Shown: positions 1 through 64,000 of the stretch, piece by piece
Position numbering within the stretch: the stretch's first letter is position 1
Layout of the letters: each line of letters starts with the position of its first letter
IMG/VR virus record: IMGVR_UViG_3300028275_000006
Location: 148,543-212,542 of that record
DNA: 64,000 nt
Reading direction: 5' to 3' (one strand)
Made by a program: the position numbers and the translations under genes
The notes under the pieces: model-generated
Seen by the model: the letters and a program-made list of their open reading frames with translations, nothing else
What the model was told of the DNA's origin: nothing
The model's database searches: none

Positions 1-191
1 TTATCCGGAATAAAAAATACAACTGTTTGTAAATGATCCAATCCTTCTTCTGCTAACCACCAACGGATAGGATACGCGGCTTTAGCACGAGATTCCCACT
101 CGTCCCACTCTTCGCTAGTCCCACACTTTAGTTTAGTAGTACCACGAAGCCAATCTGCAAATTTTGAACAAGTCCAATAATGATTACGCAT
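1..191 (-). CDS. hypothetical phage protein, 5' part only (MRNHYWTCSKFADWLRG...), runs off the window
   Basis: Translated by hand from ATG at 191; open frame to position 1; not in ORF track. Confidence 0.7.
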   Translation of the reverse strand, partial: MRNHYWTCSKFADWLRGTTKLKCGTSEEWDEWESRAKAAYPIRWWLAEEGLDHLQTVVFFIPD

Positions 192-192
192 T

Positions 193-327
193 TTAATCTA
201 TCTTATCTATTCCGTAGAGTTGCATGAAGCCGACCTTGTACACCGAAAACTCTATTGCCTCACTTAGTGTAGCAAACGTTCTCGATGAAAGTGTTCCAGC
301 AGTCATGTAGTATCTTACCTTATACAT
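193..327 (-). CDS. small hypothetical protein, 44 aa (MYKVRYYMTAG...)
   Basis: Hand-translated ORF that fills the gap between the ClpP-like stop and the next ATG. Confidence 0.55.
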   Translation of the reverse strand: MYKVRYYMTAGTLSSRTFATLSEAIEFSVYKVGFMQLYGIDKID

Positions 328-329
328 CA

Positions 330-893
330 CTATACTATATGATCCGCTACCCCAAAGTCAACCACTTCTTGTGCAGTTAGGTAAACATCGCTGGCTGGTA
401 GTAGTTTTGCTTTAACTCTACTTTTAACCAAGCCTGTTGTTTCGGTTAGAATTGTTATCATCTTTTCATTTAACAATTCGGTTTCTTTCATTTCTGCTTT
501 TAGGTCGTGATACTTAGCATCCATTCCGGATGTAAATTGGTGACACATAAAACTAGTATTACTAGCCGCATAACGATGCTTTTTATCACCGCAGGCAAAA
601 ATTAAAAATGCCGCACTCATGACAGCACCAATTCCAATAGTTCTTACAATATGTGGACTGCTACGCATTACATCAATTAACGCTAGAGCCTGATACAAAT
701 CTCCGCCCGTGCTGTTAATATACAAGGTCAAAGTTCTACCTTCGCCTTGTAAATTTTCATAGAGAATCCATTTGATGGCTTCGCCTACTGTATCTTCATC
801 TATCTCTCCATTCAAATAAAAAGTAGAATTTTCCAGTAATCTAAGATCAATTCTATCTTCCGCATTGAACTCATCAATTTTTTTCATTTTCAC
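330..893 (-). CDS. clpP: ClpP-like serine protease subunit (likely start ATG 887)
   Basis: YLNGEI, LYINSTGG, catalytic Ser region MSAA, His region FMCHQ, C-terminal DVYLTAQEVVDFGVADHI. Confidence 0.85.
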   Translation of the reverse strand: MKMKKIDEFNAEDRIDLRLLENSTFYLNGEIDEDTVGEAIKWILYENLQGEGRTLTLYINSTGGDLYQALALIDVMRSSPHIVRTIGIGAVMSAAFLIFACGDKKHRYAASNTSFMCHQFTSGMDAKYHDLKAEMKETELLNEKMITILTETTGLVKSRVKAKLLPASDVYLTAQEVVDFGVADHIV

Positions 894-1177
894 TCCGGTA
901 TATATTGTCCAAAGCCGTTCTCTTGGAAGTGTGTGTATACGGCATCTTTATCTATTTCATCTAATGCTTTTACTTCTTGTGCAAATGTATTAATGTTAAT
1001 AGTTCCGTTTGAACTTTTAGAACTTTTTAACATTTGGAGTATATCTGCTAAATGGCCTAATCTTTCCAATCCAACATCTACTTCTCCATCTTCAAATAAC
1101 TTGTATGCCCTTTCGGCATGGTCCGAGCAATACTCAAACATAGATGCTTCGAACTTCTGAACGTGTGCTTGTGACAT
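890..1177 (-). CDS. hypothetical protein
   Basis: ORF with SD (AAGGA) and an upstream sigma70 promoter; overlaps the clpP start. Confidence 0.7.
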   Translation of the reverse strand: MSQAHVQKFEASMFEYCSDHAERAYKLFEDGEVDVGLERLGHLADILQMLKSSKSSNGTININTFAQEVKALDEIDKDAVYTHFQENGFGQYIPE

Positions 1178-1203
1178 GATTCCTTACTTTATTAAGTGCT
1201 ACT

Positions 1204-1231
1204 ATTATAACACATTTATTTAACCTGTCAA
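1204..1231 (-). promoter_or_regulatory. sigma70-type early promoter TTGACA-16-TATAAT with extended -10 TG
   Basis: Minus strand reads TTGACAGGTTAAATAAATGTGTTATAAT. Confidence 0.7.
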
Positions 1232-1253
1232 ATACTTATCTACTCAGTTAACA

Positions 1254-1259
1254 TAAATA
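1254..1259 (+). promoter_or_regulatory. T4-like late promoter TAAATA
   Basis: CATAAATAC upstream of ATG 1284; motif recurs before many genes. Confidence 0.55.
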
Positions 1260-1283
1260 CACGTATAAAGAGCGGAGCGTAAA

Positions 1284-1565
1284 ATGGGTGATATATTCAA
1301 AATAATTGGTGATTTGGGTATGCCGGTAGCGGCGGCATTGGCAGGTGGATACTTTGTTTACCTAACAATCAAATTACTACTACAAGGTGTTTTGGGAAGT
1401 ATCAAAGGTATGGCCGGTATTATTACTGCGTTAGACAATCGTGTAAAAACAATGAACCACGATGTTGTACGTATTGATACTATTGTGTCCAACGCATTAG
1501 GTTTACGCCCTGACGTAGATCGTATTGCTAGAGCAGATGGTAAGAACGATGCTAGACGAGACTAA
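1284..1565 (+). CDS. small single-pass membrane protein (YvrJ/holin-like), paralog of 2045..2422
   Basis: LGMPVAAALAGGYFVY TM segment followed by an amphipathic ALDNRVKTMNHDVVRID. Confidence 0.6.
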   Translation: MGDIFKIIGDLGMPVAAALAGGYFVYLTIKLLLQGVLGSIKGMAGIITALDNRVKTMNHDVVRIDTIVSNALGLRPDVDRIARADGKNDARRD

Positions 1566-1719
1566 TACAAAATTACAAGATGCAATTATAACGTTGCATG
1601 ACATAGCCAGACTAATTGAACAAGAAGTTGGCCGAGGTAACCTTAGTGACGATATTAGAAACTGTGCTAATAGAGTCAATGTATTGATTAAGGAAAGAGT
1701 CGAAAATGCTGTATGTTGA
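1525..1719 (+). CDS. small hypothetical protein (start possibly 1549)
   Basis: ORF track; couples to neighbours. Confidence 0.45.
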   Translation: MLEQMVRTMLDETNTKLQDAIITLHDIARLIEQEVGRGNLSDDIRNCANRVNVLIKERVENAVC

Positions 1720-1903
1720 TTACAGTTGGGATTTAAATCCTAGCGGTATCATATTCGATGAAGAACTTGATATTGATAAGTTAGGTTGGAAGCACGGCGA
1801 TTGCTTTAGAATTACCAACGTTAATGGTAAGGCAATGCTGGTTAAAATGCACCCAGTAGAGCAATTTGTAAAAGGATACCCAGTAAATGTTCAAGAAGAA
1901 TAA
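1706..1903 (+). CDS. small hypothetical protein
   Basis: ORF track; overlapping start/stop with neighbours. Confidence 0.6.
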   Translation: MLYVDYSWDLNPSGIIFDEELDIDKLGWKHGDCFRITNVNGKAMLVKMHPVEQFVKGYPVNVQEE

Positions 1904-2045
1904 ATGGCAGTTGTGGTATGATGCACAACCCCAACACATCAAAGATTGGATGGATCAGCCAAGAGCAATTTGGTATGACAGCGATATGTGGAAGGCTGGC
2001 ATTACTGGATTAGTTGTTGGTTTAATAATAGGGATGATTATATAA
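1887..2045 (+). CDS. 52-aa protein with C-terminal TM helix (MFKKNKWQLWYDAQP...GLVVGLIIGMII)
   Basis: Hand-translated; TAATG overlap with the ATG at 2045; not in track. Confidence 0.65.
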   Translation: MFKKNKWQLWYDAQPQHIKDWMDQPRAIWYDSDMWKAGITGLVVGLIIGMII

Positions 2046-2422
2046 TGGATGTCGTAGAGTTAGTCAATAAGTATGGGTTTCCAATCGTTATGGCGGTTGG
2101 TATGGGTTTCATTATCAAATACGTTTGGGAATGGGCCACAAAAGAAGTTAAGCCAGTTATCAGCGATGCTAATACTGTGTTGATTGCTCTTATCGACCGT
2201 ATCCGTATGCTAGACAATGACTTGATTCGTCTTAACCAAAAAGTTAATACAGTCTTACACCTACGTGGTAAGATGATTGAATCGGATCGTGTTATGGAAA
2301 CTGCACTTGTAGAAGCACAGGCTAACAAGAAGTTCCACGAAGCAATGGAAGAAGCAGACAAGATTGGCGCAAAGAAAGTTGACCCGGACGATAAAAAGAC
2401 TGCGGCCGCTGGCGAGAGTTAA
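2045..2422 (+). CDS. single-pass membrane protein (YvrJ/holin-like); true start 2045, not 1988
   Basis: KYGFPIVMAVGMGFII TM segment; ALIDRIRMLDNDLIRL aligns with 1284..1565. Confidence 0.65.
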   Translation: MDVVELVNKYGFPIVMAVGMGFIIKYVWEWATKEVKPVISDANTVLIALIDRIRMLDNDLIRLNQKVNTVLHLRGKMIESDRVMETALVEAQANKKFHEAMEEADKIGAKKVDPDDKKTAAAGES

Positions 2423-2424
2423 TA

Positions 2425-3129
2425 ATGTCAACAATTATAGCCACCTTGGTGATGGTTCAAATCACCATAGCCTGTGTTACCCTTTATCTTCATAGAGGAC
2501 AAACACACAGAGCAGTAACATTCCATCCAGCAGTAAATCACTTCATGCGTTTTTGGCTTTGGCTTACAACAGGTATGGTTACCAAGCAATGGGTAGCAAT
2601 ACATCGCAAACATCATCAAGCCAGCGATACAGATTTAGATCCGCACAGTCCACAAGTTTACGGTATTAAAACTGTGCTATTCAAAGGCTGGAGTTTATAT
2701 CACTCTGCCAGTAAAGATACCGCAATGGTTGAAAAGTTAGGAGTAGGTACTCCTGATGATTGGCTAGAGCGTAATGTTTACACCCTACACAGCCGCCTTG
2801 GAATTCTCTTAATGTTAGTCATAGACTTATTGTTCTTTGGTCCTTGGGGTATTCTTGTGTGGGGCATTCAAATGATATGGATTCCATTCTGGGCCGCTGG
2901 TGTTATTAATGGACTGGCACATTGGTGGGGATATCGTAATACTGACACCAAAGACACTAGCCGTAACTTATGGCCTTGGGCTATTTGGATCGGTGGTGAG
3001 GAACTACATAACAATCATCATGCCGATGGGGCCAATGCTAGTTTCCGTCAACGTTGGTTTGAATTAGATATCGGTTGGATCTATATTAAGGTACTACGCT
3101 TCTTTAACCTTGCACAGGTTAGGAATTAA
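2425..3129 (+). CDS. membrane fatty acid desaturase (delta-9/DesA-like)
   Basis: Three His boxes HRGQTH, HRKHH, HNNHH and TM segments. Confidence 0.9.
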   Translation: MSTIIATLVMVQITIACVTLYLHRGQTHRAVTFHPAVNHFMRFWLWLTTGMVTKQWVAIHRKHHQASDTDLDPHSPQVYGIKTVLFKGWSLYHSASKDTAMVEKLGVGTPDDWLERNVYTLHSRLGILLMLVIDLLFFGPWGILVWGIQMIWIPFWAAGVINGLAHWWGYRNTDTKDTSRNLWPWAIWIGGEELHNNHHADGANASFRQRWFELDIGWIYIKVLRFFNLAQVRN

Positions 3130-3868
3130 CAGCAATAAACTCTGCTTCAGGAATACGTGTCTTAGTATTCTTACTTCCTAGTACTACTACAATTCTGCGT
3201 CCTATTTCTGTATCCAACATCATTACTATGCAACCTCCACTGGCTCTTATGTAGCCAGTTTTGCTGACAATAAATTCATGACGCTTGCCAATAATTGGAT
3301 TAGTATTATTAAAGATAAACCACTTTTTCTTTATCTTAATTTTAACCTGCGGTGTGCGTGATGCTTCAATAATCTCTGCGTAGTTCTTTGCCGCTAGAAC
3401 TAGTTTAATTAAATCAGTGGCTGTGCTTACATTAAACACACTAAGCCCTGTAGGTTCGACATACTTTGTGTCGTGCATACCTAACAGATGTGCTTTAGTA
3501 TTCATTGCTCTAACACAGGCATCCTTACCATTAGGATAGTATTGACACAGTAGATCAGCCGCTTTGTTGTCGCTGTGTACTAATGCTAGTTGTATTGTTT
3601 CGGCTCGGGTATACTTACCGATTTGTTCATCTAAGTTTTGATTAGCATCTAACACAACCATTGCCGTCATTAGTTTAGTAATGCTGGCAATACTACGCTG
3701 TTGATCTATGTTTTCGCTTTGAATAATTCTGCCGGATTCATCGGCCACGAGCCAGCTCTGAGCGGTGATAGACAGAGGTTTGGCAGTGGCGGCGCTTGTT
3801 TGCCCATGATGTAAAAAGGCAAAAAATACCAATATAGATATAACTCTACACATCTGTCTATTGTACAC
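3119..3868 (-). CDS. peptidase S11 D-Ala-D-Ala endo/carboxypeptidase (PBP7-like)
   Basis: Signal peptide; SxxK (SITK), SxN (SDN) and KTG motifs. Confidence 0.9.
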   Translation of the reverse strand: MYNRQMCRVISILVFFAFLHHGQTSAATAKPLSITAQSWLVADESGRIIQSENIDQQRSIASITKLMTAMVVLDANQNLDEQIGKYTRAETIQLALVHSDNKAADLLCQYYPNGKDACVRAMNTKAHLLGMHDTKYVEPTGLSVFNVSTATDLIKLVLAAKNYAEIIEASRTPQVKIKIKKKWFIFNNTNPIIGKRHEFIVSKTGYIRASGGCIVMMLDTEIGRRIVVVLGSKNTKTRIPEAEFIAVNS

Positions 3869-3889
3869 TCTGCTATAATCTCTGTCAAA

Positions 3890-5941
3890 TTATTTTTCAT
3901 GTGCTATGAATTCACCATTCCAATTATCTGGAAGGTTCTGTTCTTTCATAAACTCGCAACGTTCAATCCAGATTTTGTAGTACTTGTCCATTTGTCCACC
4001 AAAGTTGCCTTTTAGTTTTTTACACATAGCGGCTGCTTCGTCGAACTTCTTTTGTTTATACAAGGCATGCATCAACTCGTGCTGTACTTTATCTTTACTG
4101 TAATCTTCACCTTTGGTTCTTAATGCTGTATAGATTAAGTCTGCTACAGTTTTGCCTTTAGGTTGTAAGTTATCTAGCATTAGATAGAAGAAGTCATCTT
4201 TAGTACGGTTGTAAGTTTCAGCACCGATGATACATAACACGCCATAGGCCTTACAACGTGCTTCTAAACGAGCGGCGGTTGAAACCATGTCACCTAAGAT
4301 GTCGTAACTATGTCTGTCAGTTGATCCCATCTCACCAATAAAGCCAATACCTGAGTTACAACCCCAACCCATTGCGGCTGGTGGTAAGCCTTGTGCTTCC
4401 ATTAGTTTAGTATACTCATCAACAGCATCTAACATCTGTAAACCAACAGCAACAATAGTACGGGCATGATTAGGATCTTCAATCGGAGCACCGTGTATGT
4501 GCATACTTGCGTCACCTACATACTTTATGACCATACCCTTGTTGTCCATGATAGGCTGACTAATAGCATCCATGTAACCGTTCATATACTTGCCTAATCC
4601 AGCAACATCATCACCGTAGTGTTCTCCAATGGGTGTAAAGCCACGCAAGTCACTGAACATAACGGATACGTCTTTACGCACACCACGCTTGATTAGGTCT
4701 GGATCTTTTTGTAGCATTTCTACTACTTCCTTACTACAGTATCCAGCGAACTGTTTCTTAATTGCCTGTTTCTGTAAAAACTCGCTTATAAACTTAACGC
4801 CATAACAATGAAGAGCAACGATAATAAGGCCAAACGCGATCGCAGTCGCGTCTCCCAAGACGAGCCAATTATTGAAAGCGTAGATAGTACCAGGAACGAT
4901 GGCACCAACAATAACCACAGTAGCACCAATGCCAACATAAGTCCACCTCGATAAGAAAATTAATAATATGCCAAGTGATACTAATGCTAAAATTTCAACC
5001 CCGTCGGCATAGTCGGGACGTTGAATAACAATGCCGTTAACCATTGTACCAATTACTGCGGCCTGCACTTCGTGAGGAAATACAGCACCTTTGCTTGTCG
5101 GTAACGGATTACTAATACCAGCGGCAGTAGGACCTACAATAACGACGGCGCCACCTAAATCTTTTGGAAGTTTAACAGCACTAACGCTATGAGCTTCTTG
5201 GCTCCAATCGATCCAAATTCTTCCTAAACTATCTGTAGCAATAGGACCAAACTTTGGAATACGCATTTTCTCAACGCCGCCTTCAAAAAGTTTTACTTGG
5301 AAGGTAGAGTCTCCTGCGGCGACTCTAAGTGTCTCTAAACTCAATGCTGGATATAATTTGCCGTCTACAGTAACAATTAACGGCATGCGGCGATTAACAC
5401 CATCTACTTCTGGAAGTGTTCCTGTAATGCCAACACCTGCGGCATTTTGTTCTAGTTGAGGAACGTTGGCGATTAGTCCCGGGTATTGAATAATTTGATC
5501 TAGATGTTCTGGACCTAGTACAGCCGATCCTGGAACACGTGGTGTATTCTTTGTTTTCTGTGCTGGCGCACTTCCTAGTACTACAGGGAACTCTTTTAGA
5601 GTTTGTCCTAGCGCACCATCTCCACCAGTACGATCTGTCTCTGGCATAAGAACATTAAGTACAACAAGTCCTGCATTTCTTTGGTATAGTTCCTTCACAA
5701 GTTTAGCATATTCTGCTCTTGGTAAGGGCCACTGACCATATTTGTCTAACGTGGCTTCGTCGATATTTACAGTAACTATGTTGTTAACTGTAACTTCTTT
5801 ACTTGTAATTAATGTGTCAAAATAACGTAGTCTTACGCTTTCAACAAATGTAGGATCTGCAACTCTGACACCAACAACTAGTGCTAGAGTTAGTAAAGCA
5901 GTCCATGGACTTACTAGTATTTTTTTGAATTGTATTTTCAT
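3890..5941 (-). CDS. CHASE2-domain class III adenylate cyclase
   Basis: N-terminal TM, periplasmic CHASE2 (GQWPLPR, DGVNRRMPL), 3 TM, then FSDLRGFT, IKYVGD, YDILGD, AARLE. Confidence 0.92.
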   Translation of the reverse strand: MKIQFKKILVSPWTALLTLALVVGVRVADPTFVESVRLRYFDTLITSKEVTVNNIVTVNIDEATLDKYGQWPLPRAEYAKLVKELYQRNAGLVVLNVLMPETDRTGGDGALGQTLKEFPVVLGSAPAQKTKNTPRVPGSAVLGPEHLDQIIQYPGLIANVPQLEQNAAGVGITGTLPEVDGVNRRMPLIVTVDGKLYPALSLETLRVAAGDSTFQVKLFEGGVEKMRIPKFGPIATDSLGRIWIDWSQEAHSVSAVKLPKDLGGAVVIVGPTAAGISNPLPTSKGAVFPHEVQAAVIGTMVNGIVIQRPDYADGVEILALVSLGILLIFLSRWTYVGIGATVVIVGAIVPGTIYAFNNWLVLGDATAIAFGLIIVALHCYGVKFISEFLQKQAIKKQFAGYCSKEVVEMLQKDPDLIKRGVRKDVSVMFSDLRGFTPIGEHYGDDVAGLGKYMNGYMDAISQPIMDNKGMVIKYVGDASMHIHGAPIEDPNHARTIVAVGLQMLDAVDEYTKLMEAQGLPPAAMGWGCNSGIGFIGEMGSTDRHSYDILGDMVSTAARLEARCKAYGVLCIIGAETYNRTKDDFFYLMLDNLQPKGKTVADLIYTALRTKGEDYSKDKVQHELMHALYKQKKFDEAAAMCKKLKGNFGGQMDKYYKIWIERCEFMKEQNLPDNWNGEFIAHEK

Positions 5942-6474
5942 TTTTTAAATCCTGGCTTTGGTAAGTGGTTGCGGCCGTAACTAATTCTACTGCCTATAAT
6001 TTGTTCTAATGCTGTATGTAAGGCTTGTCCTGATAAATGTTTACGCAACCATTTTTCTGCTAAGTTGTTAATAATCTTTTCATTAGCGTGTGCAAAGCCG
6101 CCTTTACTTTTAGCGTGTACATAAGCGTGATATGCTTCGTGGGCCGCAACAGCAACGTCTCGTGCCGCGGTGCTGTCTAGATTTGGTAAGTTGATACTGC
6201 CAACGCCGTCGCCTGTATCCCTAAACATTGGATCTCCGCTACTCTGGTAGACATAATACATTCCAGGACCTAATTCGTCATCATCGTCAGTTACTCTATC
6301 TCTACCTAGAATATTTCTAACTACATCATATGCTGTCCAAAGCGTGGCTGCAGGTTCTCTGCTTAATTTTGTAGTTGGAAGCATTATTTTATCTTCAGGA
6401 TCGAAGTCACCATATCTTGCTTTTAAATCGGCGTCACTTGCTTCTGCTTCTTTTATAAATTCTTTTGCTCTCAT
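5938..6474 (-). CDS. MRAKEF-family protein with HExxH zinc-metalloprotease-like motif; true start 6474
   Basis: ATG at 6474 gives MRAKEFIKEA; HEAYH with downstream NEKIIN. Confidence 0.7.
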   Translation of the reverse strand: MRAKEFIKEAEASDADLKARYGDFDPEDKIMLPTTKLSREPAATLWTAYDVVRNILGRDRVTDDDDELGPGMYYVYQSSGDPMFRDTGDGVGSINLPNLDSTAARDVAVAAHEAYHAYVHAKSKGGFAHANEKIINNLAEKWLRKHLSGQALHTALEQIIGSRISYGRNHLPKPGFKK

Positions 6475-6614
6475 GATCTTGGTGCCGCGCCGTTTCGAGT
6501 AGCAGGATCCCATGAGTGGCAACCCTTGGGTCGTCCGTCTTTGTCGCAAAATGCTATTCCGGCGCAGCCTGCTAAGGTTGTAATAATTGCTAATATTAAG
6601 ATGTTTTTCAGCAT
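6471..6614 (-). CDS. 47-aa lipoprotein (MLKNILILAIITTLAG-C...) missed by the ORF track
   Basis: Lipobox LAGC; TAAATA 4 nt upstream; ATGA overlap with next gene. Confidence 0.75.
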   Translation of the reverse strand: MLKNILILAIITTLAGCAGIAFCDKDGRPKGCHSWDPATRNGAAPRS

Positions 6615-6632
6615 CCAATATTTAGTTAGATT

Positions 6633-9026
6633 TTATTGGCGAACAACTGTGCTACAACCCGCTGGATTTGTACAACTTTGAATGATGCTAAATGATTTGC
6701 CGCCTGTTTGTTGCAGGTCAACACTGGCTGGGCCACCTGCGTTAGTTACATCAATAACTGCTCTGTTAGCAGTATTTCCTGTTTGTGTCACTAGTGCTGA
6801 GTTGTTATTTCCTGTTAGTGTAATATCAGCGAAATGGCCAGCACCGCCAGACTGTGTAGTGTTTACAGTATTAATATCGCCTGTAACTTTACTGAACAAT
6901 ATGTGATTACCGGTTTGTGTATGATTTACAGTATTACCATTTCCTTGTATTTTAGTTTCAGCATAATTTGAACCACTAGCATTTGACTGATTAGTAGTTA
7001 TGTTATTGCCCCACCCAGGCACTTCTTGCTTTAAGTAGTTACTGCCAGTTTGAGTATTATTAACAATATTGTTGTTTCCTTCTAAGGTAAATTCGATTTT
7101 GTTCTTAGTACCACTTTGTGTAATAGTTACATTATTGTTAGTACCGTATGTTTGTGTGATGTACAATTCGTTATTGTAGTTTTGTGTACCGTTGTTCCAA
7201 GTATTAATTCTAGTTTGTTTAACATCTATATCTGCTGGAGGAACGTATGAGCCACCGCTACCTATAACTTGATCACCAGGCGCATTTGTTTGTGTAATTG
7301 TTCCACCTTCAACTACTGGTCCTAATAAAACTGTTGTACCCGACACGTCAACTACTGCGCTGTTAGAATAAACAAATCCACTAGTGTCAATTGTATTTGT
7401 TTCAGTAATCCACCCTGTAGTAAATGCAGAGTTAGGTACGTTCATACGGCCTGCACCGTAGTCCCATTGAAAACGTAGTCCATAGCCGCCGGTGTCGTTC
7501 CAGTACCATGCTTCAAAATTATAAGTCTGTCCTGCTACTATGTCTATCCAGCCAGACGCTGTATAGCCACCTATACTCTGAAGTTGGAATGTAGATCTAT
7601 CGTTGATAACTGTTTGTCCGTTTACACTCATAACAAATCCGTCATCGCTGTTGCTATAGAAGTATAATCTATATACAGTACCTGCAGGATAATTTTGTGT
7701 CGTCGGAGCAGTAATCGTTCCGTTGAATCTAACTAAGGTACCAGTGTCCATATTTGGAAAACTGCCGTTAGTCGGAACATAAACTCCGTTACTAGTTGTA
7801 CCAATACTAACAGGCTGTCCACCAGGTGGCATATCAGGTACACGATATGGCCCTAACCAGTTTTTAATACAACCTAACCAACCGCAGTTATAAGTGTAAG
7901 GATCGAATTTGTAGACTTTATAGTTTAATCCCTGCTGTATGTTTTGTGTTGTAGTTGTTGCTGTGCCGTTTGCTTCTATGGTGCTGCCATTAACGCCGGT
8001 TGTAGTAACTGTATTAATTGGTGTTGTAGTTGTTGTCAGAACACCGTTTACAATTTTTGTAGTTACTACGTTAGACGCAACCTTAGTTTGATATACTGCT
8101 TCAGTACCATTTGTACTTGTGCTAGTTCCGTCGCTGTAAGTTGTTGTAGTTACAGGTGTGCGATAAACAGTAGTTGTATTACCATTAACCACAGTTCTAG
8201 TTGTATAAGTTACACTAGTTCCTGTTACTGTAGGAGTCGGAGCAGGAGCCGCACCGGCAGTTGCGCCCGTGCCAGCATTGGTCACTGACATTGTGTTATT
8301 ATATCCACCAGCAGTACCACTAGTAGTACCACCAGTAGCACTAGGGCCGCCACCGTTAGCGTTAGCAACTAAGCCAACTGTACTCGAACCAGGCACTCCA
8401 TCGCTGTTAACGATACAGGCATTTGATCCGCCCCATGCACCTTGACAAGCACCGAACCCTGGATTTGATACCCAACCTTGTGCTGTTATATTATTATAAG
8501 GCCCAAACTCCGGGTTATACAATAAGTTGCCGCCGCCATTAAGTTGGAATGTAGGAGCACGATACCAAGGACCATAATCACCTGCCCAGTAACTTCCATC
8601 AATACCGTACATACTGACTGTGGCATAGGCTACTTGGCTTGCTTGTGCCGCAGTAAGCGTTGCACTGATAGTTACTGTAGTCCAAGGTACCGCAGTATCA
8701 ATACAAGGATTACCACACACAGCATTTGGGTTTGGTAAGTTAGCAGAGTTAGTTGAGTTTACGCTAGTGATTAATCCACCACTGCTGTTATAGAACTGTA
8801 TCTTTACGTTAGCCGTATCACTTTGTCCTGCACGGCCGCCGCCGTTGTGTGCTAGTACACTCATTGTAAATGTACCGCCTTGTTGCATATTACTATCAAA
8901 CACTACTTGTTGACTAATTGTAGTAGTAACATAAGCAGTAGCAATAGCATTATAAGTCACAGCCTGACTATGTGCGCTAATGCACACAGTTAAAAACACA
9001 AGGAACTGTAATAAACGTTTTATCAT
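6633..9026 (-). CDS. secreted 797-aa protein: FBA-like lectin domain, Thr-rich linker, PA14 domain, C-terminal curlin-like repeats
   Basis: Signal peptide; GIDGSYWAGDYGP; SDDG...GQTYNFEAWY; repeated (I/V)xQxGxxN. Confidence 0.75.
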   Translation of the reverse strand: MIKRLLQFLVFLTVCISAHSQAVTYNAIATAYVTTTISQQVVFDSNMQQGGTFTMSVLAHNGGGRAGQSDTANVKIQFYNSSGGLITSVNSTNSANLPNPNAVCGNPCIDTAVPWTTVTISATLTAAQASQVAYATVSMYGIDGSYWAGDYGPWYRAPTFQLNGGGNLLYNPEFGPYNNITAQGWVSNPGFGACQGAWGGSNACIVNSDGVPGSSTVGLVANANGGGPSATGGTTSGTAGGYNNTMSVTNAGTGATAGAAPAPTPTVTGTSVTYTTRTVVNGNTTTVYRTPVTTTTYSDGTSTSTNGTEAVYQTKVASNVVTTKIVNGVLTTTTTPINTVTTTGVNGSTIEANGTATTTTQNIQQGLNYKVYKFDPYTYNCGWLGCIKNWLGPYRVPDMPPGGQPVSIGTTSNGVYVPTNGSFPNMDTGTLVRFNGTITAPTTQNYPAGTVYRLYFYSNSDDGFVMSVNGQTVINDRSTFQLQSIGGYTASGWIDIVAGQTYNFEAWYWNDTGGYGLRFQWDYGAGRMNVPNSAFTTGWITETNTIDTSGFVYSNSAVVDVSGTTVLLGPVVEGGTITQTNAPGDQVIGSGGSYVPPADIDVKQTRINTWNNGTQNYNNELYITQTYGTNNNVTITQSGTKNKIEFTLEGNNNIVNNTQTGSNYLKQEVPGWGNNITTNQSNASGSNYAETKIQGNGNTVNHTQTGNHILFSKVTGDINTVNTTQSGGAGHFADITLTGNNNSALVTQTGNTANRAVIDVTNAGGPASVDLQQTGGKSFSIIQSCTNPAGCSTVVRQ

Positions 9027-10129
9027 TTTTGTATCAAGGTAATAATAGTATTACCTCCCTGATTTATTCTGTTCTTAAATTCTAAATTGCCCTGTGTTTG
9101 TAATATTGTTGAGTTTTGTGTGAGTGGTGTTTTAACACATTGTATGTCAGCACCGTTGTCGCGACAGAGTTCAACACTCATATCATCTTTGTAGGCTATA
9201 ATGCCACTGGACTTTTTATAGTCTGGTAGCACAGGATCTACAGGATCTAAAAACTTTTGATCCAGTATGTTTCCCACAATGTCGAATAAGTTAGCAAGGA
9301 AATCATTAGACAAAAAGTTTTTGGCTAACTTATCTTCATAAATCATATTGGCCTGCATATCTAAATAATTCTCCAAACCTTTCTCTTTTAAAAAGTCAAA
9401 GTCTAAAGCATTAAATGTTCTCTGTTGTTCTTGTTGTGCTTGTTTGACTTCGCGCGGAGGACTGACAATTAACATATTGCCAATGGCCATTTCACTTAGA
9501 TTTAATACTTTAGGCGGTGTAGGAGGTTGTGTTCTACTTTGAACTTTAGTTACTTGGAAGGGTTGATTTAGTATTACAGTACCTACATCATTGCTAACTT
9601 CAATACTGCCAGTCTTACAGTTAGTTTCAATATCTCTAACTGAGCGTGTTGGTCTATCATTAGGACAACTAGGTAAAAGAATAATTGTACTTTCGCCTAG
9701 CTCGTCTACAGTGGCAGTAAAGTCAGTACCGCGTACAGCAACAGTAGCACTAGGAGTAGAAAGGGCCACATTCTGAGGCGAATTCTTAGCAATCTGTCCA
9801 GACGCATAACGAACTGTGCCAAGAGCAATCTTAGCACCTAGTTTACCCGCCTTACTTTTTGGATCATAAACGAAATCATCAATTACAAGTTTAGAATTTT
9901 CATTGACTTGGACTTTAGTATCGTCCTCAAATGTTATCCCCACCTTGCCCTGCTGGGTCTTGATCGCATCGTTCATTTCCACTCCAGTCCCTTTCGACGC
10001 CGTTAGTGTCGAATTCTGTCTCTGGATAGTCGGGGGTGTATTGATTTGTTCCGTTACTTTGCCTATCGCGGCGTAGGCCAACGATGTACTCAGCAACGGA
10101 ACGCATAATACTACCATCCATAATTTCAT
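9023..10129 (-). CDS. periplasmic FecR-domain protein
   Basis: Signal peptide; GVEMNDAIKT, ITFEDDTKVQVNENSKLVID, TPSATVAVRGTDF. Confidence 0.85.
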   Translation of the reverse strand: MKLWMVVLCVPLLSTSLAYAAIGKVTEQINTPPTIQRQNSTLTASKGTGVEMNDAIKTQQGKVGITFEDDTKVQVNENSKLVIDDFVYDPKSKAGKLGAKIALGTVRYASGQIAKNSPQNVALSTPSATVAVRGTDFTATVDELGESTIILLPSCPNDRPTRSVRDIETNCKTGSIEVSNDVGTVILNQPFQVTKVQSRTQPPTPPKVLNLSEMAIGNMLIVSPPREVKQAQQEQQRTFNALDFDFLKEKGLENYLDMQANMIYEDKLAKNFLSNDFLANLFDIVGNILDQKFLDPVDPVLPDYKKSSGIIAYKDDMSVELCRDNGADIQCVKTPLTQNSTILQTQGNLEFKNRINQGGNTIITLIQK

Positions 10130-10138
10130 GGAACCCTC

Positions 10139-11113
10139 TTAGTTTTTCTGTAAAATAGTGTAAGTGTTGCCACTTCCTGATATAGCAAGATTAGTTAGAT
10201 TGCTAACTGATCCTTGTTGTGTAATACCAATAGTATTAGTACTACCTGTTACAGATAACGTTGTGCTGTGTCCAGTAGCAGATCCACCTGTTTGTGCAAG
10301 TGTAATGCCATTGCTACCGCCTGTTACAGTAATACTAGCATAGTGATCGTACGCACCAGTTTGTGTTACGTCTGTAGTATTACCAGAACCTGTGATGTTG
10401 ATAATTGCTTGAGCACCAGTTACACCGTATGCACTCTGTGTTACAGATGTAGTGTTAGTTGCACCAACAGTTGTTAGACTAACTTGACCTTTGTTTCCGG
10501 TCATGTTAAGTGTAGTTGCGTTGCCGCCGCCACCTGTTTGACTAACAGTTGCTACAGTTTCATCAGCGTTGATTGTACCTGTAAATGTGTTGTTAGCACC
10601 ACCACTAGTTCCAACAGTTAATTGGTTACTTGTACCAGTCATGTTAAGTGTTGTAGTTGCACTACCGCCACTTTGAACAAAACTAACAACGTTACCACTG
10701 GCTGTGCCTGTACCATTATTGTTAATATTAATGTAACCTGTGTTTCCACCACCACTTACTTGGTAATTTAAATTCACACCAATATTAGCATAACCTTGTA
10801 CAGTACCACCTTGTGTTGAGTTAACACCTAACGCCAATACGTTAGTTGCTCCTGTTTGCTCAATGTTGATAGTCTGTGCGGCACCAGTTAGTTTAGCAGG
10901 ATCAGTTGTTCCACCTGCTGTGCCATTTAATAATATACCCTTTACTTTGTTTCCTGCTCCGTCTTGAGTCATAGTAATAGTACTATTATCGCCGGACTGA
11001 TCAATGTAAATGCTATTGTCAGCCGCATAACCCAATGTTGTCATTGCAGACAACACCAGAATTGTGAGTAATTTTCTCGACAACCCACCAGCGCCTGTGA
11101 TTCTCTTATGCAT
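10139..11113 (-). CDS. curlin-repeat (CsgA/CsgB-like) beta-solenoid secreted protein
   Basis: Signal peptide; many Q-x-G-x-x-N repeats; Gly/Thr/Asn-rich. Confidence 0.8.
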   Translation of the reverse strand: MHKRITGAGGLSRKLLTILVLSAMTTLGYAADNSIYIDQSGDNSTITMTQDGAGNKVKGILLNGTAGGTTDPAKLTGAAQTINIEQTGATNVLALGVNSTQGGTVQGYANIGVNLNYQVSGGGNTGYININNNGTGTASGNVVSFVQSGGSATTTLNMTGTSNQLTVGTSGGANNTFTGTINADETVATVSQTGGGGNATTLNMTGNKGQVSLTTVGATNTTSVTQSAYGVTGAQAIINITGSGNTTDVTQTGAYDHYASITVTGGSNGITLAQTGGSATGHSTTLSVTGSTNTIGITQQGSVSNLTNLAISGSGNTYTILQKN

Positions 11114-11196
11114 CGTTTTTACAGAATTAGGTTATCTTCCCTAACTCGCTCCTTGGTCTAAGACCATTAAAAAATTTAAAGTGCTACCTCTCTTTC

Positions 11197-12366
11197 TTAT
11201 TTTTGTTTGTTAACTACTTCTTTTTTAACAAACCCTTTACGCTTCTCTACGTCCTGCACTTGTACCCAATCACCTTCGCTCCCGGTTATGAATACTCGTG
11301 TATTTGGCTTAAACTGCCAAGTCCTTTGACTCTTTTCGTTTGGCTCCTTGTATATAAACTGAGCATCCTTTAGAATTGCTTCTGTAGGTAACTTCTCTAG
11401 TTCTTTTGCGGCGGTACTGGGTACGGCCTTGGTTTCGGTTTCGGATTTGGTTTGTGATTGAACCACGACATCTTTCTTCTCCTCTACTTTAACTTCTTCT
11501 TTAATCTCAGAGCTAATTACCGGCTGGGCCGCTGGTGCTGGTACAGGTGCCTTGGCCGCTGGTGCGGATTCTGGTTTAAACTCCCATACACCTTTACGTT
11601 GTCCTTCCTTAATTAACTCTACGACTGCCATTTCAATAGTTGCCTTTGTAGCGTAAGTGCCAGGTTCATTGATAGTTAAACCTGCTTCTGCTTCAAATGC
11701 CTTAGTGCCTGCGTCAAAGAATTTTAATGCAGATACGCTGTCTGCTGAACTTAAGATAGTCTTTTGTACTGTCACTGTGGCTAATACCTTACCAGTGTTT
11801 ACGCTAACTGCTCGTAAACTTACTGTTACTGTATCAGTGCTCCACTGTGTATTTTTGCCTATGCCAAATATACGTTGACCTACACCACCGCTGGTAGTGC
11901 TTTGATCGTAGCCTACTATTCCGCCTTCTACAATAATTCCAGCGAATTGCATTGGTAGCAATGGTTTAGCATCTTTACCTTCATATGCTTCGCGCATTTG
12001 CCTAATAATTAAACGTTCTTTAGTTAGGTTATCAATGCCCACACGTTCTACAACGTCGAACCATTGACCGCGTCCTACATTTTGTAATGCCTGTATTAAG
12101 AATGTTTCTGCACCCTGTGTCACTGCTGTTGATAAACTGGCAATGTTTGCCTGCGGTCTACGTTGACCTGTTTTATCAGTAAAACTATAAACGGCCACGC
12201 TTAGTGGTCTTCCAGCGATTGGACTAGGTATTGTATCAAATTCTTTCTTAACATTAGTCATTTGCCCTGTAACTTCAGGACTCTTGTCTAGTACTCCAGT
12301 TGTCTGCATAACAGCACAACCTGAAAGCATAGTTAAAACTGCTAGGGATAGTATTGTCTTTTTCAT
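11197..12366 (-). CDS. csgG: CsgG curli secretion channel lipoprotein with a C-terminal SH3b-like extension
   Basis: Lipobox LSGC; AVYSFTDKTGQ, STAVTQGA, WFDVVERVGIDNLTKERLIIR, EAEAG; Pro/Ala linker then GDWVQV..GFV. Confidence 0.9.
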   Translation of the reverse strand: MKKTILSLAVLTMLSGCAVMQTTGVLDKSPEVTGQMTNVKKEFDTIPSPIAGRPLSVAVYSFTDKTGQRRPQANIASLSTAVTQGAETFLIQALQNVGRGQWFDVVERVGIDNLTKERLIIRQMREAYEGKDAKPLLPMQFAGIIVEGGIVGYDQSTTSGGVGQRIFGIGKNTQWSTDTVTVSLRAVSVNTGKVLATVTVQKTILSSADSVSALKFFDAGTKAFEAEAGLTINEPGTYATKATIEMAVVELIKEGQRKGVWEFKPESAPAAKAPVPAPAAQPVISSEIKEEVKVEEKKDVVVQSQTKSETETKAVPSTAAKELEKLPTEAILKDAQFIYKEPNEKSQRTWQFKPNTRVFITGSEGDWVQVQDVEKRKGFVKKEVVNKQK

Positions 12367-12369
12367 GTC

Positions 12370-12909
12370 TTAGTTCCCCGGCATTTGGAATGAACTTAAT
12401 GGAACATACACACAACTCATTCCAGTGTCTGTGCATGATGCTGTACTTGGGTTAGTGGCTGTAGGATCTGCAATCTTTAACATAATGCAGTATCCGTAGG
12501 CTGTTGAACAGTTAGCATCGTTAGCACTACTAACTCTGCCCCAACTAATATAGTTGCCCTGGAAGTCAATGTTGCCAGAACAGTTTGTGTTGCTACTTGC
12601 TGTACAGTTGTTATTGGCAAACATAGCGGTTGCTACGTTCTGACTAATCTGTGCATAGATACGTGATTCTAAGTTACTAACAAACTTAGCAAGGTTGGTG
12701 TTTTTCTTATCTGCGGCTGCTTTGTCAATTTCAGCCTGTAGTTTATCTGCACGTTCTTTCTGACGTGTGCGCTCTTGATTCTCAATGGTTAATACATGAC
12801 TGCTGTAACCTACGCCGTTAAAGGCAGGACTCTTAAAGGTGTAATCACCTAAAGGTGCTGCCGATACAATCATAGGCAATAATGCTATAAGTGATAATAG
12901 TTTTTTCAT
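12370..12909 (-). CDS. csgF: CsgF-like curli assembly protein
   Basis: Signal peptide; YTFKSPAFNG, FVSNLESRIYAQIS; directly upstream of csgG. Confidence 0.8.
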   Translation of the reverse strand: MKKLLSLIALLPMIVSAAPLGDYTFKSPAFNGVGYSSHVLTIENQERTRQKERADKLQAEIDKAAADKKNTNLAKFVSNLESRIYAQISQNVATAMFANNNCTASSNTNCSGNIDFQGNYISWGRVSSANDANCSTAYGYCIMLKIADPTATNPSTASCTDTGMSCVYVPLSSFQMPGN

Positions 12910-12976
12910 TCGGTTCGCTCCCGGCTATCTCACTATTATTTAATCTAGAGCAAGAAAGATTCTATTACCACATAAT

Positions 12977-13002
12977 AAAAAAGGGCTCCGAAGAGCCCTT
13001 TT
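12977..13002 (-). terminator. intrinsic terminator (UUCG loop), possibly bidirectional
   Basis: AAAAGGGCTC-TTCG-GAGCCCTTTTTT after the BI-1 gene. Confidence 0.85.
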
Positions 13003-13023
13003 ATTAATTAACATACTAGTTAA

Positions 13024-13713
13024 TTATTTTCTATCACCAAACAACTGTAGTAAATTAATGAACAGATTAATAAAATCCATATATAGTGTTAATGCACCTG
13101 TTACTTCGGTTGCAGGATCAGAGTCGATTGAAACCATTTCTCGTATTTGCTGTGTATCGTAAGCAGTTAATCCTAGAAAGATAATAATTGCTAATGCACT
13201 GATAACCATGGCCATTACACTACTACCAATAAAGATGTTAACAATACTGGCAATAACAATAGCAATCAATCCAATGAACATAAACTGTCCAAGACTTTCC
13301 AAACTACGTTTTGTAAAGTATCCATAGAAGCTCATTGTACCAAACAAGATCGCCGCACCCATAAACGCACTAACAATACTGCCCATGGTAAAGATAGCAA
13401 AAATTGTAGCAAAGCTCAAACCCATTAATGCCGCAAAACCATGTAAGCATAGTTGGGCGACTTGTTTACTAGGGTTATTAGATAGTACCATGCTAACACC
13501 AAAGATAGCAACCAGTGGTGCAAAAATTACAATCCACTTCATTACACCTGTAAAGAAGAATTGTAACAATTCTGGGCTAGTACCTACAAAGTAACTAACA
13601 ATCATAGACACAAGAACTGCTAGGCTCATGTGTCCATAGACACGACCCATTGCTTCATTGATCTGTGCGGCTGAACGGTAAATTCCAGTACCTGTGTAAC
13701 TTGCACCAAACAT
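13024..13713 (-). CDS. Bax inhibitor-1/YccA family membrane protein
   Basis: 7 TM; LTAYDTQQIR, GALTLYMDFINLF. Confidence 0.9.
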   Translation of the reverse strand: MFGASYTGTGIYRSAAQINEAMGRVYGHMSLAVLVSMIVSYFVGTSPELLQFFFTGVMKWIVIFAPLVAIFGVSMVLSNNPSKQVAQLCLHGFAALMGLSFATIFAIFTMGSIVSAFMGAAILFGTMSFYGYFTKRSLESLGQFMFIGLIAIVIASIVNIFIGSSVMAMVISALAIIIFLGLTAYDTQQIREMVSIDSDPATEVTGALTLYMDFINLFINLLQLFGDRK

Positions 13714-13735
13714 AAATTTCTCCTGAAGTTAAAAA

Positions 13736-13811
13736 TGGTGCCCCTTGTCCGACTCGAACAGACCACCTACTGATTACAAATCAGTTGCTCTACCAGATGA
13801 GCTAAAGGGGC
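13736..13811 (-). tRNA. trnT: tRNA-Thr(UGU), CCA encoded
   Basis: GCCCCTT acceptor/AAGGGGC-ACCA; D arm AGCTCATCTGGTAGAGC; anticodon stem ACTGA-TTTGTAA-TCAGT; T loop TTCGAGT. Confidence 0.95.
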
Positions 13812-13820
13812 AATGTTTTT

Positions 13821-13850
13821 ATTATATATGAACTTCGTAAGATTTGTCAA
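13821..13850 (-). promoter_or_regulatory. sigma70-type promoter for the tRNA/BI-1 unit
   Basis: TTGACA-18-TATAAT on the minus strand, ending 10 nt before the tRNA. Confidence 0.6.
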
Positions 13851-13861
13851 CTAGATTTGGC

Positions 13862-15415
13862 TTAACGGATTGCGAAACCCATTTTACCAACTGGTCTTCT
13901 TGTAGCGTAGAAGTTACTGCTGGCATCCAATTTAATTGTGCCCGTGAATACTGGAGGATAGATAACTTCAAAATTGGAGAAGTATGCTCCATTTGATGGT
14001 TTACCTTCAGCGTCCTTAGTAGGCTTCTGTTGTAATGAAGTTTTGACTTGTAACATATTGGAACGTTCCAGAACTGCTTTGAAGAAAGCATCTGTCTTGT
14101 AGTCCTTGTTTACTTTATTTGCTGTGCCAGTTGCTACTGCGGCTAATAAATGCCAACCAATTCTGTAGTCTGGTCTTGTCGAATCGTCTGTGCCTTTATA
14201 AACTAACAATCCTTTTAAGTCGCCTAGTGTTTCGTCATCAACATGCGGCTGATCGCTGTCAATGATTTCCATAATTTTTTCTGCTTGTGTACCATCGATG
14301 ATGCCTACTTTGACACCTAATTCTAATGCACCAGCAATAGAACCATTTCGTTTCCATTGTGCGCTTTTAGCCACATAACTCATGTCAGGGTCTTTAATAA
14401 TGTTTACAATGTCTAGTAGCTCTTGGAAGCCTGGGTTGACTTTAGGATCAAACAATCCTTCATAACGTTGCGGGTATGCCGCTATATCGTCTACCACACC
14501 AGATACAGATGCCTTTGCGCCGCCTTGCTTGTCTTTGGAACTTACACGAATCTTCACATCACCTGAAAACTTCAAATAACTATCGTATAGTTTTTCAGCA
14601 GGATCGTTTGGAAATTCTACACCAACGGCTTCTTCAAACTTCAAACCCATTCCGGCTTCGGCCTGTTGCCATGCACCACTTAAGAACTTTTTCTTAATTA
14701 ATGAAATTGGTGCGGCTGTTTCACCTAAATCAATTTCGTAACTCTTAGCATAGTCGCCGGCGCCGGGGACAGGATTACTGCTACCAGAAGCAACAGCCTG
14801 CAATAGTTGTACTACCTGTTGTTTAATAGCATCTGCTAGATCATCACGCTCTTGAATAGAACCTTGCACTTGTGTAGGAATATCATCTACAGCAATGGTT
14901 GTATTAGTAGGAATAATTCCAACAGGTTTTAAATTAGTTAGAGCACGTTGTTGTACTCCAGAAATTTTATCTTCCTCTCCTGCTTTGCCGCTTAGTTGTA
15001 CATAACCAGTTAGGTCTGAAAACTGTTTAGTCTGTAAGAAGATTGGATAAGCACCTGGCTTCTTAGCAGGCTTAAGAGCGATCCATGCTATGTTCTTTTT
15101 AGATTTTTCATCTTTAAAAATCATTACTAATGCGGCACCTGCTTTTTCAGGTATGCTTAGTCCGCCCACTGGCGGAAGTGTTAGTGCGTTAGATACTGCT
15201 ACATTGTTAGCCTTCACATAGTCCATAATCTCTGGAACTAGTTCTTGATAATTGTCTCGCTTGTCTACGTCTTGTGGAAACACTTGAGATGCAATCATAT
15301 GAATAACATTTCCATCTGCATTTTTAAATGCTACACGTTTGCCACGGCCGGCTTCTTCTGCACGGCGGGCCATGCCGCCTTCAGATTCAAATAAAATAAA
15401 TTCTTTTGCTCTCAT
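13862..15415 (-). CDS. MRAKEF-family 517-aa protein, possible PD-(D/E)xK nuclease-like core
   Basis: N-terminus MRAKEFILFES; LYDSY...IRVSSK resembles a D...(E/S)xK motif (weak). Confidence 0.55.
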   Translation of the reverse strand: MRAKEFILFESEGGMARRAEEAGRGKRVAFKNADGNVIHMIASQVFPQDVDKRDNYQELVPEIMDYVKANNVAVSNALTLPPVGGLSIPEKAGAALVMIFKDEKSKKNIAWIALKPAKKPGAYPIFLQTKQFSDLTGYVQLSGKAGEEDKISGVQQRALTNLKPVGIIPTNTTIAVDDIPTQVQGSIQERDDLADAIKQQVVQLLQAVASGSSNPVPGAGDYAKSYEIDLGETAAPISLIKKKFLSGAWQQAEAGMGLKFEEAVGVEFPNDPAEKLYDSYLKFSGDVKIRVSSKDKQGGAKASVSGVVDDIAAYPQRYEGLFDPKVNPGFQELLDIVNIIKDPDMSYVAKSAQWKRNGSIAGALELGVKVGIIDGTQAEKIMEIIDSDQPHVDDETLGDLKGLLVYKGTDDSTRPDYRIGWHLLAAVATGTANKVNKDYKTDAFFKAVLERSNMLQVKTSLQQKPTKDAEGKPSNGAYFSNFEVIYPPVFTGTIKLDASSNFYATRRPVGKMGFAIR

Positions 15416-16320
15416 TCACAGTTCCAACGTTTACGTGCTTTGCAGATTGCCTTGTCTGGTGTCTTAGTGCAATCAATATTGTGCATTTTCTTTTGGCCAT
15501 CACTTCTAGCACAAAAACTTGATCTACGCTTACTTGCCTTAGATCCTTTCTTTAATTTGCTAGGAGGTGTAGTGACTGCTGTTTTTAATTTACTACCAGG
15601 ATGTTCTCTACGATATGCTTTAACGGCTTTACTGCTCATGCCATCGGTTTTGTCTTTCTTATTAACCTTCTGCCAATCTTCTGACATACCTTCTGGGCCA
15701 ATTTGAACTAACCATTCTAATTCATCGTCTGCATCTCTAACACTGAAGAATTTAACATTAGGAATCTTCTTAGCCGCAAACCATTTGTTAGCCACTTTAA
15801 CCATTAGGGCACGATGTTGACGATCATTAACATCCGGTTCATATCCGCCTGTTAAGTTTGCCCACAATGCACTTGGATTGCCATGGCGATCGTAACCCAA
15901 CAATTCACGCCATTGTTGTTGTAAGCGATCTGGCACATACTGATCCAATTCAGTGTCGCTCATCCACTCTCGGCCAATATCGACACCTTCCGCCATGGCG
16001 GCTTCAGTTAAGTCTTCTGGGGCAAAACCAATATAACTCTTACCATGCTCATCGCCAGACTGCACAACAAATGCGCCGCCTTCTTCTGATTCGATTTCGC
16101 CAATTTCCCAACCCATACGATTTAATAGTTTTTCAACTTTTTGTTGTATGTCGTCATCGCCATTGTACCAAATACGAGCGTACTTGAGTAATGTTTCTTC
16201 TTCGTCGCCACTATTATCCGGCGCAAATTCTTTTACATTTTGCTTTTTCTTTTTAGCAATAGCGATAGCGGCTTGTTGTGCGGCATTGGTTGCTTCTGTG
16301 ATGAATTCTTTTGCTCTCAT
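15412..16320 (-). CDS. MRAKEF-family modular protein with basic Cys-containing C-terminal domain seen in T4-like phages
   Basis: MRAKEFITEA; C-terminal GSKLKTAVT...RRSSFCAR...CKARKRWNC. Confidence 0.7.
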   Translation of the reverse strand: MRAKEFITEATNAAQQAAIAIAKKKKQNVKEFAPDNSGDEEETLLKYARIWYNGDDDIQQKVEKLLNRMGWEIGEIESEEGGAFVVQSGDEHGKSYIGFAPEDLTEAAMAEGVDIGREWMSDTELDQYVPDRLQQQWRELLGYDRHGNPSALWANLTGGYEPDVNDRQHRALMVKVANKWFAAKKIPNVKFFSVRDADDELEWLVQIGPEGMSEDWQKVNKKDKTDGMSSKAVKAYRREHPGSKLKTAVTTPPSKLKKGSKASKRRSSFCARSDGQKKMHNIDCTKTPDKAICKARKRWNCE

Positions 16321-16343
16321 GGTAAAATCCGTCTATTCTGTAT

Positions 16344-17024
16344 TTAGCGAATTTCTGGGAACAAACATTCCTGTATGAATACCCTAACATCCTCTTCATC
16401 TAAGCCTAAACTAGCCATTACACGTGGAGTATGTGGGTTACATTTTTGATTGATTGCGTAGTAGTTCTGCGCTTCTGTGGTATTTTCAGTAGTATTATTA
16501 GTTTCTGCTACAGTTTCTAAGTAATGTGCCAGTGTATCTTTAGCCATTTCTATAATCTGCGCTAGTTCTTCTTCGCTCTGCACATTACCTGCGGCTACCA
16601 TGCTAGGGCTGAATATGTTGGTAGCCCATTCTGGTAGTTGGCGTTCTCTGCGCCATTCGAGTCGTTTAACATAATCAGCAAACCATTCCATCATAGGATG
16701 ATTAGAATCTCCTGCTTTGCTGTAATCATGAAAACAGCCAGTAATCTTATTCTTGCCTGCTACAACGTCAAAGCCGTAAATTGGTGCTGGATTGTGTAAG
16801 TGTGGGAAGATGCAACAATGCATCATCCAGAGTCCTTTGGTTTCTCTAGCATCCACAACATCAACGTGAGCACGGCGATAAGACCCACTGGTCCAAACAC
16901 GATTAACCCAACCAGGCTGATTAAAGCGATCCATGCCCGGTTCAAAGATTTCTGTTCCTGTTTCATTAAAACTGCTTTCTAAAAGATGCTGAACTTCAAT
17001 CAGCGTGTCCCATACTTTACTCAT
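16344..17024 (-). CDS. pcyX: ferredoxin-dependent bilin reductase (PcyX/PcyA-like)
   Basis: RRAHVDVVD, LWMMHCCIFP, PIYGFDVVAG, FHDYS, LPEWATNIFS, NPHTPRVM; adjacent to heme oxygenase. Confidence 0.85.
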   Translation of the reverse strand: MSKVWDTLIEVQHLLESSFNETGTEIFEPGMDRFNQPGWVNRVWTSGSYRRAHVDVVDARETKGLWMMHCCIFPHLHNPAPIYGFDVVAGKNKITGCFHDYSKAGDSNHPMMEWFADYVKRLEWRRERQLPEWATNIFSPSMVAAGNVQSEEELAQIIEMAKDTLAHYLETVAETNNTTENTTEAQNYYAINQKCNPHTPRVMASLGLDEEDVRVFIQECLFPEIR

Positions 17025-17571
17025 AGTGTGGAACTATATCCATCATTTGATCAAAGAATTTTGCCGCAAAATCAAAACATACTCTTGCTTCATCTGCTAG
17101 ACTATCATCTAGTTTTGCACGAATTGCTTCTTTGATCTTTTCAGGTTCGTCTCCAAACTGATAGTATTTGCCACTGCCTGGAACTCTTTTAGCAATCATT
17201 TGACCGCCTGATAAATCTCCCATGTGACGTACATAAATGTGTGCCATCAACTTTTTAGGATCATCTTTGATGCTGAGAATATATTTGATATATTCATCCA
17301 CTACCGGACACATTTTTGGTTCTTCAGGATTGTCTGAGCCCCATAGTTCTATGAAGTCAGATAAAATTGCAGGTGCTCTGCGTATCTCTGGTAGACCGGA
17401 AAGTAATCCATGTGGCATAGCACAGACTTCTAAAATCTCATACATTGGATGTTGATTTTTTAGATATGTTGCGTATAGTTTAGGATTTACATTTCCTGAA
17501 AATAAGACTTTAACAAAAGGCCTTGTTTCTGCTCTGCGATGTTGCTCGTGTGTAAGTTCTTTTAGACTCAT
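17017..17571 (-). CDS. hemO: heme oxygenase
   Basis: LKELTHEQHRRAE proximal His; AHIYVRHMGDLSGGQMI distal helix. Confidence 0.92.
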   Translation of the reverse strand: MSLKELTHEQHRRAETRPFVKVLFSGNVNPKLYATYLKNQHPMYEILEVCAMPHGLLSGLPEIRRAPAILSDFIELWGSDNPEEPKMCPVVDEYIKYILSIKDDPKKLMAHIYVRHMGDLSGGQMIAKRVPGSGKYYQFGDEPEKIKEAIRAKLDDSLADEARVCFDFAAKFFDQMMDIVPHYE

Positions 17572-17876
17572 TCGGAATCCACTTTAATTTGTAATGGGAA
17601 GCCTGCTTGACGTGCAAGGTGTGTTGCCTCAACACCTTTCTGCTCGGCGATCTCGTAGGTATAAACACCTACTACTGCTGAACCTTCATTGTGTACAGTT
17701 AATGTAATCTGTTCAGCATTTTCTCTGGAGTGCTTAAACACAGTCATTAGTAATTCAATAACAAAGTCGATTGGAGTTTTGTTATCATTTAAAAACAATA
17801 CCTTGTAACGCTTAGGTTCAGTGATATCGATTTTAATCTTTTCGTCAATTTTAATTTCGGTGTCTACAGTTGGCAT
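17568..17876 (-). CDS. clpS: ClpS N-degron adaptor
   Basis: YKVLFLNDNKTPIDFVIELL, VHNEGSAVVGVYTYEIAE, FPLQ. Confidence 0.92.
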   Translation of the reverse strand: MPTVDTEIKIDEKIKIDITEPKRYKVLFLNDNKTPIDFVIELLMTVFKHSRENAEQITLTVHNEGSAVVGVYTYEIAEQKGVEATHLARQAGFPLQIKVDSE

Positions 17877-17898
17877 ATTGGCCCTCCATTCTTAATGG

Positions 17899-17925
17899 TA
17901 TTTATTAGTGGGGGCCGGAGCCCCC
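17899..17925 (-). promoter_or_regulatory. GC hairpin followed by late promoter TAAATA upstream of clpS
   Basis: GGGGGC-TCCG-GCCCCC then ACTAATAAATA. Confidence 0.55.
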
Positions 17926-17931
17926 GATTTT

Positions 17932-18378
17932 TTACTTAACTTCTTTCACTTCAATCTTACGTGGCAGAAGTGCTTCAGGAACAATGCGCTCGATTTGAAT
18001 TGTAAGCACACCATCCTTAATTTCTGCTGACTTGATTTCCATGTGTTCTGCTAGAGTAAATCTACGTTCGAAATCACGGAAAGCAAGACCTCTGTGTAAG
18101 TACTCAACTTGGTATTCGCCTTCGTTAGCATTGATTGCCTTCTCGCCGCGAATAGTTAATTGATCACCTTCCACTTCTACTGCAACTTCATCTTTACCGA
18201 ATCCTGCTACAGCAACAACTATATTATACTGGTTTTCTCCAGACTTTTCAATATTATATGGAGGATAGTTGTTCGAAATCTGATGTGCAAAGCGTGTTTC
18301 GAAAGTATCGAATAGATTGTCGAAACCGATTAATGCTCTGTTTAGAGCGGCTGTGTCAAAACGTGTTAATTGTGTCAT
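17932..18378 (-). CDS. small heat shock protein Hsp20 (IbpA-like)
   Basis: NYPPYNIEK, AVAGF, YLHRGLAFRDFERRFTLA, DGVLTI. Confidence 0.93.
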   Translation of the reverse strand: MTQLTRFDTAALNRALIGFDNLFDTFETRFAHQISNNYPPYNIEKSGENQYNIVVAVAGFGKDEVAVEVEGDQLTIRGEKAINANEGEYQVEYLHRGLAFRDFERRFTLAEHMEIKSAEIKDGVLTIQIERIVPEALLPRKIEVKEVK

Positions 18379-18435
18379 TTTATATCTCCTTTAATTAAGC
18401 AAGAATTTTAGTAGGGCCCCACCCGGGCACCCTAC
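18376..18435 (-). promoter_or_regulatory. ROSE-like RNA thermometer in the hsp20 5' UTR
   Basis: UCUUGCU-UAAUUAA-AGGAGA pairing SD with a bulged G; upstream GUAGGG/CCCUAC hairpin. Confidence 0.7.
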
Positions 18436-18444
18436 ATAACGAGT

Positions 18445-20310
18445 TTAGTTTGTTTCCTTAAACTCGGCATTGATTGCATCTTCCTGAACAGGTTCAAATG
18501 GCTTGTCCTGTTTGGCCTGTGCAATCGCTTGACTGGCCACTGCTAGTTCGCTAGTCTTTTGTACGATAGCGTCTTTGTCAGAACCTGTCAATTCTGTTTG
18601 AAGTGCTTTAACAGCATCTTCGATCTTTGTTTTATCTGTGTCTGAAAGTGTTGTTTCTTTCATGTCGTTTTCAACATTGTTGATCAACGCCTCGGCTGTG
18701 TTCCTAGCATCGATAAGTTCACGTGCCTTCTTATCTGATTCGGCATTAACTTCTGCATCACGAACCATTTGTTCGATCTGCTCTTTGCTTAGACCACTGT
18801 CACTCTTAATTGTGATTTGATTTTCTTTGCCGGTGTTTTTATCTTTAGCACTAATTTTCATAATGCCGTTAGCATCGATGTCAAATGTAACTTCAATCTG
18901 TGGAGTGCCACGACGTGCTGGAGCAATACCGTCTAACTTAAACTCACCCAGGAGTTTGTTGTATTGGAATAGTTCACGCTCGCCTTGTGCTACTTTGATA
19001 TCAACTGCTGGTTGATTATCTTCTGCTGTGCTAAACACTTGGCTAGCCTTAGTAGGTATAGTTGTGTTCTTTTGTACAAGTTTAGTAAACACACCTCCCA
19101 TAGTTTCAATGCCTAGTGACAATGGTGTTACGTCTAACAATAGAACGTCTGTACGATCACCTGCTAGTACTGAACCTTGAATAGCCGCACCAACTGCTAC
19201 TGCTTCGTCTGGGTTAACGTCTTTGCGTGGAGCCTTACCGAATAGTTTTTCAACTGCTTCTTGTACCTTGGGCATACGTGTTTGCCCACCAACAAGAATA
19301 ACTTCGTCAATTTCTGATGGAGTAACACCTGCATCCTTCATAGCAACCTTACATGGTTCGATACTACGTTGGATTAGTTCTTCTACCAATGCTTCTAACT
19401 TAGCACGAGTAATCTTAACATTCATGTGCTTAGGACCACTTGCGTCTGCTGTGATGTAAGGTAAGTTAACATCAGTGCTGGCACTGCTAGATAACTCAAT
19501 CTTGGCTTTTTCAGCGGCTTCTTTTAGACGTTGTAAGGCCAACATGTCTTTCTTAAGGTTCATGCCTGACTCTTTCTTAAACTCGTCGACCAAGTAGTCC
19601 ATAATACGTTGGTCAAAGTCTTCACCACCTAAGAATGTGTCGCCGTTAGTGCTTAGTACTTCGATTTGTTTTTCGCCATCCACGTTGGCAATTTCAATGA
19701 TCGATACATCGAAAGTACCACCACCAAGGTCATAAACAGCAACTTTGCGATCTGCTTTGTCGTTTTTATCAACACCATAAGCAAGAGCTGCCGCAGTAGG
19801 CTCGTTAATAATACGCAATACTTCCAAGCCTGCGATTTTTCCAGCATCCTTAGTTGCCTGTCTTTGGCTGTCATTAAAGTATGCGGGAACTGTGATAACT
19901 GCTTGAGTAACTTTTTCACCTAAATAATCCTCTGCTGTCTTTTTCATCTTACGCAGAACTTCAGCACTAATCTGCGGAGGTGCTAATTCTTTACCCTGTG
20001 CGCGAACCCATGCATCTCCATTCTTGGATTCCATGATTTCGTAAGGCATTAGGTCAATATCTTTTTGTACAGCCTGTTCTTTGAACTTACGTCCAATAAG
20101 ACGCTTGGCCGCATAGATTGTGTTTTTGGGATTTGTTACTGCTTGACGTTTAGCACTAGCACCTACAAGTACTTCGTCTGTAGAATAGGCAACAATACTA
20201 GGTGTAGTTCTTGCACCTTCGCTGTTTTCAATAACTTTGGAATTTCCTGACTCGATGACTGCTACGCATGAATTGGTAGTACCCAAGTCGATACCGATGA
20301 CTTTGCTCAT
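18445..20310 (-). CDS. dnaK: Hsp70 chaperone DnaK
   Basis: [47 protein letters not shown]. Confidence 0.98.
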
Positions 20311-20400
20311 AACATTTCTCCTTATAATTAAGCAAGATTTTAATTGTGGGCAACTGCCCGTTTCGTAAAACCCTATTGGCGTTCTACAAAATTATTTATA
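20308..20400 (-). promoter_or_regulatory. late promoter TATAAATA plus multi-hairpin ROSE-like leader of dnaK
   Basis: TATAAATA at 20393-20400; stems GUAGAAC/GUUUUAC and GGGC/GCCC; final UCUUGCU-UAAUUAUA-AGGAGA. Confidence 0.68.
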
Positions 20401-20685
20401 TCAGATTTTATCTAAATTTGGTATTTTAGACCATTTTTTTAACTTTTCGACTTTTGCCCTTTTTGCTTCGTGCAATTTGCCCCAACTGACTACTTCGTTG
20501 ATCATTAGTATATCAATCATAGCCAGCATATCCCCTAGTTCTTCTTCTAGGTGCTGTCGATTGGTCTGCTCTGTTCCGTGTTTAGCATTGTCTATGCCAA
20601 AACGCCTAATTTTACTTACTGCTTGAATAACTTCTGCACACTCTTCCTGCAGAATGTCCATAACTTCGTTATTTTGTTCGTCCAT
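20401..20685 (-). CDS. MazG-like NTP pyrophosphohydrolase
   Basis: ILQEECAEVIQA...LEEELGDMLAMI acidic helices. Confidence 0.8.
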   Translation of the reverse strand: MDEQNNEVMDILQEECAEVIQAVSKIRRFGIDNAKHGTEQTNRQHLEEELGDMLAMIDILMINEVVSWGKLHEAKRAKVEKLKKWSKIPNLDKI

Positions 20686-20687
20686 TT

Positions 20688-20921
20688 TTAATACATTTTT
20701 TTAGGTAGTTGTTGTTTACGCAGTTCTTTTTGCCAACGATTCTTAGCCGCAGACTTTGCTCGCTTACGAGCAGTTGTTGGCTTTTCATAGAACTCGCGAT
20801 CTCTTAGTTCCTGCAATAATCCGCTATCCTGTATTTTCTTTTTGAAACGGCGTAGAGCTCTTTCAACGGGTTCACCGTCTTTTACAGTAACTCCACTACC
20901 ACGTAGTTGTTTATCCCTCAT
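20688..20921 (-). CDS. rpsU: ribosomal protein bS21
   Basis: VTVKDGEPVERALRRFKKK, REFYEKPTTARKR. Confidence 0.93.
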   Translation of the reverse strand: MRDKQLRGSGVTVKDGEPVERALRRFKKKIQDSGLLQELRDREFYEKPTTARKRAKSAAKNRWQKELRKQQLPKKMY

Positions 20922-21303
20922 TATCTTCCTCTGTTAATTTTGGAAAGTCGTAAAAACGATTTTTATTTATTAAATCCCAAGGTGCTTGCATATTCGTGCA
21001 TCTATAGTATGTAGTAGGAATACTCAAAATGTAAGCAAAGAACTGGCTTATACTTACAGGACTATTATCCATATCTATAAGAATAGTGTCGACGGAATTG
21101 GCTACGCTGAGTAACCATGCTATGTTGTCTTCGTCGCCTGTGTACAGATATATGTTTAAGTGTTCACTACAGTCTAAAGCATATTCCTGTACAGCGTCTT
21201 TGAGTGTGTCGCTAGGAGTAATAACTAGCATTGTTTGACTTTGATCGTATATACGATCCGGAGCGGTTATGATTTTGATTTTCTTCTTTGTATTCTCTGC
21301 CAT
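20911..21303 (-). CDS. hypothetical protein
   Basis: ORF track, coupled to rpsU. Confidence 0.7.
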   Translation of the reverse strand: MAENTKKKIKIITAPDRIYDQSQTMLVITPSDTLKDAVQEYALDCSEHLNIYLYTGDEDNIAWLLSVANSVDTILIDMDNSPVSISQFFAYILSIPTTYYRCTNMQAPWDLINKNRFYDFPKLTEEDNEG

Positions 21304-21340
21304 AATGTCTCTGTGTCTTGTTCAGCGTTTTGGACGTAGG

Positions 21341-22708
21341 TTACTCCTTGGTCTTGGTCACTTGTTGATTCTGTTCCTTCACTATGTAGGTTGTCTTTTT
21401 TTTTGAACTGTCAGGTTCTATGACTTCTGTAAGATCGGGCTTGTATCTGTCTCCTGTTACTTCGGATATATAATCCCCAGGACGCTCGTCCAAAGTTTCC
21501 TTCCAAGGTAACTCTTCAATTACACCAGATTCTTTTAATTTTTCCTGATGCTTAATAGTGTCATCTGGATTCTGTTCCTTCCAAATGCGCTTGGCTTCTT
21601 TTTCTTTTTCAAGTTCGCGTTCTGCTTCTTCAATCATTTTATTCCATTGCTCTAGTCCAATGTCTTCAACAATGTCCTTTTCTTCTTCTGGAATATAAGA
21701 TCTAGCATGTTCTACTATTTCAGCATCTTCATCGTCGGCATCTTCTACTTGATAGTTTTGGATGTCTGCGTGTTTAGGATACATCCAACCAATTGGATGC
21801 GGATCAGCACTTTCTTTAATCTGTTCGACTTGCTCTTCGACTAATGGACCATCGTCTGCTTCGTATTTAGGTTCATTCTGTGCATCAATTGGAGTTGGCA
21901 CAATTGGCGCTGGCTCAGGTTCTTCCTCTTCTTGTTTCCTAAACCATTGGAAACTATATTGGCTAGCCAGCAACAAAATAACAGCCAATGGGTCAAATAC
22001 TATAACAATAATAATGATTACCCAGGTAACTGCTTTTTCTAAAATCGTTTCATTTGTCTCGCCATAGACAAACGATGCGATATACTTAATTGGACCAACT
22101 TCGGCTTCGACCTTGCGTACCTCGGCGGCAATAGGCGCACGGGCATCATTAAGTTCCGCGATAGACTTCTGCGACTGTGATATTTCTGCTTGAAGTCTAG
22201 CACGTTCTTTCTGCTGGGACTTACGCAAAGCCACAGCCTTGTCGGCACCTTTTTCATCTGCTGAGCGACCCAATACTTGGTCCACTCCTTCATCCATCTG
22301 TTTAAGTGCTTTACGGTTTGCTTCAATATTTTCTTTTTCGGTTTTGATCTTTTCATCATAGATAGCAATCTTACTTTGAACATCGCCGCTTACTAGACTT
22401 TGGTCACTGTGTGCTTTGGATAAGAAACCAAAAATACCCATAGAGGTAATAAGCATTAGTATAGCAATAGCGGATAATAGATAACCTCTAATAAAGTTAG
22501 GTGCCCTGGACCAATTTTGTTTTAGCCAAACAGTTGCGGCTAACTTACTAACTTCTAGGGCTACACCCATAACAATGATAGGAATAACAGCCGCAGAGAA
22601 AATGGCCATTAGGCCCGCTACGCTGTAATAAATGGCTACAGCGGATATGGTTAATCCGCTGAACAATGTTAGCCAAGCAATTAGTTTGTCACTAGTTTGA
22701 TATCGCAT
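21341..22708 (-). CDS. membrane protein: 3 TM, coiled coil, TM, acidic cytoplasmic tail
   Basis: Hydrophobic N-terminus, heptad-rich middle, FDPLAVILLLA, Glu-rich C-terminus. Confidence 0.75.
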   Translation of the reverse strand: MRYQTSDKLIAWLTLFSGLTISAVAIYYSVAGLMAIFSAAVIPIIVMGVALEVSKLAATVWLKQNWSRAPNFIRGYLLSAIAILMLITSMGIFGFLSKAHSDQSLVSGDVQSKIAIYDEKIKTEKENIEANRKALKQMDEGVDQVLGRSADEKGADKAVALRKSQQKERARLQAEISQSQKSIAELNDARAPIAAEVRKVEAEVGPIKYIASFVYGETNETILEKAVTWVIIIIVIVFDPLAVILLLASQYSFQWFRKQEEEEPEPAPIVPTPIDAQNEPKYEADDGPLVEEQVEQIKESADPHPIGWMYPKHADIQNYQVEDADDEDAEIVEHARSYIPEEEKDIVEDIGLEQWNKMIEEAERELEKEKEAKRIWKEQNPDDTIKHQEKLKESGVIEELPWKETLDERPGDYISEVTGDRYKPDLTEVIEPDSSKKKTTYIVKEQNQQVTKTKE

Positions 22709-22718
22709 AATCTATTAT

Positions 22719-23177
22719 TTATTGGCGAGCAAAAGTCCAAAACTGACTATCTAATGTATAGCAACCAACTTCTTCATATTCTCTACTTTTGCCTTGTTTA
22801 TAAACTAGAGTAATTAATTTACGGCATACACCGCCTTGAACATGCCAAGACAATACCGGTTTAATTTTACCCCACGATTCTTCTGTGTTGTTATACCACT
22901 CCATAACCTGTCCATCTGGTACAGATTCTAATGTTAGTATAACAGCATTTGTGTGTCTACGTCTATCTTCTTTACTCAATGCGCCATCCCAACTTTTAAT
23001 TAGGTTGGCAAAAACACTAACAGCACTTCCAGGATAATCGTAATCATTTCTCACACCTCCGGTTGCACTTAATGGAACACGGAGATCTGAAGCCTGACTA
23101 GTTTGACAGATTAGCAGGGTCAGAAATGTAAACGTAATGACCTTGACGATGTGTTTCGCAAACATAGTTTCTTCCAT
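22719..23177 (-). CDS. secreted protein similar to RT0821/17-kDa surface antigen C-terminal domain
   Basis: Signal peptide; WYN...GKIKPV...GVCR...EVGC. Confidence 0.55.
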   Translation of the reverse strand: MEETMFAKHIVKVITFTFLTLLICQTSQASDLRVPLSATGGVRNDYDYPGSAVSVFANLIKSWDGALSKEDRRRHTNAVILTLESVPDGQVMEWYNNTEESWGKIKPVLSWHVQGGVCRKLITLVYKQGKSREYEEVGCYTLDSQFWTFARQ

Positions 23178-23436
23178 ATTGTGTAACTACAGGACGACAA
23201 TTTTGATCTACGCCAATTCTTGCAGGAACATGACGTTCAATAAAATCATCGGAGCATCTTACAGTAGTTTTGCTAGACACATTGGCTCCATCGACTACTT
23301 CGATAGTTTTTGATGTGTTACAAAACTGTGCCGTTTTAGTAGGAGCAGAACTACAGCCCGAGAGTAGAGCAATAATCACAAACATTACAATTATTGCTAA
23401 CCACAGATAGTTCTTAACTGTATAAGGGTGTGTCAT
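23098..23436 (-). CDS. lipoprotein, Cys-rich
   Basis: Lipobox LLSGC; four further Cys. Confidence 0.7.
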   Translation of the reverse strand: MTHPYTVKNYLWLAIIVMFVIIALLSGCSSAPTKTAQFCNTSKTIEVVDGANVSSKTTVRCSDDFIERHVPARIGVDQNCRPVVTQYGRNYVCETHRQGHYVYISDPANLSN

Positions 23437-23900
23437 TACTGAGCCTTTGCCTTAAGACGATTGAAAGTATCTTCAGTCATTTTCAAACGAACATAAGTGT
23501 AATATTGTCCGTTTAACGAGTACTGATGTTTCTTAGACTCTAATTGATCTTGTATCAATTGGTTACCAGTAGATGTTTCTACTCGGGTCTGAGTAGCCTT
23601 TCGTTCGTCGATAATTTCTACTTTAGTCAAAGAATTGACTCGACTACCTAAGCGTTTGGCAAAGCCGTCTAATGCAAAGGCATCTGCTTGTGCTTCTGAT
23701 GCTTGCTGGTAACGACTTTCGCCCATACCGCAAGAATAGACATAACCCTCACGTGCCCAAAACCAGCCTTCTTTGCCTCGTTGTTCGCAATCAGCATACC
23801 AACTTGGGTGTGCCGCAGTTTTACGGACTTCAATTTCCTTCATGCTTGAACAAGCAGAAAGAATACTTACCATAGATATTGCCAAAAGTGCCTTTTTCAT
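23436..23900 (-). CDS. lipoprotein (LPP20-like)
   Basis: Lipobox ILSAC; PSWY, YSCGMGES, ASEAQADAFA. Confidence 0.7.
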   Translation of the reverse strand: MKKALLAISMVSILSACSSMKEIEVRKTAAHPSWYADCEQRGKEGWFWAREGYVYSCGMGESRYQQASEAQADAFALDGFAKRLGSRVNSLTKVEIIDERKATQTRVETSTGNQLIQDQLESKKHQYSLNGQYYTYVRLKMTEDTFNRLKAKAQ

Positions 23901-23941
23901 AATGTGCCTTTCTGTGTGTGAAACAATTTACGACAGTTAAA

Positions 23942-23970
23942 AGTATAACACCACCCGAAGGTGGTGTCAA
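23942..23970 (-). promoter_or_regulatory. sigma70 promoter whose spacer is a UUCG hairpin (overlapping terminator)
   Basis: TTGACA-CCACCTTCGGGTGGTGT(17)-TATACT; ACACCACC-TTCG-GGTGGTGT. Confidence 0.75.
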
Positions 23971-23987
23971 CTGGTTTGGTAATCGAA

Positions 23988-24290
23988 TTACTTAAAGAAT
24001 ATCAATGCCATTAAAACGGCTTGAACAATAAAACCAAAGCCAATTGTAACTACATTTAGCATATCCTTTTGGACAGCGGCTTTGACAAACAACAGCGCAA
24101 GTCCGGACCAAACTAACAGTACCAAATCAACTGCTGGTAGTCTATCTGTAAGTCCACTCATTACTGCTAACAAACTTGGAATGGTACTAGCGTGTAATAC
24201 AATGACTGCTAACCAACCAAATGTTTCTGCGGAAATTTGAGATACTTTGGTAGTAACAAACTCTTTGAGTTGATCAATATTATTAATCAT
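23988..24290 (-). CDS. small multi-pass membrane protein
   Basis: Three hydrophobic segments. Confidence 0.7.
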   Translation of the reverse strand: MINNIDQLKEFVTTKVSQISAETFGWLAVIVLHASTIPSLLAVMSGLTDRLPAVDLVLLVWSGLALLFVKAAVQKDMLNVVTIGFGFIVQAVLMALIFFK

Positions 24291-24856
24291 ATTTTGGTTT
24301 CCTTGCCTTTATAAAAAATGTGTTGTCCAATTTTGCCTATTTTTTCCAAATTCCATCTTGGGTTGACGTAGGAGGCATGATAGTATAAAGCATCTTTGAG
24401 AACGTCCAATCTGAAATTCTCAAGTAAAACCTTCTTAGCAACTTCGTAACTTTCATTATAAGCCTCCTTGTTTACAGGTTTAGTTTTTGCCGCAGAGTCA
24501 CATGCCCATGAAAATTGGCACACAACTTTTTCCATAATTACGTTCTTTTGGTAAACGACACCGCAGACATCTTGTCCAAATTTGCCTGATGCAACACGGT
24601 TCATTGTTACTTGGGCAACAGCAACCTTACCTTCGAATGGCTCATAACCTGCTTCGCGATAAATGTTGATTGCCAAACAATCTAATTGACGCTCTCGTGT
24701 CTTGATAGACACTACGTCCTGTGAGTATAGCCCGCCTCGTTCACGCAATGACTGAAACTTTGTAGTCGTTACAGTTTGAACCAAAACGGCAACCATAACT
24801 AATCCTAAAAAATAGGATACTAATCTAAATGACTTTTCCATAAGTCCTCCTTTCAC
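24287..24856 (-). CDS. cell wall hydrolase, SleB/Hydrolase_2 family (likely start 24841)
   Basis: CLAINIYREAGYEP, AVAQVTMNRV, VCGVVYQ, CQFSW, ALYYHA, IGQHIFY. Confidence 0.9.
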   Translation of the reverse strand: MKGGLMEKSFRLVSYFLGLVMVAVLVQTVTTTKFQSLRERGGLYSQDVVSIKTRERQLDCLAINIYREAGYEPFEGKVAVAQVTMNRVASGKFGQDVCGVVYQKNVIMEKVVCQFSWACDSAAKTKPVNKEAYNESYEVAKKVLLENFRLDVLKDALYYHASYVNPRWNLEKIGKIGQHIFYKGKETKI

Positions 24857-24859
24857 TTA

Positions 24860-25110
24860 GTGTTATTTTGGGCATAATATTGCACCGCAACAACATTACA
24901 TTAAGGGAGTTAACTTCACGAGGCTCAATTAAAGAACCCTGGGTTCGTGTAGTTGTCTCCATTGGACGCACAATCTCATAACTTGTGTGCCTTTGGCGAA
25001 CTTGACCGCCCGAATCTCACGGGTTTCCAATTGGCCAAGACTCGCAGGATTGTTTCTGCTTGTGACATACTTTAATCCAACTATCTTAGTTTCTTTGCGA
25101 AACGTACAAA
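24860..25110 (-). ncRNA. candidate structured leader RNA upstream of the cell wall hydrolase
   Basis: About 290-nt gap with several stems (GCAG/CTGC, CCCG/CGGG, GGCG/CGCC, GCACA/TGTGC, CACGA/TCGTG, GGAG..AACT/AGTT..CTCC). Confidence 0.45.
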
Positions 25111-25150
25111 TATATAGTTCATAATTCCAAAATCACTAGTTAAATAGGCC

Positions 25151-25552
25151 CTATCTTCTCATTTTGGAGATTTCTACGGCTTCTTCATTACTAAAAATTG
25201 GAACTGCATTACTCTTGTGCATAGTACCGATGCCTTTGATCATTGTGCCTGTATAAACTTTATCTGGTGCTTTTAAACAAGGACCGCCAGTAAATGGTAA
25301 ACTAGCAATCTTTGGTGTTTCTCTAACGAATGGCTTGTTGACTACCGGATTCATCGTCGGTGCCGCTAGTCCACGCTTACGTTTTTTATCTTCGGCTTCG
25401 ATGGCCCACTTCTTTTGAAGTGCCTTCCAACTTTCGTCTAACTCTCTAGCCTTTTTGGCATGTTCAGCAGAACGAAACTTTTGTTTGCCTTTCTTTTTGC
25501 CAGTGGTACTAAGCCACGGGCCTTCTAAGTGCATACTCAAAGTTACCTCCAA
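25151..25552 (-). CDS. conserved T4-like phage hypothetical protein
   Basis: C-terminal VYTGTMIKGIGTMHKSNAVP motif recalled from T4-like phages. Confidence 0.7.
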   Translation of the reverse strand: MEVTLSMHLEGPWLSTTGKKKGKQKFRSAEHAKKARELDESWKALQKKWAIEAEDKKRKRGLAAPTMNPVVNKPFVRETPKIASLPFTGGPCLKAPDKVYTGTMIKGIGTMHKSNAVPIFSNEEAVEISKMRR

Positions 25553-25571
25553 ATATTGTTACTATAGGATT

Positions 25572-25600
25572 ATTATATAACAACTTTTGGTAACTGTCAA
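25572..25600 (-). promoter_or_regulatory. consensus sigma70 promoter
   Basis: TTGACA-17-TATAAT. Confidence 0.8.
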
Positions 25601-25610
25601 GTGTTTTGGT

Positions 25611-25931
25611 TTATACTCGAAATGACTCGCCACAGCCACAACGGTCACGTTCATTTGGATTGGTAAAGTCAAATCCTTCGTTAAGACCTTTCTTTACCCA
25701 TTCAACTTGTACACCGTCCAGGTATGCTAGACTTTTTGGATCAACAAATACGTGTACACCGTGACTAACAAAACTCATATCTTCTTTTGTGGGCTCGTCA
25801 ACAAATTCAATCATATAAGCCATTCCACTACAGCCTGTAGTTTTAACACCTAATCGAATGCCTAGCCCTTTGCCCCTACGGTCTAGTGTAATCTTTACTC
25901 GCTCTGCGGCTTTCTCAGACAGTGATATCAT
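25611..25931 (-). CDS. iscA: A-type Fe-S carrier IscA
   Basis: [25 protein letters not shown]. Confidence 0.93.
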
Positions 25932-26304
25932 TTTTTGCCTTGTAGTCTGCTACTGCGGCTTTGATAGCATCTTCCGCAAGAATTGAACAATGGATTTTAA
26001 CGGGTGGAAGTGCAAGTTCTTCGGCAATCGCGCTGTTCTTAATCTCTCCCGCTTGATCCAACGTTTTTCCTTTGAGCCACTCGGTGACCAACGATGAACT
26101 AGCAATAGCACTTCCGCATCCGTATGTCTTGAATTTCGCATCCTCAATAATGCCCTCGTTATTAACTTTAATTTGTAACTTCATCACGTCGCCGCAAGCA
26201 GGTGCTCCCACCATGCCTGTGCCAACGCCTTCCTCGTCTTTAGGGAAACTACCTACGTTGCGAGGATTTTCGTAGTGATCTATAACTCTATCGGAATAAG
26301 CCAT
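25915..26304 (-). CDS. iscU: Fe-S scaffold IscU
   Basis: [37 protein letters not shown]. Confidence 0.96.
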
Positions 26305-26313
26305 TTAATCTCC

Positions 26314-26619
26314 TTAAACTGAAAACGAACTTCCACATCCACAAGTTGTTTGTGCATTTGGATTTTCAATATTAAAACTAGAGCCCATTAAGTCATCGAT
26401 AAAGTCGACTTTGGCTCCTTGCAAATAGTTCATGCTCATTGAATCTATTAATATTCTACCAAATTCAAAGTCGTCTTCTTCTTTGTTTTTTGCAAAATCG
26501 AACACGTAATTAAATCCCGAACATCCTCCACCTTCTATTGCAATTCTAAGGTATTTTTCTTTGCTTTCATCCAGCACCATTTGAATTTCTTTTTCAGCGG
26601 TTTCTGTTATTGTAATCAT
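26314..26619 (-). CDS. erpA: A-type Fe-S carrier ErpA/HesB family
   Basis: GGGCSGFNY, NPNAQTTCGCGSSF. Confidence 0.85.
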   Translation of the reverse strand: MITITETAEKEIQMVLDESKEKYLRIAIEGGGCSGFNYVFDFAKNKEEDDFEFGRILIDSMSMNYLQGAKVDFIDDLMGSSFNIENPNAQTTCGCGSSFSV

Positions 26620-26705
26620 GTCGTGTCTCCGTTGTAGTAATATTTATCGCACAATTATCGTAGTTTAGTATTATTTTTGGTAGTTGTCAACCGATAAATA
26701 TGAAT

Positions 26706-27023
26706 ATGCCAGCACTAGCAAGATTAACAGATTTGGGAGAAGGAAAATGTCCTTTGCACTCCCCTAGCCCACCGGTAGATTATACTACCACACACATTGC
26801 CGGATGCAGTACTGTGTTTACAAACAACCTAGCACAACTAGTAGCCACTAGAGATCCTGGCGAACAATCCTGCGGACATACTAGCCAAACACTTACTGGA
26901 TCTGCTACTGTGTTTGCAGAAAACTTGCCTGTGCATCGTATTGGAGATACAGGCCTTGGACAAGGCGGAGATACATATACAACTATCACCGGAAGTTCTA
27001 ATGTGTTTAATGACGGAGCGTAA
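26706..27023 (+). CDS. PAAR-repeat spike tip protein (T4 gp5.4-like); likely start 26706
   Basis: PALARLTD, GCSTVFTN, CGH, GSATVFAENLPVHRIGD, GSSNVF. Confidence 0.85.
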   Translation: MPALARLTDLGEGKCPLHSPSPPVDYTTTHIAGCSTVFTNNLAQLVATRDPGEQSCGHTSQTLTGSATVFAENLPVHRIGDTGLGQGGDTYTTITGSSNVFNDGA

Positions 27024-27025
27024 CA

Positions 27026-28687
27026 ATGCCTTTACTAAATTTACCTAGCCCACCAGATGGGTTTGATTTTGCTACTAATGGATTTGGTCAACAAACCGGT
27101 ACATTAATCAAATCTGCGGCTAGTATAGTTAATGATGCGGCAAAGAAGATAGCCAGTTCATTTCCTAAGCCTCCTGCAGATGCAGGCACATTTACTCCCC
27201 CGGCAGATTCTAATGGTCCTAGTTTAAATGCTACTATAGATGCTATTAAAAATGGATCTATTAATAAAAGTATTACCGCTTCGATTAATAAAATCGGCGA
27301 CGTTGCTGGATCATTGCCTTCTGATGTCAGCGAAGGACTTGCTTCTGCACAGGCCGCAGTAGCCGCAAAGATGGCCGCGGCGCAGGCGCAACTTCCTAAA
27401 TTAATGGCAGTAGCACAGGCTAATATGGATCTAACAACTAAGAAAGCATTAGCAGCCGGTGCACCACCAACTGAAGAACAACTAAAAGCCGCCAGCGGTG
27501 CATTGGCTATATTTCAAGATGGACCTGCCGCTCTAAAAGCACAGGCAGAGGCTGTTAGTAAAACTGTAGCACAGGCAGGAGCAGACTTTGGTGCAAAACT
27601 TCCTGCGGCATTAAACACCGCATCTAATTTTGCTAAGGCAGGTTTAGATAAAGTATCAAGTCTTGCCACCGGCGCAGGCGCATCAATTACTTCGTTTGCT
27701 AATAGTGTACCTCCGCAGACTATCCCGGATCCACAGAATCCCAGTGGTCCTCCTATTACTAATCCGGCATATACTACATTTGCCGCTAATCCTGATAATG
27801 CCAGTAAGTTAAGTAGTCTAGCAAATTTAAAAACTGCTATGACTACTGCGGGTGCTGGTCTTACTGCGGCATTTGGTGCAATCGAAACTAAAGCCAATAC
27901 GGCTGTTAGTGCAGGTGTTGCAGATTTAAAGGCATTTGCATTTGCTAATCAATTGGCTCAACCTGCAGGTGGCATTATGGCCACGGCCAGGGCCGCTACG
28001 ATTGATGCTAGTCAAGTTAGTGCCGCACAAATTAATAAAGTTGTTGCACAGGCCGCTGCCAGCAATCCAGCACAACCGCCTAAGTCTCCAGAGTCTGAGA
28101 TTAAAGAAACAAAAATTAAAGAACCTGAAACTACTACTACAACTACACCTAAAACAGGAATCTTTGGCAAAGATCCTAATGAAAAAATTTCAGAGGCATT
28201 TGTTGAAGCCTATGCAATAAAATGGAGACAAATTAGGACTTACTTCGAGACTATTACTGCCAAAGATAATTTTGAAAAAAATCTTAATGCTTGGTACCCT
28301 GGATATGTTGCTATACGAGATAAAGGAAGACAAGTAGTAAAAGACAAACCAGATCCTGCTACTAGAACAGCCGAAGAAACGTATTACTCAGATAAGCGTG
28401 ATAAACTTAACGCAAACTTCCAAGAATATTCTGTTTTTTGGAAAGGTGCTAGTCGTACTCAAGCTCAAACTAATGAGAGAGCACGTCAGTGGCAATTGCT
28501 TAAAAAGTTATTTGACGAAAATAAAACATACGGCGAAGCACCGTTGAGTATTGAAACTGCTATTAAAACATCGGCTGTATTATCCGATGAAGAGGAAGCA
28601 AAATATTTTAAAACGTATGCGGATTTGATAAAGGCAAAGCCTGAAGCGGCCTTGCCTAGTAGTTTAGATCAACCGTTTTCAGCGTAA
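27026..28687 (+). CDS. Ala-rich 553-aa protein, probably virion-associated
   Basis: Directly follows PAAR; Ala-rich N-terminal part, Pro/Thr/Lys linker, distinct C-terminal domain. Confidence 0.6.
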   Translation: MPLLNLPSPPDGFDFATNGFGQQTGTLIKSAASIVNDAAKKIASSFPKPPADAGTFTPPADSNGPSLNATIDAIKNGSINKSITASINKIGDVAGSLPSDVSEGLASAQAAVAAKMAAAQAQLPKLMAVAQANMDLTTKKALAAGAPPTEEQLKAASGALAIFQDGPAALKAQAEAVSKTVAQAGADFGAKLPAALNTASNFAKAGLDKVSSLATGAGASITSFANSVPPQTIPDPQNPSGPPITNPAYTTFAANPDNASKLSSLANLKTAMTTAGAGLTAAFGAIETKANTAVSAGVADLKAFAFANQLAQPAGGIMATARAATIDASQVSAAQINKVVAQAAASNPAQPPKSPESEIKETKIKEPETTTTTTPKTGIFGKDPNEKISEAFVEAYAIKWRQIRTYFETITAKDNFEKNLNAWYPGYVAIRDKGRQVVKDKPDPATRTAEETYYSDKRDKLNANFQEYSVFWKGASRTQAQTNERARQWQLLKKLFDENKTYGEAPLSIETAIKTSAVLSDEEEAKYFKTYADLIKAKPEAALPSSLDQPFSA

Positions 28688-28981
28688 TTAAGACGCTAAC
28701 GTGATCCCAGTTGTTGTTTGAATGAACTGATCTGCAAACTGTTTGTCTGTTGCTTCTGCTACAGTTACAGTAGTCTTAAGTAGTTTAACTTCTTTGTCGG
28801 GACTTACTGTAAACAAATACGGCATAAGTCCTGGTCCTTTTGCACCCATACCAATAACCATTGGCTTACTCAACTTATAGTAAGTTGCTGTTTCCTCTGT
28901 AAGTTTGGCTACTAATTCTTCTCCTGAAGTTAGTTTAAGTGTAATTACTTCGCCTACTGATACGCCTTTGTCAATTAACAT
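28688..28981 (-). CDS. conserved phage protein, possible Sm-like fold
   Basis: VITLKLTSGEELVAK pattern. Confidence 0.55.
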   Translation of the reverse strand: MLIDKGVSVGEVITLKLTSGEELVAKLTEETATYYKLSKPMVIGMGAKGPGLMPYLFTVSPDKEVKLLKTTVTVAEATDKQFADQFIQTTTGITLAS

Positions 28982-28982
28982 A

Positions 28983-29225
28983 TTATCCCTTTAATGTTTC
29001 AAAAAATGCTTCGTCTTTACCTGCTAGGCCCTGATAGCCACCAGGAAGGAGAACGCCATCCTTAAAAATTTGTGGAACACTACGCAAGCCTTGATCCATA
29101 AGGAACTCACGTGCATCTGGTTCATCTTCCATCATAATTGTTTTAAATGGAATACCTTTGCTTTCTAACAATGCTTTTGCTCTGTCACAAAACGGACAGT
29201 TTTGTTTTGAATATACTGTAATCAT
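28983..29225 (-). CDS. glutaredoxin
   Basis: CPFC active site, RSVPQIF; follows nrdB. Confidence 0.92.
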   Translation of the reverse strand: MITVYSKQNCPFCDRAKALLESKGIPFKTIMMEDEPDAREFLMDQGLRSVPQIFKDGVLLPGGYQGLAGKDEAFFETLKG

Positions 29226-29234
29226 ACTTCTCTC

Positions 29235-30335
29235 TTATAAATTTGGTAATGCGTCATAATCGATTGCATCGCTCATAACGCCAATAACGTAGTTAGTGCT
29301 TTCATTCTCTTGTAGAGCAGTTTGTTTTTTACTAGTATCGCTGTGCTTGTTAAACCAAGGAATAGGAGTTGTCTTAGGTGCAGGGTTAGTGTACTTAATG
29401 CCAATCTCCTTGAGTGCGTTATATGCGGTGTAATCTACAAAGTCTTTAAGAATGTTAGCGTTTAATCCAATCACTGGTCCTTTTTGGAACAAGTAGTCGG
29501 CCCATGCTTTTTCTTCACGTATTACATCCATATATAGCGCCAAGACTTCTGCTTCACACTCTGTCTTGATTCGAGCAAAGCGTGGATCTTCTTTGACTAC
29601 TTGATTGATCAAATAGGCAGTCCAACCTTTGTGTAGTAATTCATCTTGTAGAATTAAACTGATAATGTTGCCATTACCAATAAAGATTTTATTTTCTACC
29701 ATTGCTAGACTTGTAGCAAACGATACCATAAAGCGGAATGCTTCTAAGGCATAACTTGCGTTCAACGCTAACCAAATTGACTTGACGTGTTCTACTTCGG
29801 AAATTTCTTCGCCTAGTTCTTTGCGGCAGTTAATTAAGTGTAGGTCGTCATAATACTTGCCTACACTACTAGCCATGTCTACAATCTCTTTAGTGTCGTG
29901 GATAGTATTGAATACTTCTTTAGGCACATTATAGATGTTACGGATGATATGACTGTAACTACGACTATGAATATTTGTTTCAAAGAATGTCCAGTTGTAA
30001 ACCAGTGCTTCTAGTTCTGGCAGACTTACGACCGGAGTAAAGATTTGACTTGGGCCACGGCCTTGTAAACTATCTAACGCTGTTTGACGCAACAAGTTAG
30101 ATGTAAAGATATGTTTTACGGCATCGCTGGCATCTTTAAAGTCCTGTGCGTCCTTAGTTAAACTAATTTCTTCAGGTACCCAAAAGAAGCCGCGAGCAGT
30201 AGTTTCGAAATTTTGAATTTTAGGATACTTTACTTCCTCAAATCTTTGAATAGTAACAGGACCCTGTGGGTCCAAGAACATCTTACGATTAAGATAGTCT
30301 GTCTTTGTGTTTAAATTGTATTGCGCTTTACTCAT
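29235..30335 (-). CDS. nrdB: ribonucleotide reductase class Ia beta subunit
   Basis: FFWVPEEI, ETNIHSRSY, LEAFRF, QDELLH, QENE. Confidence 0.96.
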   Translation of the reverse strand: MSKAQYNLNTKTDYLNRKMFLDPQGPVTIQRFEEVKYPKIQNFETTARGFFWVPEEISLTKDAQDFKDASDAVKHIFTSNLLRQTALDSLQGRGPSQIFTPVVSLPELEALVYNWTFFETNIHSRSYSHIIRNIYNVPKEVFNTIHDTKEIVDMASSVGKYYDDLHLINCRKELGEEISEVEHVKSIWLALNASYALEAFRFMVSFATSLAMVENKIFIGNGNIISLILQDELLHKGWTAYLINQVVKEDPRFARIKTECEAEVLALYMDVIREEKAWADYLFQKGPVIGLNANILKDFVDYTAYNALKEIGIKYTNPAPKTTPIPWFNKHSDTSKKQTALQENESTNYVIGVMSDAIDYDALPNL

Positions 30336-30505
30336 TTTGTTTCCAATGTTATTTGTCCGTCTACGATTGTTACACGTTTAACTGGACGGCCATCGACGTA
30401 CACAGGAACTTCAGTAAAGTTTTTCTTAATATTCGTAGCATCGGCCTTGTGTGCCAACTGTTGCCACGCTTTAAATATTTCTTGATGTATGTCGTAAGCG
30501 TCCAT
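30332..30505 (-). CDS. 57-aa protein between nrdA and nrdB (MDAYDIHQEIFKAW...)
   Basis: Hand-translated; TAATG and ATGA overlaps on both sides; not in track. Confidence 0.7.
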   Translation of the reverse strand: MDAYDIHQEIFKAWQQLAHKADATNIKKNFTEVPVYVDGRPVKRVTIVDGQITLETK

Positions 30506-32832
30506 TATAATTTACATGCCTCACAATCGTCTTCTAAATCTACTTCTACATAATTCTGTGCTACAGTTTGTACTAGTTCTTCTTCTTTGGCTTTACTACC
30601 TGCCTTGTTGATTAGGCTATAATAGAAAGTTTTTAGTCCCCAGTAGTGTGCCTGCATCAAGTTCTTAGCAATCAATGTAGTTGGCACTTTACGATCCGCA
30701 AAGTGTGCTGGATTGTAGAATGTGTTTGTACTAATTGACTGGTCAACATAGGCCGCAAGTACAGCCGCAGTCTTTAAGTAACCATCGCAGTCTTTCTGTT
30801 CCCACATCATTTGATATTTGTTCTTGAGTTTATGATACTCGGGGACAACTTGTACAAAGGAACCTGCTTTGCTTTCCTTAACTGAAATAAGCGACATAGG
30901 CATTTCAATGCCATTAGTGCTGTTAATGACAACACTAGAACTTTCAACAGGGGCAATGGCCATAAGTGTAGCATTTCTAACTCCGTGTTCTAACATCTCG
31001 CCACGCAAAGTTTCCCAATCAAGTTCCGGAGTAAAGTCTGCTAGTTCATTAACACCTTTAGCACGTAACTCCCAAGGAAACTCTCCCTGACCGTATCGTG
31101 TATGTGCGCTATGCAGACAAGGTCCACGTTCTTTGGCCAATTCAACTGTGGCTTCTGTTAGGTAGTAGGCTTGATGCTCCATCCATGTCTTGACATCTTG
31201 TAGTGCATCTTTTTCGCCATACTTGAGTCCACGCTTGGCGTGCCAGTATGCTAAGTTAGTAACGCCAATACCCAATGGTTGGATTTCGTCGTTGCTTAGT
31301 TTACTTTGAATACTTAGGAAGTCTTGGTAGTCCAGTATGTTGCATAGACTACGCTGAAGGATGCGGCAAGCTCTACGCATATCCTCAGGATTGCGGAATG
31401 CTCCCCAATTAATGGAGCCCAGAGTACAGAGAGCGATACGACCAGCATCGTCATCGAGACGCTTAAATGGCTTAGTAGGTAATAGTATTTCACAGCACAA
31501 ATTACTTTGATAGATTGTATGATACTCAGGATCAAATGGACCTTGGTTCATTACGTTGTCTACAAACACAAGATAGATACGTCCTGTGTCTGTACGTTCT
31601 TTTAGAATACCGCCTTTAAAAACTTCTTCTGCTGAAATTACTTTCTTGCGAAGATCTTTTTGCTTTTCATATTTGACATATAATTCTTCAAATAGTTTAG
31701 TATCCTGATAAAATGCTTCGTACAAATCTGGTACTTCATTAGGATCAAAGAATGTTATGTTTTCTTTGTTCTTGAATCGGCGCCAAAAGAACGCTGAGAG
31801 GACGACTCCGTAGTCCATGTGGCGGACTCTTGTCTCCTCAGTTCCTTGATTATTCTTGAGAACAATAAGATCATCGAACTGATGATGCCAAATAGGATAA
31901 AACACAGTAGCACTTGCATTACGAATGCCTCCTTGACTGCAACTCCTTAAATCACCGAACCACTTCTTCAAGAAGGGGATCATGCCAGTGTGCATGATTT
32001 CTCCACCACGGATCGGGGAGCCCAATGGGCGTAGTCGACCGATTTCCAATCCAATCCCCGCTCTCTTACTGGCGTACTTAGCCATCATCTCTCCAGAAGC
32101 AAATATGCTATCCAGATCGTCGTCACTGCGGATAAGAACACAACTAGAAAACTGCTTAGTTGGAGTGCCAAGCCCTGCCAACACAGGTGTAGCAAGAGTA
32201 AACAAACCATCGGATGCTGCCGCATAGTATTCTTTAATGTAACGCATTCTTGCACTATTCGGTTCTTCCTTATGGAAGACTGTAGCCGCGGCCACCATAT
32301 ATCTAACCTGTGGAGTTTCATAAATTTCCTTTGTCGCACGATTGCGTACCAAATACTTCTCTATTAACTGCTCAATAGCCGCATAACTATACTCTTCATC
32401 TTTAGAATGGTCTAACATATCATCCATTCTATTCCAATCATCTTCGCTATACCAATTCATTAGTTCTGGTGTGTATAGTCCGACTTCAATATTTTTCTTT
32501 ACGATCTCGTAGAGGCGAGGAGGCTCGTATTCGCCATATACATCCTTACGTAGCATACTCAAGCGTTGCTTGCCTGCTACATATTGATAATTTACATGAC
32601 CTACATCTGGATTATGTTCAACGTCAATTAAATCTACAATCGCTCGTAGTGTAATTTCATCGATTTCTTGAGTAGTAATGCCATCATAGAAATGAGGCTG
32701 TGCTTTAATTTCAATCATCGACTGACTTACGTCTGCAATACCAGCACATACTTTCGCTACCTGTGCCTGCCACTTTTCAATCGTTAATTTCTCTCTGTTA
32801 CCGTTTCTTTTTATTACTGTTATATTTGTCAT
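30505..32832 (-). CDS. nrdA: ribonucleotide reductase class Ia alpha subunit with ATP cone
   Basis: VIKRNG ATP cone; FSSCVL, QSNLCCEI, LMAIAP, C-terminal CEACKL. Confidence 0.97.
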   Translation of the reverse strand: MTNITVIKRNGNREKLTIEKWQAQVAKVCAGIADVSQSMIEIKAQPHFYDGITTQEIDEITLRAIVDLIDVEHNPDVGHVNYQYVAGKQRLSMLRKDVYGEYEPPRLYEIVKKNIEVGLYTPELMNWYSEDDWNRMDDMLDHSKDEEYSYAAIEQLIEKYLVRNRATKEIYETPQVRYMVAAATVFHKEEPNSARMRYIKEYYAAASDGLFTLATPVLAGLGTPTKQFSSCVLIRSDDDLDSIFASGEMMAKYASKRAGIGLEIGRLRPLGSPIRGGEIMHTGMIPFLKKWFGDLRSCSQGGIRNASATVFYPIWHHQFDDLIVLKNNQGTEETRVRHMDYGVVLSAFFWRRFKNKENITFFDPNEVPDLYEAFYQDTKLFEELYVKYEKQKDLRKKVISAEEVFKGGILKERTDTGRIYLVFVDNVMNQGPFDPEYHTIYQSNLCCEILLPTKPFKRLDDDAGRIALCTLGSINWGAFRNPEDMRRACRILQRSLCNILDYQDFLSIQSKLSNDEIQPLGIGVTNLAYWHAKRGLKYGEKDALQDVKTWMEHQAYYLTEATVELAKERGPCLHSAHTRYGQGEFPWELRAKGVNELADFTPELDWETLRGEMLEHGVRNATLMAIAPVESSSVVINSTNGIEMPMSLISVKESKAGSFVQVVPEYHKLKNKYQMMWEQKDCDGYLKTAAVLAAYVDQSISTNTFYNPAHFADRKVPTTLIAKNLMQAHYWGLKTFYYSLINKAGSKAKEEELVQTVAQNYVEVDLEDDCEACKL

Positions 32833-32869
32833 TTACGCCTCGATTGCAAAGTATGATATTTAGTACTGT

Positions 32870-33295
32870 TCAAAACTGTTCGGACAATACATGAGTTTTT
32901 TCTATATGTATGTTCTTTGGAATGTCTTTAATATGCACACTTTTTTCTTGGTCTAGTCCTATTACACGGTCGCCCGCAATTAACATATAATATAACTTGG
33001 ACTGTTCTTTGTCAAGGCCAACTTGAATCTCATAATGCCAATCTTTAAATTTTTCAGTTAGCATTAATGTATATCCAATTGCCAGTGTTGCGGTGTACTC
33101 GCAATAGACATTCTCCTCAATCATCTCCCATGGATCTGGCCATGTTGTTTGGTCATAAGGATCGATGTTACGCACAGATTTTGGAATTGTGTTCCAAAAG
33201 TCTATGGCTGTTTGAATTGGATCAGTGTCAGAGGTTAATTGGTCTCTGAGACCTCTCCAGGCGGCTAGGCGATCTTCGAATCGTTTGAGAACCAT
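32870..33295 (-). CDS. hypothetical protein (transglutaminase-like Cys possible)
   Basis: WPDPWEMIEENVYCEY. Confidence 0.65.
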   Translation of the reverse strand: MVLKRFEDRLAAWRGLRDQLTSDTDPIQTAIDFWNTIPKSVRNIDPYDQTTWPDPWEMIEENVYCEYTATLAIGYTLMLTEKFKDWHYEIQVGLDKEQSKLYYMLIAGDRVIGLDQEKSVHIKDIPKNIHIEKTHVLSEQF

Positions 33296-33298
33296 GTA

Positions 33299-34927
33299 TT
33301 AACTAATTGTTTCGTACCAATAGTTAATATAACCATCCTCAGAGACTGCTGTATTTGTATATCTAACAAACACAGTTGGATCATTGGTAAATGTTCCTGC
33401 GTTTTCTAAAGTTGCTGAAAAACTTAGGTCTTCAATGTTTGAAGAATTACCAATGGTACTACAGTCGTCTGTAAGGTGTACTAGATCATTTTCTCTATCT
33501 ACATTAACAAAAATAGTTCCTTGTCTTGTAACGGCCTGTGCAGGGCTTGTATAGAAATAATGAATGATGTGAGAAGTGCTGGTATTAGCAGGCAGTTTAA
33601 TAAACGGACTACCAGTTGCACCCGAGTCGATATAAATTTCGTTGTTGTATTTGTGTTCCGATTTTACTATGCCTTTTACTTCTGGAATATAAGGAATAGA
33701 ATTCAAGTATGTTGGATTAGAAGTTAATTCGATACTTCTTTCAAAGTAATCGTTAGTAGAAACGTTACCGCCTGAAACAAAATTAACTACTTCATAGGTT
33801 GCAGTTTCTTCAGTACCGCCGTCATTACCAACTTGTACATAGGTATTGCTTTCAGATACGTTGCCTGTACCTGCAATAATTTCGTATCCAGTTTCTGTAA
33901 TTCTAGAAAAACGTGAATGTGTAACTTTGTTTTCGTGCGGACCATACTGACGTCCACTGGCTAATGAATCTACGTTGTGGCCAAATCTAATTCCTCTACG
34001 TAGTTCATAGAATGTACTGTTGGTAAAATGATTAGATTCGATGTCGTATGTACTGTCGATACCATAAGCAAAGTTTGTAATGTCAACATTGTCAAACAAA
34101 TTACCAGTACAAGATACGCTGGCTGATTTTGCCACTAATCTTAATCCAACGCTGTCTGCATTTAAGGCTGTACTTGGGTATGCCCATACACCTTTAATCT
34201 TTAGATTACTAAATGTAGAATTTTTAGCGGCTATTAATTCTAAGCCAGGCTTATTTGCCACAGTATTTTCTAAGGTCATGTCGGACATGCCTATTAACTG
34301 TGGTTGATTTAAACTGGTCATAGTAGATGTGTCTGTATAGACACCTGGAGTACTGTCGCTACCAACTGTATATGCTACTGCAAATGCACCTGTCTGGCGA
34401 ATCACTGTTTTATCTTTGCCAGCACCTTGTAAGTTTGCATAAGGAGGAATACGTAGTGGAGAAGTAATTTTATAGATACCTGCTTCAAACACTAATTTAA
34501 TTCTGCTGGCTGTAGATCCTTTGGTAGCATCGTTTAGATATAATTGATCAATAGCACGTTGAATGGCTAATGTATCGTCTGTAGTACCATTTCCCACAGC
34601 ACCAAATGCTCTAACAGAAACTACATCATCAAGACGTTCTTGAACAGTACGTTGTATCGGTTGCGCGGCGCTTGGACCTGTTTGGATTGTGGCATCATTT
34701 CTCTTGTACTGATATTGTAATGCTAGGTCAAGAATGTTGTCGTGTTCTGTAATAATTTTAGTGTTGCCCACATACGGAGCACCTTCACTAACACTACCAT
34801 TACCTATGAACAATTCTTGCGTGTCAATTGCCCAACCAATTTCTCCGCTGGCTAACTGCGGTAAACTAGTACCTGAATTTTTACGTCCTCTTCGATGCTG
34901 AATTTTTGATATTTGCACTACAGCCAT
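33299..34927 (-). CDS. virion structural protein with Mtd-like N-terminus and pectate-lyase-like beta-helix
   Basis: QISKIQHRRG..LPQLASGEIGWAID; VSVRAFGAVGNGTTDDTLAIQRAI. Confidence 0.75.
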   Translation of the reverse strand: MAVVQISKIQHRRGRKNSGTSLPQLASGEIGWAIDTQELFIGNGSVSEGAPYVGNTKIITEHDNILDLALQYQYKRNDATIQTGPSAAQPIQRTVQERLDDVVSVRAFGAVGNGTTDDTLAIQRAIDQLYLNDATKGSTASRIKLVFEAGIYKITSPLRIPPYANLQGAGKDKTVIRQTGAFAVAYTVGSDSTPGVYTDTSTMTSLNQPQLIGMSDMTLENTVANKPGLELIAAKNSTFSNLKIKGVWAYPSTALNADSVGLRLVAKSASVSCTGNLFDNVDITNFAYGIDSTYDIESNHFTNSTFYELRRGIRFGHNVDSLASGRQYGPHENKVTHSRFSRITETGYEIIAGTGNVSESNTYVQVGNDGGTEETATYEVVNFVSGGNVSTNDYFERSIELTSNPTYLNSIPYIPEVKGIVKSEHKYNNEIYIDSGATGSPFIKLPANTSTSHIIHYFYTSPAQAVTRQGTIFVNVDRENDLVHLTDDCSTIGNSSNIEDLSFSATLENAGTFTNDPTVFVRYTNTAVSEDGYINYWYETIS

Positions 34928-34960
34928 AATCTACACTCCGTTATGACTGTATTTATGTGT

Positions 34961-35653
34961 TTAGGGTAGTCTATAATATTGTGCCACCCTGTCACACCAG
35001 CGATTTGTCCAGTAGTCAAAATCTGAAGGTTCTAATATAAACTCTTGATATTCGTAGTCTTTGCTACACATTAAAATAACACCCTTGCGTATATTAGTGC
35101 CGTGTATTTCGTTGTGTGCTAGAGCGTAGGCTGTTAACTGTAAAAAGTAATCCTCGATCCACTCAAGTTTCTTGGGTTTGTTAGTCTGCTTAAAGTCTAG
35201 GATACTTTCGTCGCCTTCGTGTATGCCTACACAGTCTGTGGTTCCTGCATATAATTCTGGGAAATACAAAGGAACTTCACTGCCCCATACTTCCTTAATT
35301 TTAGGGAATCCTTGTGCAATAACAATCTTAGCCATGTCCAGGCTTTGTTGTGCATAAGGGTTACTCACACTTTCTTTTAGTGGCTCACCTTTAATGTAGT
35401 TTTCTAGGTATGTGTGCATCCTAGTTCCGCGACTGGCGGCTTCGGTGGTAATCTGTTGTGCTTTTTGTTCGCCAACAGCCTTTTTCCAATTAGCCAGTGC
35501 TTCACGGGCTTCTGCTGGTTTAGTTTTATCTAGGATTGTTGTTACACTGGGAACTTTAAACCCATCTGGGCAAGCATATAAACGCTTGCCAGTGGATTCA
35601 TCTCTATTAAGTTTAGTGTAGGTATATTTTGGCTGTAATAATGTCGTAGTCAT
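34961..35653 (-). CDS. PD-(D/E)xK exonuclease
   Basis: PSVTTIL, RGTRMHTYLE, EVPL, YAGTTDC, ILDFKQT, QLTAY. Confidence 0.88.
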   Translation of the reverse strand: MTTTLLQPKYTYTKLNRDESTGKRLYACPDGFKVPSVTTILDKTKPAEAREALANWKKAVGEQKAQQITTEAASRGTRMHTYLENYIKGEPLKESVSNPYAQQSLDMAKIVIAQGFPKIKEVWGSEVPLYFPELYAGTTDCVGIHEGDESILDFKQTNKPKKLEWIEDYFLQLTAYALAHNEIHGTNIRKGVILMCSKDYEYQEFILEPSDFDYWTNRWCDRVAQYYRLP

Positions 35654-35659
35654 GACGCA

Positions 35660-35688
35660 ATTATAACATTATGTTTACAGCCTGTCAA
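35660..35688 (-). promoter_or_regulatory. consensus sigma70 promoter for the exonuclease
   Basis: TTGACA-17-TATAAT. Confidence 0.8.
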
Positions 35689-36017
35689 GAGGCCATTGCT
35701 GTATTTGTTGCGTGTTTTGCCATTTGTGCAACAGCGTCACTGCCTGTGTCGCCGTCTACTGGACCTTGTGGTGGTGTTTGATTTTTAGTCTTTAGTTCAA
35801 TGCCGTTTTGATCAAATCGTGCTACTAATTTTTGTAGATTAGGATCTGCATCGAAGGTTAATTTAAATGTGTCGTAGTCGAATTCTTCTTGGCCAATGTT
35901 TGTCATGAAACGATTAATTTCGTCCCATCTAAAATTGCCTGGAATGTTTTTGCTATCGGCTTTACCGATCAAACTCCTAAGAATTAGGATTAGGTTTGGA
36001 TCGGTTGCCTCAATTAC
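35685..36017 (-). CDS. start-less ORF, probable -1 frameshift extension of 36014..36901
   Basis: Frame open from 36047; no ATG/GTG before TTG 35972, and that TTG is only 1 nt from AGGAG. Confidence 0.6.
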   Translation of the reverse strand, partial: VIEATDPNLILILRSLIGKADSKNIPGNFRWDEINRFMTNIGQEEFDYDTFKLTFDADPNLQKLVARFDQNGIELKTKNQTPPQGPVDGDTGSDAVAQMAKHATNTAMAS

Positions 36018-36023
36018 TTTTTT
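35958..36023 (-). promoter_or_regulatory. candidate -1 frameshift signal: A_AAA_AAG plus downstream hairpin
   Basis: Heptamer 36023-36017; hairpin 36009-35958 (GGC/GCC, ACCGAT/ATCGGT, CAAAC/GTTTG, TCCTAA/TTAGGA). Confidence 0.7.
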
Positions 36024-36901
36024 TTTGGTGCTAGTAAACTTGCTAGTTTACGGCTAAACTCGATTGATTCACGAGTAGCACGACCTGCGGGCTCTTCGCC
36101 ACCTGCCGCTGGAGCAGCCGCTCCTGCTTCTTCTTCACCGCCAACTACTGTGCCTGATTCAGCACCTGCTTCTGGTTCTTCTGCGCCTGCTTCTGGTGCT
36201 GGCTCTGCGCCCATTGTTGGAGCGGCTCCTTCACCTTCGCCTGTTAAGATAGCAACTGCTTGTGTTAGTTGCTGACGTGAACTTTCTAATGCTGTGTAGA
36301 TAGTTGCAAGGGCTGGTTTAACAACTCCCTCGAACTCCATTGATGTATCACTGCCCATTTCGTCTCTTATAGAGTCAATTAATTCTAACATTGATTCGGC
36401 CTGCATATTTGCTGTGTCTTCCATCCAGCCTGTAACGCGGTCAACCATGTCACGAGCGGCCATGATTAACTCGGCCTTTTCTTCTTCGCCTTCACGTAGT
36501 ACAGATTCTACTTGTACTACGGCTTTGTTCTTATTAACTTTATTCTGTAATTCTTCTGGAAGATCTTCAAATGCGATAACACCTTGCTCTACTTTTTCTA
36601 ATACCATGCTTTCCATTTCAGTATAGCCGCTGTCAGTAGTCATTTCGTTGCTACGCTCTTCGATAGCACGATTTAACACATCTAGGAACAGTTTGTTCTT
36701 AGAATATGTTTCGTCTTCGTAGACAGCATTGTAGCTCTCGCTGGCTTCAAACTGACTAATCTTTGTACGTAACTTGTTACGTGCATCTTCTAACTGTTCA
36801 AGAGTGAAACTCTCTAAATCAATTTTCTGTCCAAATTGCTGGGCTACGCTTTCGTTTAACGCCTTGGCAGTTAATGGTTTGTTAAGTTCTGTAATACGCA
36901 T
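36014..36901 (-). CDS. acidic coiled-coil protein, probable prohead core/scaffold-like
   Basis: Glu-rich, heptads, many (L/I/V)xE sites; late promoter TATAAATA at 36932-36939. Confidence 0.55.
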   Translation of the reverse strand: MRITELNKPLTAKALNESVAQQFGQKIDLESFTLEQLEDARNKLRTKISQFEASESYNAVYEDETYSKNKLFLDVLNRAIEERSNEMTTDSGYTEMESMVLEKVEQGVIAFEDLPEELQNKVNKNKAVVQVESVLREGEEEKAELIMAARDMVDRVTGWMEDTANMQAESMLELIDSIRDEMGSDTSMEFEGVVKPALATIYTALESSRQQLTQAVAILTGEGEGAAPTMGAEPAPEAGAEEPEAGAESGTVVGGEEEAGAAAPAAGGEEPAGRATRESIEFSRKLASLLAPKKK

Positions 36902-36934
36902 GGTTAAAATCTTCCTGTGAAGTTGTTTTATTAT

Positions 36935-37378
36935 TTATACAATCGACGAGTAGAACAGGTTGTCGATTCGAGCCTTGGCTGTCTTAGCATAATCCTTGAC
37001 TAACTCAAATCTCCAGTAAGCACTTTCCCTAGTCACAGGGTCCTTTGCGTTCTGGGCTGTTTTTCTGTAAAACTGTGAATCTATATAGTTCTTTCTAAAA
37101 ATCTCATCGTTGTTTTTAATATCATCGATGCTGTGTTTTTTGCCTTTTTCGTGCATTTTGCATATAGCAAAAGCACTTACTTTTAAAAATACTGTGGCCA
37201 CGTGAATTTTGCGTTTGTCTGCTAAAATTACGTTCCAATTATCGTCTGTACCTTTTACAATGATATACTTCTTGTATCGTATCTGACGTTTGTTTACTGC
37301 TACAAAGATGCCCTGCTTGACAACTATGTCATAGAGCATGGAATCTAAATCTGCGGCGGCTTGTTTAATATCAAACAT
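36935..37378 (-). CDS. hypothetical protein
   Basis: ORF track, coupled operon. Confidence 0.7.
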   Translation of the reverse strand: MFDIKQAAADLDSMLYDIVVKQGIFVAVNKRQIRYKKYIIVKGTDDNWNVILADKRKIHVATVFLKVSAFAICKMHEKGKKHSIDDIKNNDEIFRKNYIDSQFYRKTAQNAKDPVTRESAYWRFELVKDYAKTAKARIDNLFYSSIV

Positions 37379-37571
37379 TTGGATATACGTAAGAAGAATG
37401 TTTACCTTGTACTTTAATTAACAGACTCTTACGTATAAGACTTTCGATTATGGATTGCTCTCTTTCATTAAATCCTGCTAAGATGCTGGGCTCAGTGATA
37501 GTTTCAAGAAGTTCTTGTTCCTCCTTGCTGGTCCATACATCTATTTTTCTTACAAATTCGTTAATTTTCAT
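37371..37571 (-). CDS. small hypothetical protein (MKINEF...)
   Basis: ORF track, overlapping junctions. Confidence 0.65.
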   Translation of the reverse strand: MKINEFVRKIDVWTSKEEQELLETITEPSILAGFNEREQSIIESLIRKSLLIKVQGKHSSYVYPNV

Positions 37572-37831
37572 TTTAATTCAGCCATCTGCTTTTTAAGGTC
37601 AGTTATCTGTTTTGTTAAATCAGCGATTTGATCAGTAATTTCTTTTTTCTTGTCTTGCACTTCTTTTTGATGCTGTGCTATCTGTAACTGCATTTGTTTT
37701 TGCTGTGCGGCAGGATCCTGAGCAACCATTTGATTATTAGGATCCAGTGTGGCTCCTTGCGCTGTGGCTCCTGGAGCGGGCGCGGCACCTGGTGCTGGGG
37801 GTACTGCTTCTAATAAGTCTGATATTTTCAT
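37568..37831 (-). CDS. small coiled-coil protein (MKISDLLEA...)
   Basis: ORF track; Pro/Ala linker and Gln/Lys heptads. Confidence 0.65.
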   Translation of the reverse strand: MKISDLLEAVPPAPGAAPAPGATAQGATLDPNNQMVAQDPAAQQKQMQLQIAQHQKEVQDKKKEITDQIADLTKQITDLKKQMAELK

Positions 37832-38556
37832 AGTTGTCTCTGCTCTATACTTAATTCTTGATCTTGTAGTGTGTTAATATGATCATTGAGTTTTTCGATC
37901 CATCCCTGACTGCGTAGCATTTTGAATACTAAATTCTCTGTGCCAAATTCTCCATCACGGGCTAGACCTGCCTGTCGCATACGTTTTATGTCTTTCCACA
38001 TATCTTCTGCTAGGGCAATGTCATTGTCGCCTAACACTACAATAATTCTATCTCTGTAGTTCTTGTACTTATCCTTAACATCCTGTGTGTTAATATCTAC
38101 ATCTTGTCGTGTGGGTTTTTCAATCCAACGACTCCTTAACACGCTGTAAATTCCCAAACTGTGGTGCTCTTGGTTTACGTCCTGGGCATATAGCTCTACG
38201 TCTATACCTCGCACTTTGATGTCATGTCTAGCATTATATACATTTTTCTTGGCATCCAGCAGTTCGCGGAATTCTGGCTTGTCTGGTACAGCAACAACAA
38301 TGTGCAGATCCAAGTCACTCTGTGGAGTATAACTGAATGCCGCGTTACTGCCGCTGACTGTGATATCTTTAACGTCTAACTCAACTCCTATGAAATCTTT
38401 AAAGTGGCGAGCAATATCAATCAACGCTCTGCGTACTTCCCCGTGCATCATACCCGACTCAGTGAACAATTTAGGGTTCAGTATGTCGTGGAAGACCACA
38501 GCATTACTAATGCTAAAGTCGGGACTAGGAATACCAGTTAATTCTGTGACGTTCAT
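37828..38556 (-). CDS. Pol-beta-superfamily nucleotidyltransferase; likely start 38556
   Basis: ITVSGSNA...SDLDLHIVV (GS..DxD) plus later VELY. Confidence 0.75.
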   Translation of the reverse strand: MNVTELTGIPSPDFSISNAVVFHDILNPKLFTESGMMHGEVRRALIDIARHFKDFIGVELDVKDITVSGSNAAFSYTPQSDLDLHIVVAVPDKPEFRELLDAKKNVYNARHDIKVRGIDVELYAQDVNQEHHSLGIYSVLRSRWIEKPTRQDVDINTQDVKDKYKNYRDRIIVVLGDNDIALAEDMWKDIKRMRQAGLARDGEFGTENLVFKMLRSQGWIEKLNDHINTLQDQELSIEQRQL

Positions 38557-38563
38557 ACTATAT

Positions 38564-38989
38564 TTATTCGTCGTCCGACGCAAAAATTACTGTGTTCTTG
38601 TGCTGTGGAGATTTAGTATCCAGCAGAGCACGTTCCAAGTCTGCTGTTTCGTTCAAGTCTACAATCATTGGAATGAAGTTTAAATCTTCAATTAACAGAC
38701 CTGCATTGTTTCCTTCTGCATCTTTGTATCCGTCAGCATACTCTATGCTAAACTTAAATGTCCAGATATTGTGCTGGCCTTTGTAGGCAGATCCAAATCC
38801 ATAGTCCTTGACATCATCTTCCCTAAGTTTGGGACTGTTGATGTAGTGCGGGTTTACACGCATACCTATGGTTTGAATCAACATTGTAAAGTTTTGATTT
38901 TGGAAATAGTCTATTTCCTTGCCCGGCTCTTTTCTTCGCTGTCCAGTCTCAGTAATATCTACTAACGTCTGTATGGTAAACTCTTTCAT
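38564..38989 (-). CDS. hypothetical protein; likely start 38989
   Basis: TAAATA 5 nt upstream of ATG 38989. Confidence 0.65.
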   Translation of the reverse strand: MKEFTIQTLVDITETGQRRKEPGKEIDYFQNQNFTMLIQTIGMRVNPHYINSPKLREDDVKDYGFGSAYKGQHNIWTFKFSIEYADGYKDAEGNNAGLLIEDLNFIPMIVDLNETADLERALLDTKSPQHKNTVIFASDDE

Positions 38990-39008
38990 GTGAGTATTTA
39001 ACAGCCAC

Positions 39009-39034
39009 AAAAAAAGCCCTAGTTAAACTAGAGC
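39009..39034 (-). terminator. intrinsic terminator
   Basis: GCTCTAG-TTTAA-CTAGGGC-T7. Confidence 0.8.
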
Positions 39035-39053
39035 TTTAATGTATCCTGTTGGT

Positions 39054-39296
39054 TCAACCCATCTTTAATAAGATTGCTACTACTAACGAAATAACGCCTG
39101 CAATGATAGTGCCGGCTGTGCCAATAATAACTTTGGTTAAACTCTTTTGACCTTCGATGATATCGTTATGCACTGACTCTACTTTTTCTTCAAGTGCAGT
39201 TAAACGACCTTCAAGTTGTCCATAGCGTAAAGCACAAAGGTCAACGTGTGCTTCTAAACTAGTTTTTTCTAATTCTGTTGTAGGCGCTGTAGCCAT
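39054..39296 (-). CDS. small coiled-coil plus C-terminal TM protein (XhlA/holin-like)
   Basis: Heptads then IIGTAGTIIAGVISLVVAILL. Confidence 0.55.
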   Translation of the reverse strand: MATAPTTELEKTSLEAHVDLCALRYGQLEGRLTALEEKVESVHNDIIEGQKSLTKVIIGTAGTIIAGVISLVVAILLKMG

Positions 39297-39347
39297 GTTT
39301 TATCTCCAAAATAAAAATACATGCCTAGTTGTGTGCCTTTGTTATAT

Positions 39348-39677
39348 TTATTTATCGGTATTGACCGATTTGCGACCTTTGACAAAGTCTTTGATGTCTC
39401 GAAGTTCCACCAAGACTTCACCAACATTGTCTCTAGTTTTATCCCACTGGTGTACTAGTTTGTTGATAACATATATTGCCCACCACCACCATATCACTGC
39501 TATGGCAAACATACTAGTCTCACCAAATACCATAGCCCTGGCAAAGAGAGTGTTGTCGCCAAATACCCATATAAAGAAAATGCCTGCAAGAGATACCAAG
39601 GGTAGTACTGCCGCTAACCATGCCCATATTTTAATTTGTTTAAGTGTTTTTATTCTGAAGTTGTTGAAGTCGTTCAT
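39348..39677 (-). CDS. two-TM membrane protein
   Basis: Two hydrophobic segments, charged C-terminus. Confidence 0.65.
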   Translation of the reverse strand: MNDFNNFRIKTLKQIKIWAWLAAVLPLVSLAGIFFIWVFGDNTLFARAMVFGETSMFAIAVIWWWWAIYVINKLVHQWDKTRDNVGEVLVELRDIKDFVKGRKSVNTDK

Positions 39678-39722
39678 TTTAATTGTGCCTCTATGAACAA
39701 TTATTTAATGTATTTTCCAGTC

Positions 39723-39749
39723 AAAAAAAAGCCCTAGATAAACTAGGGC
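39723..39749 (-). terminator. intrinsic terminator
   Basis: GCCCTAG-TTTAT-CTAGGGC-T8. Confidence 0.85.
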
Positions 39750-39779
39750 CCTTCCTTCCCATCCCTGGGTTATTTGCTA

Positions 39780-40118
39780 TTAAGCGATTGTTAAACTAGA
39801 TGCTAAAGTAACAGTTGCACCGCTTAGGTCGTAACCGTTAACAGTACCCATTGCTTGGATACGTGCTTGTAGTGTTGTTGCATCTACAGCGTGACCATCA
39901 ACGATAACATGGATCTTGTCTGTTGCTGAATAGTACATTAAAGGTTGTACTTCACGAACTACTGCTTCAAGAGCTTGATCTACTTCACCTGCGCCGTCGC
40001 CATCTTGATCTGCTAGTGTTGCACCAGCATCGATAACGAATGCTTTTAATTGATATACTGAGTATACAGTACCTTGCACAAATTTTGTGCTACCATTATA
40101 ACGTGTTGTTGCTGACAT
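39780..40118 (-). CDS. small protein, probable late/virion protein
   Basis: Strong SD AGGAG, own late promoter and terminator. Confidence 0.65.
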   Translation of the reverse strand: MSATTRYNGSTKFVQGTVYSVYQLKAFVIDAGATLADQDGDGAGEVDQALEAVVREVQPLMYYSATDKIHVIVDGHAVDATTLQARIQAMGTVNGYDLSGATVTLASSLTIA

Positions 40119-40120
40119 AA

Positions 40121-40192
40121 TTTTTCTCCTCGTGTCATATGCCTATTACTCTATAGGACTTTTGTAATTTTATTTAGCCAAAAGGAGAAAAA
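40121..40192 (-). promoter_or_regulatory. anti-SD/SD 10-bp inverted repeat flanking a late promoter
   Basis: TTTTTCTCCT (40192-40183), TAAATA (40176-40171), AGGAGAAAAA (40130-40121). Confidence 0.65.
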
Positions 40193-40206
40193 CCGGTGTC
40201 TATCGG

Positions 40207-40482
40207 TTAGTTTTCAGGATTATTTTTAGCGGCTCTGCGCTGTTCTTGAATTTTCTGTACTCCACGGCGGAATTTGCGTGGGTCACCTGTGCGTATAGCA
40301 TTAAGGAAACGGCGTTCTAGTTCTGCACTTTCTTCCTCATTGAACTGCTGGCGCACTAAACTTAGTAGATTAACTGCGCTGTCAATGATATTTTGACCTC
40401 TATTTTCTATTAGAAGTTCTGTATTTCTACTATTGCCTAAACTACTAAGTTCTTCTAAAATCGAACGTGTACGTTTTTTCAT
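40207..40482 (-). CDS. hypothetical protein
   Basis: ORF track; upstream TTGCAA-17-TATAAT at 40512-40540. Confidence 0.7.
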   Translation of the reverse strand: MKKRTRSILEELSSLGNSRNTELLIENRGQNIIDSAVNLLSLVRQQFNEEESAELERRFLNAIRTGDPRKFRRGVQKIQEQRRAAKNNPEN

Positions 40483-40631
40483 AAGCCCTGTTTCCTGTTA
40501 TGTATTTACCTATTATACATTAAAGATTTTGGAATTGCAAGAGTCAACGGAAGTATGTGGCACTGCGTTATATTGTATAAATATATCAGTAGAAACCATG
40601 AGTTACTACACACATACACGGAGAATACAAA

Positions 40632-40742
40632 ATGTTCAAATTTATTGCTGACTTTTTAAAGTCGTTTCAAAAAGCGCGAGTAGCCGCACACTTCGCAAGA
40701 ATGGGTGATTACAAAGCCGCACAATCAATCTACAGAGATTAA
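40632..40742 (+). CDS. 36-aa basic small protein (MFKFIADFLKSFQKARVAAHFARMG...)
   Basis: Hand-translated; SD GGAG; TATAAATA at 40576-40583; not in track. Confidence 0.6.
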   Translation: MFKFIADFLKSFQKARVAAHFARMGDYKAAQSIYRD

Positions 40743-40744
40743 TA

Positions 40745-41317
40745 ATGTCTTACACTATCTATAAACTGCCGACTCACGAGTTCTATAGATATAGAACTCA
40801 CTTGTTAAGTCTCGACGACGAAACTAGATATCTACGATTTGGATTTCATATTCCAAATATAACAATTAATGAATTAGTTAATCGTTGGGAATTAAATTCG
40901 GATAAGCATAAAATATTTGCTATTGAAAACGATAACTTAGAAGTTGTTGCTGTAGCACATATCAGTCTAGAAGACGATCCAGCAGAACTAGCCTTTAGTG
41001 TTTTTAAAGAATGTCAAGGTCAAGGTATGGGCGATGCTCTAATGGCTCGTGCTATTGAATACTGTCAAAATCGTAATATCAAACACGGCTGTATGGTCTG
41101 TTTAGGTATCAATGACAAAATTAAAAGCCTGGCTAGAAAACACAATGTTCTTGTTAAAACAGAATACAGTGACAGCCACGGTGAAATAGAAATTCCAAAC
41201 CCTACTCCAGTTAGTCTATGGAAAGAGTACATGGAAGACAATTTTGCTAAGATAGACCATCTAGGCAAAACACAAAGGAAATTTGCTCAAATATTCAGAT
41301 TTCCGTTGCTTTTTTAA
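40745..41317 (+). CDS. GNAT-family acetyltransferase
   Basis: AELAFSV...QGQGMGDALM acetyl-CoA motif A. Confidence 0.88.
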   Translation: MSYTIYKLPTHEFYRYRTHLLSLDDETRYLRFGFHIPNITINELVNRWELNSDKHKIFAIENDNLEVVAVAHISLEDDPAELAFSVFKECQGQGMGDALMARAIEYCQNRNIKHGCMVCLGINDKIKSLARKHNVLVKTEYSDSHGEIEIPNPTPVSLWKEYMEDNFAKIDHLGKTQRKFAQIFRFPLLF

Positions 41318-41390
41318 CAGAAGGCATATATACTATAGATTACTAGCAAGGTGCTAGTTAATCGTAACATACACACACAAGGAGAAAATT

Positions 41391-41597
41391 ATGTTTACAC
41401 CAGACTTTTACATCGACGGCGTTCAAAACGCTAAAAAGCAAATCGTTAATACATTTATCACTAACGATTCATTCAAAAAAGAACTTATCAAACTAGTTGA
41501 TGCACAGACTGAGTTTGCCAAGGGTCAAGTTAAAACTACTCTAGCAATCGCAGAAGCATTCGTTAAGAACGCATCAGCCGCTGTTTACACTAAGTAA
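41391..41597 (+). CDS. small amphipathic helical protein, phasin-like
   Basis: Helical pattern LVDAQTEFAK; tentative. Confidence 0.45.
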   Translation: MFTPDFYIDGVQNAKKQIVNTFITNDSFKKELIKLVDAQTEFAKGQVKTTLAIAEAFVKNASAAVYTK

Positions 41598-41626
41598 TCA
41601 TTAATTAACACACACAGGAGAAAATT

Positions 41627-41893
41627 ATGAGTGATTTAACACCAAAACTACCAGAAGTAAAATTCAACAAAAACGGTTATGAAATTCGTACTGACATACT
41701 AGCAATGGCTAAAGACTTAGTTAGCCAAGACTTCCATGTGAAGTTTCAAGGTTGGGAAATGACTGCTACTCGTGATGAGAAGACAGGTCAGATTGTTAGC
41801 AAAGTAGATATGCCAGAGTTTCCAGGACTTGAGAAAGTTTTAGAAGCCGCTGAAAAGATGTACGCTTTTGTTAATACTGGCGCAAAGAAATAA
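41627..41893 (+). CDS. conserved hypothetical protein
   Basis: KNGYEIRTDILAMAKD...AEKMYAFV; strong SD. Confidence 0.7.
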   Translation: MSDLTPKLPEVKFNKNGYEIRTDILAMAKDLVSQDFHVKFQGWEMTATRDEKTGQIVSKVDMPEFPGLEKVLEAAEKMYAFVNTGAKK

Positions 41894-41932
41894 TAATTAT
41901 TATATTAATCCCATAGGGAAATTATAGAAAAT

Positions 41933-41960
41933 AAAAAAGGACTCTTCGGAGTCCTTTTTT
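41933..41960. terminator. bidirectional intrinsic terminator
   Basis: AAAAAAGGACTC-TTCG-GAGTCCTTTTTT between convergent genes. Confidence 0.9.
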
Positions 41961-43371
41961 ATACTTGAGCGGCAAATATTGTGCCGCCTATCTTTTCGCC
42001 GCCAGCGGCTATCATCTTATCTCTAAATCCAATGTTAGTGCCTGCACCGTAGGCCGCACTAGAAGCCGCTGTAAAGTATTTGAGATTTGTTGGAACTTGC
42101 GGAAGAATATTAATTGCGCCATCTACAATGTTAGCCAATTGTCTATCAGTTGGGCCACGTGTAAAGTTAGCACTTGGGCCCGGATCAAATCTTGTACCAG
42201 TAACTGCTTGGAACTGATTTGGAGCTCTTAACACACTGATAACATTGTCGCCCCAATTACCTGTGCGTGTTCTGTTTAGGATAACGCCCATAACATAGGC
42301 TTGTTCTTTACTGTTATTGCTTGCTTCAGCAGTTGTAGCACGTAACAAGTAATTCCATTCTTTGTCGTCCATTGGACGTCCTAGATACTTTTCTGCTGTT
42401 GCTCTTGCCTTTTGCGTACTCTCGGTGCTAGTTAAGGCTGCAACTTCTTCAGCACCTCTGCTATAGTCTAATGACTTAACATCCTTGTTAGTACTCTTTG
42501 TTAAAGTAGCCAATACTTCAGGCTTGGCTTTGAGCATGGCGTTCATTTTATCCGCAGTTTGCTGATTAACAATTCCTGTTGCTTCTAAGCCATTCTTCTC
42601 TTGGAAGGTTTTGATAGCACCTGTTGTTTCTTTACCTTGAATCCCATCAACACCATATTTAGGTAAAGGTACGCCCAATGCTTCTAATGCCTTTTGTGCA
42701 TCTGCAATTAATGGGCCACGTTTGCCGTCTGGAACTTCTACACTAAATGGAACTGCCGTAGCATCTTTTTCTTTATTGTCTGCTGTATCTTTACTAGCAG
42801 GTGCGGCAATAGAAGAACCTGCTTGAAATAGTTTACTGTATCCGTTAAACGGGTGTATGCCATCGCCCTTGGCTATGTTTGGATCAAAGGTGTTTAGTGA
42901 ACCTAAAAACTTTGCTCCTGCGCCTGCGGCAATGCCGGATAGTTTTTGATTTGCGCCTGTGTAATCTACAGTCCATTGTTTACCATTAGTAAACTTTGTA
43001 GGCTTTTGCAAAGGTGTTTTGCCATCAGCAACACCAACTAGTGCTACCGATGCTCCTGCATCTTTTAACGCTTTAATCTGTTGACTAATTGGACCAAAGT
43101 TTTCCGATTGAATCTGTGTTCCGTCTTCTGTTTCTACTTTACCACTGTTAGCGGCTCCACTACTTAAAATAACAATAGCACCTTTTGCTTTGCCACTTTT
43201 AACAAAGGGCGTTACAAGATTTTGTAGAACAAATGTAGTGTTTTTTCCAGGATTAGTGTATTCTTTGCTAACGCCACCGGCGCCAGCAATGCCATTGGCA
43301 ATACTGTCTCCAATTACGTAAACGTTGGATTTTGATTCAAAAAGTTTGGATAAGAATTCTTTGGCTCTCAT
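41959..43371 (-). CDS. MRAKEF-family fusion: SGNH hydrolase, PG-binding domain, SleB-like cell wall hydrolase
   Basis: VIGDS...DGIHP; VDGIQGKETTGAIKTFQ..NGLEATG; TTAEA...VILNR...NQFQAV. Confidence 0.82.
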   Translation of the reverse strand: MRAKEFLSKLFESKSNVYVIGDSIANGIAGAGGVSKEYTNPGKNTTFVLQNLVTPFVKSGKAKGAIVILSSGAANSGKVETEDGTQIQSENFGPISQQIKALKDAGASVALVGVADGKTPLQKPTKFTNGKQWTVDYTGANQKLSGIAAGAGAKFLGSLNTFDPNIAKGDGIHPFNGYSKLFQAGSSIAAPASKDTADNKEKDATAVPFSVEVPDGKRGPLIADAQKALEALGVPLPKYGVDGIQGKETTGAIKTFQEKNGLEATGIVNQQTADKMNAMLKAKPEVLATLTKSTNKDVKSLDYSRGAEEVAALTSTESTQKARATAEKYLGRPMDDKEWNYLLRATTAEASNNSKEQAYVMGVILNRTRTGNWGDNVISVLRAPNQFQAVTGTRFDPGPSANFTRGPTDRQLANIVDGAINILPQVPTNLKYFTAASSAAYGAGTNIGFRDKMIAAGGEKIGGTIFAAQV

Positions 43372-43462
43372 AGTCTTATTTATGTAAACTTCTCTGTTGG
43401 GTTAGGCGTTATTATATTATAGCACTTAAAAAGGTGGATTACTATGTTGATGAGGACCAATT

Positions 43463-43828
43463 ATGAAACGCTTAGTAGTATTCATTGCGTTGACAACAAG
43501 TTTGACATTAAGCCTGGCAAATACGAGCTTGAAAAACCCGACCCATTCAGTCTCCGTTGCCCAACACCCGACTGTGATACGAAGCGCACAGGTCCGTGTA
43601 AATCTACCGAAAATCCAAAAACCTAAGATATTTGTTGGACATCCACATAAAATCTTTGTCTCTGATTGGGACGGAGATTTCCTAGAAATTGATGATGTTA
43701 TCACCAGTTATCGTCGTAGGGATTTAAACAAGATTGAACACGAAGACGGTATCAGTGATAATGTTCGTTGGCGATTGTTTTTAGCTCGCCAACTAGCATT
43801 ACTCAAATATAGACAAATTTACAGTTAA
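43463..43828 (+). CDS. hypothetical secreted protein
   Basis: N-terminal signal-like segment; SD GAGG. Confidence 0.55.
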   Translation: MKRLVVFIALTTSLTLSLANTSLKNPTHSVSVAQHPTVIRSAQVRVNLPKIQKPKIFVGHPHKIFVSDWDGDFLEIDDVITSYRRRDLNKIEHEDGISDNVRWRLFLARQLALLKYRQIYS

Positions 43829-44634
43829 TCTGCTTTGCCGCACTTAGCACGTTTAGCATTAGTTAACGCACCGTAGTCCACAGGCCATTCTTGTCCAGGT
43901 TGTAGTTCTTTTGCGTTAGCAGGATACTTGAATGTAACGCCTGCTTGTTGTTGTATTTGTGCTACTGGTACACGGAACTTGGTCAAGTCGTTGCCAAGAT
44001 TAACATATGGTTTAGTGTGTGGGAAAGCCCAACCAGCAATAGCACCTGTTTGTTGATCAATAACAATCTTGTAGTAGCCATGTGGAACAATAACGCCATT
44101 GCCAATTACACCGTCACCAGCGCCATAAAATGCTCCAACGTATATTGTAAACGGACGATTCTGCTGTACCGCCCACCCACGTACTGAAGTTTCCAGTAGT
44201 TTCCAAATTCCACGATTTAAACTGCCGTGTTGTGGATACATATTGGTCATTAGGAAACTCTCATACTCCACGATCTGTGACCAACTTAGGTCACCATCGG
44301 GAGCGGCATGTCCTTTGTCGTAGCCTGTGCCTGCGTAGTCATTAGGAGTAGCACCCCCAGGAACTGACTGATCCGCAACGAATGCGTTCGTACGTGGAAA
44401 GCATCCTAAAGCATTTTGTGGAAGTAATGTGTATGCTACATAAGCAGGAATCTTAACAGGAGCATCGTATGCTACTAGATATGCTTCGCGGCAAATTGGA
44501 GCAACTTGTCGTTGTGTTTGAGCAAAGCCGTAAGGACTGTGTACTTGACAGGCTTGTACTGGTAGTGGAGCACGTTGTTCCCAGGCAAACACTTGGGTTG
44601 AAACAAACGCTAACAATAATAATAACTTCTTCAT
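43825..44634 (-). CDS. secreted DNA/RNA non-specific endonuclease (NucA/EndA-like)
   Basis: Signal peptide; YDKGHAAP, TNMYPQ, LNRGIWKLLE, VPHGYYKIV. Confidence 0.9.
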   Translation of the reverse strand: MKKLLLLLAFVSTQVFAWEQRAPLPVQACQVHSPYGFAQTQRQVAPICREAYLVAYDAPVKIPAYVAYTLLPQNALGCFPRTNAFVADQSVPGGATPNDYAGTGYDKGHAAPDGDLSWSQIVEYESFLMTNMYPQHGSLNRGIWKLLETSVRGWAVQQNRPFTIYVGAFYGAGDGVIGNGVIVPHGYYKIVIDQQTGAIAGWAFPHTKPYVNLGNDLTKFRVPVAQIQQQAGVTFKYPANAKELQPGQEWPVDYGALTNAKRAKCGKAD

Positions 44635-44667
44635 AATAATCCTTAGTAATTAAGTGCTATTATTTAG

Positions 44668-47600
44668 TTATCGAGCGATCTCTGTAATACGAAGTGTTAG
44701 TGCTGTTGATGAATTTGTAACGGTTATGCTATCGTCCGCTGAGTCTCTACGAACACCAACGGTAATAGTCTTTGCTGTGGTACTTGAATTTGTATATCTA
44801 CCCGTTAGCGGAAATAAATTACCTGTTCTACCGCTTTCATTACTTCTTGTCATTTGACGAGCGTAGACTATTTCAGAACCATCTACTTTGATACGAGAAA
44901 AATAACTGTCTGTACCAGCACCACCACTATCTGATGCCGCTCTATAGTCTGCCACGTGAACGTGTATGATCAAGTAACTTGAATTGCTGGTCGGTGTATA
45001 ACTGTAGGTAAGAAGATCTGTGTCGCTGGTGCTAGTAGCCACTGTAGTATTATTAACAGTAAACTCGCTGTTGTTCAACATAGTATCTTTGATGACTTGT
45101 CCAGCTCTCCAAGCACCTGCTTGTATAAATCCAGTAGTGGCCAAGTTACCTGTAGTATCTACAGCCATCTTTACTGCGCCGCCACTTTCATTTAGGTTGT
45201 TAGTCACACGGAACAGTTGTCCGCTTAGGACAGTGAATGACCCGTTGTAACTATCAACAGCCCAGTTATTATTGTTGGCATAATACATCAACACACCCGG
45301 AGTGTCTGTAGTGCCGTTGTCTAGGGCAATATCACCAGTGCCCAGTGTTTTGGTGTATGTACCAGTGCCCGCTTTAACAGCACTGGCAATGTTTGTAGTG
45401 CCACTGCTGTTGCCAATGTTTAGAGTAGTTGCGGCACCTGCAAAGTTAACGGTAGTTGCTGTTGTGTTAAAGATATTAGCACTAGTGTTTCCGGTTAATA
45501 AATTCTGTGCTGTAACATCGCCGGTACTGGTAGAGAACCCGCCGGCATAGATAGTGCCAACTGAGTTGATACCGCCACCAAGATATATGTTACCAGCAAC
45601 ACCTACACCACCAGATACTTTCAATGCTCCAGTTGTTGTGTTTGCGCTGTTAGTAGTATCTGTAATGCTAACTGCACCACTAGATGTTAAACCAGTTAAT
45701 GTTCCTACACTAGTCAAACTACTGTTTACCACAGTAGATTTTAATGTTACGCCAGTTAGAGTATCTGCGGCTGCTGTAACGGTAATGTTTGCGCTACCAT
45801 TAAAACTTACACCGTTAATATTACGAGCAGTTTGTAGAGTAGTTGCTGTAGTAGCATTACCAGTATAGGCTGTTGTTTGTACAGTACTATCTGGGAATGT
45901 TATCTGTCCAGCCTTGTCAAATACCCAAGTCTTGATAGACCTTACACTTGCTGTTCCTGATGACACATAAAGAGTAACACCTGAAGTATCAGTTGTTACA
46001 TAACTGTCAAAAGGAAGTCCTGCTCCAATAGTAGTGGCTTTCCAATACAAATTAGAACTAGATGTATCACCACTGCTCTTTACGCCAATACTGTTAGTGC
46101 CGCTGTCAAGAGTATTACTAGGCAGAGTTGTGGTTCCATCGTTGTTAAACTTCCATTCATAGTATGGTGCTGGGCCGCCTGTTTGGATTGTTAAACCAGT
46201 TGCTTGTCTAAATGTATTTGTGTTAGATAAGATTAAACTGCCGGCGCCATCAAAGCCTAACGAACTAGTAAAGCCACTGGCTTTGATACTGTTGACTTCA
46301 ATAGTAGCACTAGAGCCTAGACTAATACTTGTACCGTTAACTGTGACTGCGCTGTTGGCTAGTTTGCTGTTGGCTATTGATCCAGCCAACATAGTATTAG
46401 TTACTGTACCTGTGTCACCAGTTGTTATCACTGTACCAGTTGTTGCTGGCATTGTGATAGTAGTTGTACCAGCAGCCGCACTTGCTTTCAATACAGTAGT
46501 GCCACTTGTTGATCCGTTGAATGTAGCACCAGTACCACCTATGGTTGGTAATGTCAGCGTTTTGTTAGTCAGTGTCTCACTGCCCGCCAGTGTAGCAAAA
46601 TCTCCATCAGTCAGTGCTGAGTTAAACTGAGCAGTGGTTCCGCTGACTGTATTAGAACCTAGAGCAATAGTTTTGTTGGTTAGTGTTTGGCTACCAGTTA
46701 GGGTTGCTACTGTTGAATCAATAGCGATAGTAACTGCTGAACTACCGTTATAAGTTGTGCCGCTTAATCCTGTGCCAATAGTTAAGGCATTTAAGTTACT
46801 GCCCAGACTTACACCAGATATAGTGCTGTTGGCTAGTTTAGCATTGGCGATTGATCCTGCTAACATTGTATTTGTAACAGTACCAGTATCACCTGTAGTA
46901 ACTACTGTGCCTGTAGTTGCTGGTAAAGTAATAGTTGTAGTACCTGCGGCTGCTGATGCTTTTACTACTGTAGTACCACTTGAGCTGCCGTTGAACGTAG
47001 CGCCAGTACCACCTATCGTTGGTAGTGTTAATGTCTTGTTGGTTAATGTTTCAGCACCAGTTAGAGTAGCATAGCCACTGTCGTTAGTCAGTTGGCTAAC
47101 GTTAGTTGGAACTGTAGGAGCACCAGTTAACTTACTGTAGGCAAGACTTGTTATCCAGGCAGGGTTAGCATACGATCCTGTTGAGTATAATCCGTTGGTA
47201 ACTGTTGCCGCATTACCATCAATGCTTACACCAGTTAGTGTTTGGCTAGCACTTAGTCTTGTAAAGTCTAAACTGGTTGTGCCAATATAAGCACTAGAGT
47301 AGATAGTTGGCTTGTTTGTTAAGTCTGTGTAACTGCCACTAAACAATGTAGGTGTACCAGTTAGTTTGCTGTAGGCTAGGCTTGTTATCCACGCAGGGTT
47401 ACTGTATGTTCCTGTAGTGTAGACTCCATCAGTTACTGTACCGGCATTGCCATCAATGCTTACACCTGTTAAAGTTTGGCTAGCACTTGTTCTGTTTAGT
47501 GCTATGCTGGTTGTACCAATGTAGTGCGTGTCTGCTCGTAGGGCTACGGTTGAGTCTACAGCGATAGTAACTGCGGTACTACCATCAAAACTTGTACCAC

Positions 47601-50600
47601 TCAATCCACTGCCAATAGTTAGTGCGTTAGTTGTACTGGCTGTAACAGTAATGCCAGCAGAGCCGTCAAAGCTCACATTGTTAATTGTTCTTGCTGTGCC
47701 TAGTTTAGTTGCTGTTGCGGCATTGCCTGTAATGCTACCTACAATGCTGTTAGTTGCTGTTAGACTTGTGATAGTCACAGCACCGTTCATAGTTGTTGTA
47801 GTTGTAGCACTACCTAAGTTAAGTGTAGCAGTACCACTTGTAACACCCGTACCAATGTTAATAGTACTTGTACCGCCTGCTAAGTTTGTGCCAATGTTTA
47901 AATTCTTAACATAGGTAGCACCCGTTGCCGCGGTAAGAATGTTTAGTGTGTGATTAAAAACACTACTACTAGGACCCAATGTTAAAGAAGGTGTTGAGGC
48001 ATAAGCATTGGTACTGGTTGTGCTGTCAAGGTTAGTAATGTAAGCAGTACTAATACTTGGACTTGAGTTAGTAACTAATGATGTACCTGTTCCAACCAAT
48101 CCACTCACTAACTGTGTATAAGACAAGTTAGCAGTTGCGTTAGATGCTGTGCTGACTACGGTGAATGTAGTTTGTCTTGCTGTCGCTATAGTATTAGAAA
48201 CTATTTGTGTGCCGGTACTCAACTGATAAGTTATAGTTGCTGCCGAAGTAAAGAATGTAATCTGTTGCCCAGCAGTTAGCGTAGTCAAGTCTGGCAGTTT
48301 GAATATGTGTGTACCGCTTATTGATCCTGTAACATTGTAATATCTAGTTATAGTTGCGGCATCTAATGTTGTAGTAGCACCTGCTGTTGCCACAACGGTA
48401 GTAGTACTTGTATCCAAACTAACTGTGACTGCGGCACTACCATTGAAGGTGCTGGCTGTGCCTGTTAAGCCTCTACCGATAGTTAGTGCGTTGGCTGTGT
48501 TGACTGTGCCACTGCTACCTAAACTTATACTTGTTCCATTAACTGTGATTGTGCTGTTGGCTAACTTGTTATTGGCAATACTGCCGGCCAACATAGTATT
48601 AGTAACAGTACCAGTGTCTGTGGTTAGAACAGCATTAGTAACCTTACTACCTGCTAAACTGGTAATCCAACTTGGATTAGCGTAACTTCCTGTAGTGTAA
48701 ACACCATTAGTCACGGTGGCAGCATTGCCAGCAATACTGTCTGGAACTACGATACTAGATGTTTGTTCAACTGTTAGAATAACTGCCGGGGCTCGTGGCA
48801 CTGAAGGACTTGTTTGTGCGGCAATGGTCTTAAGGTAAACATCAGTGCTAGGACTCTGCCAATATATCTGTATCTGTTCTCCTGCTTCAACAGTTAGAAT
48901 GAACGGATTGATAGCAACCAACTTGCCCAATGATCCTGTATCAGCATCGATAGTATAAACCACTGTACTGTCATCTACGTTTGAAGTAACACCATTGACT
49001 GTAGTCTTTAACCAAACACTGACATCCTGTTCTGCGGCATTGTCATTGACAAACTGTAAACTGAATACGATAGAATATGTGCCAGCATAACTGAACGTGA
49101 TCTTAGATCCGTTCTGTATTGTAATACCGTTGGCTTCATAAGTTCCGCCAATTAATACTAGGTTAGCACTGGTAGCACCTGCGTTAGACTGTTGTGCTGT
49201 GACATCATAGAAACTACCGTAGTAGCCTAGAGCACCTGTAGCACCTCCACCCGATCCGCCTGGTATCCAACTATGTGTAACAGAGTCATAGGTTAATACT
49301 TGTCCTGTGATAGCACCTGTGACGTTAACATCTGTCAGTGCTGACAAGGATGTAGTCAGTGTTGGTTGATTAGTTACGTTGGCCCAATCAACAGAGCCAG
49401 TCCAAGCAGTTGTCTGTGTAGTTTCGTCAGCAAAGTTTATGCTTGGAACAGAGATACCAGACTCTACTGACAGTACACCAGTAGCATAGTCTAAGACAAA
49501 TGCGTTGTCGTGCCAAGCACCATCGTTGCGAGTAATATAGAAACTGTGATCGTTTCTGCGACCCATTGCCAGTTTAGGATCTCCGTTCCATTCAAATGTA
49601 AATGTATTAAATCCTGGACTAGCCGAAACTTGATTAAAGTTAATATCTGGTTCGCTACCAATAACACGAAGAATACCAACACCATCCTGTAAGACACTGG
49701 CTGTCAATGTCATAGCCGGTTGGTTAGTGTTATTACTTTCAAAAGCAAATGTACCGTTGAAGGTTGGATTGTTAATTGTTGGACTGGTAAATGTTTTATT
49801 GGTTAGTGTTTCTTCGCCAGTTAAAGTAGCATAGCCAGATAATGCGGCACTGGTAATAAATCCTGCGTTGTTAGTTAAGTCGCCGGTATCTAATGGAATA
49901 GTTGGAGCATCGGTTAAATCATTCCAACTGTATGTTCCTAACCACGCTGTTGTCTGTGTAGTGTTGTCGTTGAATGTTAACTGTTTGCTCAGTTTAACTT
50001 CTGTACTACTAAATCGAATGACTTCTCTATCGCCTGTGGCTACATTGCCTGCTACAATCTTTGTGTAGGTATTAGCAATACTTGTACCTAATACTAGATT
50101 ACCTCCGCCAGCATTGCCACCTTGAACATACAACCAACCATCACGTTGTCCCACGTTGTCATATAGGCTATTCTCTGCTGTACCATCCCAGCTCGCACCG
50201 TTGATACCCATGTCAATGTAGTAGTCTGTGTCACTGCCATTAGGACTTGTTGCTACCCATTCTGTACTTGAGTGAGCACCGTCGCTGGTATTTTGGAAGT
50301 TATTCTGTGCGTAGTCGTTGACCTGTGCTTGACTTTGGATAACTGTATTTGGTAGTGCTGCCACACCTGCCGCACGTCCTGCGAATACTGCTGTGAATCC
50401 ATCAGCATCGCCAGGGAGGATACCTGTAGTGTGTAACTTGCCATTAGCATCAAGATTGATAGTGTTTAGATCAAAATTACTTTGAACTAGAAAGTTGCTG
50501 TCGTTTGACAGTTGGCTAACTGCTGTAGGTATGCTTGCTGATGTAATATAGCCGCGACTGGTTACATAACTTTGTGTAGCATAACTTGATAATGAACTGG

Positions 50601-51063
50601 ATGTTAGGTATCCGCTGTCGTTAGTAAATGAGCTAACATTTGTAGGCTTGCCAGTTAAGTCGGCGTAAGCACCACTGAATAGTGAAGGCTTGCCTGTGAC
50701 TGCGTCCCAACTTACACCTGTGATAAATCCTGTGTCGTTTGTAAGTTGGCTAACATTTGTTGGAACTGTAGGGGCACCTGATATACTAGAGTAGGGAACT
50801 GTGCCTACACTGATAACGCTGTTATCGATAGCAATAGTTGTGCCATCAATCTTAATACCACCTTTAACTGTGGTAGTTGCTGTAGGTAGCACATAACTAC
50901 TGCCGCCCGCTCCGCCTACGGCTAAACCGCCCGGAGTTTCACCGTCAGAGATGCGTATTGTATTGGTTATTCCATCGTACCAAAGACGGTCTTTTTCACC
51001 TATACGGGTGTCGCCGTCTTCGTAGTTTCTTCGTTGGGTTCGGAAATCTTGTGTAAATGACAT
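44668..51063 (-). CDS. long tail fibre/adhesin, 2131 aa, with internal repeats
   Basis: Mtd-like N-terminus, Thr/Gly-rich fibre repeats, GYYGSFYD domain, C-terminal receptor-binding-like domain. Confidence 0.85.
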   Translation of the reverse strand: MSFTQDFRTQRRNYEDGDTRIGEKDRLWYDGITNTIRISDGETPGGLAVGGAGGSSYVLPTATTTVKGGIKIDGTTIAIDNSVISVGTVPYSSISGAPTVPTNVSQLTNDTGFITGVSWDAVTGKPSLFSGAYADLTGKPTNVSSFTNDSGYLTSSSLSSYATQSYVTSRGYITSASIPTAVSQLSNDSNFLVQSNFDLNTINLDANGKLHTTGILPGDADGFTAVFAGRAAGVAALPNTVIQSQAQVNDYAQNNFQNTSDGAHSSTEWVATSPNGSDTDYYIDMGINGASWDGTAENSLYDNVGQRDGWLYVQGGNAGGGNLVLGTSIANTYTKIVAGNVATGDREVIRFSSTEVKLSKQLTFNDNTTQTTAWLGTYSWNDLTDAPTIPLDTGDLTNNAGFITSAALSGYATLTGEETLTNKTFTSPTINNPTFNGTFAFESNNTNQPAMTLTASVLQDGVGILRVIGSEPDINFNQVSASPGFNTFTFEWNGDPKLAMGRRNDHSFYITRNDGAWHDNAFVLDYATGVLSVESGISVPSINFADETTQTTAWTGSVDWANVTNQPTLTTSLSALTDVNVTGAITGQVLTYDSVTHSWIPGGSGGGATGALGYYGSFYDVTAQQSNAGATSANLVLIGGTYEANGITIQNGSKITFSYAGTYSIVFSLQFVNDNAAEQDVSVWLKTTVNGVTSNVDDSTVVYTIDADTGSLGKLVAINPFILTVEAGEQIQIYWQSPSTDVYLKTIAAQTSPSVPRAPAVILTVEQTSSIVVPDSIAGNAATVTNGVYTTGSYANPSWITSLAGSKVTNAVLTTDTGTVTNTMLAGSIANNKLANSTITVNGTSISLGSSGTVNTANALTIGRGLTGTASTFNGSAAVTVSLDTSTTTVVATAGATTTLDAATITRYYNVTGSISGTHIFKLPDLTTLTAGQQITFFTSAATITYQLSTGTQIVSNTIATARQTTFTVVSTASNATANLSYTQLVSGLVGTGTSLVTNSSPSISTAYITNLDSTTSTNAYASTPSLTLGPSSSVFNHTLNILTAATGATYVKNLNIGTNLAGGTSTINIGTGVTSGTATLNLGSATTTTTMNGAVTITSLTATNSIVGSITGNAATATKLGTARTINNVSFDGSAGITVTASTTNALTIGSGLSGTSFDGSTAVTIAVDSTVALRADTHYIGTTSIALNRTSASQTLTGVSIDGNAGTVTDGVYTTGTYSNPAWITSLAYSKLTGTPTLFSGSYTDLTNKPTIYSSAYIGTTSLDFTRLSASQTLTGVSIDGNAATVTNGLYSTGSYANPAWITSLAYSKLTGAPTVPTNVSQLTNDSGYATLTGAETLTNKTLTLPTIGGTGATFNGSSSGTTVVKASAAAGTTTITLPATTGTVVTTGDTGTVTNTMLAGSIANAKLANSTISGVSLGSNLNALTIGTGLSGTTYNGSSAVTIAIDSTVATLTGSQTLTNKTIALGSNTVSGTTAQFNSALTDGDFATLAGSETLTNKTLTLPTIGGTGATFNGSTSGTTVLKASAAAGTTTITMPATTGTVITTGDTGTVTNTMLAGSIANSKLANSAVTVNGTSISLGSSATIEVNSIKASGFTSSLGFDGAGSLILSNTNTFRQATGLTIQTGGPAPYYEWKFNNDGTTTLPSNTLDSGTNSIGVKSSGDTSSSNLYWKATTIGAGLPFDSYVTTDTSGVTLYVSSGTASVRSIKTWVFDKAGQITFPDSTVQTTAYTGNATTATTLQTARNINGVSFNGSANITVTAAADTLTGVTLKSTVVNSSLTSVGTLTGLTSSGAVSITDTTNSANTTTGALKVSGGVGVAGNIYLGGGINSVGTIYAGGFSTSTGDVTAQNLLTGNTSANIFNTTATTVNFAGAATTLNIGNSSGTTNIASAVKAGTGTYTKTLGTGDIALDNGTTDTPGVLMYYANNNNWAVDSYNGSFTVLSGQLFRVTNNLNESGGAVKMAVDTTGNLATTGFIQAGAWRAGQVIKDTMLNNSEFTVNNTTVATSTSDTDLLTYSYTPTSNSSYLIIHVHVADYRAASDSGGAGTDSYFSRIKVDGSEIVYARQMTRSNESGRTGNLFPLTGRYTNSSTTAKTITVGVRRDSADDSITVTNSSTALTLRITEIAR
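46350..48730 (-). repeat. intragenic protein repeats of the tail fibre (approximate bounds)
   Basis: Two ~75-aa copies TLTNKTLTLPTIGGTG...NTMLAGSIAN.KLANS (~46350-46580, ~46825-47055) and three GNA.TVT.G.Y.TG.Y.NP.WITSLA copies. Confidence 0.8.
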
Positions 51064-51102
51064 TAAACTATCTCACGTTTAATGTATTTACCGTAAAACG
51101 TA

Positions 51103-51309
51103 TCAGTGTTCGCTACGTGTAAGTTTTTGAATAACAGGACTGTCTTTGCCCTGTTCTGCTTTGTCCAGCTCTAAATGCTGTTGTAATGGCGGAACCATTA
51201 CAGGATCTGGGTCTTTTTCTTCGGCATCGTGGCTTTGTTTATCACTAGAGTTATCGTCTAGTGCATCAATTATATCTGCTAGTGATCTTAGGAATTCTGC
51301 GGCTCTCAT
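51103..51309 (-). CDS. small acidic protein starting MRAAEFL; likely start 51309
   Basis: TAAATA 5 nt upstream of ATG 51309. Confidence 0.65.
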   Translation of the reverse strand: MRAAEFLRSLADIIDALDDNSSDKQSHDAEEKDPDPVMVPPLQQHLELDKAEQGKDSPVIQKLTRSEH

Positions 51310-51317
51310 ACAATTAT

Positions 51318-51959
51318 TTAGTTCCACGCAACCATTTTAAATCTTTCTTCAGGAATGCCGAAATATTCGCATTTCCAGCGACTCTGTGCAAAGAAATCCA
51401 AGTGATGCCAAGAATTTTTATGTGCTAGTATCTGCTTACCAGCATCTTCCCAATCTATAGCCAACAACACAGGTTCTATAGTTTCACGTACAGATTCAAT
51501 TTCCGCATAGTCAAAACTATCCCATTCCCAGTGTAGGACTTCAAGTGCGTTGCCCTGTTGATCTACATAGTCCATGCTAAAATCTAATCCCCATTTGGGT
51601 CTTAGAGCTATAACTTTATGTATTAAGGGTAAACTTTTTGCCCAGTACTGTAGTTCTTCTAAGGCGGCTCCTGCGTAACCTTTACGTTCGAATAATAGAC
51701 TGTGATTTAATACACTGCCTTCTATTGTATGTTCCTGAGTAAACCACGGCTGTTTAAGTGCTGTGCGATGTTCCCTATGCTTCTTTGGTTTGGTCCAATT
51801 ACTGTAGGCATAGTGCTTTTCGAGATCAGTTAGGTCATAACCGTTCTGATCAAATAATGCAACATCCTCTACTGTTGGGATATAAACTATCTTTTCTACA
51901 GGTTTATCCCAATAACCGTTGGCGTCAAATTTGTTATCAGTTAGAGCTACGTTGGACAT
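51318..51959 (-). CDS. conserved hypothetical protein
   Basis: ORF track; Trp/Tyr-rich. Confidence 0.7.
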   Translation of the reverse strand: MSNVALTDNKFDANGYWDKPVEKIVYIPTVEDVALFDQNGYDLTDLEKHYAYSNWTKPKKHREHRTALKQPWFTQEHTIEGSVLNHSLLFERKGYAGAALEELQYWAKSLPLIHKVIALRPKWGLDFSMDYVDQQGNALEVLHWEWDSFDYAEIESVRETIEPVLLAIDWEDAGKQILAHKNSWHHLDFFAQSRWKCEYFGIPEERFKMVAWN

Positions 51960-52098
51960 TTTTATCTAAACAATCCGAACAACCACATTCGTTGCAATCG
52001 CAGCCGTCAGTCATACAACTGAATCCGCAATGTGCGGTGCACCAGCACTGACATTTAGGTTTTAATCTTTGATAAGTCGTGTCGTTGTTTTCGCTCAT
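51937..52098 (-). CDS. 53-aa Cys-rich, metallothionein-like protein
   Basis: CQCWCTAHCGFSCMTDGCDCNECGCSDC: 10 Cys and 1 His; SD GAGGA. Confidence 0.6.
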   Translation of the reverse strand: MSENNDTTYQRLKPKCQCWCTAHCGFSCMTDGCDCNECGCSDCLDKNVQRSSN

Positions 52099-52100
52099 AA

Positions 52101-53723
52101 TTAATCCTCGCTCCATACTAATCCTGCAATACAAGGACTAATACTGTTTGTGCTTTTAACAGCAATACTTAACCAACTACCTGGCGGAACTGTGATACGA
52201 TAAGCACTTAGGTCAATGTTAATAGTTCCGTTAATACCACAAAAGCCTGTATATATAGGAGTATCTATAGTGTTATCAAATGTTCCTGTGACTGTACTAC
52301 GAACTTCGTTGCAACGAGTAATAGCATAGTATTCGTGTGTTCCTGAAAAACTACTTGGTTCAAAGTATAAGTAAACTTCCACAGGGTCTGTGCTCTGTAC
52401 TGACAGGCTCATGCTTTTGACAATGGCTTCTTTGGCATTGATGATATAGTTGCCGTTGTTAGCACCTGCTAATCCGTTAGTGACTACAGCATTTTTAATA
52501 GTCATTATATGATGTATGATATCTTTTGCTAGGCCTGTTTTGCTTGTTGAATAAGAGCGTGTGAGTTCGTTTAGGTGAATTGTACCTTCGACAGCGGCAT
52601 AGATACTAGCACCATATACACTTATGTCTGTGGTATTAGTTGTGTTAACAGCGTTGTAGGTAATCTTAAAACTTGGATTAGCAGTATGAGGAGTAGTATG
52701 TTGATTAACATAGTGTTCGCGATGTACATAGATCATTGTTCCCGAATCTTGATCTTCTATAGCATAACTGATTACACCTGCGCCTAACCAGCGCATAGCA
52801 ATTTGGTAGACATTAAGTTTAGTATGATCTAAAGTCATACCACTAGGATTAGAGTCAATGGAATTGCTGCCATCTAGTTTGTCAATGTTCCAATCTTCTT
52901 GATAGGTCCAGTTATCTGTTTGTGCCAACCCTGCTTGTCTTACAGTAAATGTAGCAGTAGCATTGCCTGTACTGCTAAAACTAAATGTGCCATTCATCGG
53001 GCCTAGACTAGGTGCCAACCACATCATAGCGCCATCTGTTTGTTGCATCAACCAACCACCATATCCACCTACACGGTTAACAATTTCTGTAATTGCATGT
53101 GCGGCTGTGCCCGATGTCAGTGCTACAGTATAGGCCGTTCCGTTAAGAGTGATAGTAGCAGTCTGCCCAGCGTTGGGTGCCGTGTTTATAATTAATGTTA
53201 AGATTGTGGCCTTACCGCCTGTGCTTCGAACAACTCCAAAACGATTGCCATTCCAGCCAAAGCCCACACGATTTTCTTGATTGGCTAAACCAGCAAACTG
53301 ACTACTGCCTGCAACGCCCGTAGTAAAACCTGCGGTCATACGACTTATAATGCCCTGTCCTGGACGATAGCGAACAAAACGTTTGCTACGCAATACACCA
53401 TAACCACCTGCTGTGGTTCCTGAGTGTACTCTAAACATCTGATCTACTGAACCGGCACTAGATCCTGTACCGTTTGTGTATGTTTGTATAACATCTGCTG
53501 TGGCGCCATATATACCATCTAATTGTATAACAGCAGTAGGAGTGATTGCTAATGGTTCGCCAAAAGCAGATACCTGACCGGCAACACTAGGCCCTGACAA
53601 TTTAGCCGCTACACGAATCATTGGCTTACCAGCCAAGTCGTACTCCATGGCCTTGTGTAGGTTTAGAAGGTTTGGTTCGTCCGAGTGGACGTAGTCTGTC
53701 GAGTTAGGATTTCTTACACCCAT
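52101..53723 (-). CDS. virion structural protein
   Basis: AFGEPL, SKRFVRYRPGQG, DWNIDKLDG beta-rich pattern recalled from T4-like virion proteins. Confidence 0.6.
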   Translation of the reverse strand: MGVRNPNSTDYVHSDEPNLLNLHKAMEYDLAGKPMIRVAAKLSGPSVAGQVSAFGEPLAITPTAVIQLDGIYGATADVIQTYTNGTGSSAGSVDQMFRVHSGTTAGGYGVLRSKRFVRYRPGQGIISRMTAGFTTGVAGSSQFAGLANQENRVGFGWNGNRFGVVRSTGGKATILTLIINTAPNAGQTATITLNGTAYTVALTSGTAAHAITEIVNRVGGYGGWLMQQTDGAMMWLAPSLGPMNGTFSFSSTGNATATFTVRQAGLAQTDNWTYQEDWNIDKLDGSNSIDSNPSGMTLDHTKLNVYQIAMRWLGAGVISYAIEDQDSGTMIYVHREHYVNQHTTPHTANPSFKITYNAVNTTNTTDISVYGASIYAAVEGTIHLNELTRSYSTSKTGLAKDIIHHIMTIKNAVVTNGLAGANNGNYIINAKEAIVKSMSLSVQSTDPVEVYLYFEPSSFSGTHEYYAITRCNEVRSTVTGTFDNTIDTPIYTGFCGINGTINIDLSAYRITVPPGSWLSIAVKSTNSISPCIAGLVWSED

Positions 53724-53746
53724 AGAATAACTCCGTTATTTAGAAA

Positions 53747-54037
53747 TTAATCTAGGTCTAAAATACTTGTATAACTTTGTGTTGCTGTGTAAATTGCAAC
53801 CTTATTTCCAGATTTGAAGTTAAAAATCATTTGTGCATTTGCAGGGATTACAAATTTTGTAACGCTTGCGGTTGGATTAGTCCCAAATTCAATATAAGTC
53901 GGTTGGGCTCCTGTTGTGATTAAAATTCTTCTTGCTGTAATTGCTGTGCTTTGTACACTGGCATTATTAGTGCTCACAGTTTGATATCGATTAGTATCAA
54001 CACCGTCCAGCGTTTGTATTGTATAATATTGACTCAT
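53747..54037 (-). CDS. small beta-rich protein, probably structural
   Basis: SD AAGGA; late promoter upstream. Confidence 0.6.
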   Translation of the reverse strand: MSQYYTIQTLDGVDTNRYQTVSTNNASVQSTAITARRILITTGAQPTYIEFGTNPTASVTKFVIPANAQMIFNFKSGNKVAIYTATQSYTSILDLD

Positions 54038-54120
54038 TTGTATTTCCTTTGATATTTAAAATCTGTTTGATTAGAATACTGATTTCTAATCAGGATTCCA
54101 TAATATTTGTAACTGTAATA

Positions 54121-54136
54121 TATTTATCGTTAAATA
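54121..54136. promoter_or_regulatory. back-to-back late promoters
   Basis: TAAATA on minus (54121-54126) and on plus (54131-54136). Confidence 0.55.
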
Positions 54137-54142
54137 TTGCTT

Positions 54143-54751
54143 ATGAAACCTTTGTTGATGATACACGAAGTCCGTGAATGGATGTTTGATTTACCCTTAA
54201 ATGATTACATCTTGACCTTTGATGACGGATTGTACAGCCAGTATTACTACAACGATTGTTTCAAACAATTAACTACGCAGAGAATATACTACATCAGTTC
54301 AGGCATTGTTAGCAGTGGTTGTCAAAGCCTAGATTTTCCAAACTGTGTTCAAGCACATAAAAAAGCAAGATTGGGCGACTTTGAAGATTATATGACTGTG
54401 GAACAGATCAAAGAGCTCATGCAAGACCCTAATGTTATCATTGGCGCACACAGCCACAGTCACACTAGGTTAGATAACTTTACTAGTCTAGCAGAAAAAG
54501 TTGCTTATATTAATCAAGACACTGAACAGATGATACAATGGTTTGAAACAAATCTAGGATTTAAACCAACGCACTTCTGTTTCCCTTACAACGAAGATCC
54601 ACACGGACTGTACAAAGGACTAGTTAAAAAGTTTGGGATTACTGACTGCGCTGGATCCGGTCGAATACCAATCGAAATGCTTCGGCATAAGGAAGGCCAA
54701 CCTGATAGCCTCGATACTTTGCCAGCGTGGTCATTGCCTCGATACTCCTAG
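54143..54751 (+). CDS. polysaccharide deacetylase (NodB-like)
   Basis: LTFDDG, IGAHSHSH, FCFPY. Confidence 0.85.
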   Translation: MKPLLMIHEVREWMFDLPLNDYILTFDDGLYSQYYYNDCFKQLTTQRIYYISSGIVSSGCQSLDFPNCVQAHKKARLGDFEDYMTVEQIKELMQDPNVIIGAHSHSHTRLDNFTSLAEKVAYINQDTEQMIQWFETNLGFKPTHFCFPYNEDPHGLYKGLVKKFGITDCAGSGRIPIEMLRHKEGQPDSLDTLPAWSLPRYS

Positions 54752-55298
54752 CATCTGGAAACTCGTAAGTTTCTGTTGAGTATCTACTTAGGGCCTCTTT
54801 CTTAGAGTCAATATAATCACTGATGTCTACATAGGTTGTAGGTTGAAACGCAGGTGTTAGTTGATTAAATGTCCAATCTGTGCTAGACGGCACTTCAAAG
54901 AAATAAAGTTGATTAACAGTACTATCTGGTTTGGGACGACTGGCTATCATAACTGCATCTGCCAATACTCTGTGGTCGTGATTTATATCTGATATGTTAT
55001 GTGTGTAAACTACTTCAGGTTTATGTTGAATAAACAACTGTGTCAATAGATGTGCAGTATCATTAAGTTCTAAACTAAGATCTTTATTATTCCAAATCTT
55101 CCATTCTATTCCTAGTTGTTCGCAGTTGGCTTTGAGTGCAAACACTCTGTCAGCGGCAACTTGTTCAAAGTTCGGACGCTCTCCGTTACACAAGCAGAAT
55201 AGTGTAACCTTATGTCCTTCAGCCACCATCCGAGCCATAGTACCGTATGGACCATATGCTTCATCGTCTGGGTGTGCTAGGACAAACAGTATGTTCAC
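54639..55298 (-). CDS. PIG-L/LmbE family N-acetyl sugar deacetylase
   Basis: AHPDDE, HNISDINHDH, AEAF. Confidence 0.92.
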   Translation of the reverse strand: MNILFVLAHPDDEAYGPYGTMARMVAEGHKVTLFCLCNGERPNFEQVAADRVFALKANCEQLGIEWKIWNNKDLSLELNDTAHLLTQLFIQHKPEVVYTHNISDINHDHRVLADAVMIASRPKPDSTVNQLYFFEVPSSTDWTFNQLTPAFQPTTYVDISDYIDSKKEALSRYSTETYEFPDARSIEAMTTLAKYRGYQVGLPYAEAFRLVFDRIQRSQ

Positions 55299-56167
55299 AG
55301 CATGTCCTTGATAATATCATCTAAGTCATACTGTGCTACAAAACCTGTAAGATATTTTACTTTAGTTAGATCTGGGATTCTACTGACAATGTCACTGTGC
55401 GGTGTTGGCACATAGTTTATCTTAGATGTAGAGTTCGATAGTTTAATCACTCGCTCTGCTAATTCTTTGATAGTCACTACGCTGTCACTGCCTACATTAA
55501 AGATTTCTCCGTTGATGTTTTCGATCTTTAACAACAACTCAACAGCATCATTGATGTGACAGAAACTACGTACCTGCCCGCCATCGCTATAGACTGTAAG
55601 ATCCCTACCAACCTTGGCCGCATCAACAAACCTTGGCAGCACCATGCCATGCTCGCCTAACTGCCCAGGGCCTGTTACATTAAAGAATCTAACTATAGTG
55701 TAAGGGAATGTACTGGCAGATATCATAAACTCTGTCATTAACTTTGCCGCGGCATATCCCCAACGCAAATCTGTAGGAGGACCAATGTGTAGAGTGTTAT
55801 CTTCGCTGAATGGTCCGTCGCCGTAGACTTCTGATGTAGAACTAAAGATTACTTTGTTTTGATATCTTTCAAACAAAGGAATCAAACGACTCATTAGTTC
55901 AATATTGTTTCTTAATGTAGTTGTTGGATTGTTGACTATGTTAGCAACACCTACAGATCCTGCTAGAAAATATACAACATCTGTTTCTAACAGCAATTCA
56001 TCAAGTACAGCGTTGCGTATGTCTGCATGAATGAACTTAACTGGAAAGTTTGGAGCACTGGATGTTATTAAGGAATCAACAATAGTAACATCGTGTCCGT
56101 CTTTGATAAGACGCTTTGCTAAGTGGGCGCCAATAAAACCAGCGCCACCTAATAATAGATACTTCAT
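55295..56167 (-). CDS. NAD-dependent sugar epimerase/dehydratase
   Basis: GGAGFIG, SSTSEVYG, YAAAK, RFFNVTGP. Confidence 0.92.
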   Translation of the reverse strand: MKYLLLGGAGFIGAHLAKRLIKDGHDVTIVDSLITSSAPNFPVKFIHADIRNAVLDELLLETDVVYFLAGSVGVANIVNNPTTTLRNNIELMSRLIPLFERYQNKVIFSSTSEVYGDGPFSEDNTLHIGPPTDLRWGYAAAKLMTEFMISASTFPYTIVRFFNVTGPGQLGEHGMVLPRFVDAAKVGRDLTVYSDGGQVRSFCHINDAVELLLKIENINGEIFNVGSDSVVTIKELAERVIKLSNSTSKINYVPTPHSDIVSRIPDLTKVKYLTGFVAQYDLDDIIKDML

Positions 56168-56961
56168 AGATTAATTATAATCACTTCCCCTGCAAAATCG
56201 TCAAAATAAACATGAGGAATAGTTTTAACGAAATCAGTTTGTTCTGCTGTTAATGTTGAAAACGGAAAGAAGTATCCATTTCCATTTATATACTTTTCAG
56301 AATTCTTTGCAATCATTAATACCCCTAATTTAACATTTGGGTTTTGTAAAAATGACAGACAATCGACACAGTAAACTTTACCGTCAACTAAATGTAATTT
56401 ATCTGTAAGATCTGTTAAAAGTGGATTAATGTTATCTGTGAATGTGTTTTGTATTTTTGTCAGTAAAGTTTTATCGAGCTCGTCTATAGTGATAACATCT
56501 GTACCTACGTCCATACATTTAAAGAACTGAGGAGTTTCTAAAGTAAGCTCTGGAAAACCTGCTGGTCTATTTTTAAACAAATTAGAAAGTTGCTCAAAGT
56601 CAAATGCGTCTAAAATTTGAGAACCTACAACAGAAATATATTTTTTCTTATCATCTACACGACTATTTGGATTATCTTTTAAGAAATCTAATTCGGTAAT
56701 GTCTTCGTTTAAATTAGTTTCTAACCAACCTTTGTAGTAGTATGCGGCGCCTTCGTGTAGACAGTATTGATCCCAATAACCCCATTGCATTTCTGGATCG
56801 ACAAACGTGTCGTATTCTGCTTCTAAAGCAAGTATTGTACTAGTTCTGCGGCAACCAGACTGTCCGTCTGGATTATACTCACAAAGTCTAAAAAGGTTTT
56901 CTTTGGAATTTTCCACAGAAGACGCAGGGATAGAGACTTGTTCGTTAGTAGGTTCTGTCAT
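56164..56961 (-). CDS. hypothetical protein in the sugar-modification cluster
   Basis: ORF track, coupled junction. Confidence 0.65.
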   Translation of the reverse strand: MTEPTNEQVSIPASSVENSKENLFRLCEYNPDGQSGCRRTSTILALEAEYDTFVDPEMQWGYWDQYCLHEGAAYYYKGWLETNLNEDITELDFLKDNPNSRVDDKKKYISVVGSQILDAFDFEQLSNLFKNRPAGFPELTLETPQFFKCMDVGTDVITIDELDKTLLTKIQNTFTDNINPLLTDLTDKLHLVDGKVYCVDCLSFLQNPNVKLGVLMIAKNSEKYINGNGYFFPFSTLTAEQTDFVKTIPHVYFDDFAGEVIIINL

Positions 56962-56970
56962 TTTTATTCC

Positions 56971-57618
56971 TCAATATTCTATAATATTAGCATCTAATAC
57001 AGGATAGTCAATACCCAAATGATTGACTATAGTATCAATATCTGTTCCTTGTTCGATGTATAGTGTATTTACCCTATTATCTTCATTGTAAAGATAGAGA
57101 AAGAACGGCTTGTTATCCTTGAGTTCAAAGTGCTTAAAATCTATTAATTTAATTTGATTGCCGTTTCTAGCCAAATTATAAGTCATGCTGTTGTAGAATG
57201 GAGTGAGTTCTAACTGTTTGTGTTGAAGTTTCAAATAATGAAATTCCTGCTCTGTAACTGATTCTACAGGATCTCCTTCCCAGTATTCATAGACCAAAAA
57301 ACTATCATTGCTTTCTAGTAATTTGGGTAATAGATTTCCCTGATAAGATTCTAAAAATGCAAATATGTCTACGGGCTGTTTTTGTTTTGTCAAATAGCAG
57401 TAGTAAGGATCTACTTCAGTAGTGTAAGTATCTGCATTAGAGTAAATGAATTGTAACGCTCGCCTGTGAACGTACTTTTTGTTATTGTGTTCAAAGAAGT
57501 AAAAATATATCTTACGAGTAAAAGGCGTGTGGTCTAGTCCGTAAATGCGTTTAAAGTCATCACGGGCTTCCTTTATAAATTGCACCTTACTGTTAATAAG
57601 ATATGTATTCATCCTCAC
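56971..57618 (-). CDS. hypothetical protein with kinase-like motif
   Basis: LPKLLES..FLVYEYWEG and YNLARNGNQIKLIDF. Confidence 0.45.
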   Translation of the reverse strand: MRMNTYLINSKVQFIKEARDDFKRIYGLDHTPFTRKIYFYFFEHNNKKYVHRRALQFIYSNADTYTTEVDPYYCYLTKQKQPVDIFAFLESYQGNLLPKLLESNDSFLVYEYWEGDPVESVTEQEFHYLKLQHKQLELTPFYNSMTYNLARNGNQIKLIDFKHFELKDNKPFFLYLYNEDNRVNTLYIEQGTDIDTIVNHLGIDYPVLDANIIEY

Positions 57619-58666
57619 GCACCAAGTCTAATGTTGAGCAATGAATGCCGCCTGCAAAGATTTCACCGTGCTCTAGTTTAATAGGAATGACTGTAAAACC
57701 ATTCTTATCTAATATGTCTGCAACACCAACAGCACGATCGGTAACCAACACAGTATTTTCGTCAACACTTAATACATTAACGTCCATACCACGACTGCTG
57801 GCTAGTCTAATATCAATATCTGTCATACCTCGTACATCAATGTTTGCTGTTAGGTCTTTAGGATACAAGTAAGTCCAGTTGCGGAACTTAGCAGGCAACA
57901 GATCTTTAATGTTTGGGTACAAGGGATTAACTAGGAACACTCCTGGCCGTAGACAGATTAGGCAACCATCGATATGATTATCTGCTACATGTAAGACATG
58001 GAAGTCTGTGTCTGGATAAAAGCTCTTGATCCACTCGTAGCCCAAGTATTGATTATAACTGTTGATGTTAACAACACAGTCTTTGCCTATGCGTAGGAAC
58101 TGTGCGCCATCTACTGCCATTACATAGTTACTGGGAATGTTTGCATAGTCACGACTATCTCCCCAATGCCCTAGGTCAATAGTGTCTTCTGTTAACTCAG
58201 TGTGCGGAGCCTTAATCCATTGCCCGCCACGTCCTCTATCCCATGCACGACTATACACATCATGTAACAGAGTATTTTCATAATAACGATTGCGTACAAA
58301 AGTAGGAGTTTCAATTAACTTGTTGCCATACACTAATGTTAGATCACGTACATTACTTGCCGAACTTAGTTCACTACGAAAACTAGGGGTAGTAAACGGA
58401 ACAATCTTATCTAGCACATCGGGTCTGTGTACTGTTACTCCTAGGCTTTCTAATGTCTTTGCCAACCCATCTAACTGTTCATTGCGTTGATCAATCAATT
58501 CCATGCTGACTGTATAGTTTTCAAACGGTGCTTCGTAGATGCGTTCGTCTAAGGCTTCTCTATAAAACTGTTTGAATGTAATGTCGCTGATACGCTTGGC
58601 TAGTTTTAATTCTCTGCCAACTACTACTTCTTTTAAACGGCCAAAACTTGTGTGTGAGTTAATCAC
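57593..58666 (-). CDS. L-arginine-dependent amidinotransferase (AGAT/StrB1 family)
   Basis: SFGRLKEVVVG, VRD, DGAQ, HIDG, C-terminal GGIHCSTLD. Confidence 0.9.
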   Translation of the reverse strand: MINSHTSFGRLKEVVVGRELKLAKRISDITFKQFYREALDERIYEAPFENYTVSMELIDQRNEQLDGLAKTLESLGVTVHRPDVLDKIVPFTTPSFRSELSSASNVRDLTLVYGNKLIETPTFVRNRYYENTLLHDVYSRAWDRGRGGQWIKAPHTELTEDTIDLGHWGDSRDYANIPSNYVMAVDGAQFLRIGKDCVVNINSYNQYLGYEWIKSFYPDTDFHVLHVADNHIDGCLICLRPGVFLVNPLYPNIKDLLPAKFRNWTYLYPKDLTANIDVRGMTDIDIRLASSRGMDVNVLSVDENTVLVTDRAVGVADILDKNGFTVIPIKLEHGEIFAGGIHCSTLDLVREDEYISY

Positions 58667-59507
58667 GTAACTTCCTCATTCTATTAAAATATTCTACTTT
58701 CTCTCTGACTTTGTCATACACAGGATCATGTATAAGGTGTTCGTGCCAGAAGTATACTGTTCTAAGTTCATCGTCTGTAAACTCCTTTACTGGTGTATAC
58801 CACTCGCCTATCTGATACTTTTGTATTGGCTGTACGGGCCACAGTTTGTTGTTATAGATCTTGTCCATAACGTATTCTTCTAAGTAGTAGTCTCCGCTGA
58901 CTGCACGAACTTTCTCCCATTCAGGATCATGATTAGTCATTGTGTCAGTTAGGACATCAAAGAAGAATTTATAAAATCCACTGTCACGTCTGCTGATAGT
59001 AAAGCCTGTGTCAAATGGATTACTCCATCCTTCTTTAACTGTACGCTGTTGTGCTGTACAGTAGTCATCGTACTGTCCGCAGATCAATGTTTCACTGTTA
59101 ACTAACTCTTCCGGCAAGGGCTTAATCAAATTCATGTCTAAGTCTATTTTGATTAGTACATCTTCTGCAAGCCTCTGCTCTAGCAACATACCTACTAAAG
59201 GAACATTTAAGAAACCACTGATAAATGTTTCTGTGATAGGCTGATACTCTTCTATGTAAGTTACATTTAATTCTTTAAATCGTTCTTTTGTTTTGTCAGT
59301 TACAATGTTGTGTGTGGGACAAAAAGCATAGATAGCACAGTCCTTTAACCATCCGCCATTCTTACGCCAGTTCTCAAAGCACAGTACTGCTTCGCTTTCA
59401 AACAAACGTCTAGTACCAACAATACCTTTCTGCTCGTTAAGGTTGTTAGCATCTCCTTCGATGGCTGTGATTAGGGCATACTTCATACTGCATAGTCCTT
59501 TAAACAC
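58659..59507 (-). CDS. glycosyltransferase-like protein (GT-A fold)
   Basis: IKIDLD DxD motif, FDTGF, FWHEH. Confidence 0.55.
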   Translation of the reverse strand: MFKGLCSMKYALITAIEGDANNLNEQKGIVGTRRLFESEAVLCFENWRKNGGWLKDCAIYAFCPTHNIVTDKTKERFKELNVTYIEEYQPITETFISGFLNVPLVGMLLEQRLAEDVLIKIDLDMNLIKPLPEELVNSETLICGQYDDYCTAQQRTVKEGWSNPFDTGFTISRRDSGFYKFFFDVLTDTMTNHDPEWEKVRAVSGDYYLEEYVMDKIYNNKLWPVQPIQKYQIGEWYTPVKEFTDDELRTVYFWHEHLIHDPVYDKVREKVEYFNRMRKLRD

Positions 59508-60118
59508 GCAAACTTTGAAATGTCTGGATAGTCTTTGTGTGAGCCATTAGTGTAGTGTTCGCTGAGTTGATTAAGCAACAATACACCACGTGCGGCTTCG
59601 TCTGGGCTCATGTACATATGATAACCCATAATGATACCTGTGTCCTGTGCTGTAGGAATAGCACTGTCTCTACCGTCGTGGCGCATACGTTTTAGTTTCT
59701 CATACATCTCTTTGTTGTCTAATAGAATTGCTCCGCCCTTACCTATTGCTAGACGCTTCTTCTGTTGAAAACTAACACACTGGATTTGCCCAGGCACATA
59801 CATATTCTTTTCAAAACCTACAGCATAGTCATAGACATTAGTGTGTCCAATACGATAGTTGCCCATCCAATCATCGAACTCTAACCATACATTGTATCCG
59901 TAGTTGATCAGTGTCATTGGAACACTTAGGTATGTCTGTGTTGGTATACTGACTTTCTGTTTCTTCTTACCATAGTATTCCATTGCTAACAGTATAGCAT
60001 TGGTGCAACGATCTACTGCCACAGCATAAGGAGCACCTGTGTATTCACATAGGCGTTGCTCAAATAGTTCTACAAAATCGTTGTTGTTGTGATAATCTCG
60101 TTTAATGTCTTTAGACAT
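59483..60118 (-). CDS. DegT/DnrJ/StrS PLP sugar aminotransferase (short form)
   Basis: FEQRLCEYTGAPYAVAVDRCT, YDYA, SFQQKKRL..GKGGAI, GYHMYM. Confidence 0.85.
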   Translation of the reverse strand: MSKDIKRDYHNNNDFVELFEQRLCEYTGAPYAVAVDRCTNAILLAMEYYGKKKQKVSIPTQTYLSVPMTLINYGYNVWLEFDDWMGNYRIGHTNVYDYAVGFEKNMYVPGQIQCVSFQQKKRLAIGKGGAILLDNKEMYEKLKRMRHDGRDSAIPTAQDTGIIMGYHMYMSPDEAARGVLLLNQLSEHYTNGSHKDYPDISKFACLKDYAV

Positions 60119-61038
60119 ACTGTATCCTTTTTTAACTCGTCTAGCAAAGTGACTATGTTAGTTATCATAGGCACTGGCTTCCATTCAATTTTCTTAATCA
60201 AAGTGTTGCTAGTATCTTGCAGTTGTTCGTAGTCGTAGAATAATTCTTCTCGTAGTTTCTCTCCAGGTCTACATCCAATTATGACCTGCGGGTAATCTTT
60301 AGGTACTAGGTCCATTATAGACTGCTCGTCGCCCATATCTAAGATGTATGTTGCTTTGGCAAATTCTAAATGAACAATATTAATGATTAACGATACTGCA
60401 TCCTGTACTGAAATAAAGTAACGCTTCATTTCAGGATCTGTAATAGTTATTGGCAAATTGTTTGCTATCTGCCACTCTAATGTTTCTACAAAGGATCCCG
60501 ATGATCTAAAAACATTTCCAAATCTAACAATTTTCATTTCTGTGTCAGATGTTCTAGCATATTGCTGTACAATACGTTCGCACCAAAGTTTAGTGTAGCC
60601 CATATTGTTAGTAGGGTTTACTGCCTTGTCGCTGGATATGTGTATCATACATTTCACTTCGTCCGAATGATTACATAAATTAATAACAGATAGAATATTG
60701 TTCTTAACTACAGAATAAAAGTTATTTTCATCTTCTAGTGTATCTACATGTTTATAGGCAGCGGCATTAAAAATATAATCTATTTGATATTTGTCAAAGA
60801 TCATGTCGACTAACTTCTTGTCGCTGACATCTCCGACTATACAATGCACGTTCTTAGCACCAATGCCGCGCTGTAGTTTATAGATAGCGTATTCGCTGAT
60901 ATCAACTGCTATAATAGTTTTTGCCTGTATCTGATTTACCAATTCACTGCCAATAGTTCCGCCAGCGCCAGTTATTAAAACTGTGCTGTCTAAAAAATTT
61001 TGCAAATCGTCTATGTTTAGTTTGTTTTTTATTTCCAA
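60070..61038 (-). CDS. CapD/PglF-type UDP-sugar 4,6-dehydratase
   Basis: TGAGGTIGSEL, NAAAYKHV, SSDKAVNP, VRFGNV, RPGEKLREEL. Confidence 0.92.
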   Translation of the reverse strand: MEIKNKLNIDDLQNFLDSTVLITGAGGTIGSELVNQIQAKTIIAVDISEYAIYKLQRGIGAKNVHCIVGDVSDKKLVDMIFDKYQIDYIFNAAAYKHVDTLEDENNFYSVVKNNILSVINLCNHSDEVKCMIHISSDKAVNPTNNMGYTKLWCERIVQQYARTSDTEMKIVRFGNVFRSSGSFVETLEWQIANNLPITITDPEMKRYFISVQDAVSLIINIVHLEFAKATYILDMGDEQSIMDLVPKDYPQVIIGCRPGEKLREELFYDYEQLQDTSNTLIKKIEWKPVPMITNIVTLLDELKKDTVCLKTLNEIITTTTIL

Positions 61039-62555
61039 TTTAGTTTCTTCGTTTTATAGTTGTTGACAAACACTTTAAAATTTTCTGTGTGTTTAATAGC
61101 AGTCTCTTCGACTAATTTTAATTTTTCTTCAAGAGTAAGCACATCGCCGTTTTCGTGACACAATATTCTTGACAATAAGTATCCTTCAGTCCTAGCAAGA
61201 TTCTTTTCTCCCACTAACCAAATTTTATCTAATTTGTTACACCAATCCCATGCTTGCATAATATCCATGTTAGGATTCTTCCAGGCTATGGGAGGATTTT
61301 TACCTGTTCCAGGTAACATTACTTTTGTTCTGTCTACTGTTTTATCTTTTTCAAATATAAAATTAGGATTAGGATTAAGATCTATTTCAATCTGTTCATA
61401 TCCGTATTTTTGAAAATCATCGGAAATTCTATTTTCTCTAGAGTCTCCCCAGTCCATTATTTCTAAAGGACAAGCCACTGCTAACTGATCTCTCCAATGA
61501 TTCTTAACCCATTGGTAAGTAGTTTCTAAACTGTCTAATGTTTCGTGTGGCAGGCCTGCTATCAAACTGATAGTTGCCCTGTACTTGTTACCTACGTGCT
61601 TTTGAAAGTATTCTTTAACTTCTACTAGTCCTTCTTTCATTCGTGTAGTGTTACCATTTTTTCCTATGTAACTTGCTGATTTAGGGTTAAATGTTTCTAT
61701 GCCATAGAAATGTCCAAGGAACCCCATTCTTAATAAATCTTCTCTATCGTGCTTACGATTTATTAATAAATCAGCACGGATGAATCCAGCAAAGTATGGC
61801 TTCCACGGTAACGTTTCAACTAAGTCTGCTATTCTAGAAATCTTATAGGGCCTGTCATTGAATGTTTCGTCGCTAATATGATAGTTCTCTATACCAAAAC
61901 GATCATAGGCATCCATGAATTGTTCTCTTACGTTTTTAATATCTCTAGTATAATCTTCTTTGGCACCGATCACAGGAAAATTACAGAACTTACAGGCAAA
62001 CTTACAACCTCGACTGAATTCTATTCTGCCCCATTCGTTAGGCATTAAAAAGTCTCTATCCTCATATTTGATCATAGCATGTTTCATAGGATATGCAGGA
62101 TAGTCTCTATTGGCATTTATAATCTTAGTTCTGCTAGAAATATTTTCAAACTTTGGACTTTGGCCATTTGAAAATTTATAGTTAAGTAACTCTTCTATAG
62201 CATACTCGCCATAGCCATAAATGTGATAGTCCGAATATGAATAATCAATAAGTTGCGATTGCCCGCCTGATATAAAAACTATGTCTGGATAGTTCTTTTT
62301 TATCCATTCAAAGGCTAGACGAAATTTATGTATAGACTGCGCTCTGTTCCAAAGATAAGAAAATCCTATAAACTTTGTATTTGATGTAACTCTAGATTTT
62401 ACAAGTTCTAACAGTTCTTCCGGAGTCCAATACATTATAAAGTCCACAACTTCGCAGTCCCAATTCAAGGAACGAAGGTGATTAGCCATTCTGTGTATGC
62501 CGCCAACTCTATCAATTAGCACAACATTCACAGCCAAAAGTAAACAATGATTCAT
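61029..62555 (-). CDS. B12-binding-type radical SAM enzyme
   Basis: N-terminal cobalamin-binding-like region; SRGCKFACKFC, DETF, GIET, IAGLPHET. Confidence 0.85.
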   Translation of the reverse strand: MNHCLLLAVNVVLIDRVGGIHRMANHLRSLNWDCEVVDFIMYWTPEELLELVKSRVTSNTKFIGFSYLWNRAQSIHKFRLAFEWIKKNYPDIVFISGGQSQLIDYSYSDYHIYGYGEYAIEELLNYKFSNGQSPKFENISSRTKIINANRDYPAYPMKHAMIKYEDRDFLMPNEWGRIEFSRGCKFACKFCNFPVIGAKEDYTRDIKNVREQFMDAYDRFGIENYHISDETFNDRPYKISRIADLVETLPWKPYFAGFIRADLLINRKHDREDLLRMGFLGHFYGIETFNPKSASYIGKNGNTTRMKEGLVEVKEYFQKHVGNKYRATISLIAGLPHETLDSLETTYQWVKNHWRDQLAVACPLEIMDWGDSRENRISDDFQKYGYEQIEIDLNPNPNFIFEKDKTVDRTKVMLPGTGKNPPIAWKNPNMDIMQAWDWCNKLDKIWLVGEKNLARTEGYLLSRILCHENGDVLTLEEKLKLVEETAIKHTENFKVFVNNYKTKKLNWK

Positions 62556-63463
62556 ATAATGTAACGTAAGTCTTTTTTATCGCAGAGTTCTATAACTGCA
62601 CGGTCGCAGTATTTACAGACTTCGTACTGCATGTTCAAAATTTTCTCGTAGTCGCCGTCCCATTCTTTGCCTTTGCTGGCTTCCAAAAACAAATAGCAGG
62701 GATATACTTTGCCGTCAATGTCCACTTGCTGGCTTTTGTTTTCCCAACTCATGCAGTAGGCTTTGCCTTTAACTGGACTAGCATATTTGGCACGGGCAAA
62801 CTTATCCATCTGCTGATAGTCATCTATTTTTTTAGGATTGGGTCTTAATTTAAGTAGGTTCGTTTTGTCTACGTAATTGGATTCTTCTTTCTGCAGGAAT
62901 GTTTCTGTCCAATAGACATGACTAAACTCGCTGACCATTTGTTTGAACTCTAGCCCATCAAAGTCATCGCTGTTATAATAAAAACGAATACACTGAGCAT
63001 AGTCATTCTTATTATCACTACGGAACGCACGAGCATTCTCTAGTATTTTTGCTAGACTAGTTCCTGTACGATATATTTCGTGTAGTTCTTGTGTGCTACC
63101 ACAAATGCTGAAATAAACTTTGTCATCTGCGTTCATTAGAGTAGATAACTCTTTCCACCAGTCGGGCTTGTGTGTTGCTCCGTTAGTACAGATTTCAATC
63201 TTTAGTCCACGGGCCTTCATGTATTTGACTAAAGGAAAGAAGTCTTTGTAGATAGTTGGTTCCGATATAGTACCAACAAGACGTATCCATTCTAAGTCTG
63301 GAAACGTTTCTAATTGATCTATGACTTCCTGTAGTGGACGAACTTTATTCTCTGGGTAGTGTTCTTTGAATGCTGTATAGTTTCTATAGCATAGTCCACA
63401 CTGAGCATTACAGTATGTTGTAAGTTCTAACTCTAGGTCAATAACCTTAGGCATCTTTAACAT
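62552..63463 (-). CDS. radical SAM/SPASM protein
   Basis: CNAQCGLC, GTISEP, TNG, C-terminal C..PC..CKYC. Confidence 0.88.
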   Translation of the reverse strand: MLKMPKVIDLELELTTYCNAQCGLCYRNYTAFKEHYPENKVRPLQEVIDQLETFPDLEWIRLVGTISEPTIYKDFFPLVKYMKARGLKIEICTNGATHKPDWWKELSTLMNADDKVYFSICGSTQELHEIYRTGTSLAKILENARAFRSDNKNDYAQCIRFYYNSDDFDGLEFKQMVSEFSHVYWTETFLQKEESNYVDKTNLLKLRPNPKKIDDYQQMDKFARAKYASPVKGKAYCMSWENKSQQVDIDGKVYPCYLFLEASKGKEWDGDYEKILNMQYEVCKYCDRAVIELCDKKDLRYII

Positions 63464-64000
63464 ACAAAGTCCAATCCCATTTTATCAATAAAGGTACGTG
63501 TACGCTTCTCACATAGGAAACAATCTGGAAACTTAAAGGATAGGATATCACTGTAGTCCATGTCTTCTTTGTCTGCTGGAAAGTAGTCTTGCTCATTCTC
63601 AGCATGAGTATAACAGGCACTGACCTGTCCCCATTGGTTAATGTATATTTTCTTTTGTTGTAGACTACGGCATTGTATGTTGTATTGTTTACCGTCGTTG
63701 GGCTCAGGACGATTCTTAAACAACAACTTAATAGTTTGCTCCCGGGTCTTAACAGGACGAATGCCTAGTTCTACTTCTTTGTTGTAGACGTTTACTCTAC
63801 GCACACCTTCTGTTTCAACTTTCATTACATTACTGAATTGATCAAAGATTGCTTTCATCTCTGGGCTTTCTCTATCCTCTGCATTGTACTCAAAACGGAT
63901 ATGTTGTATCCAATCATTCTTACGTCTGTTCTTACGGAACGCCGCGGCATTGTCTAGGATCTGTTGTAGGTCACTGCCCACACGATACTTGGCATGTATT
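63457..64000 (-). CDS. radical SAM/SPASM paralog, 3' part only
   Basis: Frame open to window end; aligns with 62552..63463; C-terminal C..ACY..CFLC. Confidence 0.75.
   Translation of the reverse strand, partial: IHAKYRVGSDLQQILDNAAAFRKNRRKNDWIQHIRFEYNAEDRESPEMKAIFDQFSNVMKVETEGVRRVNVYNKEVELGIRPVKTREQTIKLLFKNRPEPNDGKQYNIQCRSLQQKKIYINQWGQVSACYTHAENEQDYFPADKEDMDYSDILSFKFPDCFLCEKRTRTFIDKMGLDFVC

What the first reader, a model, noticed from the sequence alone, without database searches (positions are those of the whole stretch)
3890..12909. Phage-encoded curli-secretion plus FecR plus CHASE2 adenylate cyclase module
Seen: co-oriented run csgF, csgG, curlin-repeat protein, FecR protein, lectin-curlin protein, small lipoprotein, HExxH protein, CHASE2 cyclase, downstream of a late promoter. 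Known: CsgG/CsgF export curlin subunits; CHASE2 cyclases with FecR-domain partners act in envelope signalling (e.g. Sinorhizobium CyaD1/CyaD2/CyaK with NsrA); csgF/csgG pairs are, as I recall, reported in some marine T4-like phages, usually without curlin substrates. Inferred: a complete trans-envelope circuit in which phage-built surface fibres or lectins sense contact and signal through FecR to cAMP, or aggregate/shield infected cells.
Basis: partly seen in the sequence, partly recalled or inferred. Interest (0 to 1): 0.85.

Follow-up and report, generated by a model that had tools for sequence, protein, structure and literature searches.

The report
Phage curli-fibre and cAMP-sensor module
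A large phage carries a complete kit for growing sticky amyloid (curli) fibres on its host's surface, joined to an envelope sensor that makes cAMP; the same kit was described in marine pelagiphages in 2022, so this is a new, lectin-carrying member of a known but functionally unexplained kind.

Summary
Window 12909-3890 (minus strand) is a tight co-oriented run: csgF, csgG (with a C-terminal SH3 domain), a curlin-repeat protein, a secreted FecR-domain protein, a CBM-like/PA14/curlin fusion, a 47-aa lipoprotein, an HExxH protein and a CHASE2 class III adenylate cyclase.

The window is 100% identical to a 212-kb IMG/VR phage contig. In viral contigs found with CsgG alone, CsgF (79/79), FecR (64/64) and the cyclase (46/48) co-occur in fixed order.

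The module is not new. Wittmers et al. 2022 (PMC9599517) described CsgF-CsgG-CsgA/B-FecR-CsgA/B-adenylate cyclase in pelagiphages. HTVC008M and Melnitz carry it, and it is annotated there.

This analysis adds five points:
- The cyclase sensor domain is CHASE2. FecR-CHASE2 gene pairs recur in bacteria (Rhizobiaceae; the Burkholderia FecR/CHASE2-kinase operon).
- Both curlin genes are true curlins (profile versus PDB 8C50, E = 3e-21).
- The second curlin carries shuffled lectin domains; the PA14 fold is confirmed.
- The C-terminal domain of the FecR protein resembles a pore-plug "retention module".
- A Caulobacteraceae chromosome holds the whole module, nested within the phage clade.

The HExxH gene is a strain-specific insertion. 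The sensing circuit remains an inference.

The parts
12979..13002 (-). Intrinsic terminator (10-bp stem, T run) that ends the upstream tRNA-Thr/Bax1-I unit. It sets the 5' boundary of the module's transcription unit.
   Evidence: sequence read
12933..12944 (-). Promoter-like motif ATTAAATAATAG, resembling a T4-type late promoter, 35 nt upstream of the csgF start. An invariant CCGGGAGCGAACC (Shine-Dalgarno region) follows it.
   Evidence: Conserved in five relatives and in Melnitz upstream of gp97. All five occurrences in the window precede an ORF start. No canonical TATAAATA is present here.
12370..12909 (-). csgF, 179 aa. It has a signal peptide and the conserved N-terminal motif FKSP(A/S)FNGxGYSSH. 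This corresponds to the CsgG-binding constriction peptide of E. coli CsgF (from memory). The C-terminal half is Cys-rich (6 Cys).
   Evidence: Pfam CsgF E = 1.8e-7; phrog_35372 E = 1.5e-40; motif and Cys counts; signal peptide
11197..12366 (-). csgG, 389 aa, an outer-membrane lipoprotein pore (lipobox LSGC). Residues about 270-333 form a Pro/Ala/Lys/Glu-rich linker. Residues 334-385 (nt 11212-11367) form a bacterial SH3 domain, presumably periplasmic.
   Evidence: Pfam CsgG E = 1e-46 and SH3_4 E = 1e-7. E. coli CsgG E = 6e-42; the constriction residues Y51/N55/F56 align to Q/S/L. Lipobox. CsgG length varies from 253 to 463 aa among relatives.
10139..11113 (-). cur1, 324 aa. Signal peptide followed by imperfect curlin repeats, with no Cys. 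Proposed major fibre subunit (CsgA-like).
   Evidence: PDB 8C50 curlin E = 1e-6; Pfam Curlin_rpt borderline; always between csgG and fecR; 0 Cys in 35/40 homologues
9023..10129 (-). FecR-domain protein, 368 aa, with a signal peptide and no transmembrane or anti-sigma domain. Residues 23-196 form a FecR/PupR-type beta domain. Residues 213-292 form a low-confidence helical linker. Residues 305-367 form a small beta domain resembling the MpIBP/LapA retention (pore-plug) module.
   Evidence: Pfam FecR E = 3e-9; phrog_37870 E = 3e-121; AF2 model with pLDDT 73. Foldseek: 6ovk and 4m0n at E = 2-4e-4; 5ix9 at TM 0.73, rmsd 1.2 A, 27% identity, E = 0.028. The C-terminal domain profile finds only 206 representatives, nearly always at the C terminus.
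6633..9026 (-). cur2, 797 aa. Order of parts: signal peptide; CBM4_9-like domain (about 37-162, a lead only); Thr-rich linker; PA14 lectin domain (about 365-540); curlin repeats (about 619-796); C-terminal Cys-x5-Cys motif. Proposed minor, nucleator or tip subunit that displays lectins.
   Evidence: Pfam Curlin_rpt 21.5 bits. The minimal Cur2 profile matches 8C50 at E = 3e-21. Atlas PA14 score 0.93 and CBM score 0.91. AF2 plus Foldseek match MpIBP PA14 (6x8a) at E = 4e-7, TM 0.65. N-terminal domains are shuffled among relatives. Two Cys lie in the last 20 aa in 41/44 homologues.
6471..6614 (-). Small lipoprotein, 47 aa (lipobox LAGC). In relatives it overlaps the cyclase start by 4 nt. Semi-conserved accessory.
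   Evidence: homologues in L008, L009 and L013 at 62-94% identity, directly before the cyclase
5938..6474 (-). HExxH protein, 178 aa, with no signal peptide. It is a strain-specific insertion between the lipoprotein and the cyclase and probably does not belong to the module. It starts with MRAKEFI, like three other genes in the window.
   Evidence: Found only in the 100%-identical contigs L003-L006; no Pfam or PHROG family; shared 20-nt start
3890..5941 (-). CHASE2 class III adenylate cyclase, 683 aa. Topology: TM1 (about 7-34); periplasmic CHASE2 (18-325); three TM segments (about 310-387); cyclase domain (423-581); about 100-aa helical tail.
   Evidence: Pfam; phrog_35576 E = 2.5e-185; PDB cyclases up to E = 2.6e-20; hydropathy. 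Catalytic residues: both metal Asp, Lys and Arg are invariant; Asp547 sits at the adenine-specifying site; the transition-state Asn is replaced by Ser554.
3119..3868 (-). Neighbour: secreted S11 D-Ala-D-Ala carboxypeptidase with its own sigma70-like promoter (3888-3860). It follows the cyclase in many relatives. It acts on the envelope but is not shown to belong to the module.
   Evidence: Pfam Peptidase_S11 E = 1.6e-40; synteny; promoter scan

Best explanation
This is a phage-borne, self-contained type VIII (curli) secretion and fibre module that is genetically fused to a FecR/CHASE2 cAMP-signalling pair. It is transcribed as one roughly 9-kb unit from a late-type promoter-like motif.

Proposed mechanism:
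1. The Sec system exports CsgF, Cur1, the FecR protein and Cur2. CsgG, a lipoprotein, forms the outer-membrane pore and CsgF inserts its conserved N-terminal peptide into it. The components are shown by homology; assembly is inferred.
2. Cur1 (Cys-free curlin repeats) is secreted as the major amyloid subunit. Cur2 (curlin repeats plus a C-terminal Cys-Cys motif) is the minor, nucleating or tip subunit. In this phage Cur2 displays a CBM-like domain and a PA14 sugar-binding domain. The infected cell would therefore grow lectin-decorated fibres that bind glycans on neighbouring cells or particles, or shield its own surface. The domains are shown; the roles are inferred.
3. The periplasmic FecR protein is the partner of the cyclase's periplasmic CHASE2 domain, as in bacterial FecR-CHASE2 gene pairs. 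Its C-terminal plug-like domain docks at the CsgG vestibule and replaces the missing CsgE. Secretion load, fibre state or an outside cue would then be converted into cAMP synthesis. This step is inferred.
4. cAMP acts on host CRP-type regulators or on an unknown phage effector. This step is unknown.
For: - Domain and homology calls for every gene.
- N-terminal hydrophobic export signals on all five periplasmic or secreted proteins, lipoboxes on CsgG and the small lipoprotein, and the CHASE2 domain bracketed by transmembrane segments.
- Tight spacing with three 4-nt overlaps.
- Near-perfect co-occurrence in fixed order, both in 45 FecR-seeded viral loci and in 80 CsgG-seeded viral loci: CsgF 79/79, FecR 64/64, cyclase 46/48.
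- The same six genes, with both curlins ahead of fecR, sit in a Caulobacteraceae chromosomal contig.
- A FecR-domain gene lies directly upstream of a CHASE2 cyclase in at least 11 bacterial loci that have no CsgG. The Burkholderia operon pairs LysM-FecR with a CHASE2 kinase (PMC5192318). NsrA signals to the CHASE2 cyclases CyaK/CyaD (PMC7529298, PMC13001267).
- The cyclase catalytic core is conserved in all 54 sequences compared.
- The FecR model has a PupR/FecR signalling fold and a C-terminal domain matching the 5ix9 retention module.
- The Cur2 PA14 fold is confirmed, and lectin domains are shuffled onto a constant curlin core among relatives.
- Wittmers et al. 2022 reported transcripts of the pelagiphage versions in metatranscriptomes (PMC9599517).
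Against: - No fibres have been seen. Buchholz et al. 2022 saw no clumping of Melnitz-infected cells by cytometry or TEM (PMC9004378).
- The CsgG constriction residues differ from E. coli (Y/N/F to Q/S/L), and no CsgE, CsgC or CsgH is present.
- The FecR-CHASE2 and FecR-CsgG contacts rest only on synteny and on one small-domain fold match. That match has E = 0.028 and no sequence-level support.
- The catalytic Asn is replaced by Ser in this clade, so activity or specificity might be altered.
- No cAMP receptor was identified in the ORFs scanned. The scan covered 30 ORFs of about 140 aa or more between 333 and 57618, not the remaining ORFs or the rest of the 212-kb genome.
- 'Late' timing rests on a motif, not on data.
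Confidence: 0.5

Rival explanations
1. Pore only. CsgG/CsgF is repurposed as a gated channel and no fibres are made. It would act as a pinholin- or secretin-like lysis timer (Buchholz 2022) or as an import channel for nutrients or cofactors (Zaragoza-Solas 2020; Wittmers 2022).
For: The constriction residues are changed relative to E. coli. CsgE is absent. No clumping was seen in Melnitz infections (PMC9004378).
Against: Two curlin-family genes with signal peptides are conserved in essentially every locus. Their profile matches a solved curlin at E = 3e-21. CsgF, which a bare pore does not need, is present in 79/79 loci. Lectin domains fused to curlin repeats make sense only if the protein is displayed.
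Confidence: 0.15
2. The purpose is superinfection exclusion or defence. The fibres shield the infected cell from other phages, and the cyclase is a defence-type nucleotide signal.
For: Wittmers 2022 proposed this. The cyclase gives generic hits to Pycsar PycC models (E = 1.4e-13). The module sits among envelope-modifying genes such as the S11 carboxypeptidase and Bax1-I.
Against: The PycC hit is no better than the general class III cyclase match, and no Pycsar effector or other PADLOC family is present. Lys and Asp at the specificity sites predict ATP as substrate. Lectin domains suggest binding outward rather than shielding. This rival concerns purpose and is compatible with the fibre mechanism.
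Confidence: 0.2
3. FecR is an iron (ferric-citrate-type) regulator, and the T8SS channel serves iron or siderophore uptake, as suggested in PMC9599517.
For: The Pfam family name. The N-terminal domain has the fold of the PupR/FecR periplasmic signalling domain.
Against: The protein has a cleavable-type signal peptide and no transmembrane helix or cytoplasmic anti-sigma domain. No ECF sigma factor or TonB-dependent transducer was noted nearby among the ORFs scanned. Its conserved neighbour is a CHASE2 sensor, as in bacterial FecR-CHASE2 pairs unrelated to iron.
Confidence: 0.05
4. The cyclase/FecR pair and the curli genes are two independent auxiliary functions that merely travel together in a hypervariable island.
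For: The slot between fecR/cur2 and the cyclase accepts unrelated insertions (up to about 5 kb; the HExxH gene here). In a few loci the cyclase is on the other strand, and in 2 of 48 it is missing.
Against: Order and co-occurrence are kept across about 35-100% identity in large-genome and other viral contigs, in podoviruses according to PMC9599517, and in a bacterial chromosome. fecR sits between the two curlin genes and overlaps cur2 by 4 nt.
Confidence: 0.1
5. The curlin/lectin proteins are virion parts, such as fibres or decoration.
For: PA14/GLEYA domains occur in viral proteins (Atlas rows). The window also encodes tail-spike-like proteins.
Against: N-terminal hydrophobic export signals on Cur1 and Cur2. 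They are embedded between the secretion-pore genes. There is no structural-gene context.
Confidence: 0.03

Closest known systems
Pelagiphage T8SS module (Wittmers et al. 2022, PMC9599517; HTVC008M gp014-019; Melnitz gp99-104)
   Same: Same genes in the same order: CsgF, CsgG, curlin, FecR, second curlin, adenylate cyclase. The window's cyclase is 45.7% identical to that of Melnitz and 35.5% to that of HTVC008M.
   Different: - The window comes from a different, larger phage: a 212-kb contig with about 40% GC, encoding DnaK, Hsp20, heme oxygenase and a bilin reductase.
- CsgG carries a C-terminal SH3 domain.
- The second curlin is 797 aa and carries CBM-like and PA14 domains, against 338-441 aa in the isolates.
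- There are extra lipoprotein and HExxH genes.
- There is no small upstream 'HK'-type ORF.
- The paper does not mention CHASE2 or lectin domains, and it reads FecR as an iron regulator.
Enterobacterial curli system (csgBAC-csgDEFG)
   Same: A CsgG lipoprotein pore (E = 6e-42 to E. coli CsgG), CsgF with a conserved N-terminal pore-binding motif, and two curlin-repeat subunits.
   Different: - No CsgE, CsgC or CsgD.
- Constriction residues are Q/S/L instead of Y/N/F.
- The curlins are longer and one is fused to lectin domains.
- The system is coupled to FecR and a CHASE2 cyclase, and is carried by a phage.
Sinorhizobium meliloti NsrA to CyaK/CyaD1/CyaD2 (CHASE2 adenylate cyclases) to cAMP to Clr
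   Same: An envelope protein upstream of an inner-membrane CHASE2 class III cyclase relays an outside, proteinaceous signal into cAMP (PMC7529298, PMC13001267). In Rhizobium and Agrobacterium loci, a protein of 840-886 aa with an N-terminal FecR domain sits directly upstream of the CHASE2 cyclase.
   Different: The phage FecR protein is short (368 aa) and lacks the C-terminal outer-membrane part. The outer-membrane and extracellular element here is the CsgG/CsgF/curlin apparatus. I could not verify NsrA's own domain content from the papers held.
Burkholderia 'BiofilmReg' operon (RR, LysM-FecR protein, CHASE2 histidine kinase, DUF4136; PMC5192318)
   Same: A secreted FecR-domain protein is encoded next to a CHASE2 sensor, and the operon is linked to biofilm formation.
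   Different: The output is a histidine kinase and response regulator rather than a cyclase. The FecR protein carries LysM. There is no secretion system.
LapA/MpIBP-type RTX adhesins (retention module 5IX9; PA14 lectin 6X8A)
   Same: The C-terminal domain of the FecR protein matches the retention module that plugs an outer-membrane pore (TM 0.73; its function is described in bioRxiv 10.1101/198937). The Cur2 PA14 domain matches the MpIBP sugar-binding PA14.
   Different: These are fold-level resemblances only, with no sequence-level link. The secretion system is different (T1SS versus T8SS), and the domains sit on separate proteins.

Membership tests
Type VIII (curli) secretion system | CsgG-family outer-membrane lipoprotein pore | tested here: met
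   Pfam CsgG E = 1e-46; E. coli CsgG E = 6e-42 over residues 8-265; lipobox LSGC
Type VIII (curli) secretion system | CsgG constriction loop residues (E. coli Y51, N55, F56) | tested here: not met
   The loop is present but aligns to Q, S, L with a one-residue insertion. The residue numbering is recalled from the E. coli structures.
Type VIII (curli) secretion system | CsgF accessory protein with an N-terminal pore-binding peptide | tested here: met
   Pfam CsgF 31.8 bits against a cutoff of 25.8. The motif FKSP(A/S)FNGxGYSSH is conserved across relatives. There is no direct PDB sequence hit.
Type VIII (curli) secretion system | Secreted curlin-repeat subunits (major subunit plus nucleator) | tested here: met
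   Cur1 versus 8C50 at E = 1e-6. The minimal Cur2 profile versus 8C50 at E = 3e-21 with six repeat matches. Both have N-terminal hydrophobic export signals. Which one nucleates was not tested.
Type VIII (curli) secretion system | Periplasmic gate and chaperones CsgE/CsgC(H) and regulator CsgD | tested here: not met
   No such family appears among the module ORFs. PMC9599517 reports that they are also absent in alphaproteobacterial and pelagiphage modules.
Type VIII (curli) secretion system | Formation of extracellular amyloid fibres | not testable with these tools
   Needs Congo red or ThT staining and electron microscopy of expressing or infected cells
Class III adenylate cyclase | Two metal-binding Asp residues and the transition-state Arg | tested here: met
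   D431, D477 and R558 are invariant in all sequences aligned at these columns, 53-54 of 54. Alignment to Cya2/IlaC.
Class III adenylate cyclase | Adenine-specifying Lys and Asp (or Thr/Ser) | tested here: met
   K473 is invariant. Position 547 is Asp in 27 module sequences and Thr/Ser in the others.
Class III adenylate cyclase | Transition-state Asn (ribose contact) | tested here: not met
   Position 554 is Ser in the window, in Melnitz and in 25 other module sequences. It is Asn in HTVC008M, in the Caulobacteraceae copy and in all bacterial CHASE2 cyclases. The Ser co-varies with Asp547.
CHASE2 sensor proteins | CHASE2 domain between an N-terminal TM and a cluster of three TM segments, with the output domain in the cytoplasm | tested here: met
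   Pfam CHASE2 E = 7e-37, residues 18-325. Hydropathy segments at 7-34 and 310-387.
FecR-type anti-sigma regulators (FecR/PupR) | Periplasmic FecR signalling domain fold | tested here: met
   Pfam FecR E = 3e-9. The model matches 6ovk (PupR) and 4m0n at E = 2-4e-4.
FecR-type anti-sigma regulators (FecR/PupR) | Cytoplasmic anti-sigma domain plus a single transmembrane helix, with a cognate ECF sigma factor and TonB-dependent transducer | tested here: not met
   Only an N-terminal signal-like segment is present and no other TM. No sigma factor or transducer was found in the module. The protein should not be filed as an iron-citrate regulator.
Bacterial FecR-CHASE2 sensor pair | A secreted FecR-domain protein encoded next to, and co-oriented with, a CHASE2 sensor | tested here: met
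   Window gene order. The same adjacency occurs in at least 11 bacterial loci and in the Burkholderia operon.
Bacterial FecR-CHASE2 sensor pair | Physical or functional coupling of the two proteins | not testable with these tools
   No multimer prediction or assay was available
Phage T8SS-FecR-AC module (PMC9599517) | Gene order CsgF, CsgG, curlin, FecR, (curlin), cyclase on a phage genome | tested here: met
PA14 lectin domain | PA14 beta-sandwich fold | tested here: met
   Foldseek to MpIBP PA14 at E = 4e-7, TM 0.65, and to flocculins and Epa adhesins. Atlas score 0.93 with 176 shared features. Pfam itself gave no PA14 hit.
PA14 lectin domain | Ca2+/sugar-binding residues | not tested
   The model's confidence and the alignment were not examined at residue level
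Pycsar defence system | PycC cyclase plus an adjacent cNMP-binding effector | tested here: not met
   Only generic PycC homology (E = 1.4e-13) and no effector

The most novel reading that the evidence does not exclude
The FecR protein replaces CsgE. Its C-terminal plug-like domain sits in, or threads through, the CsgG pore, while its FecR domain touches the CHASE2 domain of the cyclase. The phage would thereby build a trans-envelope sensor that reports fibre engagement or an outside cue as cAMP. One possible cue is proteins released by lysed neighbours, as in NsrA/CyaK, which respond to free ribosomal protein uL2. The phage would use the signal to time lysis or to retune the host. The effect would be a phage-encoded 'neighbourhood sensor', analogous in outcome to T4 lysis inhibition.
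Probability: 0.1. Interest if true: 0.85.

Novelty: new member of a known kind. Interest (0 to 1): 0.4.

Why it matters
Phage-encoded curli modules are very widespread. There are at least 589 IMG/VR contigs with CsgG relatives and at least 7,987 FecR homologues in the protein database. Wittmers et al. found them at all 65 GOV2 ocean stations. They give infected cells a surface structure that the known hosts lack, yet their function is unknown.

This window widens the module's reach to a different, large, AMG-rich phage.

It also sharpens the hypotheses:
- The 'FecR + adenylate cyclase' part is a FecR-CHASE2 envelope-sensor pair of a type found in bacteria. It is not an iron regulator.
- The second curlin is a scaffold on which sugar-binding domains are swapped. 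This points to adhesion with evolving specificity.

Both ideas can be tested directly in E. coli and in the cultured Melnitz/OM43 and HTVC008M/SAR11 systems. If the coupling is real, it would be the first case of a curli secretion system wired to a second-messenger sensor.

Tried and rejected
1. FecR C terminus as a curlin repeat. The ending (…GGNTIITLIQK) looks like the Cur1 ending, but profile-profile comparison gave probability 2%. Rejected.
2. Canonical T4 late promoter. TATAAATA occurs only 3 times in the window, fewer than chance, and not near csgF. I replaced it with the weaker conserved ATTAAATA-type motif.
3. Structured RNA upstream of csgF. Rfam finds only the tRNA, and the leader folds no better than shuffles (z = -0.37).
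4. Pycsar or other defence system. Only a generic cyclase hit.
5. Sequence link between the FecR C-terminal domain and 5ix9. None found. Multi-repeat hits in the 1.84-billion-protein search are cadherin or low-complexity proteins and are uninformative.
6. The 'histidine kinase' upstream of csgF reported in PMC9599517. Small ORFs upstream of csgF in 15/79 relatives match the cyclase's C-terminal about 100 aa in my HMM, but they have no Pfam family. The window has no such ORF.
7. HExxH protein as a module member or paralogue of the 517-aa upstream protein. They share only the first 7 residues (20 nt).
10. The NsrA paper PMC5952392 is not held.

Full report
**What is there.** The region 12909-3890 holds eight co-oriented ORFs on the minus strand. 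They are 3-83 nt apart or overlap by 4 nt (fecR/cur2, lipoprotein/HExxH, HExxH/cyclase).

Pfam assigns:
- CsgF (E = 1.8e-7).
- CsgG (E = 1e-46) with a C-terminal bacterial SH3 domain.
- A curlin-repeat protein (borderline).
- A FecR-domain protein (E = 3e-9).
- A 797-aa protein with curlin repeats at its C terminus.
- A protein with CHASE2 (E = 7e-37) and a class III cyclase domain (E = 8e-14).

Between the 797-aa gene and the cyclase lie a 47-aa lipoprotein (lipobox LAGC) and a 178-aa protein with an HExxH motif.

A strong terminator (13002-12979) closes the upstream tRNA-Thr/Bax1-I unit, which has a perfect sigma70-type promoter. No canonical T4 late promoter precedes csgF. However, an ATTAAATAATAG motif 35 nt upstream of the csgF start is conserved in otherwise unalignable leaders of five relatives and in Melnitz. 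All five NNTAAATANTAN matches in the window lie 15-38 nt upstream of an ORF start. 'Downstream of a late promoter' is plausible but not shown.

**It is a phage.** The window is 100% identical to a 212.5-kb IMG/VR viral contig. It encodes a tail-spike-like protein, endolysins, ribonucleotide reductase and a virion protein related to T4-like cyanophages.

**The individual parts.**
- *CsgG.* It aligns to E. coli CsgG over residues 8-265 (E = 6e-42) and has a lipobox. The three constriction residues align to Q/S/L rather than Y/N/F.
- *CsgF.* It keeps a conserved N-terminal motif, FKSP(A/S)FNGxGYSSH. From memory, this corresponds to the peptide that E. coli CsgF inserts into the CsgG barrel.
- *Cur1.* It matches the solved curlin 8C50 (E = 1e-6).
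- *Cur2.* A gene of this type directly follows fecR in essentially every phage locus. It is 176-806 aa long and almost always ends in a Cys-x(2-5)-Cys motif. The minimal versions are pure curlin, and their profile hits 8C50 at E = 3e-21 with six repeat matches. Statements in two earlier papers that these phages lack csgA/csgB are therefore wrong. The GenBank records already say 'curlin repeat'.
- *Cur2 in the window.* An AF2 model (pLDDT 67) gives a PA14 fold. It matches the sugar-binding PA14 of the Marinomonas adhesin (E = 4e-7, TM 0.65) and yeast flocculins. The Atlas search agrees. The N-terminal CBM4_9-like call is only a lead. Among relatives the N-terminal domains are shuffled on a constant curlin core: CBM+PA14, CBM only, another domain plus PA14, PA14 only, or none.
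- *Export signals.* CsgF, CsgG, Cur1, FecR and Cur2 all have N-terminal hydrophobic export signals. This argues against a virion role.
- *Cyclase.* It has the standard CHASE2 topology. Both metal-binding Asp residues, the adenine-specifying Lys and the Arg are conserved in all 54 sequences compared. The window's clade and Melnitz have Asp547+Ser554, whereas bacterial CHASE2 cyclases, HTVC008M and others have Thr/Ser+Asn. The two positions co-vary.
- *FecR protein.* The AF2 model (pLDDT 73) has three parts. The N-terminal domain has the fold of the FecR/PupR periplasmic signalling domain (E = 2-4e-4). A low-confidence helical linker follows. The confident 60-residue C-terminal beta domain best matches 5IX9 (TM 0.73, rmsd 1.2 A, 27% identity, E = 0.028). 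5IX9 is the retention module proposed to plug the TolC-like pore in MpIBP and LapA-type adhesins. The match has no sequence-level support. In 1.84 billion representatives the domain is found in only 206 proteins, nearly always at the C terminus.
- The FecR protein has no transmembrane or anti-sigma domain, so it is not a FecR-type iron regulator.

**Co-occurrence.**
- FecR-seeded scan: 45 viral loci, all with CsgF-CsgG-Cur1-FecR-[Cur2/variable slot]-cyclase wherever the contig extends far enough.
- CsgG-seeded scan, which is unbiased with respect to FecR and the cyclase: at least 589 viral contigs. In the best 80, CsgF is present in 79/79, FecR in 64/64 (with at least 2.5 kb downstream) and the cyclase in 46/48 (with at least 8 kb downstream).
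- The HExxH gene occurs only in the near-identical contigs. It is an insertion.

**Bacterial context.**
- In the genome collection, the best FecR hits are full modules on contigs binned into unrelated phyla. Most of these have phage-like flanks.
- Two Caulobacteraceae MAG contigs (L057, L058) carry the six module genes: CsgF, CsgG, two curlins, FecR and the CHASE2 cyclase. Here both curlins lie ahead of fecR, unlike in the phages. In L057 the flanks were examined and hold methylmalonyl-CoA mutase, acyl-CoA dehydrogenase and an amidohydrolase; module GC there is lower than flank GC.
- In a cyclase tree, these copies nest inside the phage clade next to L059 (100/100). An AU test rejects a phage-only clade (p = 9e-5; the group was named after the tree had been seen). 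With the bacterial FecR-CHASE2-only cyclases as outgroup, this fits phage-to-bacterium transfer.
- At least 11 loci from Rhizobium, Agrobacterium, Devosia, Methylocapsa and others have a FecR-domain gene directly upstream of a CHASE2 cyclase with no CsgG or CsgF.
- In the Rhizobiaceae the FecR protein is 840-886 aa long. This is consistent with the NsrA/CyaK arrangement, although I could not verify NsrA's domains.
- Burkholderia pairs a LysM-FecR protein with a CHASE2 histidine kinase in a biofilm operon.

**Literature.**
- Zaragoza-Solas 2020 and Buchholz 2022 described phage CsgF/CsgG and proposed uptake, 'sibling capture' or lysis timing. Neither mentions the cyclase, FecR or CHASE2.
- Wittmers et al. 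2022 (PMC9599517) described the full set: (HK)-CsgF-CsgG-CsgA/B-FecR-CsgA/B-adenylate cyclase in podo- and myo-pelagiphages. They reported its global distribution, metatranscriptomic expression and an alphaproteobacterial affinity. They proposed superinfection defence, sibling capture, cofactor or iron import, and recombination.
- That paper does not mention CHASE2 or lectin domains, reads FecR as an iron regulator, and states that FecR and the cyclase are not within bacterial T8SS operons.

**Verdict.** The most likely working model is a curli fibre factory whose second subunit displays exchangeable sugar-binding domains. It is coupled through a periplasmic FecR protein to a CHASE2 adenylate cyclase. 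The fibre half is well supported by homology. The sensing half is supported only by conserved synteny, bacterial analogies and one fold match.

Noticed in passing
window 6455-6474, 15396-15415, 16301-16320, 43352-43371 (all minus strand): Four unrelated genes begin with the same about 20 nt (ATGAGAGCAAAAGAATT(T/C)AT, encoding MRAKEFI), with 0, 0, 1 and 3 mismatches. They are the HExxH protein, a 517-aa protein, a DUF6321 protein and a PG_binding/Hydrolase_2 protein. Chance expectation is 0.03 matches. From memory, this resembles the N-terminal capsid-targeting sequence shared by T4 internal proteins, so these may be packaged and injected proteins.
   Followed up: partly
L134, L136, L138-L142, L146, L152, L165, L167, L168, L171, L173, L192 (just upstream of csgF): A small ORF (99-133 aa) in 15 of 79 relatives is a stand-alone paralogue of the last about 100 residues of the CHASE2 cyclase (E down to 6e-16). 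It has no Pfam family. It is probably what PMC9599517 calls 'HK'. It is absent from the window.
   Followed up: partly
L057:7083-13103 and L058 (Caulobacteraceae MAG contigs): The six module genes (csgF, csgG, two curlins, fecR, CHASE2 cyclase; both curlins ahead of fecR) sit in a bacterial chromosomal context, with lower GC than the flanks in L057. The copies nest inside the phage clade in the cyclase tree. This contradicts the published statement that FecR and the cyclase are not in bacterial T8SS operons.
   Followed up: partly
window 3890-5941 and homologues: The cyclase active site exists in two co-varying states. Asp+Ser (YDILGDMVSTAAR) occurs in the window, Melnitz and 25 other sequences. 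Thr/Ser+Asn (YT/SxLGDxVNLASR) occurs in bacterial CHASE2 cyclases, HTVC008M and other phages. The loss of the canonical Asn is conserved, so it is probably functional.
   Followed up: partly
L006:14189-16200: In a contig otherwise 100% identical to the window, the cyclase is split into two ORFs (110 + 585 aa). This is either a frameshift or stop variant, or an assembly error.
   Followed up: no
L061:5210-14827 (contig binned as Rickettsiales, with phage-like flanks): A variant without CsgG/CsgF: a 1317-aa protein with an N-terminal FecR domain and coiled-coil-like middle, followed about 3.7 kb downstream by a CHASE2 cyclase. That cyclase is sister to the whole module clade.
   Followed up: no
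window 13024-13850 (minus strand): A perfect sigma70-type promoter (TTGACA-18-TATAAT, 13850-13821) drives tRNA-Thr(UGU) (13811-13736) and a Bax1-I/YccA-family membrane protein (13713-13024, E = 1e-53). The unit ends at the terminator just before csgF.
   Followed up: no
window 330-893, 17932-18378, 18445-20310: The phage encodes ClpP, an Hsp20 and a full-length Hsp70/DnaK (621 aa, Pfam E = 2e-257). This is an unusually complete proteostasis set for a phage.
   Followed up: no
window 16344-17571: Adjacent heme oxygenase and ferredoxin-dependent bilin reductase genes, a pigment AMG pair known from cyanophages and other marine phages.
   Followed up: no
window 2425-3868: A secreted S11 D-Ala-D-Ala carboxypeptidase lies directly after the cyclase, and a convergent fatty-acid desaturase follows. 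Both keep this position in many relatives, so the module sits in an envelope-remodelling island.
   Followed up: partly
window 12911-12923 and relatives: An invariant 13-nt CCGGGAGCGAACC immediately precedes the csgF start codon in relatives whose leaders are otherwise unalignable. This is more conservation than a Shine-Dalgarno sequence needs, and no structure was detected.
   Followed up: partly
window 44668-51063: A 2131-aa ORF with no Pfam family lies next to a secreted-type Endonuclease_NS gene (43825-44634) that has the same TAAATA-type upstream motif as csgF.
   Followed up: no
window 33299-34927: A tail-spike-like protein combines an Mtd_N (major tropism determinant N-terminal) domain with a pectate-lyase-like beta-helix.
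   Followed up: no
window 11212-11367 and CsgG homologues: CsgG carries a variable C-terminal extension (total length 253-463 aa among relatives). In the window this is a linker plus an SH3b domain, possibly tethering the pore to peptidoglycan. The cultured pelagiphage versions lack it.
   Followed up: partly

Follow-up and report, generated by a model that had tools for sequence, protein, structure and literature searches.

A short N-terminal peptide resembling the T4 capsid-targeting sequence is carried by unrelated proteins of uncultured PA5oct-like jumbo phages

Proteins injected with phage DNA act ahead of any phage gene expression. Among the injected proteins of T4, IPI* inhibits a restriction system and Alt modifies host RNA polymerase. 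To our knowledge, beyond a few model phages, such proteins can be found only by virion proteomics.

The capsid-targeting sequence (CTS) of T4, MKTYQEFIAE, is cut once, after the peptide. Its residues 4 and 7 play a part in targeting, and processing involves residues 8 and 10 (PMC9026906). T4 Alt, an ADP-ribosyltransferase that is packed in the head and injected, is cut by gp21 at ITE-6 and LTE-619 (PMC5694885). In phiKZ, 201phi2-1 and SPN3US, propeptides of head or ejection proteins are cut by gp21-related S80 proteases (PMC5694885, PMC9026906). These giant phages process many head proteins after Glu at a short motif, and the SPN3US paralogs gp53 and gp54 have the same 15-residue N-terminus on diverged bodies. 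A literature search returned no mention of ‘MRAKEF’, and no such tag described outside T4 and phiKZ-type phages.

Here ‘the window’ refers to the whole 64-kb stretch of DNA analysed (IMG/VR virus record IMGVR_UViG_3300028275_000006, positions 148,543 to 212,542), and positions are counted from its first letter. A preliminary description had read a set of ORF starts of the form MRA(K/A)EF as a portable tag of the T4 CTS type on metalloprotease-like, nuclease-like and muralytic cargo. All five minus-strand ORFs with these N-termini are present in the window. They encode proteins of 178 aa (5938–6474; MRAKEFIKE/AEASD, the slash marking the putative cut), 517 aa (13862–15415; MRAKEFILFESE, MRAKEFILFE/SEGG), 302 aa (15412–16320; MRAKEFITE/A), 470 aa (41959–43371; MRAKEFLSKLFES, junction MRAKEFLSKLFE/S) and 68 aa (51103–51309; MRAAEFL). 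Likeness among the five genes is limited to the first ~7–9 codons, the DNA upstream is unalignable, and the proteins fall into separate BLAST clusters once the tag is removed. There are exactly three copies of the 17-mer ATGAGAGCAAAAGAATT in the window, as had been described, compared with 0.03 in shuffled sequences, and one further copy has a single mismatch.

When ATG starts of ORFs of at least 40 aa were scanned with the pattern ^M[RK][AFVIL].[ED][FIL], eight tagged starts were found in the window, more than the preliminary count. The chance expectation is ~0.08, from the internal motif rate of 8.4e-4 per residue and ~95 genes. Three of four looser versions proposed earlier can be kept, all on the minus strand: MRITEL (295 aa, 36014–36901), MKINEF (66 aa, 37371–37571) and MKISDLLE/A (87 aa, 37568–37831). 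They are placed in the same tag class because close homologs of the 178-aa protein start with MRITELL, MKINELI or MKIHELL where it has MRAKEFI. The fourth, MNVTEL (38556), was dropped, having N at position 2 and a possible TTG start further upstream. A nearby [IL]xE is absent from two of the eight window tags, MRAAEFL (51309) and MKINEF (37571).

The start of the 178-aa gene can be placed in more than one way. The ORF list begins it at TTG 6618, upstream of the MRAKEF ATG at 6474; in public gene calls, two of the three contigs shown begin it at the MRAKEF ATG, and the third 13 codons earlier (191 aa).

Position counts were made on 119 unique proteins from viral contigs, retrieved solely via their first 17 nt. 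Position 7 is I, L or V in 102 and position 9 is E in 99 of them, position 8 is unconstrained, and past position 9 there is no conservation. A sequence-level [ILVMF]-x-E finishing at residue 9 is present in 97 of the 119. The residue after the junction Glu is S or A in the homolog families of both the 517-aa and the 178-aa protein. The tag grammar is M-[RK]-Φ-x-[ED]-[FLI]-[IL]-x-E with a small residue next, position 3 being A, I, F, L or V and MRAKEFIxE the commonest form.

This grammar can be laid on the T4 CTS, the window tag being one residue shorter. Since the mapped functional residues align with a one-residue offset, F6, I7 and E9 of the tag match F7, I8 and E10 of T4, and the hydrophobic residue or Ala at position 3 corresponds to T4 Y4. 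Both are N-terminal peptides of about 10 residues on unrelated proteins, with a basic residue 2, a core E-F-I-x-E and an end of the gp21-type [IL]-x-E; tag positions 3–4 are far more degenerate than in T4. From this close likeness, proteins with the tag are probably packed into the head, lose the tag by a cut after the Glu, and reach the host. The phiKZ-type motif, on the other hand, is S/A-x-E with propeptides that are often long, no short tag runs across unrelated families there, and that lineage comprises chimalliviruses with virion RNA polymerase. The window's MRITE/L resembles the ITE-type sites; Alt is an enzyme whose short N-terminal propeptide has I-T-E at its end. A Sec/Tat signal peptide was rejected, as such a peptide has a hydrophobic h-region of about 10–15 residues behind a basic n-region, whereas the tag is nine residues long, has acidic residues at two positions and lacks an h-region; hydrophobic, signal-peptide-like N-termini (MKKLLSLIALL...) do occur on neighbouring genes and are quite unlike the tag.

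Because identical nucleotides recur, the shared start could be a feature of RNA or DNA, either an A-rich unstructured initiation region of late mRNAs with a short leader or none, or a homology ‘handle’ through which gene cassettes recombine behind a constant 5′ end. The same 17-mer stands in three window genes and in ~44% of MRAKEFIxE starts, codon 4 is AAA in 147 of 149 cases, and the dense islands of tagged genes would fit cassette shuffling. However, an unbiased degenerate scan finds the exact 17-mer in only ~44% of tags, and synonymous alternatives occur for Arg, Ala and Glu, with CGA/CGT, GCT/GCC and GAG used freely. What is kept is amino-acid class (E/D at 5, I/L/V at 7, any residue at 8, E at 9). 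Homologs even exchange MRAKEFI for MKIHELL or MRFDDLI, with almost no nucleotides in common. In two homolog families with body identities of 35–100% or 69–100%, the tag varies within its grammar. The tag is conserved as protein despite synonymous codon change, and the identical 17-mer mostly reflects codon preference rather than a DNA-level element. A recombination handle could coexist with a protein function, but it leaves the cleavage-site grammar unexplained. An explanation at the RNA or DNA level is therefore quite improbable.

Minus-strand, late-promoter-like boxes of the TAAATA type lie ahead of four tagged window genes: CTAAATA (51315–51321) 5 nt upstream of ATG 51309, CATAAATA (43377–43384) 5 nt upstream of ATG 43371, TATAAATA, an exact T4 late-promoter consensus (36932–36939), 30 nt upstream of ATG 36901, and CTAAATA (16341–16347) 20 nt upstream of ATG 16320. 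The first two are also T4-late-promoter-like. A TAAATA 4–8 nt ahead of the ATG in 21% of tagged genes suggests near-leaderless transcripts, as the RNA-level explanation would have it, but the same spacing is found in 9% of long ORFs, which lack the tag. The ~2.3-fold enrichment is real but modest, so the box is given little weight. Metatranscriptome contigs cover the region at uneven depth, some ending near the box at 16341–16347; contigs alone establish neither transcription nor 5′ ends.

The tag is carried by proteins that are otherwise different. When 131 tagged proteins from IMG/VR contigs were compared, they formed 36 BLAST clusters without any link at 1e-4, with lengths of 54 to 668 aa and differing Pfam domains. 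Among the cargo are an ADP-ribosyltransferase (PF03496, E 9.5e-13; a 200-aa MRAKEFIPE protein on a related contig), amidoligases, the muralytic enzyme and the HExxH protein. In 30 further tagged proteins, only the ADP-ribosyltransferase and two amidoligases scored above the curated Pfam cut-off, and a few weak sub-threshold matches were seen. In 1.75 Mb sampled there are 387 tagged ORFs, most of unknown function, and islands of up to 12 consecutive tagged genes occur. Diverged paralogs keeping an ancestral N-terminus would also share a start, and the 72 proteins of the largest cluster are true paralogs, with copies in tandem. Yet the clusters are unlinked and the likeness breaks off sharply at residue 9–10, whereas chance would give 0.08 tags in the window instead of eight. 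Common descent and chance are together very improbable, the least probable of the explanations considered. For the tag we reject chance, descent from a single paralog family, and an element acting purely at the DNA level.

The tag is also very largely a feature of viral contigs. The 17-mer stands at an ORF start in 118 of 126 occurrences on viral contigs. In 596 Gbp of bacterial genomes there were 38 pattern matches. Those to MRAKEFI fall mostly inside ORFs, chiefly of one conserved protein of alphaproteobacteria; only ~7 matches coincide with an ORF start, and these come from short, low-GC MAG contigs of probable phage origin. At N-termini the tag is thus essentially absent from bacterial genomes.

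The proposed cargo functions fared unevenly. In the 178-aa protein, HExxH (H112, E113, H116) is invariant, kept in all 120 listed homologs, and a tag variant is present in 118 of them. Because the motif is invariant, the protein may be a small zincin-like metallopeptidase. Foldseek of its AlphaFold model against the PDB gave nothing at E ≤ 0.001, and the weak matches were mostly HExxH peptidases. The label ‘metalloprotease-like’ stands on the motif and these fold matches.

The 517-aa protein has no Pfam family, and its AlphaFold model (pLDDT 85.5) has no PDB fold match at E ≤ 0.001. Tag grammar is present in 116 of its 120 homologs, down to ~35% identity, with M1, R2, E10 and S11 invariant in the family. 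The tag is disordered in both models, across residues 1–9 in the 517-aa protein and across residues 1–12 (pLDDT < 50) in the 178-aa protein, a hint that would fit its removal in the mature particle. The stop of the 302-aa gene overlaps the start of the 517-aa gene, and its product ends in a basic C-terminal DUF6321 (Pfam E 2e-10). An untagged DUF6321 is also found in cyanophage S-T4, where it forms the C-terminus of a protein whose gene lies between terS and that of a virion protein.

The muralytic label fits the 470-aa protein, in which an N-terminal GDS(L)-type motif is followed by PG_binding_1 (9.7e-14) and a SleB-like cell-wall hydrolase (Hydrolase_2, 1.7e-6); endolysin PHROGs were also matched. 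A peptidoglycan hydrolase inside the head is no obvious fit, and this protein could be an ordinary endolysin. The nuclease-like cargo has to be withdrawn: the nuclease-like ORF (43825–44634) is untagged, with a hydrophobic, signal-peptide-like N-terminus. The acidic 68-aa protein clusters with 93–96-aa MRAKEFTIN... proteins from five viral contigs, on one of which (L047) the MRAKEFTIN gene lies directly downstream of a VSP540 virion-protein homolog.

Tag-bearing contigs are mostly from PA5oct-like, T4-related jumbo phages, judging by gene content; 136 of 155 tag loci of at least 5 kb share ORFs with PA5oct. The window is syntenic with PA5oct and Phosso, PA5oct being the closest cultured gene order. 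The 295-aa MRITEL protein is homologous to gp247 of PA5oct (blastp 28% identity, E 3e-8), a structural protein of the virion that mass spectrometry (MS) detected, and it also matches PHROG 14154 (‘virion structural protein’) and Phosso. The 66-aa MKINEF ORF lies among virion-protein homologs upstream of an exonuclease gene. In Phosso the corresponding region encodes a 76-aa protein starting MRFYEIKGG, and in PA5oct gp254 (MRLDEI, MS-detected) belongs to the corresponding cluster upstream of the exonuclease, the match being at cluster level. The 87-aa protein is a pattern match, with comparable starts in PA5oct gp246 ((M)KIKDILVE/S, MS-detected) and contig L161 (MKIKDILAE).

PA5oct (Arenbergviridae; virion proteome PMC7318152) has only about six tag-like proteins, none of them MRAKEF. 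An ESI-MS/MS note is attached to five of six (gp333, gp254, gp246, gp309 and gp279), compared with 93 of all 461 proteins (20%; binomial P about 0.002). ‘MS-detected’ is no proof of head location, since the list includes plainly non-structural enzymes such as RNR and thymidylate synthase. The annotations refer to MS detection of particles, with no report of N-terminal processing; the term ‘N-terminal’ is absent from the main text of the PA5oct paper (PMC7318152), and no mention of the tag was found there.

A portal, gp21-type protease, scaffold and major capsid protein module is present in PA5oct and contig L161, and the gp21-type protease with the scaffolding core stands alongside tags in L161, L158 and L074 as well as PA5oct. 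Compared with the cyanophage S-T4 protein at the gp21 position, the protease has 42% identity; the PA5oct and L161 proteases are 54% identical to each other. In the comparison of the PA5oct and L161 modules, both capsid proteins have L-x-E at residues 5–7 and 17–19. Six tagged genes follow the head module immediately in L161. Between portal and protease, the position of T4 core protein gp67 is occupied in PA5oct by gp333 (MKINDIITE), whose homologs start MRAKELLCE in L074 and MNLFEIFE in L161.

In T4, the assembly or scaffold proteins gp22, gp67 and gp68 are broken down or expelled during maturation. By analogy, the tag could target the prohead core while its bearers are assembly or scaffold parts lost in the same way. 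The gp333 family at the gp67 position would suit this, as would the most common tagged family, which is small (114–138 aa) and tandem, with a terminase gene no more than a few kb away in ~40 loci. However, the ADP-ribosyltransferase, the amidoligases, the HExxH protein and the muralytic enzyme have no plausible assembly role, both modelled folded bodies contain a single cleavage-type site, at the tag junction, and the PA5oct tag-like proteins are annotated as detectable in mature particles. Loss of the bearers at maturation is unlikely, though the least improbable of the alternatives.

The tag could also be a degron or folding handle for a phage Clp protease/adaptor or a DnaK-type chaperone, timing activity in the cell. 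The window encodes a ClpP-like protease (330–893), ClpS, DnaK and Hsp20, a second ClpP-like gene lies on a flanking contig, and PA5oct annotates ClpX-, ClpA- and ClpS-like proteins; gp213, the only PA5oct tag-like protein without MS detection, adjoins ClpP-like gp212. Against this, the grammar fits the experimentally mapped T4 CTS positions, tag-like proteins, among them the homolog of the core protein encoded between portal and protease, are annotated as found in PA5oct particles, and tagged genes directly follow the L161 head module. Such a handle is rather improbable, slightly less probable than loss at maturation.

The surroundings of the window were extended by a flank walk from both ends, using 10 exact-protein look-ups for public contigs with proteins identical to the window's. 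This added ~105 kb, giving ~170 kb with the window; the longest contig is 270 kb, and the genome 212–270 kb. The flanks contain a ClpP-like gene, an AAA protein, rIIA/rIIB, a 22-tRNA array, a ligase, the second ClpP-like gene, tail-fibre-like genes, a 3102-aa protein, a radical-SAM/sugar cluster and many small genes. Portal, protease, scaffold, capsid and terminase genes were not found in the ~170 kb of this phage; a gp21-type protease and scaffold are likely to be present elsewhere in it, because it is syntenic with PA5oct. A related-locus search with the L161 protease gave only near-identical contigs. Against 50,697 phage records, megablast with 11 kb gave no useful match, and tblastn with the 517-aa cargo and one small-family member gave no match. 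Cyanophage S-T4, the best match of one window virion protein and, for one window gene, the nearest relative in culture, showed no tags when scanned, but it is the wrong reference because only ~6 window genes are in common.

Taken as a T4-type tag, MRAKEFIxE draws support from several indirect tests, namely its grammar, protein-level conservation, at least 36 cargo clusters, restriction to T4-related jumbo-phage contigs, adjacency to a gp21-type head module and the PA5oct MS annotation. We consider it a good probability that the peptide is a capsid-targeting and cleavage tag on head-loaded proteins. The portable tag of the preliminary description is partly upheld, while packaging, cleavage and injection of its bearers are what we infer from these tests. 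Tagged proteins would probably be synthesized late, and the tag would bind the scaffolding core of the prohead, so that any bearer is enclosed. A prohead serine protease of the gp21 type would then cut after the Glu of [IL]-x-E, leaving mature cargo in the head, and this cargo would exit with the DNA at infection.

The proposal is that the tagged proteins may work like IPI, IPII and IPIII of T4, not that they are members of those families. Variable tandem gene arrays are common to both. The clade differs, however, comprising uncultured PA5oct-like jumbo phages from river water, and so does the scale, with eight tagged genes in this 64-kb window and at least 36 cargo clusters as opposed to three T4 internal proteins. 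Unlike the latter, the tagged cargoes, known here from sequence alone, are mostly not small basic proteins. The tagged ADP-ribosyltransferase has no homology to Alt, is much smaller and shows no sign of C-terminal processing. Thus the tag probably belongs to the known T4 CTS kind, with an unusually large cargo set.

A bolder claim, for which we see even chances, is that the tag is an ‘address label’ exposing the whole set of head-packaged, injected effectors of an uncultured freshwater jumbo-phage clade. If so, the set would run to hundreds of proteins from dozens of families, nearly all lacking a Pfam domain and arranged in fast-evolving islands that reach 12 genes, an arsenal far beyond T4's three internal proteins and Alt. 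ADP-ribosyltransferases, amidoligases, HExxH peptidases and a wall hydrolase would act before phage gene expression. Should the tag act as proposed, an N-terminal pattern alone would list the candidate injected effectors of PA5oct-like jumbo phages from metagenomes, and cultured relatives such as PA5oct would gain a packaging handle for engineering. The CTS principle of T4 would then be old and widespread in the T4-related lineage, with the same functional residues.

Five ORFs of the window (64 kb, 40% G+C) start with MRA(K/A)EF on the minus strand, as the preliminary description had noticed. Their ATGs are at 6474 (178 aa, HExxH motif), 15415 (517 aa, without known domain), 16320 (302 aa, C-terminal DUF6321), 43371 (470 aa) and 51309 (68 aa, acidic). 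The 17-mer ATGAGAGCAAAAGAATT, said to be common to three of them, was found in three exact copies and one single-mismatch copy, against 0.03 in shuffled sequences. When the regions from −100 to +60 around the five starts were aligned, likeness was limited to codons 1 to 7–9, the upstream DNA being unrelated, and beyond the tag the five proteins show no BLAST similarity to one another.

The general form of the tag is M-[RK]-(A/I/F/L/V)-x-[ED]-[FLI]-[IL]-x(0-2)-E, after which the next residue is small. Eight ATG starts in the window match this pattern, namely the above five and MRITEL (36901), MKINEF (37571) and MKISDLLEA (37831), also on the minus strand, whereas ~0.08 N-terminal matches are predicted by chance from an internal motif frequency of 8.4e-4 per residue. 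Therefore, three of the four looser versions proposed earlier are real members, but MNVTEL (38556) falls outside the general pattern and was rejected. The same pattern gives three unique extra matches, two of them doubtful, in seven flanking loci (~85 kb outside the window).

In IMG/VR, the exact 17-mer occurs at 120 loci at least, and 118 of the 126 matches listed are ORF starts with a stop codon a few codons upstream. Because the 17-mer search fixed codons 1–6 only, the positions after 6 are independent evidence. Among 119 unique proteins from the matches listed, position 7 is I, L or V in 102 and position 9 is Glu in 99, while position 8 is free and no conservation extends beyond position 9. 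Judged by sequence, this is the signature of a short peptide with a putative hydrophobic-x-Glu site at its end. The tagged proteins (131 among the matches listed) fall into 36 clusters at E<1e-4, the largest comprising 72 small proteins of 114–138 aa, often in tandem, and ~40 of the loci listed have a terminase gene no more than a few kb away.

Any encoding of MRAKEFIxE was allowed in a degenerate scan, which found at least 120 loci. Of the 120 loci listed, 53 had already come up with the exact 17-mer and the remaining 67 were new, which puts the use of the 17-mer at ~44% of such starts; CGA/CGT, GCT/GCC and GAG all occur as synonymous codons. In the 517-aa family, 116 of the 120 listed homologs retain the grammar down to ~35% identity, with M1, R2 and a junction Glu-Ser invariant, position 4 variable and the spacer differing by 0–2 residues. 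In the 178-aa family, the grammar is retained in 118 of the 120 listed homologs (69–100% identity), in most of which the tag is separated by at most one or two residues from a junction ..E|A(E/A)ASD. Because the many tag spellings of this family (such as MRAKEFI, MKIHELL, MRFDDLI, MRINELL, MRITELL and MKVYEIL) have nearly no nucleotides in common, selection acts on the peptide.

Two homologs of the 178-aa protein, P0153 and P0177, carry an insert of ~50 residues between tag and body, ending in a second ..LEE|A site. In these proteins the propeptide would be longer and would offer two candidate sites for cleavage.

Bacterial and archaeal genomes (596 Gbp) contain 38 matches to the degenerate pattern. 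MRAKEFI is mostly internal there, chiefly in one conserved alphaproteobacterial protein, and ~7 matches at ORF starts are on short low-GC MAG contigs, which probably represent mis-binned phage; two or more of the ~7 proteins match proteins of viral contigs. By these matches, the tag as an N-terminus is a phage feature.

The T4 capsid-targeting sequence (CTS) is MKTYQEFIAE; internal proteins are cut once beside it, and it directs the packaging of any protein to which it is fused (PMC3012670). Its first 10 residues suffice, residues 4 and 7 serving targeting and residues 8 and 10 processing, and with Asp at position 10, cleavage is lost while targeting persists (PMC9026906). In T4 Alt, the cut is at ITE-6, and Glu precedes every gp21-type cut (PMC5694885). 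With an offset of one residue, the conserved F6, I7 and E9 of the tag correspond to F7, I8 and E10 of the CTS. Contig L016 encodes a 200-aa ADP-ribosyltransferase with the start MRAKEFIPE (PF03496, E 9.5e-13), thus a functional equivalent of Alt.

At the DNA level, the window has no close match among deposited phages. A virion protein (52101–53723) is 36% identical to a protein of the T4-like cyanophage S-T4, which has few other genes in common with the window and in which a scan found no tags. Among relatives, the informative ones are three T4-related jumbo phages, PA5oct (Arenbergviridae), Phosso and Atu_ph07, whose terminase is 48–50% identical to that of tag-bearing contigs. Among the 155 listed tag loci of at least 5 kb, 136 have one or more ORFs in common with PA5oct and 91 have three or more. 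The window is syntenic with Phosso and with PA5oct 150–181 kb, where the run comprises a cluster of virion-protein homologs, an exonuclease (44% identity), gp243- and gp242-like genes, and then RNR, PAAR, S21, Hsp20, ClpS, BaxI and a ClpP-like gene. The left flank of the window contains rIIA/rIIB.

PA5oct has a T4-type head module of portal gp334, gp333, gp332, protease gp331, scaffold gp330 and capsid protein gp329. At the gp21 position of its own T4-like head module, S-T4 encodes a protein with 42% identity to gp331. The same module is found in the 15-kb contig L161, with a capsid protein 67% identical to that of PA5oct, and is followed downstream by a homing endonuclease and six consecutive tagged genes (in order, MKIKDILAE, MRAHEFIIE, MRAIEFIIE, MRIAEFITE, MRFLEFINE and MRAKEFINE). 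Both capsid proteins have L-x-E at residues 5–7 and 17–19. The small protein between portal and protease, at the position of the T4 core protein gp67, starts with MKINDIITE in PA5oct, MRAKELLCE in contig L074 and MNLFEIFE in L161.

In the 225 kb of PA5oct read, six annotated genes have a tag-like start. Five of them (gp333, gp254, gp246, gp309 and gp279) carry an ESI-MS/MS note of virion-proteome detection, as do 93 of 461 genes overall (binomial estimate, P ~0.002), with the caveat for a virion link that the detected list also includes RNR and other enzymes. MS-detected gp247, with the start MFLKDVKITE|S, has a homolog in the window, the MRITEL protein (36901). A T4-type capsid-targeting tag, as originally proposed for putative injected cargo, is favored by the peptide grammar, the CTS residue match, the head-module adjacency and the PA5oct MS notes, although the window phage's own gp21-type protease gene was not found in ~170 kb (window and flanking contigs).

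As for the cargo, the AlphaFold models of the 517-aa and 178-aa proteins have pLDDT of 85.5 and 74.2, and in both, residues 1 to 9–12 have the lowest confidence and lie outside the fold. The confident 517-aa model has no PDB match. The metalloprotease-like cargo suggested earlier is backed by HExxH in all 120 listed homologs of the 178-aa protein, but its fold matches are weak, if consistently HExxH peptidases (M32, IrrE and minigluzincins); a protein-atlas search gave a weak Peptidase_M78 lead. The suggested muralytic cargo would be the 470-aa ORF, in which a GDS motif is followed by PG_binding_1 and by a SleB-like wall hydrolase. Other contigs have amidoligases, an ADP-ribosyltransferase and many proteins without a Pfam family as cargoes. 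What looks like a dense 'cargo island' in contig L084 (3990–11752) is a run of 12 consecutive genes, each with a tag variant (MRLFEL, MRATEF, MRAKEF, MRASDF, MKASEF, MRFLEI, MRADEF and MRANEF among them) and none with a Pfam family at E<=0.01.

TAAATA-type boxes resembling T4 late promoters lie on the minus strand upstream of four tagged window genes: CTAAATA or CATAAATA 5 nt before ATGs 51309 and 43371, CTAAATA 20 nt before 16320, and TATAAATA 30 nt before 36901. Three of the other four genes are directly behind an upstream gene, and 6474 has no such box before it. Across loci, boxes at close spacing show a 2.3-fold enrichment upstream of tagged genes. PA5oct encodes a late sigma factor. Riverine metatranscriptome contigs cover 13000–18900 at 100% identity with uneven depth, which is not proof of transcription.

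Among all long ORFs of the tag-bearing loci (L001–L198), 9% have TAAATA 4–8 nt upstream of the ATG, with a second peak at 17–25 nt. This spacing suggests that many late mRNAs of the clade are leaderless or almost so.

Other features were observed in the window and its flanks. The tagged HExxH gene (5938–6474) is within a gene block (3119–12909), unusual in phage, whose products have hydrophobic signal-peptide- or lipoprotein-like N-termini, including Peptidase_S11, a CHASE2-guanylate cyclase (3890–5941) and a FecR-like protein (9023–10129). A rich complement of host-like genes at 330–893 and 13024–26619 encodes ClpP-like, BaxI, bilin-reductase-like, heme oxygenase, ClpS, Hsp20, DnaK, ribosomal protein S21 and IscU/IscA-like Fe-S proteins. 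The ClpP-like gene (330–893) is a homolog of PA5oct gp212, which bears the annotation 'head maturation protease' even though PA5oct encodes a true gp21-type protease as well. Adjoining the virion-protein gene (52101–53723), 12 or more radical-SAM genes are spread over 54639–64000 and flanking loci L124/L130, interspersed with sugar epimerase, aminotransferase, UDP-glucose dehydrogenase and PIG-L-like genes. This long run may serve a glycan or DNA/protein hypermodification pathway. Giant ORFs encode 2131 aa (44668–51063; no Pfam family) and, in flanking locus L256 (12318 onward), 3102 aa (no Pfam family on record); in PA5oct, a virion protein of 3857 aa is encoded beside the baseplate genes.

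The left flank L131 (4921–5323, 11014–11087 and 16211–20059) has a 21-tRNA array, a tmRNA-like call and, apart from the array, a tRNA whose CUA anticodon makes it an amber suppressor (labeled Pyl by ARAGORN), which could allow TAG read-through in some genes. The sole tRNA in the window is tRNA-Thr (13736–13811). Inside ORF 6633–9026, 7852–7912 matches phage tRNA-Thr genes by megablast (89–94% over ~50 nt), and ARAGORN finds no tRNA there.

The principle of such a tag is already known, and its possible generality was already suggested in the T4 literature. 'MRAKEF' has no match in the searchable literature, and no mention of the tag was found in the main text of the PA5oct paper; the tag sequence, the clade and the scale appear to be new. 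We consider it probable that the tag is a T4-type capsid-targeting and cleavage tag of PA5oct-like jumbo phages, whose cargo set, much larger and more varied than that of T4, is predicted to be packaged, cleaved and injected.

What the first reader, a model, noticed from the sequence alone, without database searches (positions are those of the whole stretch)
6614..54143. Repeated TAAATA-N4-6-ATG starts with no SD: putative leaderless late mRNAs in a bS21-encoding phage
Seen: late-promoter hexamer 4-6 nt before the start codon with no SD at ATG 6614, 26706, 38556, 38989, 43371, 51309 and 54143, whereas other late genes have normal SD leaders. Known: T4 late transcripts start a few nt downstream of TATAAATA; bS21 affects SD/anti-SD use and phage bS21 genes have been linked to late infection. 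Inferred: the start codon lies at or near +1, giving a leaderless class of late genes; the phage bS21 (20688..20921) may tune leaderless versus SD-led initiation.
Basis: partly seen in the sequence, partly recalled or inferred. Interest (0 to 1): 0.7.

Follow-up and report, generated by a model that had tools for sequence, protein, structure and literature searches.

The report
Promoters abutting start codons: leaderless phage genes
In this river-water jumbo phage and its relatives, about a quarter to a third of the predicted late promoters (TAAATA) and several early promoters sit 4-7 bases before an ATG that has no ribosome-binding site; this conserved layout implies messages translated without a leader, but no link to the phage's ribosomal protein bS21 was shown.

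Summary
All seven sites carry TAAATA, 4-6 nt, then ATG, with no Shine-Dalgarno (SD) sequence. An eighth in-window site (ATG 22708) and four outside were missed.

TAAATA is the rarest of 15 same-composition hexamers (94 copies). 14 of 94 are followed at N4-7 by an ATG opening an ORF, against 1.8% for the other hexamers (p=6e-9). TAAATA-to-start distances are bimodal: 4-7 nt (12 sites, 0 with SD) and 13-30 nt (31 sites, 25 with SD), with none at 8-12.

The contig encodes a gp55-type late sigma factor. T4 geometry puts the A of ATG at +1 when the spacer is 5 nt.

Orthologues in IMG/VR keep the hexamer next to the ATG while the flanks diverge (50/55, 16/16 and 33/36 loci). Three related jumbo genomes and Pelagibacter phage HTVC008M show the same enrichment. 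T4, Syn9, PA5oct, Melnitz and Mosig do not.

Consensus sigma-70 promoters also abut ATGs at 6-7 nt, so the layout is not specific to late genes.

Metatranscriptome contigs are compatible with this but too coarse to map 5' ends.

The bS21 idea is untested. bS21 lies in a conserved operon behind one such gene, but it also occurs in phages that lack the class.

The parts
6612..6624 (-). TAAATA-N4-ATG. Start of a 47-aa lipoprotein-like ORF (6614..6471) that overlaps the start of the next gene (MRAKEF..., ATG 6474).
22706..22721 (-). The TAA of the motif is the stop of the upstream gene. It heads the operon that contains bS21.
   Evidence: 50/55 non-redundant orthologous loci keep TAAATA at N4-8.
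26695..26708 (+). TAAATA-N5-ATG of a PAAR-like spike-tip protein, in a divergent intergenic region.
   Evidence: Relative L211 keeps TAAATA-N5-ATG.
38554..38566 (-). TAAATA-N4-ATG of a 242-aa protein (phrog_36119). The TAA is the stop of the upstream gene.
   Evidence: 16/16 non-redundant orthologous loci keep TAAATA close to the ATG (15 at N4, 1 at N6), mostly with the upstream stop elsewhere.
38987..39000 (-). TAAATA-N5-ATG of a 141-aa protein.
   Evidence: Conserved in L360.
39013..39037 (-). Intrinsic-terminator-like hairpin (11-bp stem plus T run) about 12 nt upstream of the TAAATA at 39000. It insulates gene 38989 from upstream transcription.
   Evidence: Fold -20.2 kcal/mol, z=-4.5. Conserved in L360.
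43369..43382 (-). TAAATA-N5-ATG of a 470-aa cell-wall hydrolase (PG_binding_1 + Hydrolase_2) with an MRAKEF N-terminus. It lies in what appears to be a divergent promoter region; the opposing + strand ORF at 43463 is a weak call.
   Evidence: A 278-kb relative has TAAATA-N7-ATG, and more distant relatives have a GGAG leader. RNA contigs end at 43356/43356/43384, followed by a gap up to 43436-43441.
51307..51320 (-). TAAATA-N5-ATG of a 68-aa protein (MRAAEF...). The TAA is the stop of the upstream gene.
   Evidence: One RNA contig (51144-51346) runs through the site.
54131..54145 (+). TAAATA-N6-ATG of a polysaccharide deacetylase. It sits back to back with a minus-strand TAAATA (54126..54121).
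   Evidence: Relative L353 keeps the paired motifs while the rest of the spacer has diverged. RNA contigs start at 54164 and 54166.
53721..53742 (-). Example of the leadered class: TAAATA-N13 (with GGAG)-ATG of a virion structural protein. Thirteen further in-window sites have spacers of 15-30 nt, at ATG 1284, 12909, 16320, 17876, 26619, 32832, 34927, 36901, 39677, 40482, 44634, 51063 and 54037.
35651..35688 (-). TTGACA-N17-TATAAT-N6-ATG: a consensus sigma-70-type promoter abutting the start of a 230-aa gene with no SD.
20688..20921 (-). Phage bS21 gene. It has its own GAGG SD and a TAAATA 42 nt upstream (20969..20964).
   Evidence: phrog_21469, E=6e-20

Best explanation
**What the contig is.** It is part of a jumbo phage genome (212.5 kb, CheckV about 55% complete) from river metagenomes. 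Its late sigma factor is nearest to that of Pseudomonas phage PA5oct.

**How the late genes are read.** The phage transcribes late genes with a gp55-type sigma factor that recognises a bare -10-like box with an invariant core, TAAATA. About 43 such boxes precede genes, and they fall into two designs.
- In about 31 cases the box lies 13-30 nt (mode 21-22) before the ATG. That gives a leader of about 16 nt that holds a GGAG SD.
- In about 12 cases the box lies 4-7 nt before an ATG with no SD. Transcription then starts on or within about 2 nt of the A of the start codon, and the message is leaderless or nearly so. It would be translated through its 5'-terminal AUG.

**Early genes use the same design.** Consensus sigma-70-type promoters also abut ATGs at 6-7 nt.

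**Shown versus inferred.** Shown: the motif statistics, the two discrete spacing classes, the absence of SD, the late sigma gene, and conservation across orthologues and genomes. Inferred: the exact 5' ends, recognition of TAAATA by the gp55-like factor, and translation of the leaderless transcripts by host ribosomes.
For: **Motif statistics**
- TAAATA is depleted. 14/94 copies are followed by an ORF-opening ATG at N4-7, against 1.8% for permuted hexamers.
- Spacing is bimodal with an empty 8-12 nt gap.
- SD core: 0/12 in the short-spacer class against 25/31 in the long-spacer class.

**Transcription machinery and geometry**
- A gp55-family sigma is present. It is also found in four related records and in PA5oct.
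- In T4 the box spans -13..-6 (PMC1524935).
- The genes behind short spacers are late-type: baseplate wedge, PAAR, tail-fibre-like, cell-wall hydrolase.

**Conservation in orthologues**
- The hexamer is kept next to the ATG in 50/55, 16/16 and 33/36 non-redundant IMG/VR loci.
- In the flanking columns the commonest base reaches only 0.3-0.9 (mostly 0.3-0.7).
- The few orthologues without it carry an AGGAG leader instead.

**Replication in whole genomes**
- 37/162, 24/156 and 28/158 in three related records of 278-364 kb, one of them complete (p of 1e-14 or lower).
- All three show the same bimodal spacing for both TAAATA and sigma-70-type promoters.
- HTVC008M has 17 annotated CDS starts with TAAATA at N4-8, 12 of them exactly N5.

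**Insulation from upstream transcription**
- Four short-spacer genes sit in divergent promoter regions.
- One lies directly behind a terminator hairpin.
- Read-through from upstream cannot feed these five genes.

**RNA**
- Metatranscriptome contig ends lie 15-23 nt inside the ORF at 43371, 38989, 38556 and 54143.
- There is a coverage gap over the promoter at 43371 in three runs.
Against: - No 5' end was mapped at nucleotide resolution. Only low-depth assembled contigs without strand information were available.
- One contig reaches 13 nt upstream of ATG 43371. One deep run (X19) spans that site. One contig runs through the site at 51309.
- With a 4-nt spacer, strict T4 geometry would put +1 on the U of AUG. 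The polymerase would have to start one base earlier than in T4.
- In three window sites the TAA of the motif is the upstream stop codon, so termination-reinitiation could contribute there.
- Homologues of gp33 and gp45 were not found. The contig is incomplete and the queries were distant.
- Whether the unidentified host translates leaderless mRNA efficiently is unknown.
Confidence: 0.7

Rival explanations
1. The hexamer next to the ATG acts in the RNA, not the DNA. It would be an A/U-rich, SD-independent ribosome-recruiting element (for example a bS1 binding site) on longer transcripts that start further upstream.
For: - The element sits where an SD would sit, and these genes have no SD.
- One RNA contig extends 13 nt upstream of ATG 43371, and one runs through the site at 51309.
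Against: - The identical hexamer occurs 13-30 nt upstream of 31 genes that do have an SD, where it cannot be a ribosome-binding site.
- It matches the T4-type late box, and a gp55-type sigma is encoded.
- Consensus sigma-70 promoters show the same abutting geometry. That geometry is natural for a transcription start rule, not for a ribosome-binding site.
- Gene 38989 has a terminator immediately upstream.
Confidence: 0.1
2. The promoters are real, but the abutting gene is not translated from the transcript they make. The promoter would serve the downstream genes, and the first gene would be made from read-through transcripts by termination-reinitiation.
For: - At 22708, 38556 and 51309 the TAA of the motif is the stop of the upstream gene, with the ATG 7-10 nt after it.
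- A contig crosses the site at 51309.
Against: - 26706, 54143 and contig position 99816 have no co-directional upstream gene, and 43371 appears not to (its opposing ORF at 43463 is a weak call). 38989 follows a terminator.
- In the 242-aa family the upstream stop lies elsewhere in most relatives, yet TAAATA-N4-ATG is kept in 15 of 16 loci (the other is N6).
- Reinitiation does not require the bases ATA after the stop.
Confidence: 0.1
3. The pattern is chance, an artefact of A/T-rich intergenic sequence, or an artefact of start-codon calling.
For: - The hexamer is short and A/T-rich.
- Permuted hexamers containing TAA give 4-6 such sites each.
- The gene calls are home-made.
Against: - Enrichment is eight-fold over 14 permuted hexamers (p=6e-9). 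It is replicated in four other genomes and absent in five.
- The hexamer is kept in 99 of 107 non-redundant orthologous loci.
- In HTVC008M the sites coincide with GenBank CDS starts.
Confidence: 0.03
4. An add-on hypothesis from the first reader: the phage bS21 changes host ribosomes so as to shift the balance between leaderless and SD-led initiation late in infection.
For: - bS21 lies two genes downstream of the conserved short-spacer 455-aa gene in 57/66 loci.
- All five genomes with the class encode bS21.
- E. coli ribosomes lacking uS2 and bS21 favour the lambda cI leaderless mRNA, and bS21 supports the anti-SD (PMC10491246).
Against: - PA5oct, Melnitz and Mosig encode bS21 without the class.
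- Four of the five positive genomes belong to one clade.
- Abutting sigma-70-type promoters imply that leaderless translation occurs before a late bS21 is made.
- From the E. coli data, extra bS21 would be expected to favour SD-led initiation, not leaderless initiation.
Confidence: 0.1

Closest known systems
T4-type late promoters (gp55 sigma; TATAAATA at -13..-6)
   Same: A phage-encoded gp55-family sigma. A single -10-like A/T box with no -35 element. The box lies upstream of structural genes. The core TAAATA is identical. The leadered class looks like ordinary T4-type late transcription units.
   Different: - The two upstream bases of the 8-mer are not conserved (GA is preferred).
- In T4 and cyanophage Syn9 the box is not enriched at 4-7 nt from start codons. 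Here a quarter to a third of the boxes are.
- gp33 and gp45 partners were not found, though the genome is incomplete.
Thermus phage phiYS40 (and P23-45): leaderless middle and late transcripts
   Same: A phage that makes most middle and late mRNAs without a leader from promoters abutting the ORFs. It is reported to alter the host initiation machinery (IF2 up, IF3 down) in a way that favours leaderless translation (PMC3594737).
   Different: - The host phylum (Deinococcus-Thermus) uses leaderless mRNA routinely (PMC12340547).
- Those promoters are read by host sigma A holoenzyme, not by a gp55-type factor.
- No phage ribosomal protein is involved.
- Here only a subset of genes is of this type, and the likely host is a proteobacterium.
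Lambda cI mRNA from pRM
   Same: A phage mRNA that begins with its AUG and is translated without an SD.
   Different: It is a single regulatory gene of a temperate phage. It is not a conserved class of dozens of early and late genes.
Phage-encoded bS21 (HTVC008M and huge-phage metagenomes)
   Same: A bS21 gene of proteobacterial type (REFYEKPTT...RKRAK) in an aquatic phage, placed in a late-type operon.
   Different: No function has been shown here or elsewhere. Its presence does not track the short-spacer class.

Membership tests
T4-type (gp55-dependent) late promoter | The phage encodes a gp55-family late sigma factor. | tested here: met
   The ORF at contig 28-855(-) matches phrog_12791 'sigma factor for late transcription' (E=7e-76) and phrog_234 (E=3e-24). 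It is 31% identical to HTVC008M gp55 and 45% identical to the PA5oct factor.
T4-type (gp55-dependent) late promoter | A TATAAATA-like -10 box without a -35 element, placed upstream of late or structural genes and avoided elsewhere. | tested here: met
   The TAAATA core is invariant, with a preference for GA before it and never a G after it. 53/94 copies lie within 60 nt upstream of starts. It is the rarest of 15 permutations. The genes downstream include baseplate, PAAR, tail-fibre-like and virion proteins.
T4-type (gp55-dependent) late promoter | Transcription starts about 6 nt downstream of the box. | tested here: inconclusive
   Only assembled RNA contigs were available. Their ends lie within about 25 nt of the predicted starts. 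Raw reads were not available.
T4-type (gp55-dependent) late promoter | A gp33 co-activator and a gp45 sliding clamp are present. | tested here: inconclusive
   There were no hits with HTVC008M gp33 or gp45, nor with Pfam PF02916 or PF09116. The contig is about 55% complete, the queries are distant, and the searches had no positive control.
Leaderless mRNA | The 5' end of the transcript is at, or within a few nt of, the start codon. | not testable with these tools
   This is inferred from promoter geometry. Contig ends are compatible with it but too coarse.
Leaderless mRNA | There is no SD, and the start codon is AUG. | tested here: met
   0/12 have an SD core. All 12 sites use ATG. Every orthologue counted also uses ATG, but the orthologue search accepted only ATG.
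Translational coupling (termination-reinitiation) | The stop codon of the upstream gene overlaps or lies a few nt before the start. | tested here: not met
   This holds at 22708, 38556 and 51309 only. It fails at 6614, 26706, 38989, 43371 and 54143, and in most relatives of the 242-aa gene.
Ribosomal protein bS21 | Sequence membership of the S21 family. | tested here: met
   phrog_21469, E=6e-20. tblastn hits to annotated rpsU/S21 genes in Melnitz, PA5oct and others.

The most novel reading that the evidence does not exclude
The phage bS21 is expressed from a late operon that is itself headed by a leaderless-type gene. It would replace or add to host bS21 so that infected-cell ribosomes handle two co-existing classes of phage message (5'-AUG and short SD leaders) differently from host mRNAs. 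If so, this clade and pelagiphage HTVC008M would be natural systems in which a virus-encoded ribosomal protein sets the mode of initiation.
Probability: 0.1. Interest if true: 0.85.

Novelty: new variant of a known kind. Interest (0 to 1): 0.62.

Why it matters
Leaderless mRNAs and gp55-type late promoters are each well known. I found no report that joins them.

Here a quarter to a third of the predicted late promoters, and a similar share of consensus sigma-70-type promoters, are placed so that transcription should start on the start codon. This holds in a widespread clade of aquatic jumbo phages. It also holds, independently, in the cultured SAR11 phage HTVC008M.

If 5' mapping confirms it, three things follow:
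- Leaderless initiation would be a major expression mode for phages of Proteobacteria, not only of Thermus or Actinobacteria.
- Gene callers that require an SD would miss or mis-start such genes. The 47-aa ORF at 6614 and several TTG/GTG-extended ORFs here are examples.
- It would offer a concrete setting for the open question of what phage-encoded bS21 does.

Tried and rejected
**RNA evidence**
- Both read-laying runs were used on metatranscriptome runs that hold the phage. Only Logan contigs at 2-17x were available. They carry no strand information and no read starts, so no TSS could be called.
- The contig ends at 40119 look like assembly-graph breaks, not transcript ends.

**Relationship to T4-like phages**
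- tblastn with HTVC008M capsid, portal, terminase, sheath, gp45 and gp33 against the contig gave nothing.
- The phage is therefore not a close T4-like virus, despite sharing an adenylate-cyclase-like gene with Melnitz and HTVC008M.
- Its late sigma and its gp25-like baseplate wedge protein are closest to PA5oct, Phosso, Atu_ph07 and the Rak2-like phages.

**Searches that prove nothing**
- Pfam searches for the gp45 clamp in the contig were empty but had no positive control. The same holds for a protein search in relatives.

**Ideas rejected**
- That the class is a general property of gp55 phages. T4, Syn9, PA5oct, Melnitz and Mosig show no enrichment. In PA5oct, Phosso and Atu_ph07 the gp25-like gene has TAAATA 23-33 nt upstream with a leader.
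- That bS21 presence predicts the class.

**Literature**
- No paper describing leaderless gp55-type late transcripts was found.
- The Syn9 transcriptome paper (Doron 2016) and the phiYS40 paper are not held, so I could not check them directly.

**Host**
- The DnaK gene is closest to Burkholderiales such as Polynucleobacter and Limnohabitans (72-74% identity). This is only a weak host hint.

Full report
**1. What the window is**

The window is the last 64 kb of a single 212,542-bp IMG/VR virus contig (40% G+C). The contig is linear and CheckV puts it at about 55% complete. It is held in about 18 river metagenomes and in river metatranscriptomes.

Most genes are on the minus strand. The window encodes:
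- bS21 (20688-20921, phrog_21469, E=6e-20)
- DnaK
- a MazG-like protein
- both subunits of ribonucleotide reductase
- PAAR, tail-spike-like and virion proteins
- an adenylate-cyclase-like protein shared with Methylophilales phage Melnitz and Pelagibacter phage HTVC008M

The capsid, portal, terminase and sheath of HTVC008M find nothing in the contig. The late sigma factor and the gp25-like baseplate protein are nearest to the jumbo phages PA5oct, Phosso, Atu_ph07 and the Rak2 group. DnaK is nearest to freshwater Burkholderiales (72-74%), which is a weak hint at the host.

**2. The observation**

All seven sites exist as described.
- Minus strand: 6614 (N4), 38556 (N4), 38989 (N5), 43371 (N5), 51309 (N5).
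- Plus strand: 26706 (N5), 54143 (N6).

ATG 6614 is not the start of the 226-aa ORF that a mechanical ORF list gives there. It opens a 47-aa ORF with a textbook lipoprotein signal. The large ORF really starts further down at an MRAKEF... ATG.

**3. Is it more than chance?**

- TAAATA occurs 94 times on both strands. The other 14 hexamers of the same composition occur 191-408 times.
- 14 of the 94 are followed at 4-7 nt by an ATG that opens at least 40 codons. For the other hexamers the figure is 75 of 4085 (Fisher p=6e-9).
- 53 of the 94 lie within 60 nt upstream of a called start on the same strand.
- The distance from the hexamer to the start is bimodal. There are 12 sites at 4-7 nt, none at 8-12 nt, and 31 at 13-30 nt with a mode at 21-22.
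- A GGAG/GAGG/AGGA core at -18..-4 is present in 0/12 of the short class, 25/31 of the long class and 94/209 of the remaining genes.

So the genome uses SD sequences normally, and the short class is a discrete exception.

**4. What the hexamer is**

The first gene of the contig (28-855, minus strand) is a gp55-family late sigma factor (phrog_12791, E=7e-76). The same protein is present in four related records and in PA5oct.

In T4 the late box TATAAATA spans -13 to -6 (PMC1524935). The six invariant bases here are therefore -11..-6, and +1 is the sixth base after the hexamer.
- A 5-nt spacer puts the A of ATG at +1.
- Spacers of 6 and 7 nt give leaders of 1-2 nt.
- A 4-nt spacer needs a start one base nearer than in T4.
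- The long class gives leaders of about 16 nt, just enough for the SD they contain.

The genes behind the short spacers are late-type: baseplate wedge (gp25-like), PAAR, a tail-fibre-like protein, a cell-wall hydrolase and a polysaccharide deacetylase.

**5. Comparative evidence**

This is the strongest line. Relatives of five short-spacer genes were fetched from IMG/VR and de-duplicated.

| Gene family | Loci keeping TAAATA close to the ATG | Spacing |
|---|---|---|
| 455-aa protein (ATG 22708) | 50 of 55 | N4-8, mostly N6-7 |
| 242-aa protein (ATG 38556) | 16 of 16 | N4 in 15, N6 in 1 |
| gp25-like baseplate wedge | 33 of 36 | N4, N5 or N7 |
| PAAR | 2 of 3 | N5 |
| 470-aa hydrolase (ATG 43371) | 2 of 3 | N5, N7 |

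Further points:
- The five exceptions in the 455-aa family have a different N-terminus.
- Protein identities go down to about 45-50%.
- In the flanking columns the commonest base reaches only 0.3-0.9 (mostly 0.3-0.7).
- Where the hexamer is lost, an AGGAG or GGAG leader stands in its place. The two designs therefore look interchangeable.
- In the 455-aa family the TAA doubles as the upstream stop codon, yet the following ATA is kept throughout. In the 242-aa family the upstream stop lies elsewhere in most relatives.
- For 54143, an 88%-identical relative keeps the back-to-back pair TATTTA-tcgt-TAAATA-ttgctt-ATG while the rest of the intergenic region has diverged.
- For 38989, the terminator hairpin plus TAAATA-N5-ATG is kept.

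**6. Replication in whole genomes**

The same ORF-aware test was run on other genomes.

| Genome | TAAATA followed at N4-7 by an ORF-opening ATG | Result |
|---|---|---|
| Related record, 364 kb (complete, terminal repeats) | 37/162 | p of 1e-14 or lower |
| Related record, 278 kb | 24/156 | p of 1e-14 or lower |
| Related record, 280 kb | 28/158 | p of 1e-14 or lower |
| HTVC008M | 15/186 | p=3e-5 |
| T4, Syn9, PA5oct, Melnitz, Mosig | no enrichment | p=0.3-0.9 |

The three related records show the same two-peaked spacing. In HTVC008M, 17 sites with N4-8 coincide with GenBank CDS starts, and 12 of them are exactly N5 (consensus TAAATA-gtaNt-ATG). In PA5oct, Phosso and Atu_ph07 the gp25-like gene has TAAATA 23-33 nt upstream with a leader.

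**7. Not only late genes**

The contig holds 30 consensus TTGAC-N17-19-TAYAAT promoters. Their distance to the next start is again two-peaked: 6-7 nt (four called genes plus one small ORF, in-window example ATG 35653) against 21-40 nt with an SD. The three related genomes show 5, 9 and 11 such abutting promoters.

For a sigma-70 -10 hexamer at -12..-7, a 6-nt spacer again puts the A of ATG at +1. This part rests on established knowledge of sigma-70 promoters.

**8. RNA evidence**

Two regions were laid against river metatranscriptomes. Only Logan contigs at 2-17x were served.
- **ATG 43371.** It lies in what appears to be a divergent promoter region. Three runs have contigs ending at 43384, 43356 and 43356, and the next contigs begin at 43436-43441. 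A fourth, deeper run spans the site.
- **38989 and 38556.** Contigs end 19 and 17 nt inside the ORFs.
- **54143.** Two runs have contigs that begin 21 and 23 nt inside the ORF.
- **A second minus-strand TAAATA at 54126.** It predicts a start at 54115, and one contig ends at 54099.
- **51309.** One contig runs through the site.

The pattern fits transcripts that begin at or near the ATG, allowing for the usual loss of 15-20 nt at contig ends. It cannot distinguish 0 from about 10 nt, and DNA carry-over cannot be excluded.

**9. Mechanism proposed**

Late in infection the gp55-like factor directs host core polymerase to TAAATA. Where the box lies about 21 nt before the ATG, a short SD-bearing leader is made. 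Where it lies 4-7 nt before the ATG, the message starts with, or within 2 nt of, its AUG and is translated as a leaderless mRNA.

Several of these genes cannot be fed by upstream transcripts. Four sit in divergent regions and one follows a terminator. SD-independent initiation is therefore required for them in any case.

For three genes (22708, 38556, 51309) termination-reinitiation on read-through transcripts may add a second route. I put 0.7 on this reading. The rivals and their weights are listed separately.

**10. The bS21 idea**

- **In favour.** bS21 is genuine. It lies downstream of the short-spacer 455-aa gene in 57 of 66 related loci that have enough flank. In this phage and its nearest relatives it has a further TAAATA 42 nt upstream. 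Late expression is therefore plausible.
- **Literature rationale.** bS21 supports the anti-SD, and E. coli ribosomes lacking uS2 and bS21 favour the lambda cI leaderless mRNA (PMC10491246).
- **Against.** PA5oct, Melnitz and Mosig carry bS21 without the class. The positive genomes amount to only two independent lineages. Early abutting promoters imply leaderless translation on unmodified ribosomes.
- **Weight.** The idea remains an untested add-on, at about 0.1.

**11. Comparison with what is known**

The closest analogue is Thermus phage phiYS40. It makes most of its middle and late mRNAs without leaders and shifts IF2 and IF3 levels (PMC3594737). Its host phylum commonly places -10 boxes next to ORFs (PMC12340547).

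T4-type late promoters share the sigma family and the box, but in T4 and Syn9 the box is not placed next to start codons. I found no paper describing leaderless gp55-type late transcripts. Two key papers were not available to check.

I file this as a new variant of a known kind.

Noticed in passing
window 35651-35688 (-); also contig 127110, 123211, 109803 and 77827 (all -): Consensus TTGACA-N17-TATAAT promoters abut ATGs at 6-7 nt with no SD. This is a leaderless-type class among presumably early genes, and it recurs in three related genomes.
   Followed up: partly
window ATG 6474, 15415, 16320, 43371, 51309 (all -); contig 63177, 64436, 65586: At least five proteins of different length and function begin MRAKEF/MRAAEF, and three more begin MRASDL or MRLR(N/E)LF. 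This resembles the shared N-terminal capsid-targeting peptide of the T4 internal head proteins (from memory). They may be virion-packaged proteins cleaved by the prohead protease.
   Followed up: no
window 6471-6614 (-): A 47-aa ORF with a lipoprotein signal (lipobox LAGC) is hidden inside a mechanically extended 226-aa ORF. It overlaps the true start of the next gene.
   Followed up: partly
window 17568-22721 (-): A conserved module: a 455-aa unknown protein, a 130-aa protein, bS21, a MazG-like protein, DnaK, a 148-aa protein, and a ClpS-like 'ATP-dependent protease' family protein. Several TAAATA boxes and terminator-like hairpins lie between the genes. The 455-aa protein has over 590 relatives in IMG/VR but no Pfam or PHROG family.
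   Followed up: partly
window 41366-41936 (+): Two small ORFs (68 and 88 aa) have near-identical leaders (acacacaaggagaaaatt-ATG). They are among the most deeply covered stretches of the laid region in all four metatranscriptomes. The same 401-405-nt contig (41366/41370-41770) was recovered in each run.
   Followed up: no
window 54121-54136: Back-to-back divergent TAAATA boxes separated by 4 nt (TATTTA-tcgt-TAAATA). The pair is conserved in a relative whose flanking spacer has diverged. The minus-strand gene 54037 thus has two late boxes, at 54058 and 54126.
   Followed up: partly
window 3890-5941 (-): A 683-aa adenylate/guanylate-cyclase-like protein is 46% identical to one in Methylophilales phage Melnitz and 36% identical to one in Pelagibacter phage HTVC008M. 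Otherwise this phage shares little with them.
   Followed up: no
HTVC008M (NC_020484) 6280, 7562, 11972, 16007(-), 18916(-), 18943, 19456, 24712, 31132, 49760, 59714, 75559, 75830, 85575, 109429, 117049, 142360: Seventeen annotated CDS starts in a cultured SAR11 phage have TAAATA 4-8 nt upstream, 12 of them exactly 5 nt, often as TAAATAGTA-N-T-ATG. This makes a tractable system for testing the idea.
   Followed up: partly
whole contig: The record is only about 55% complete by CheckV. A 270-kb IMG/VR contig carries 100%-identical copies of two genes tested (the gp25-like protein and the late sigma factor) and a 364-kb complete relative exists. The true genome is therefore probably well over 300 kb.
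   Followed up: partly
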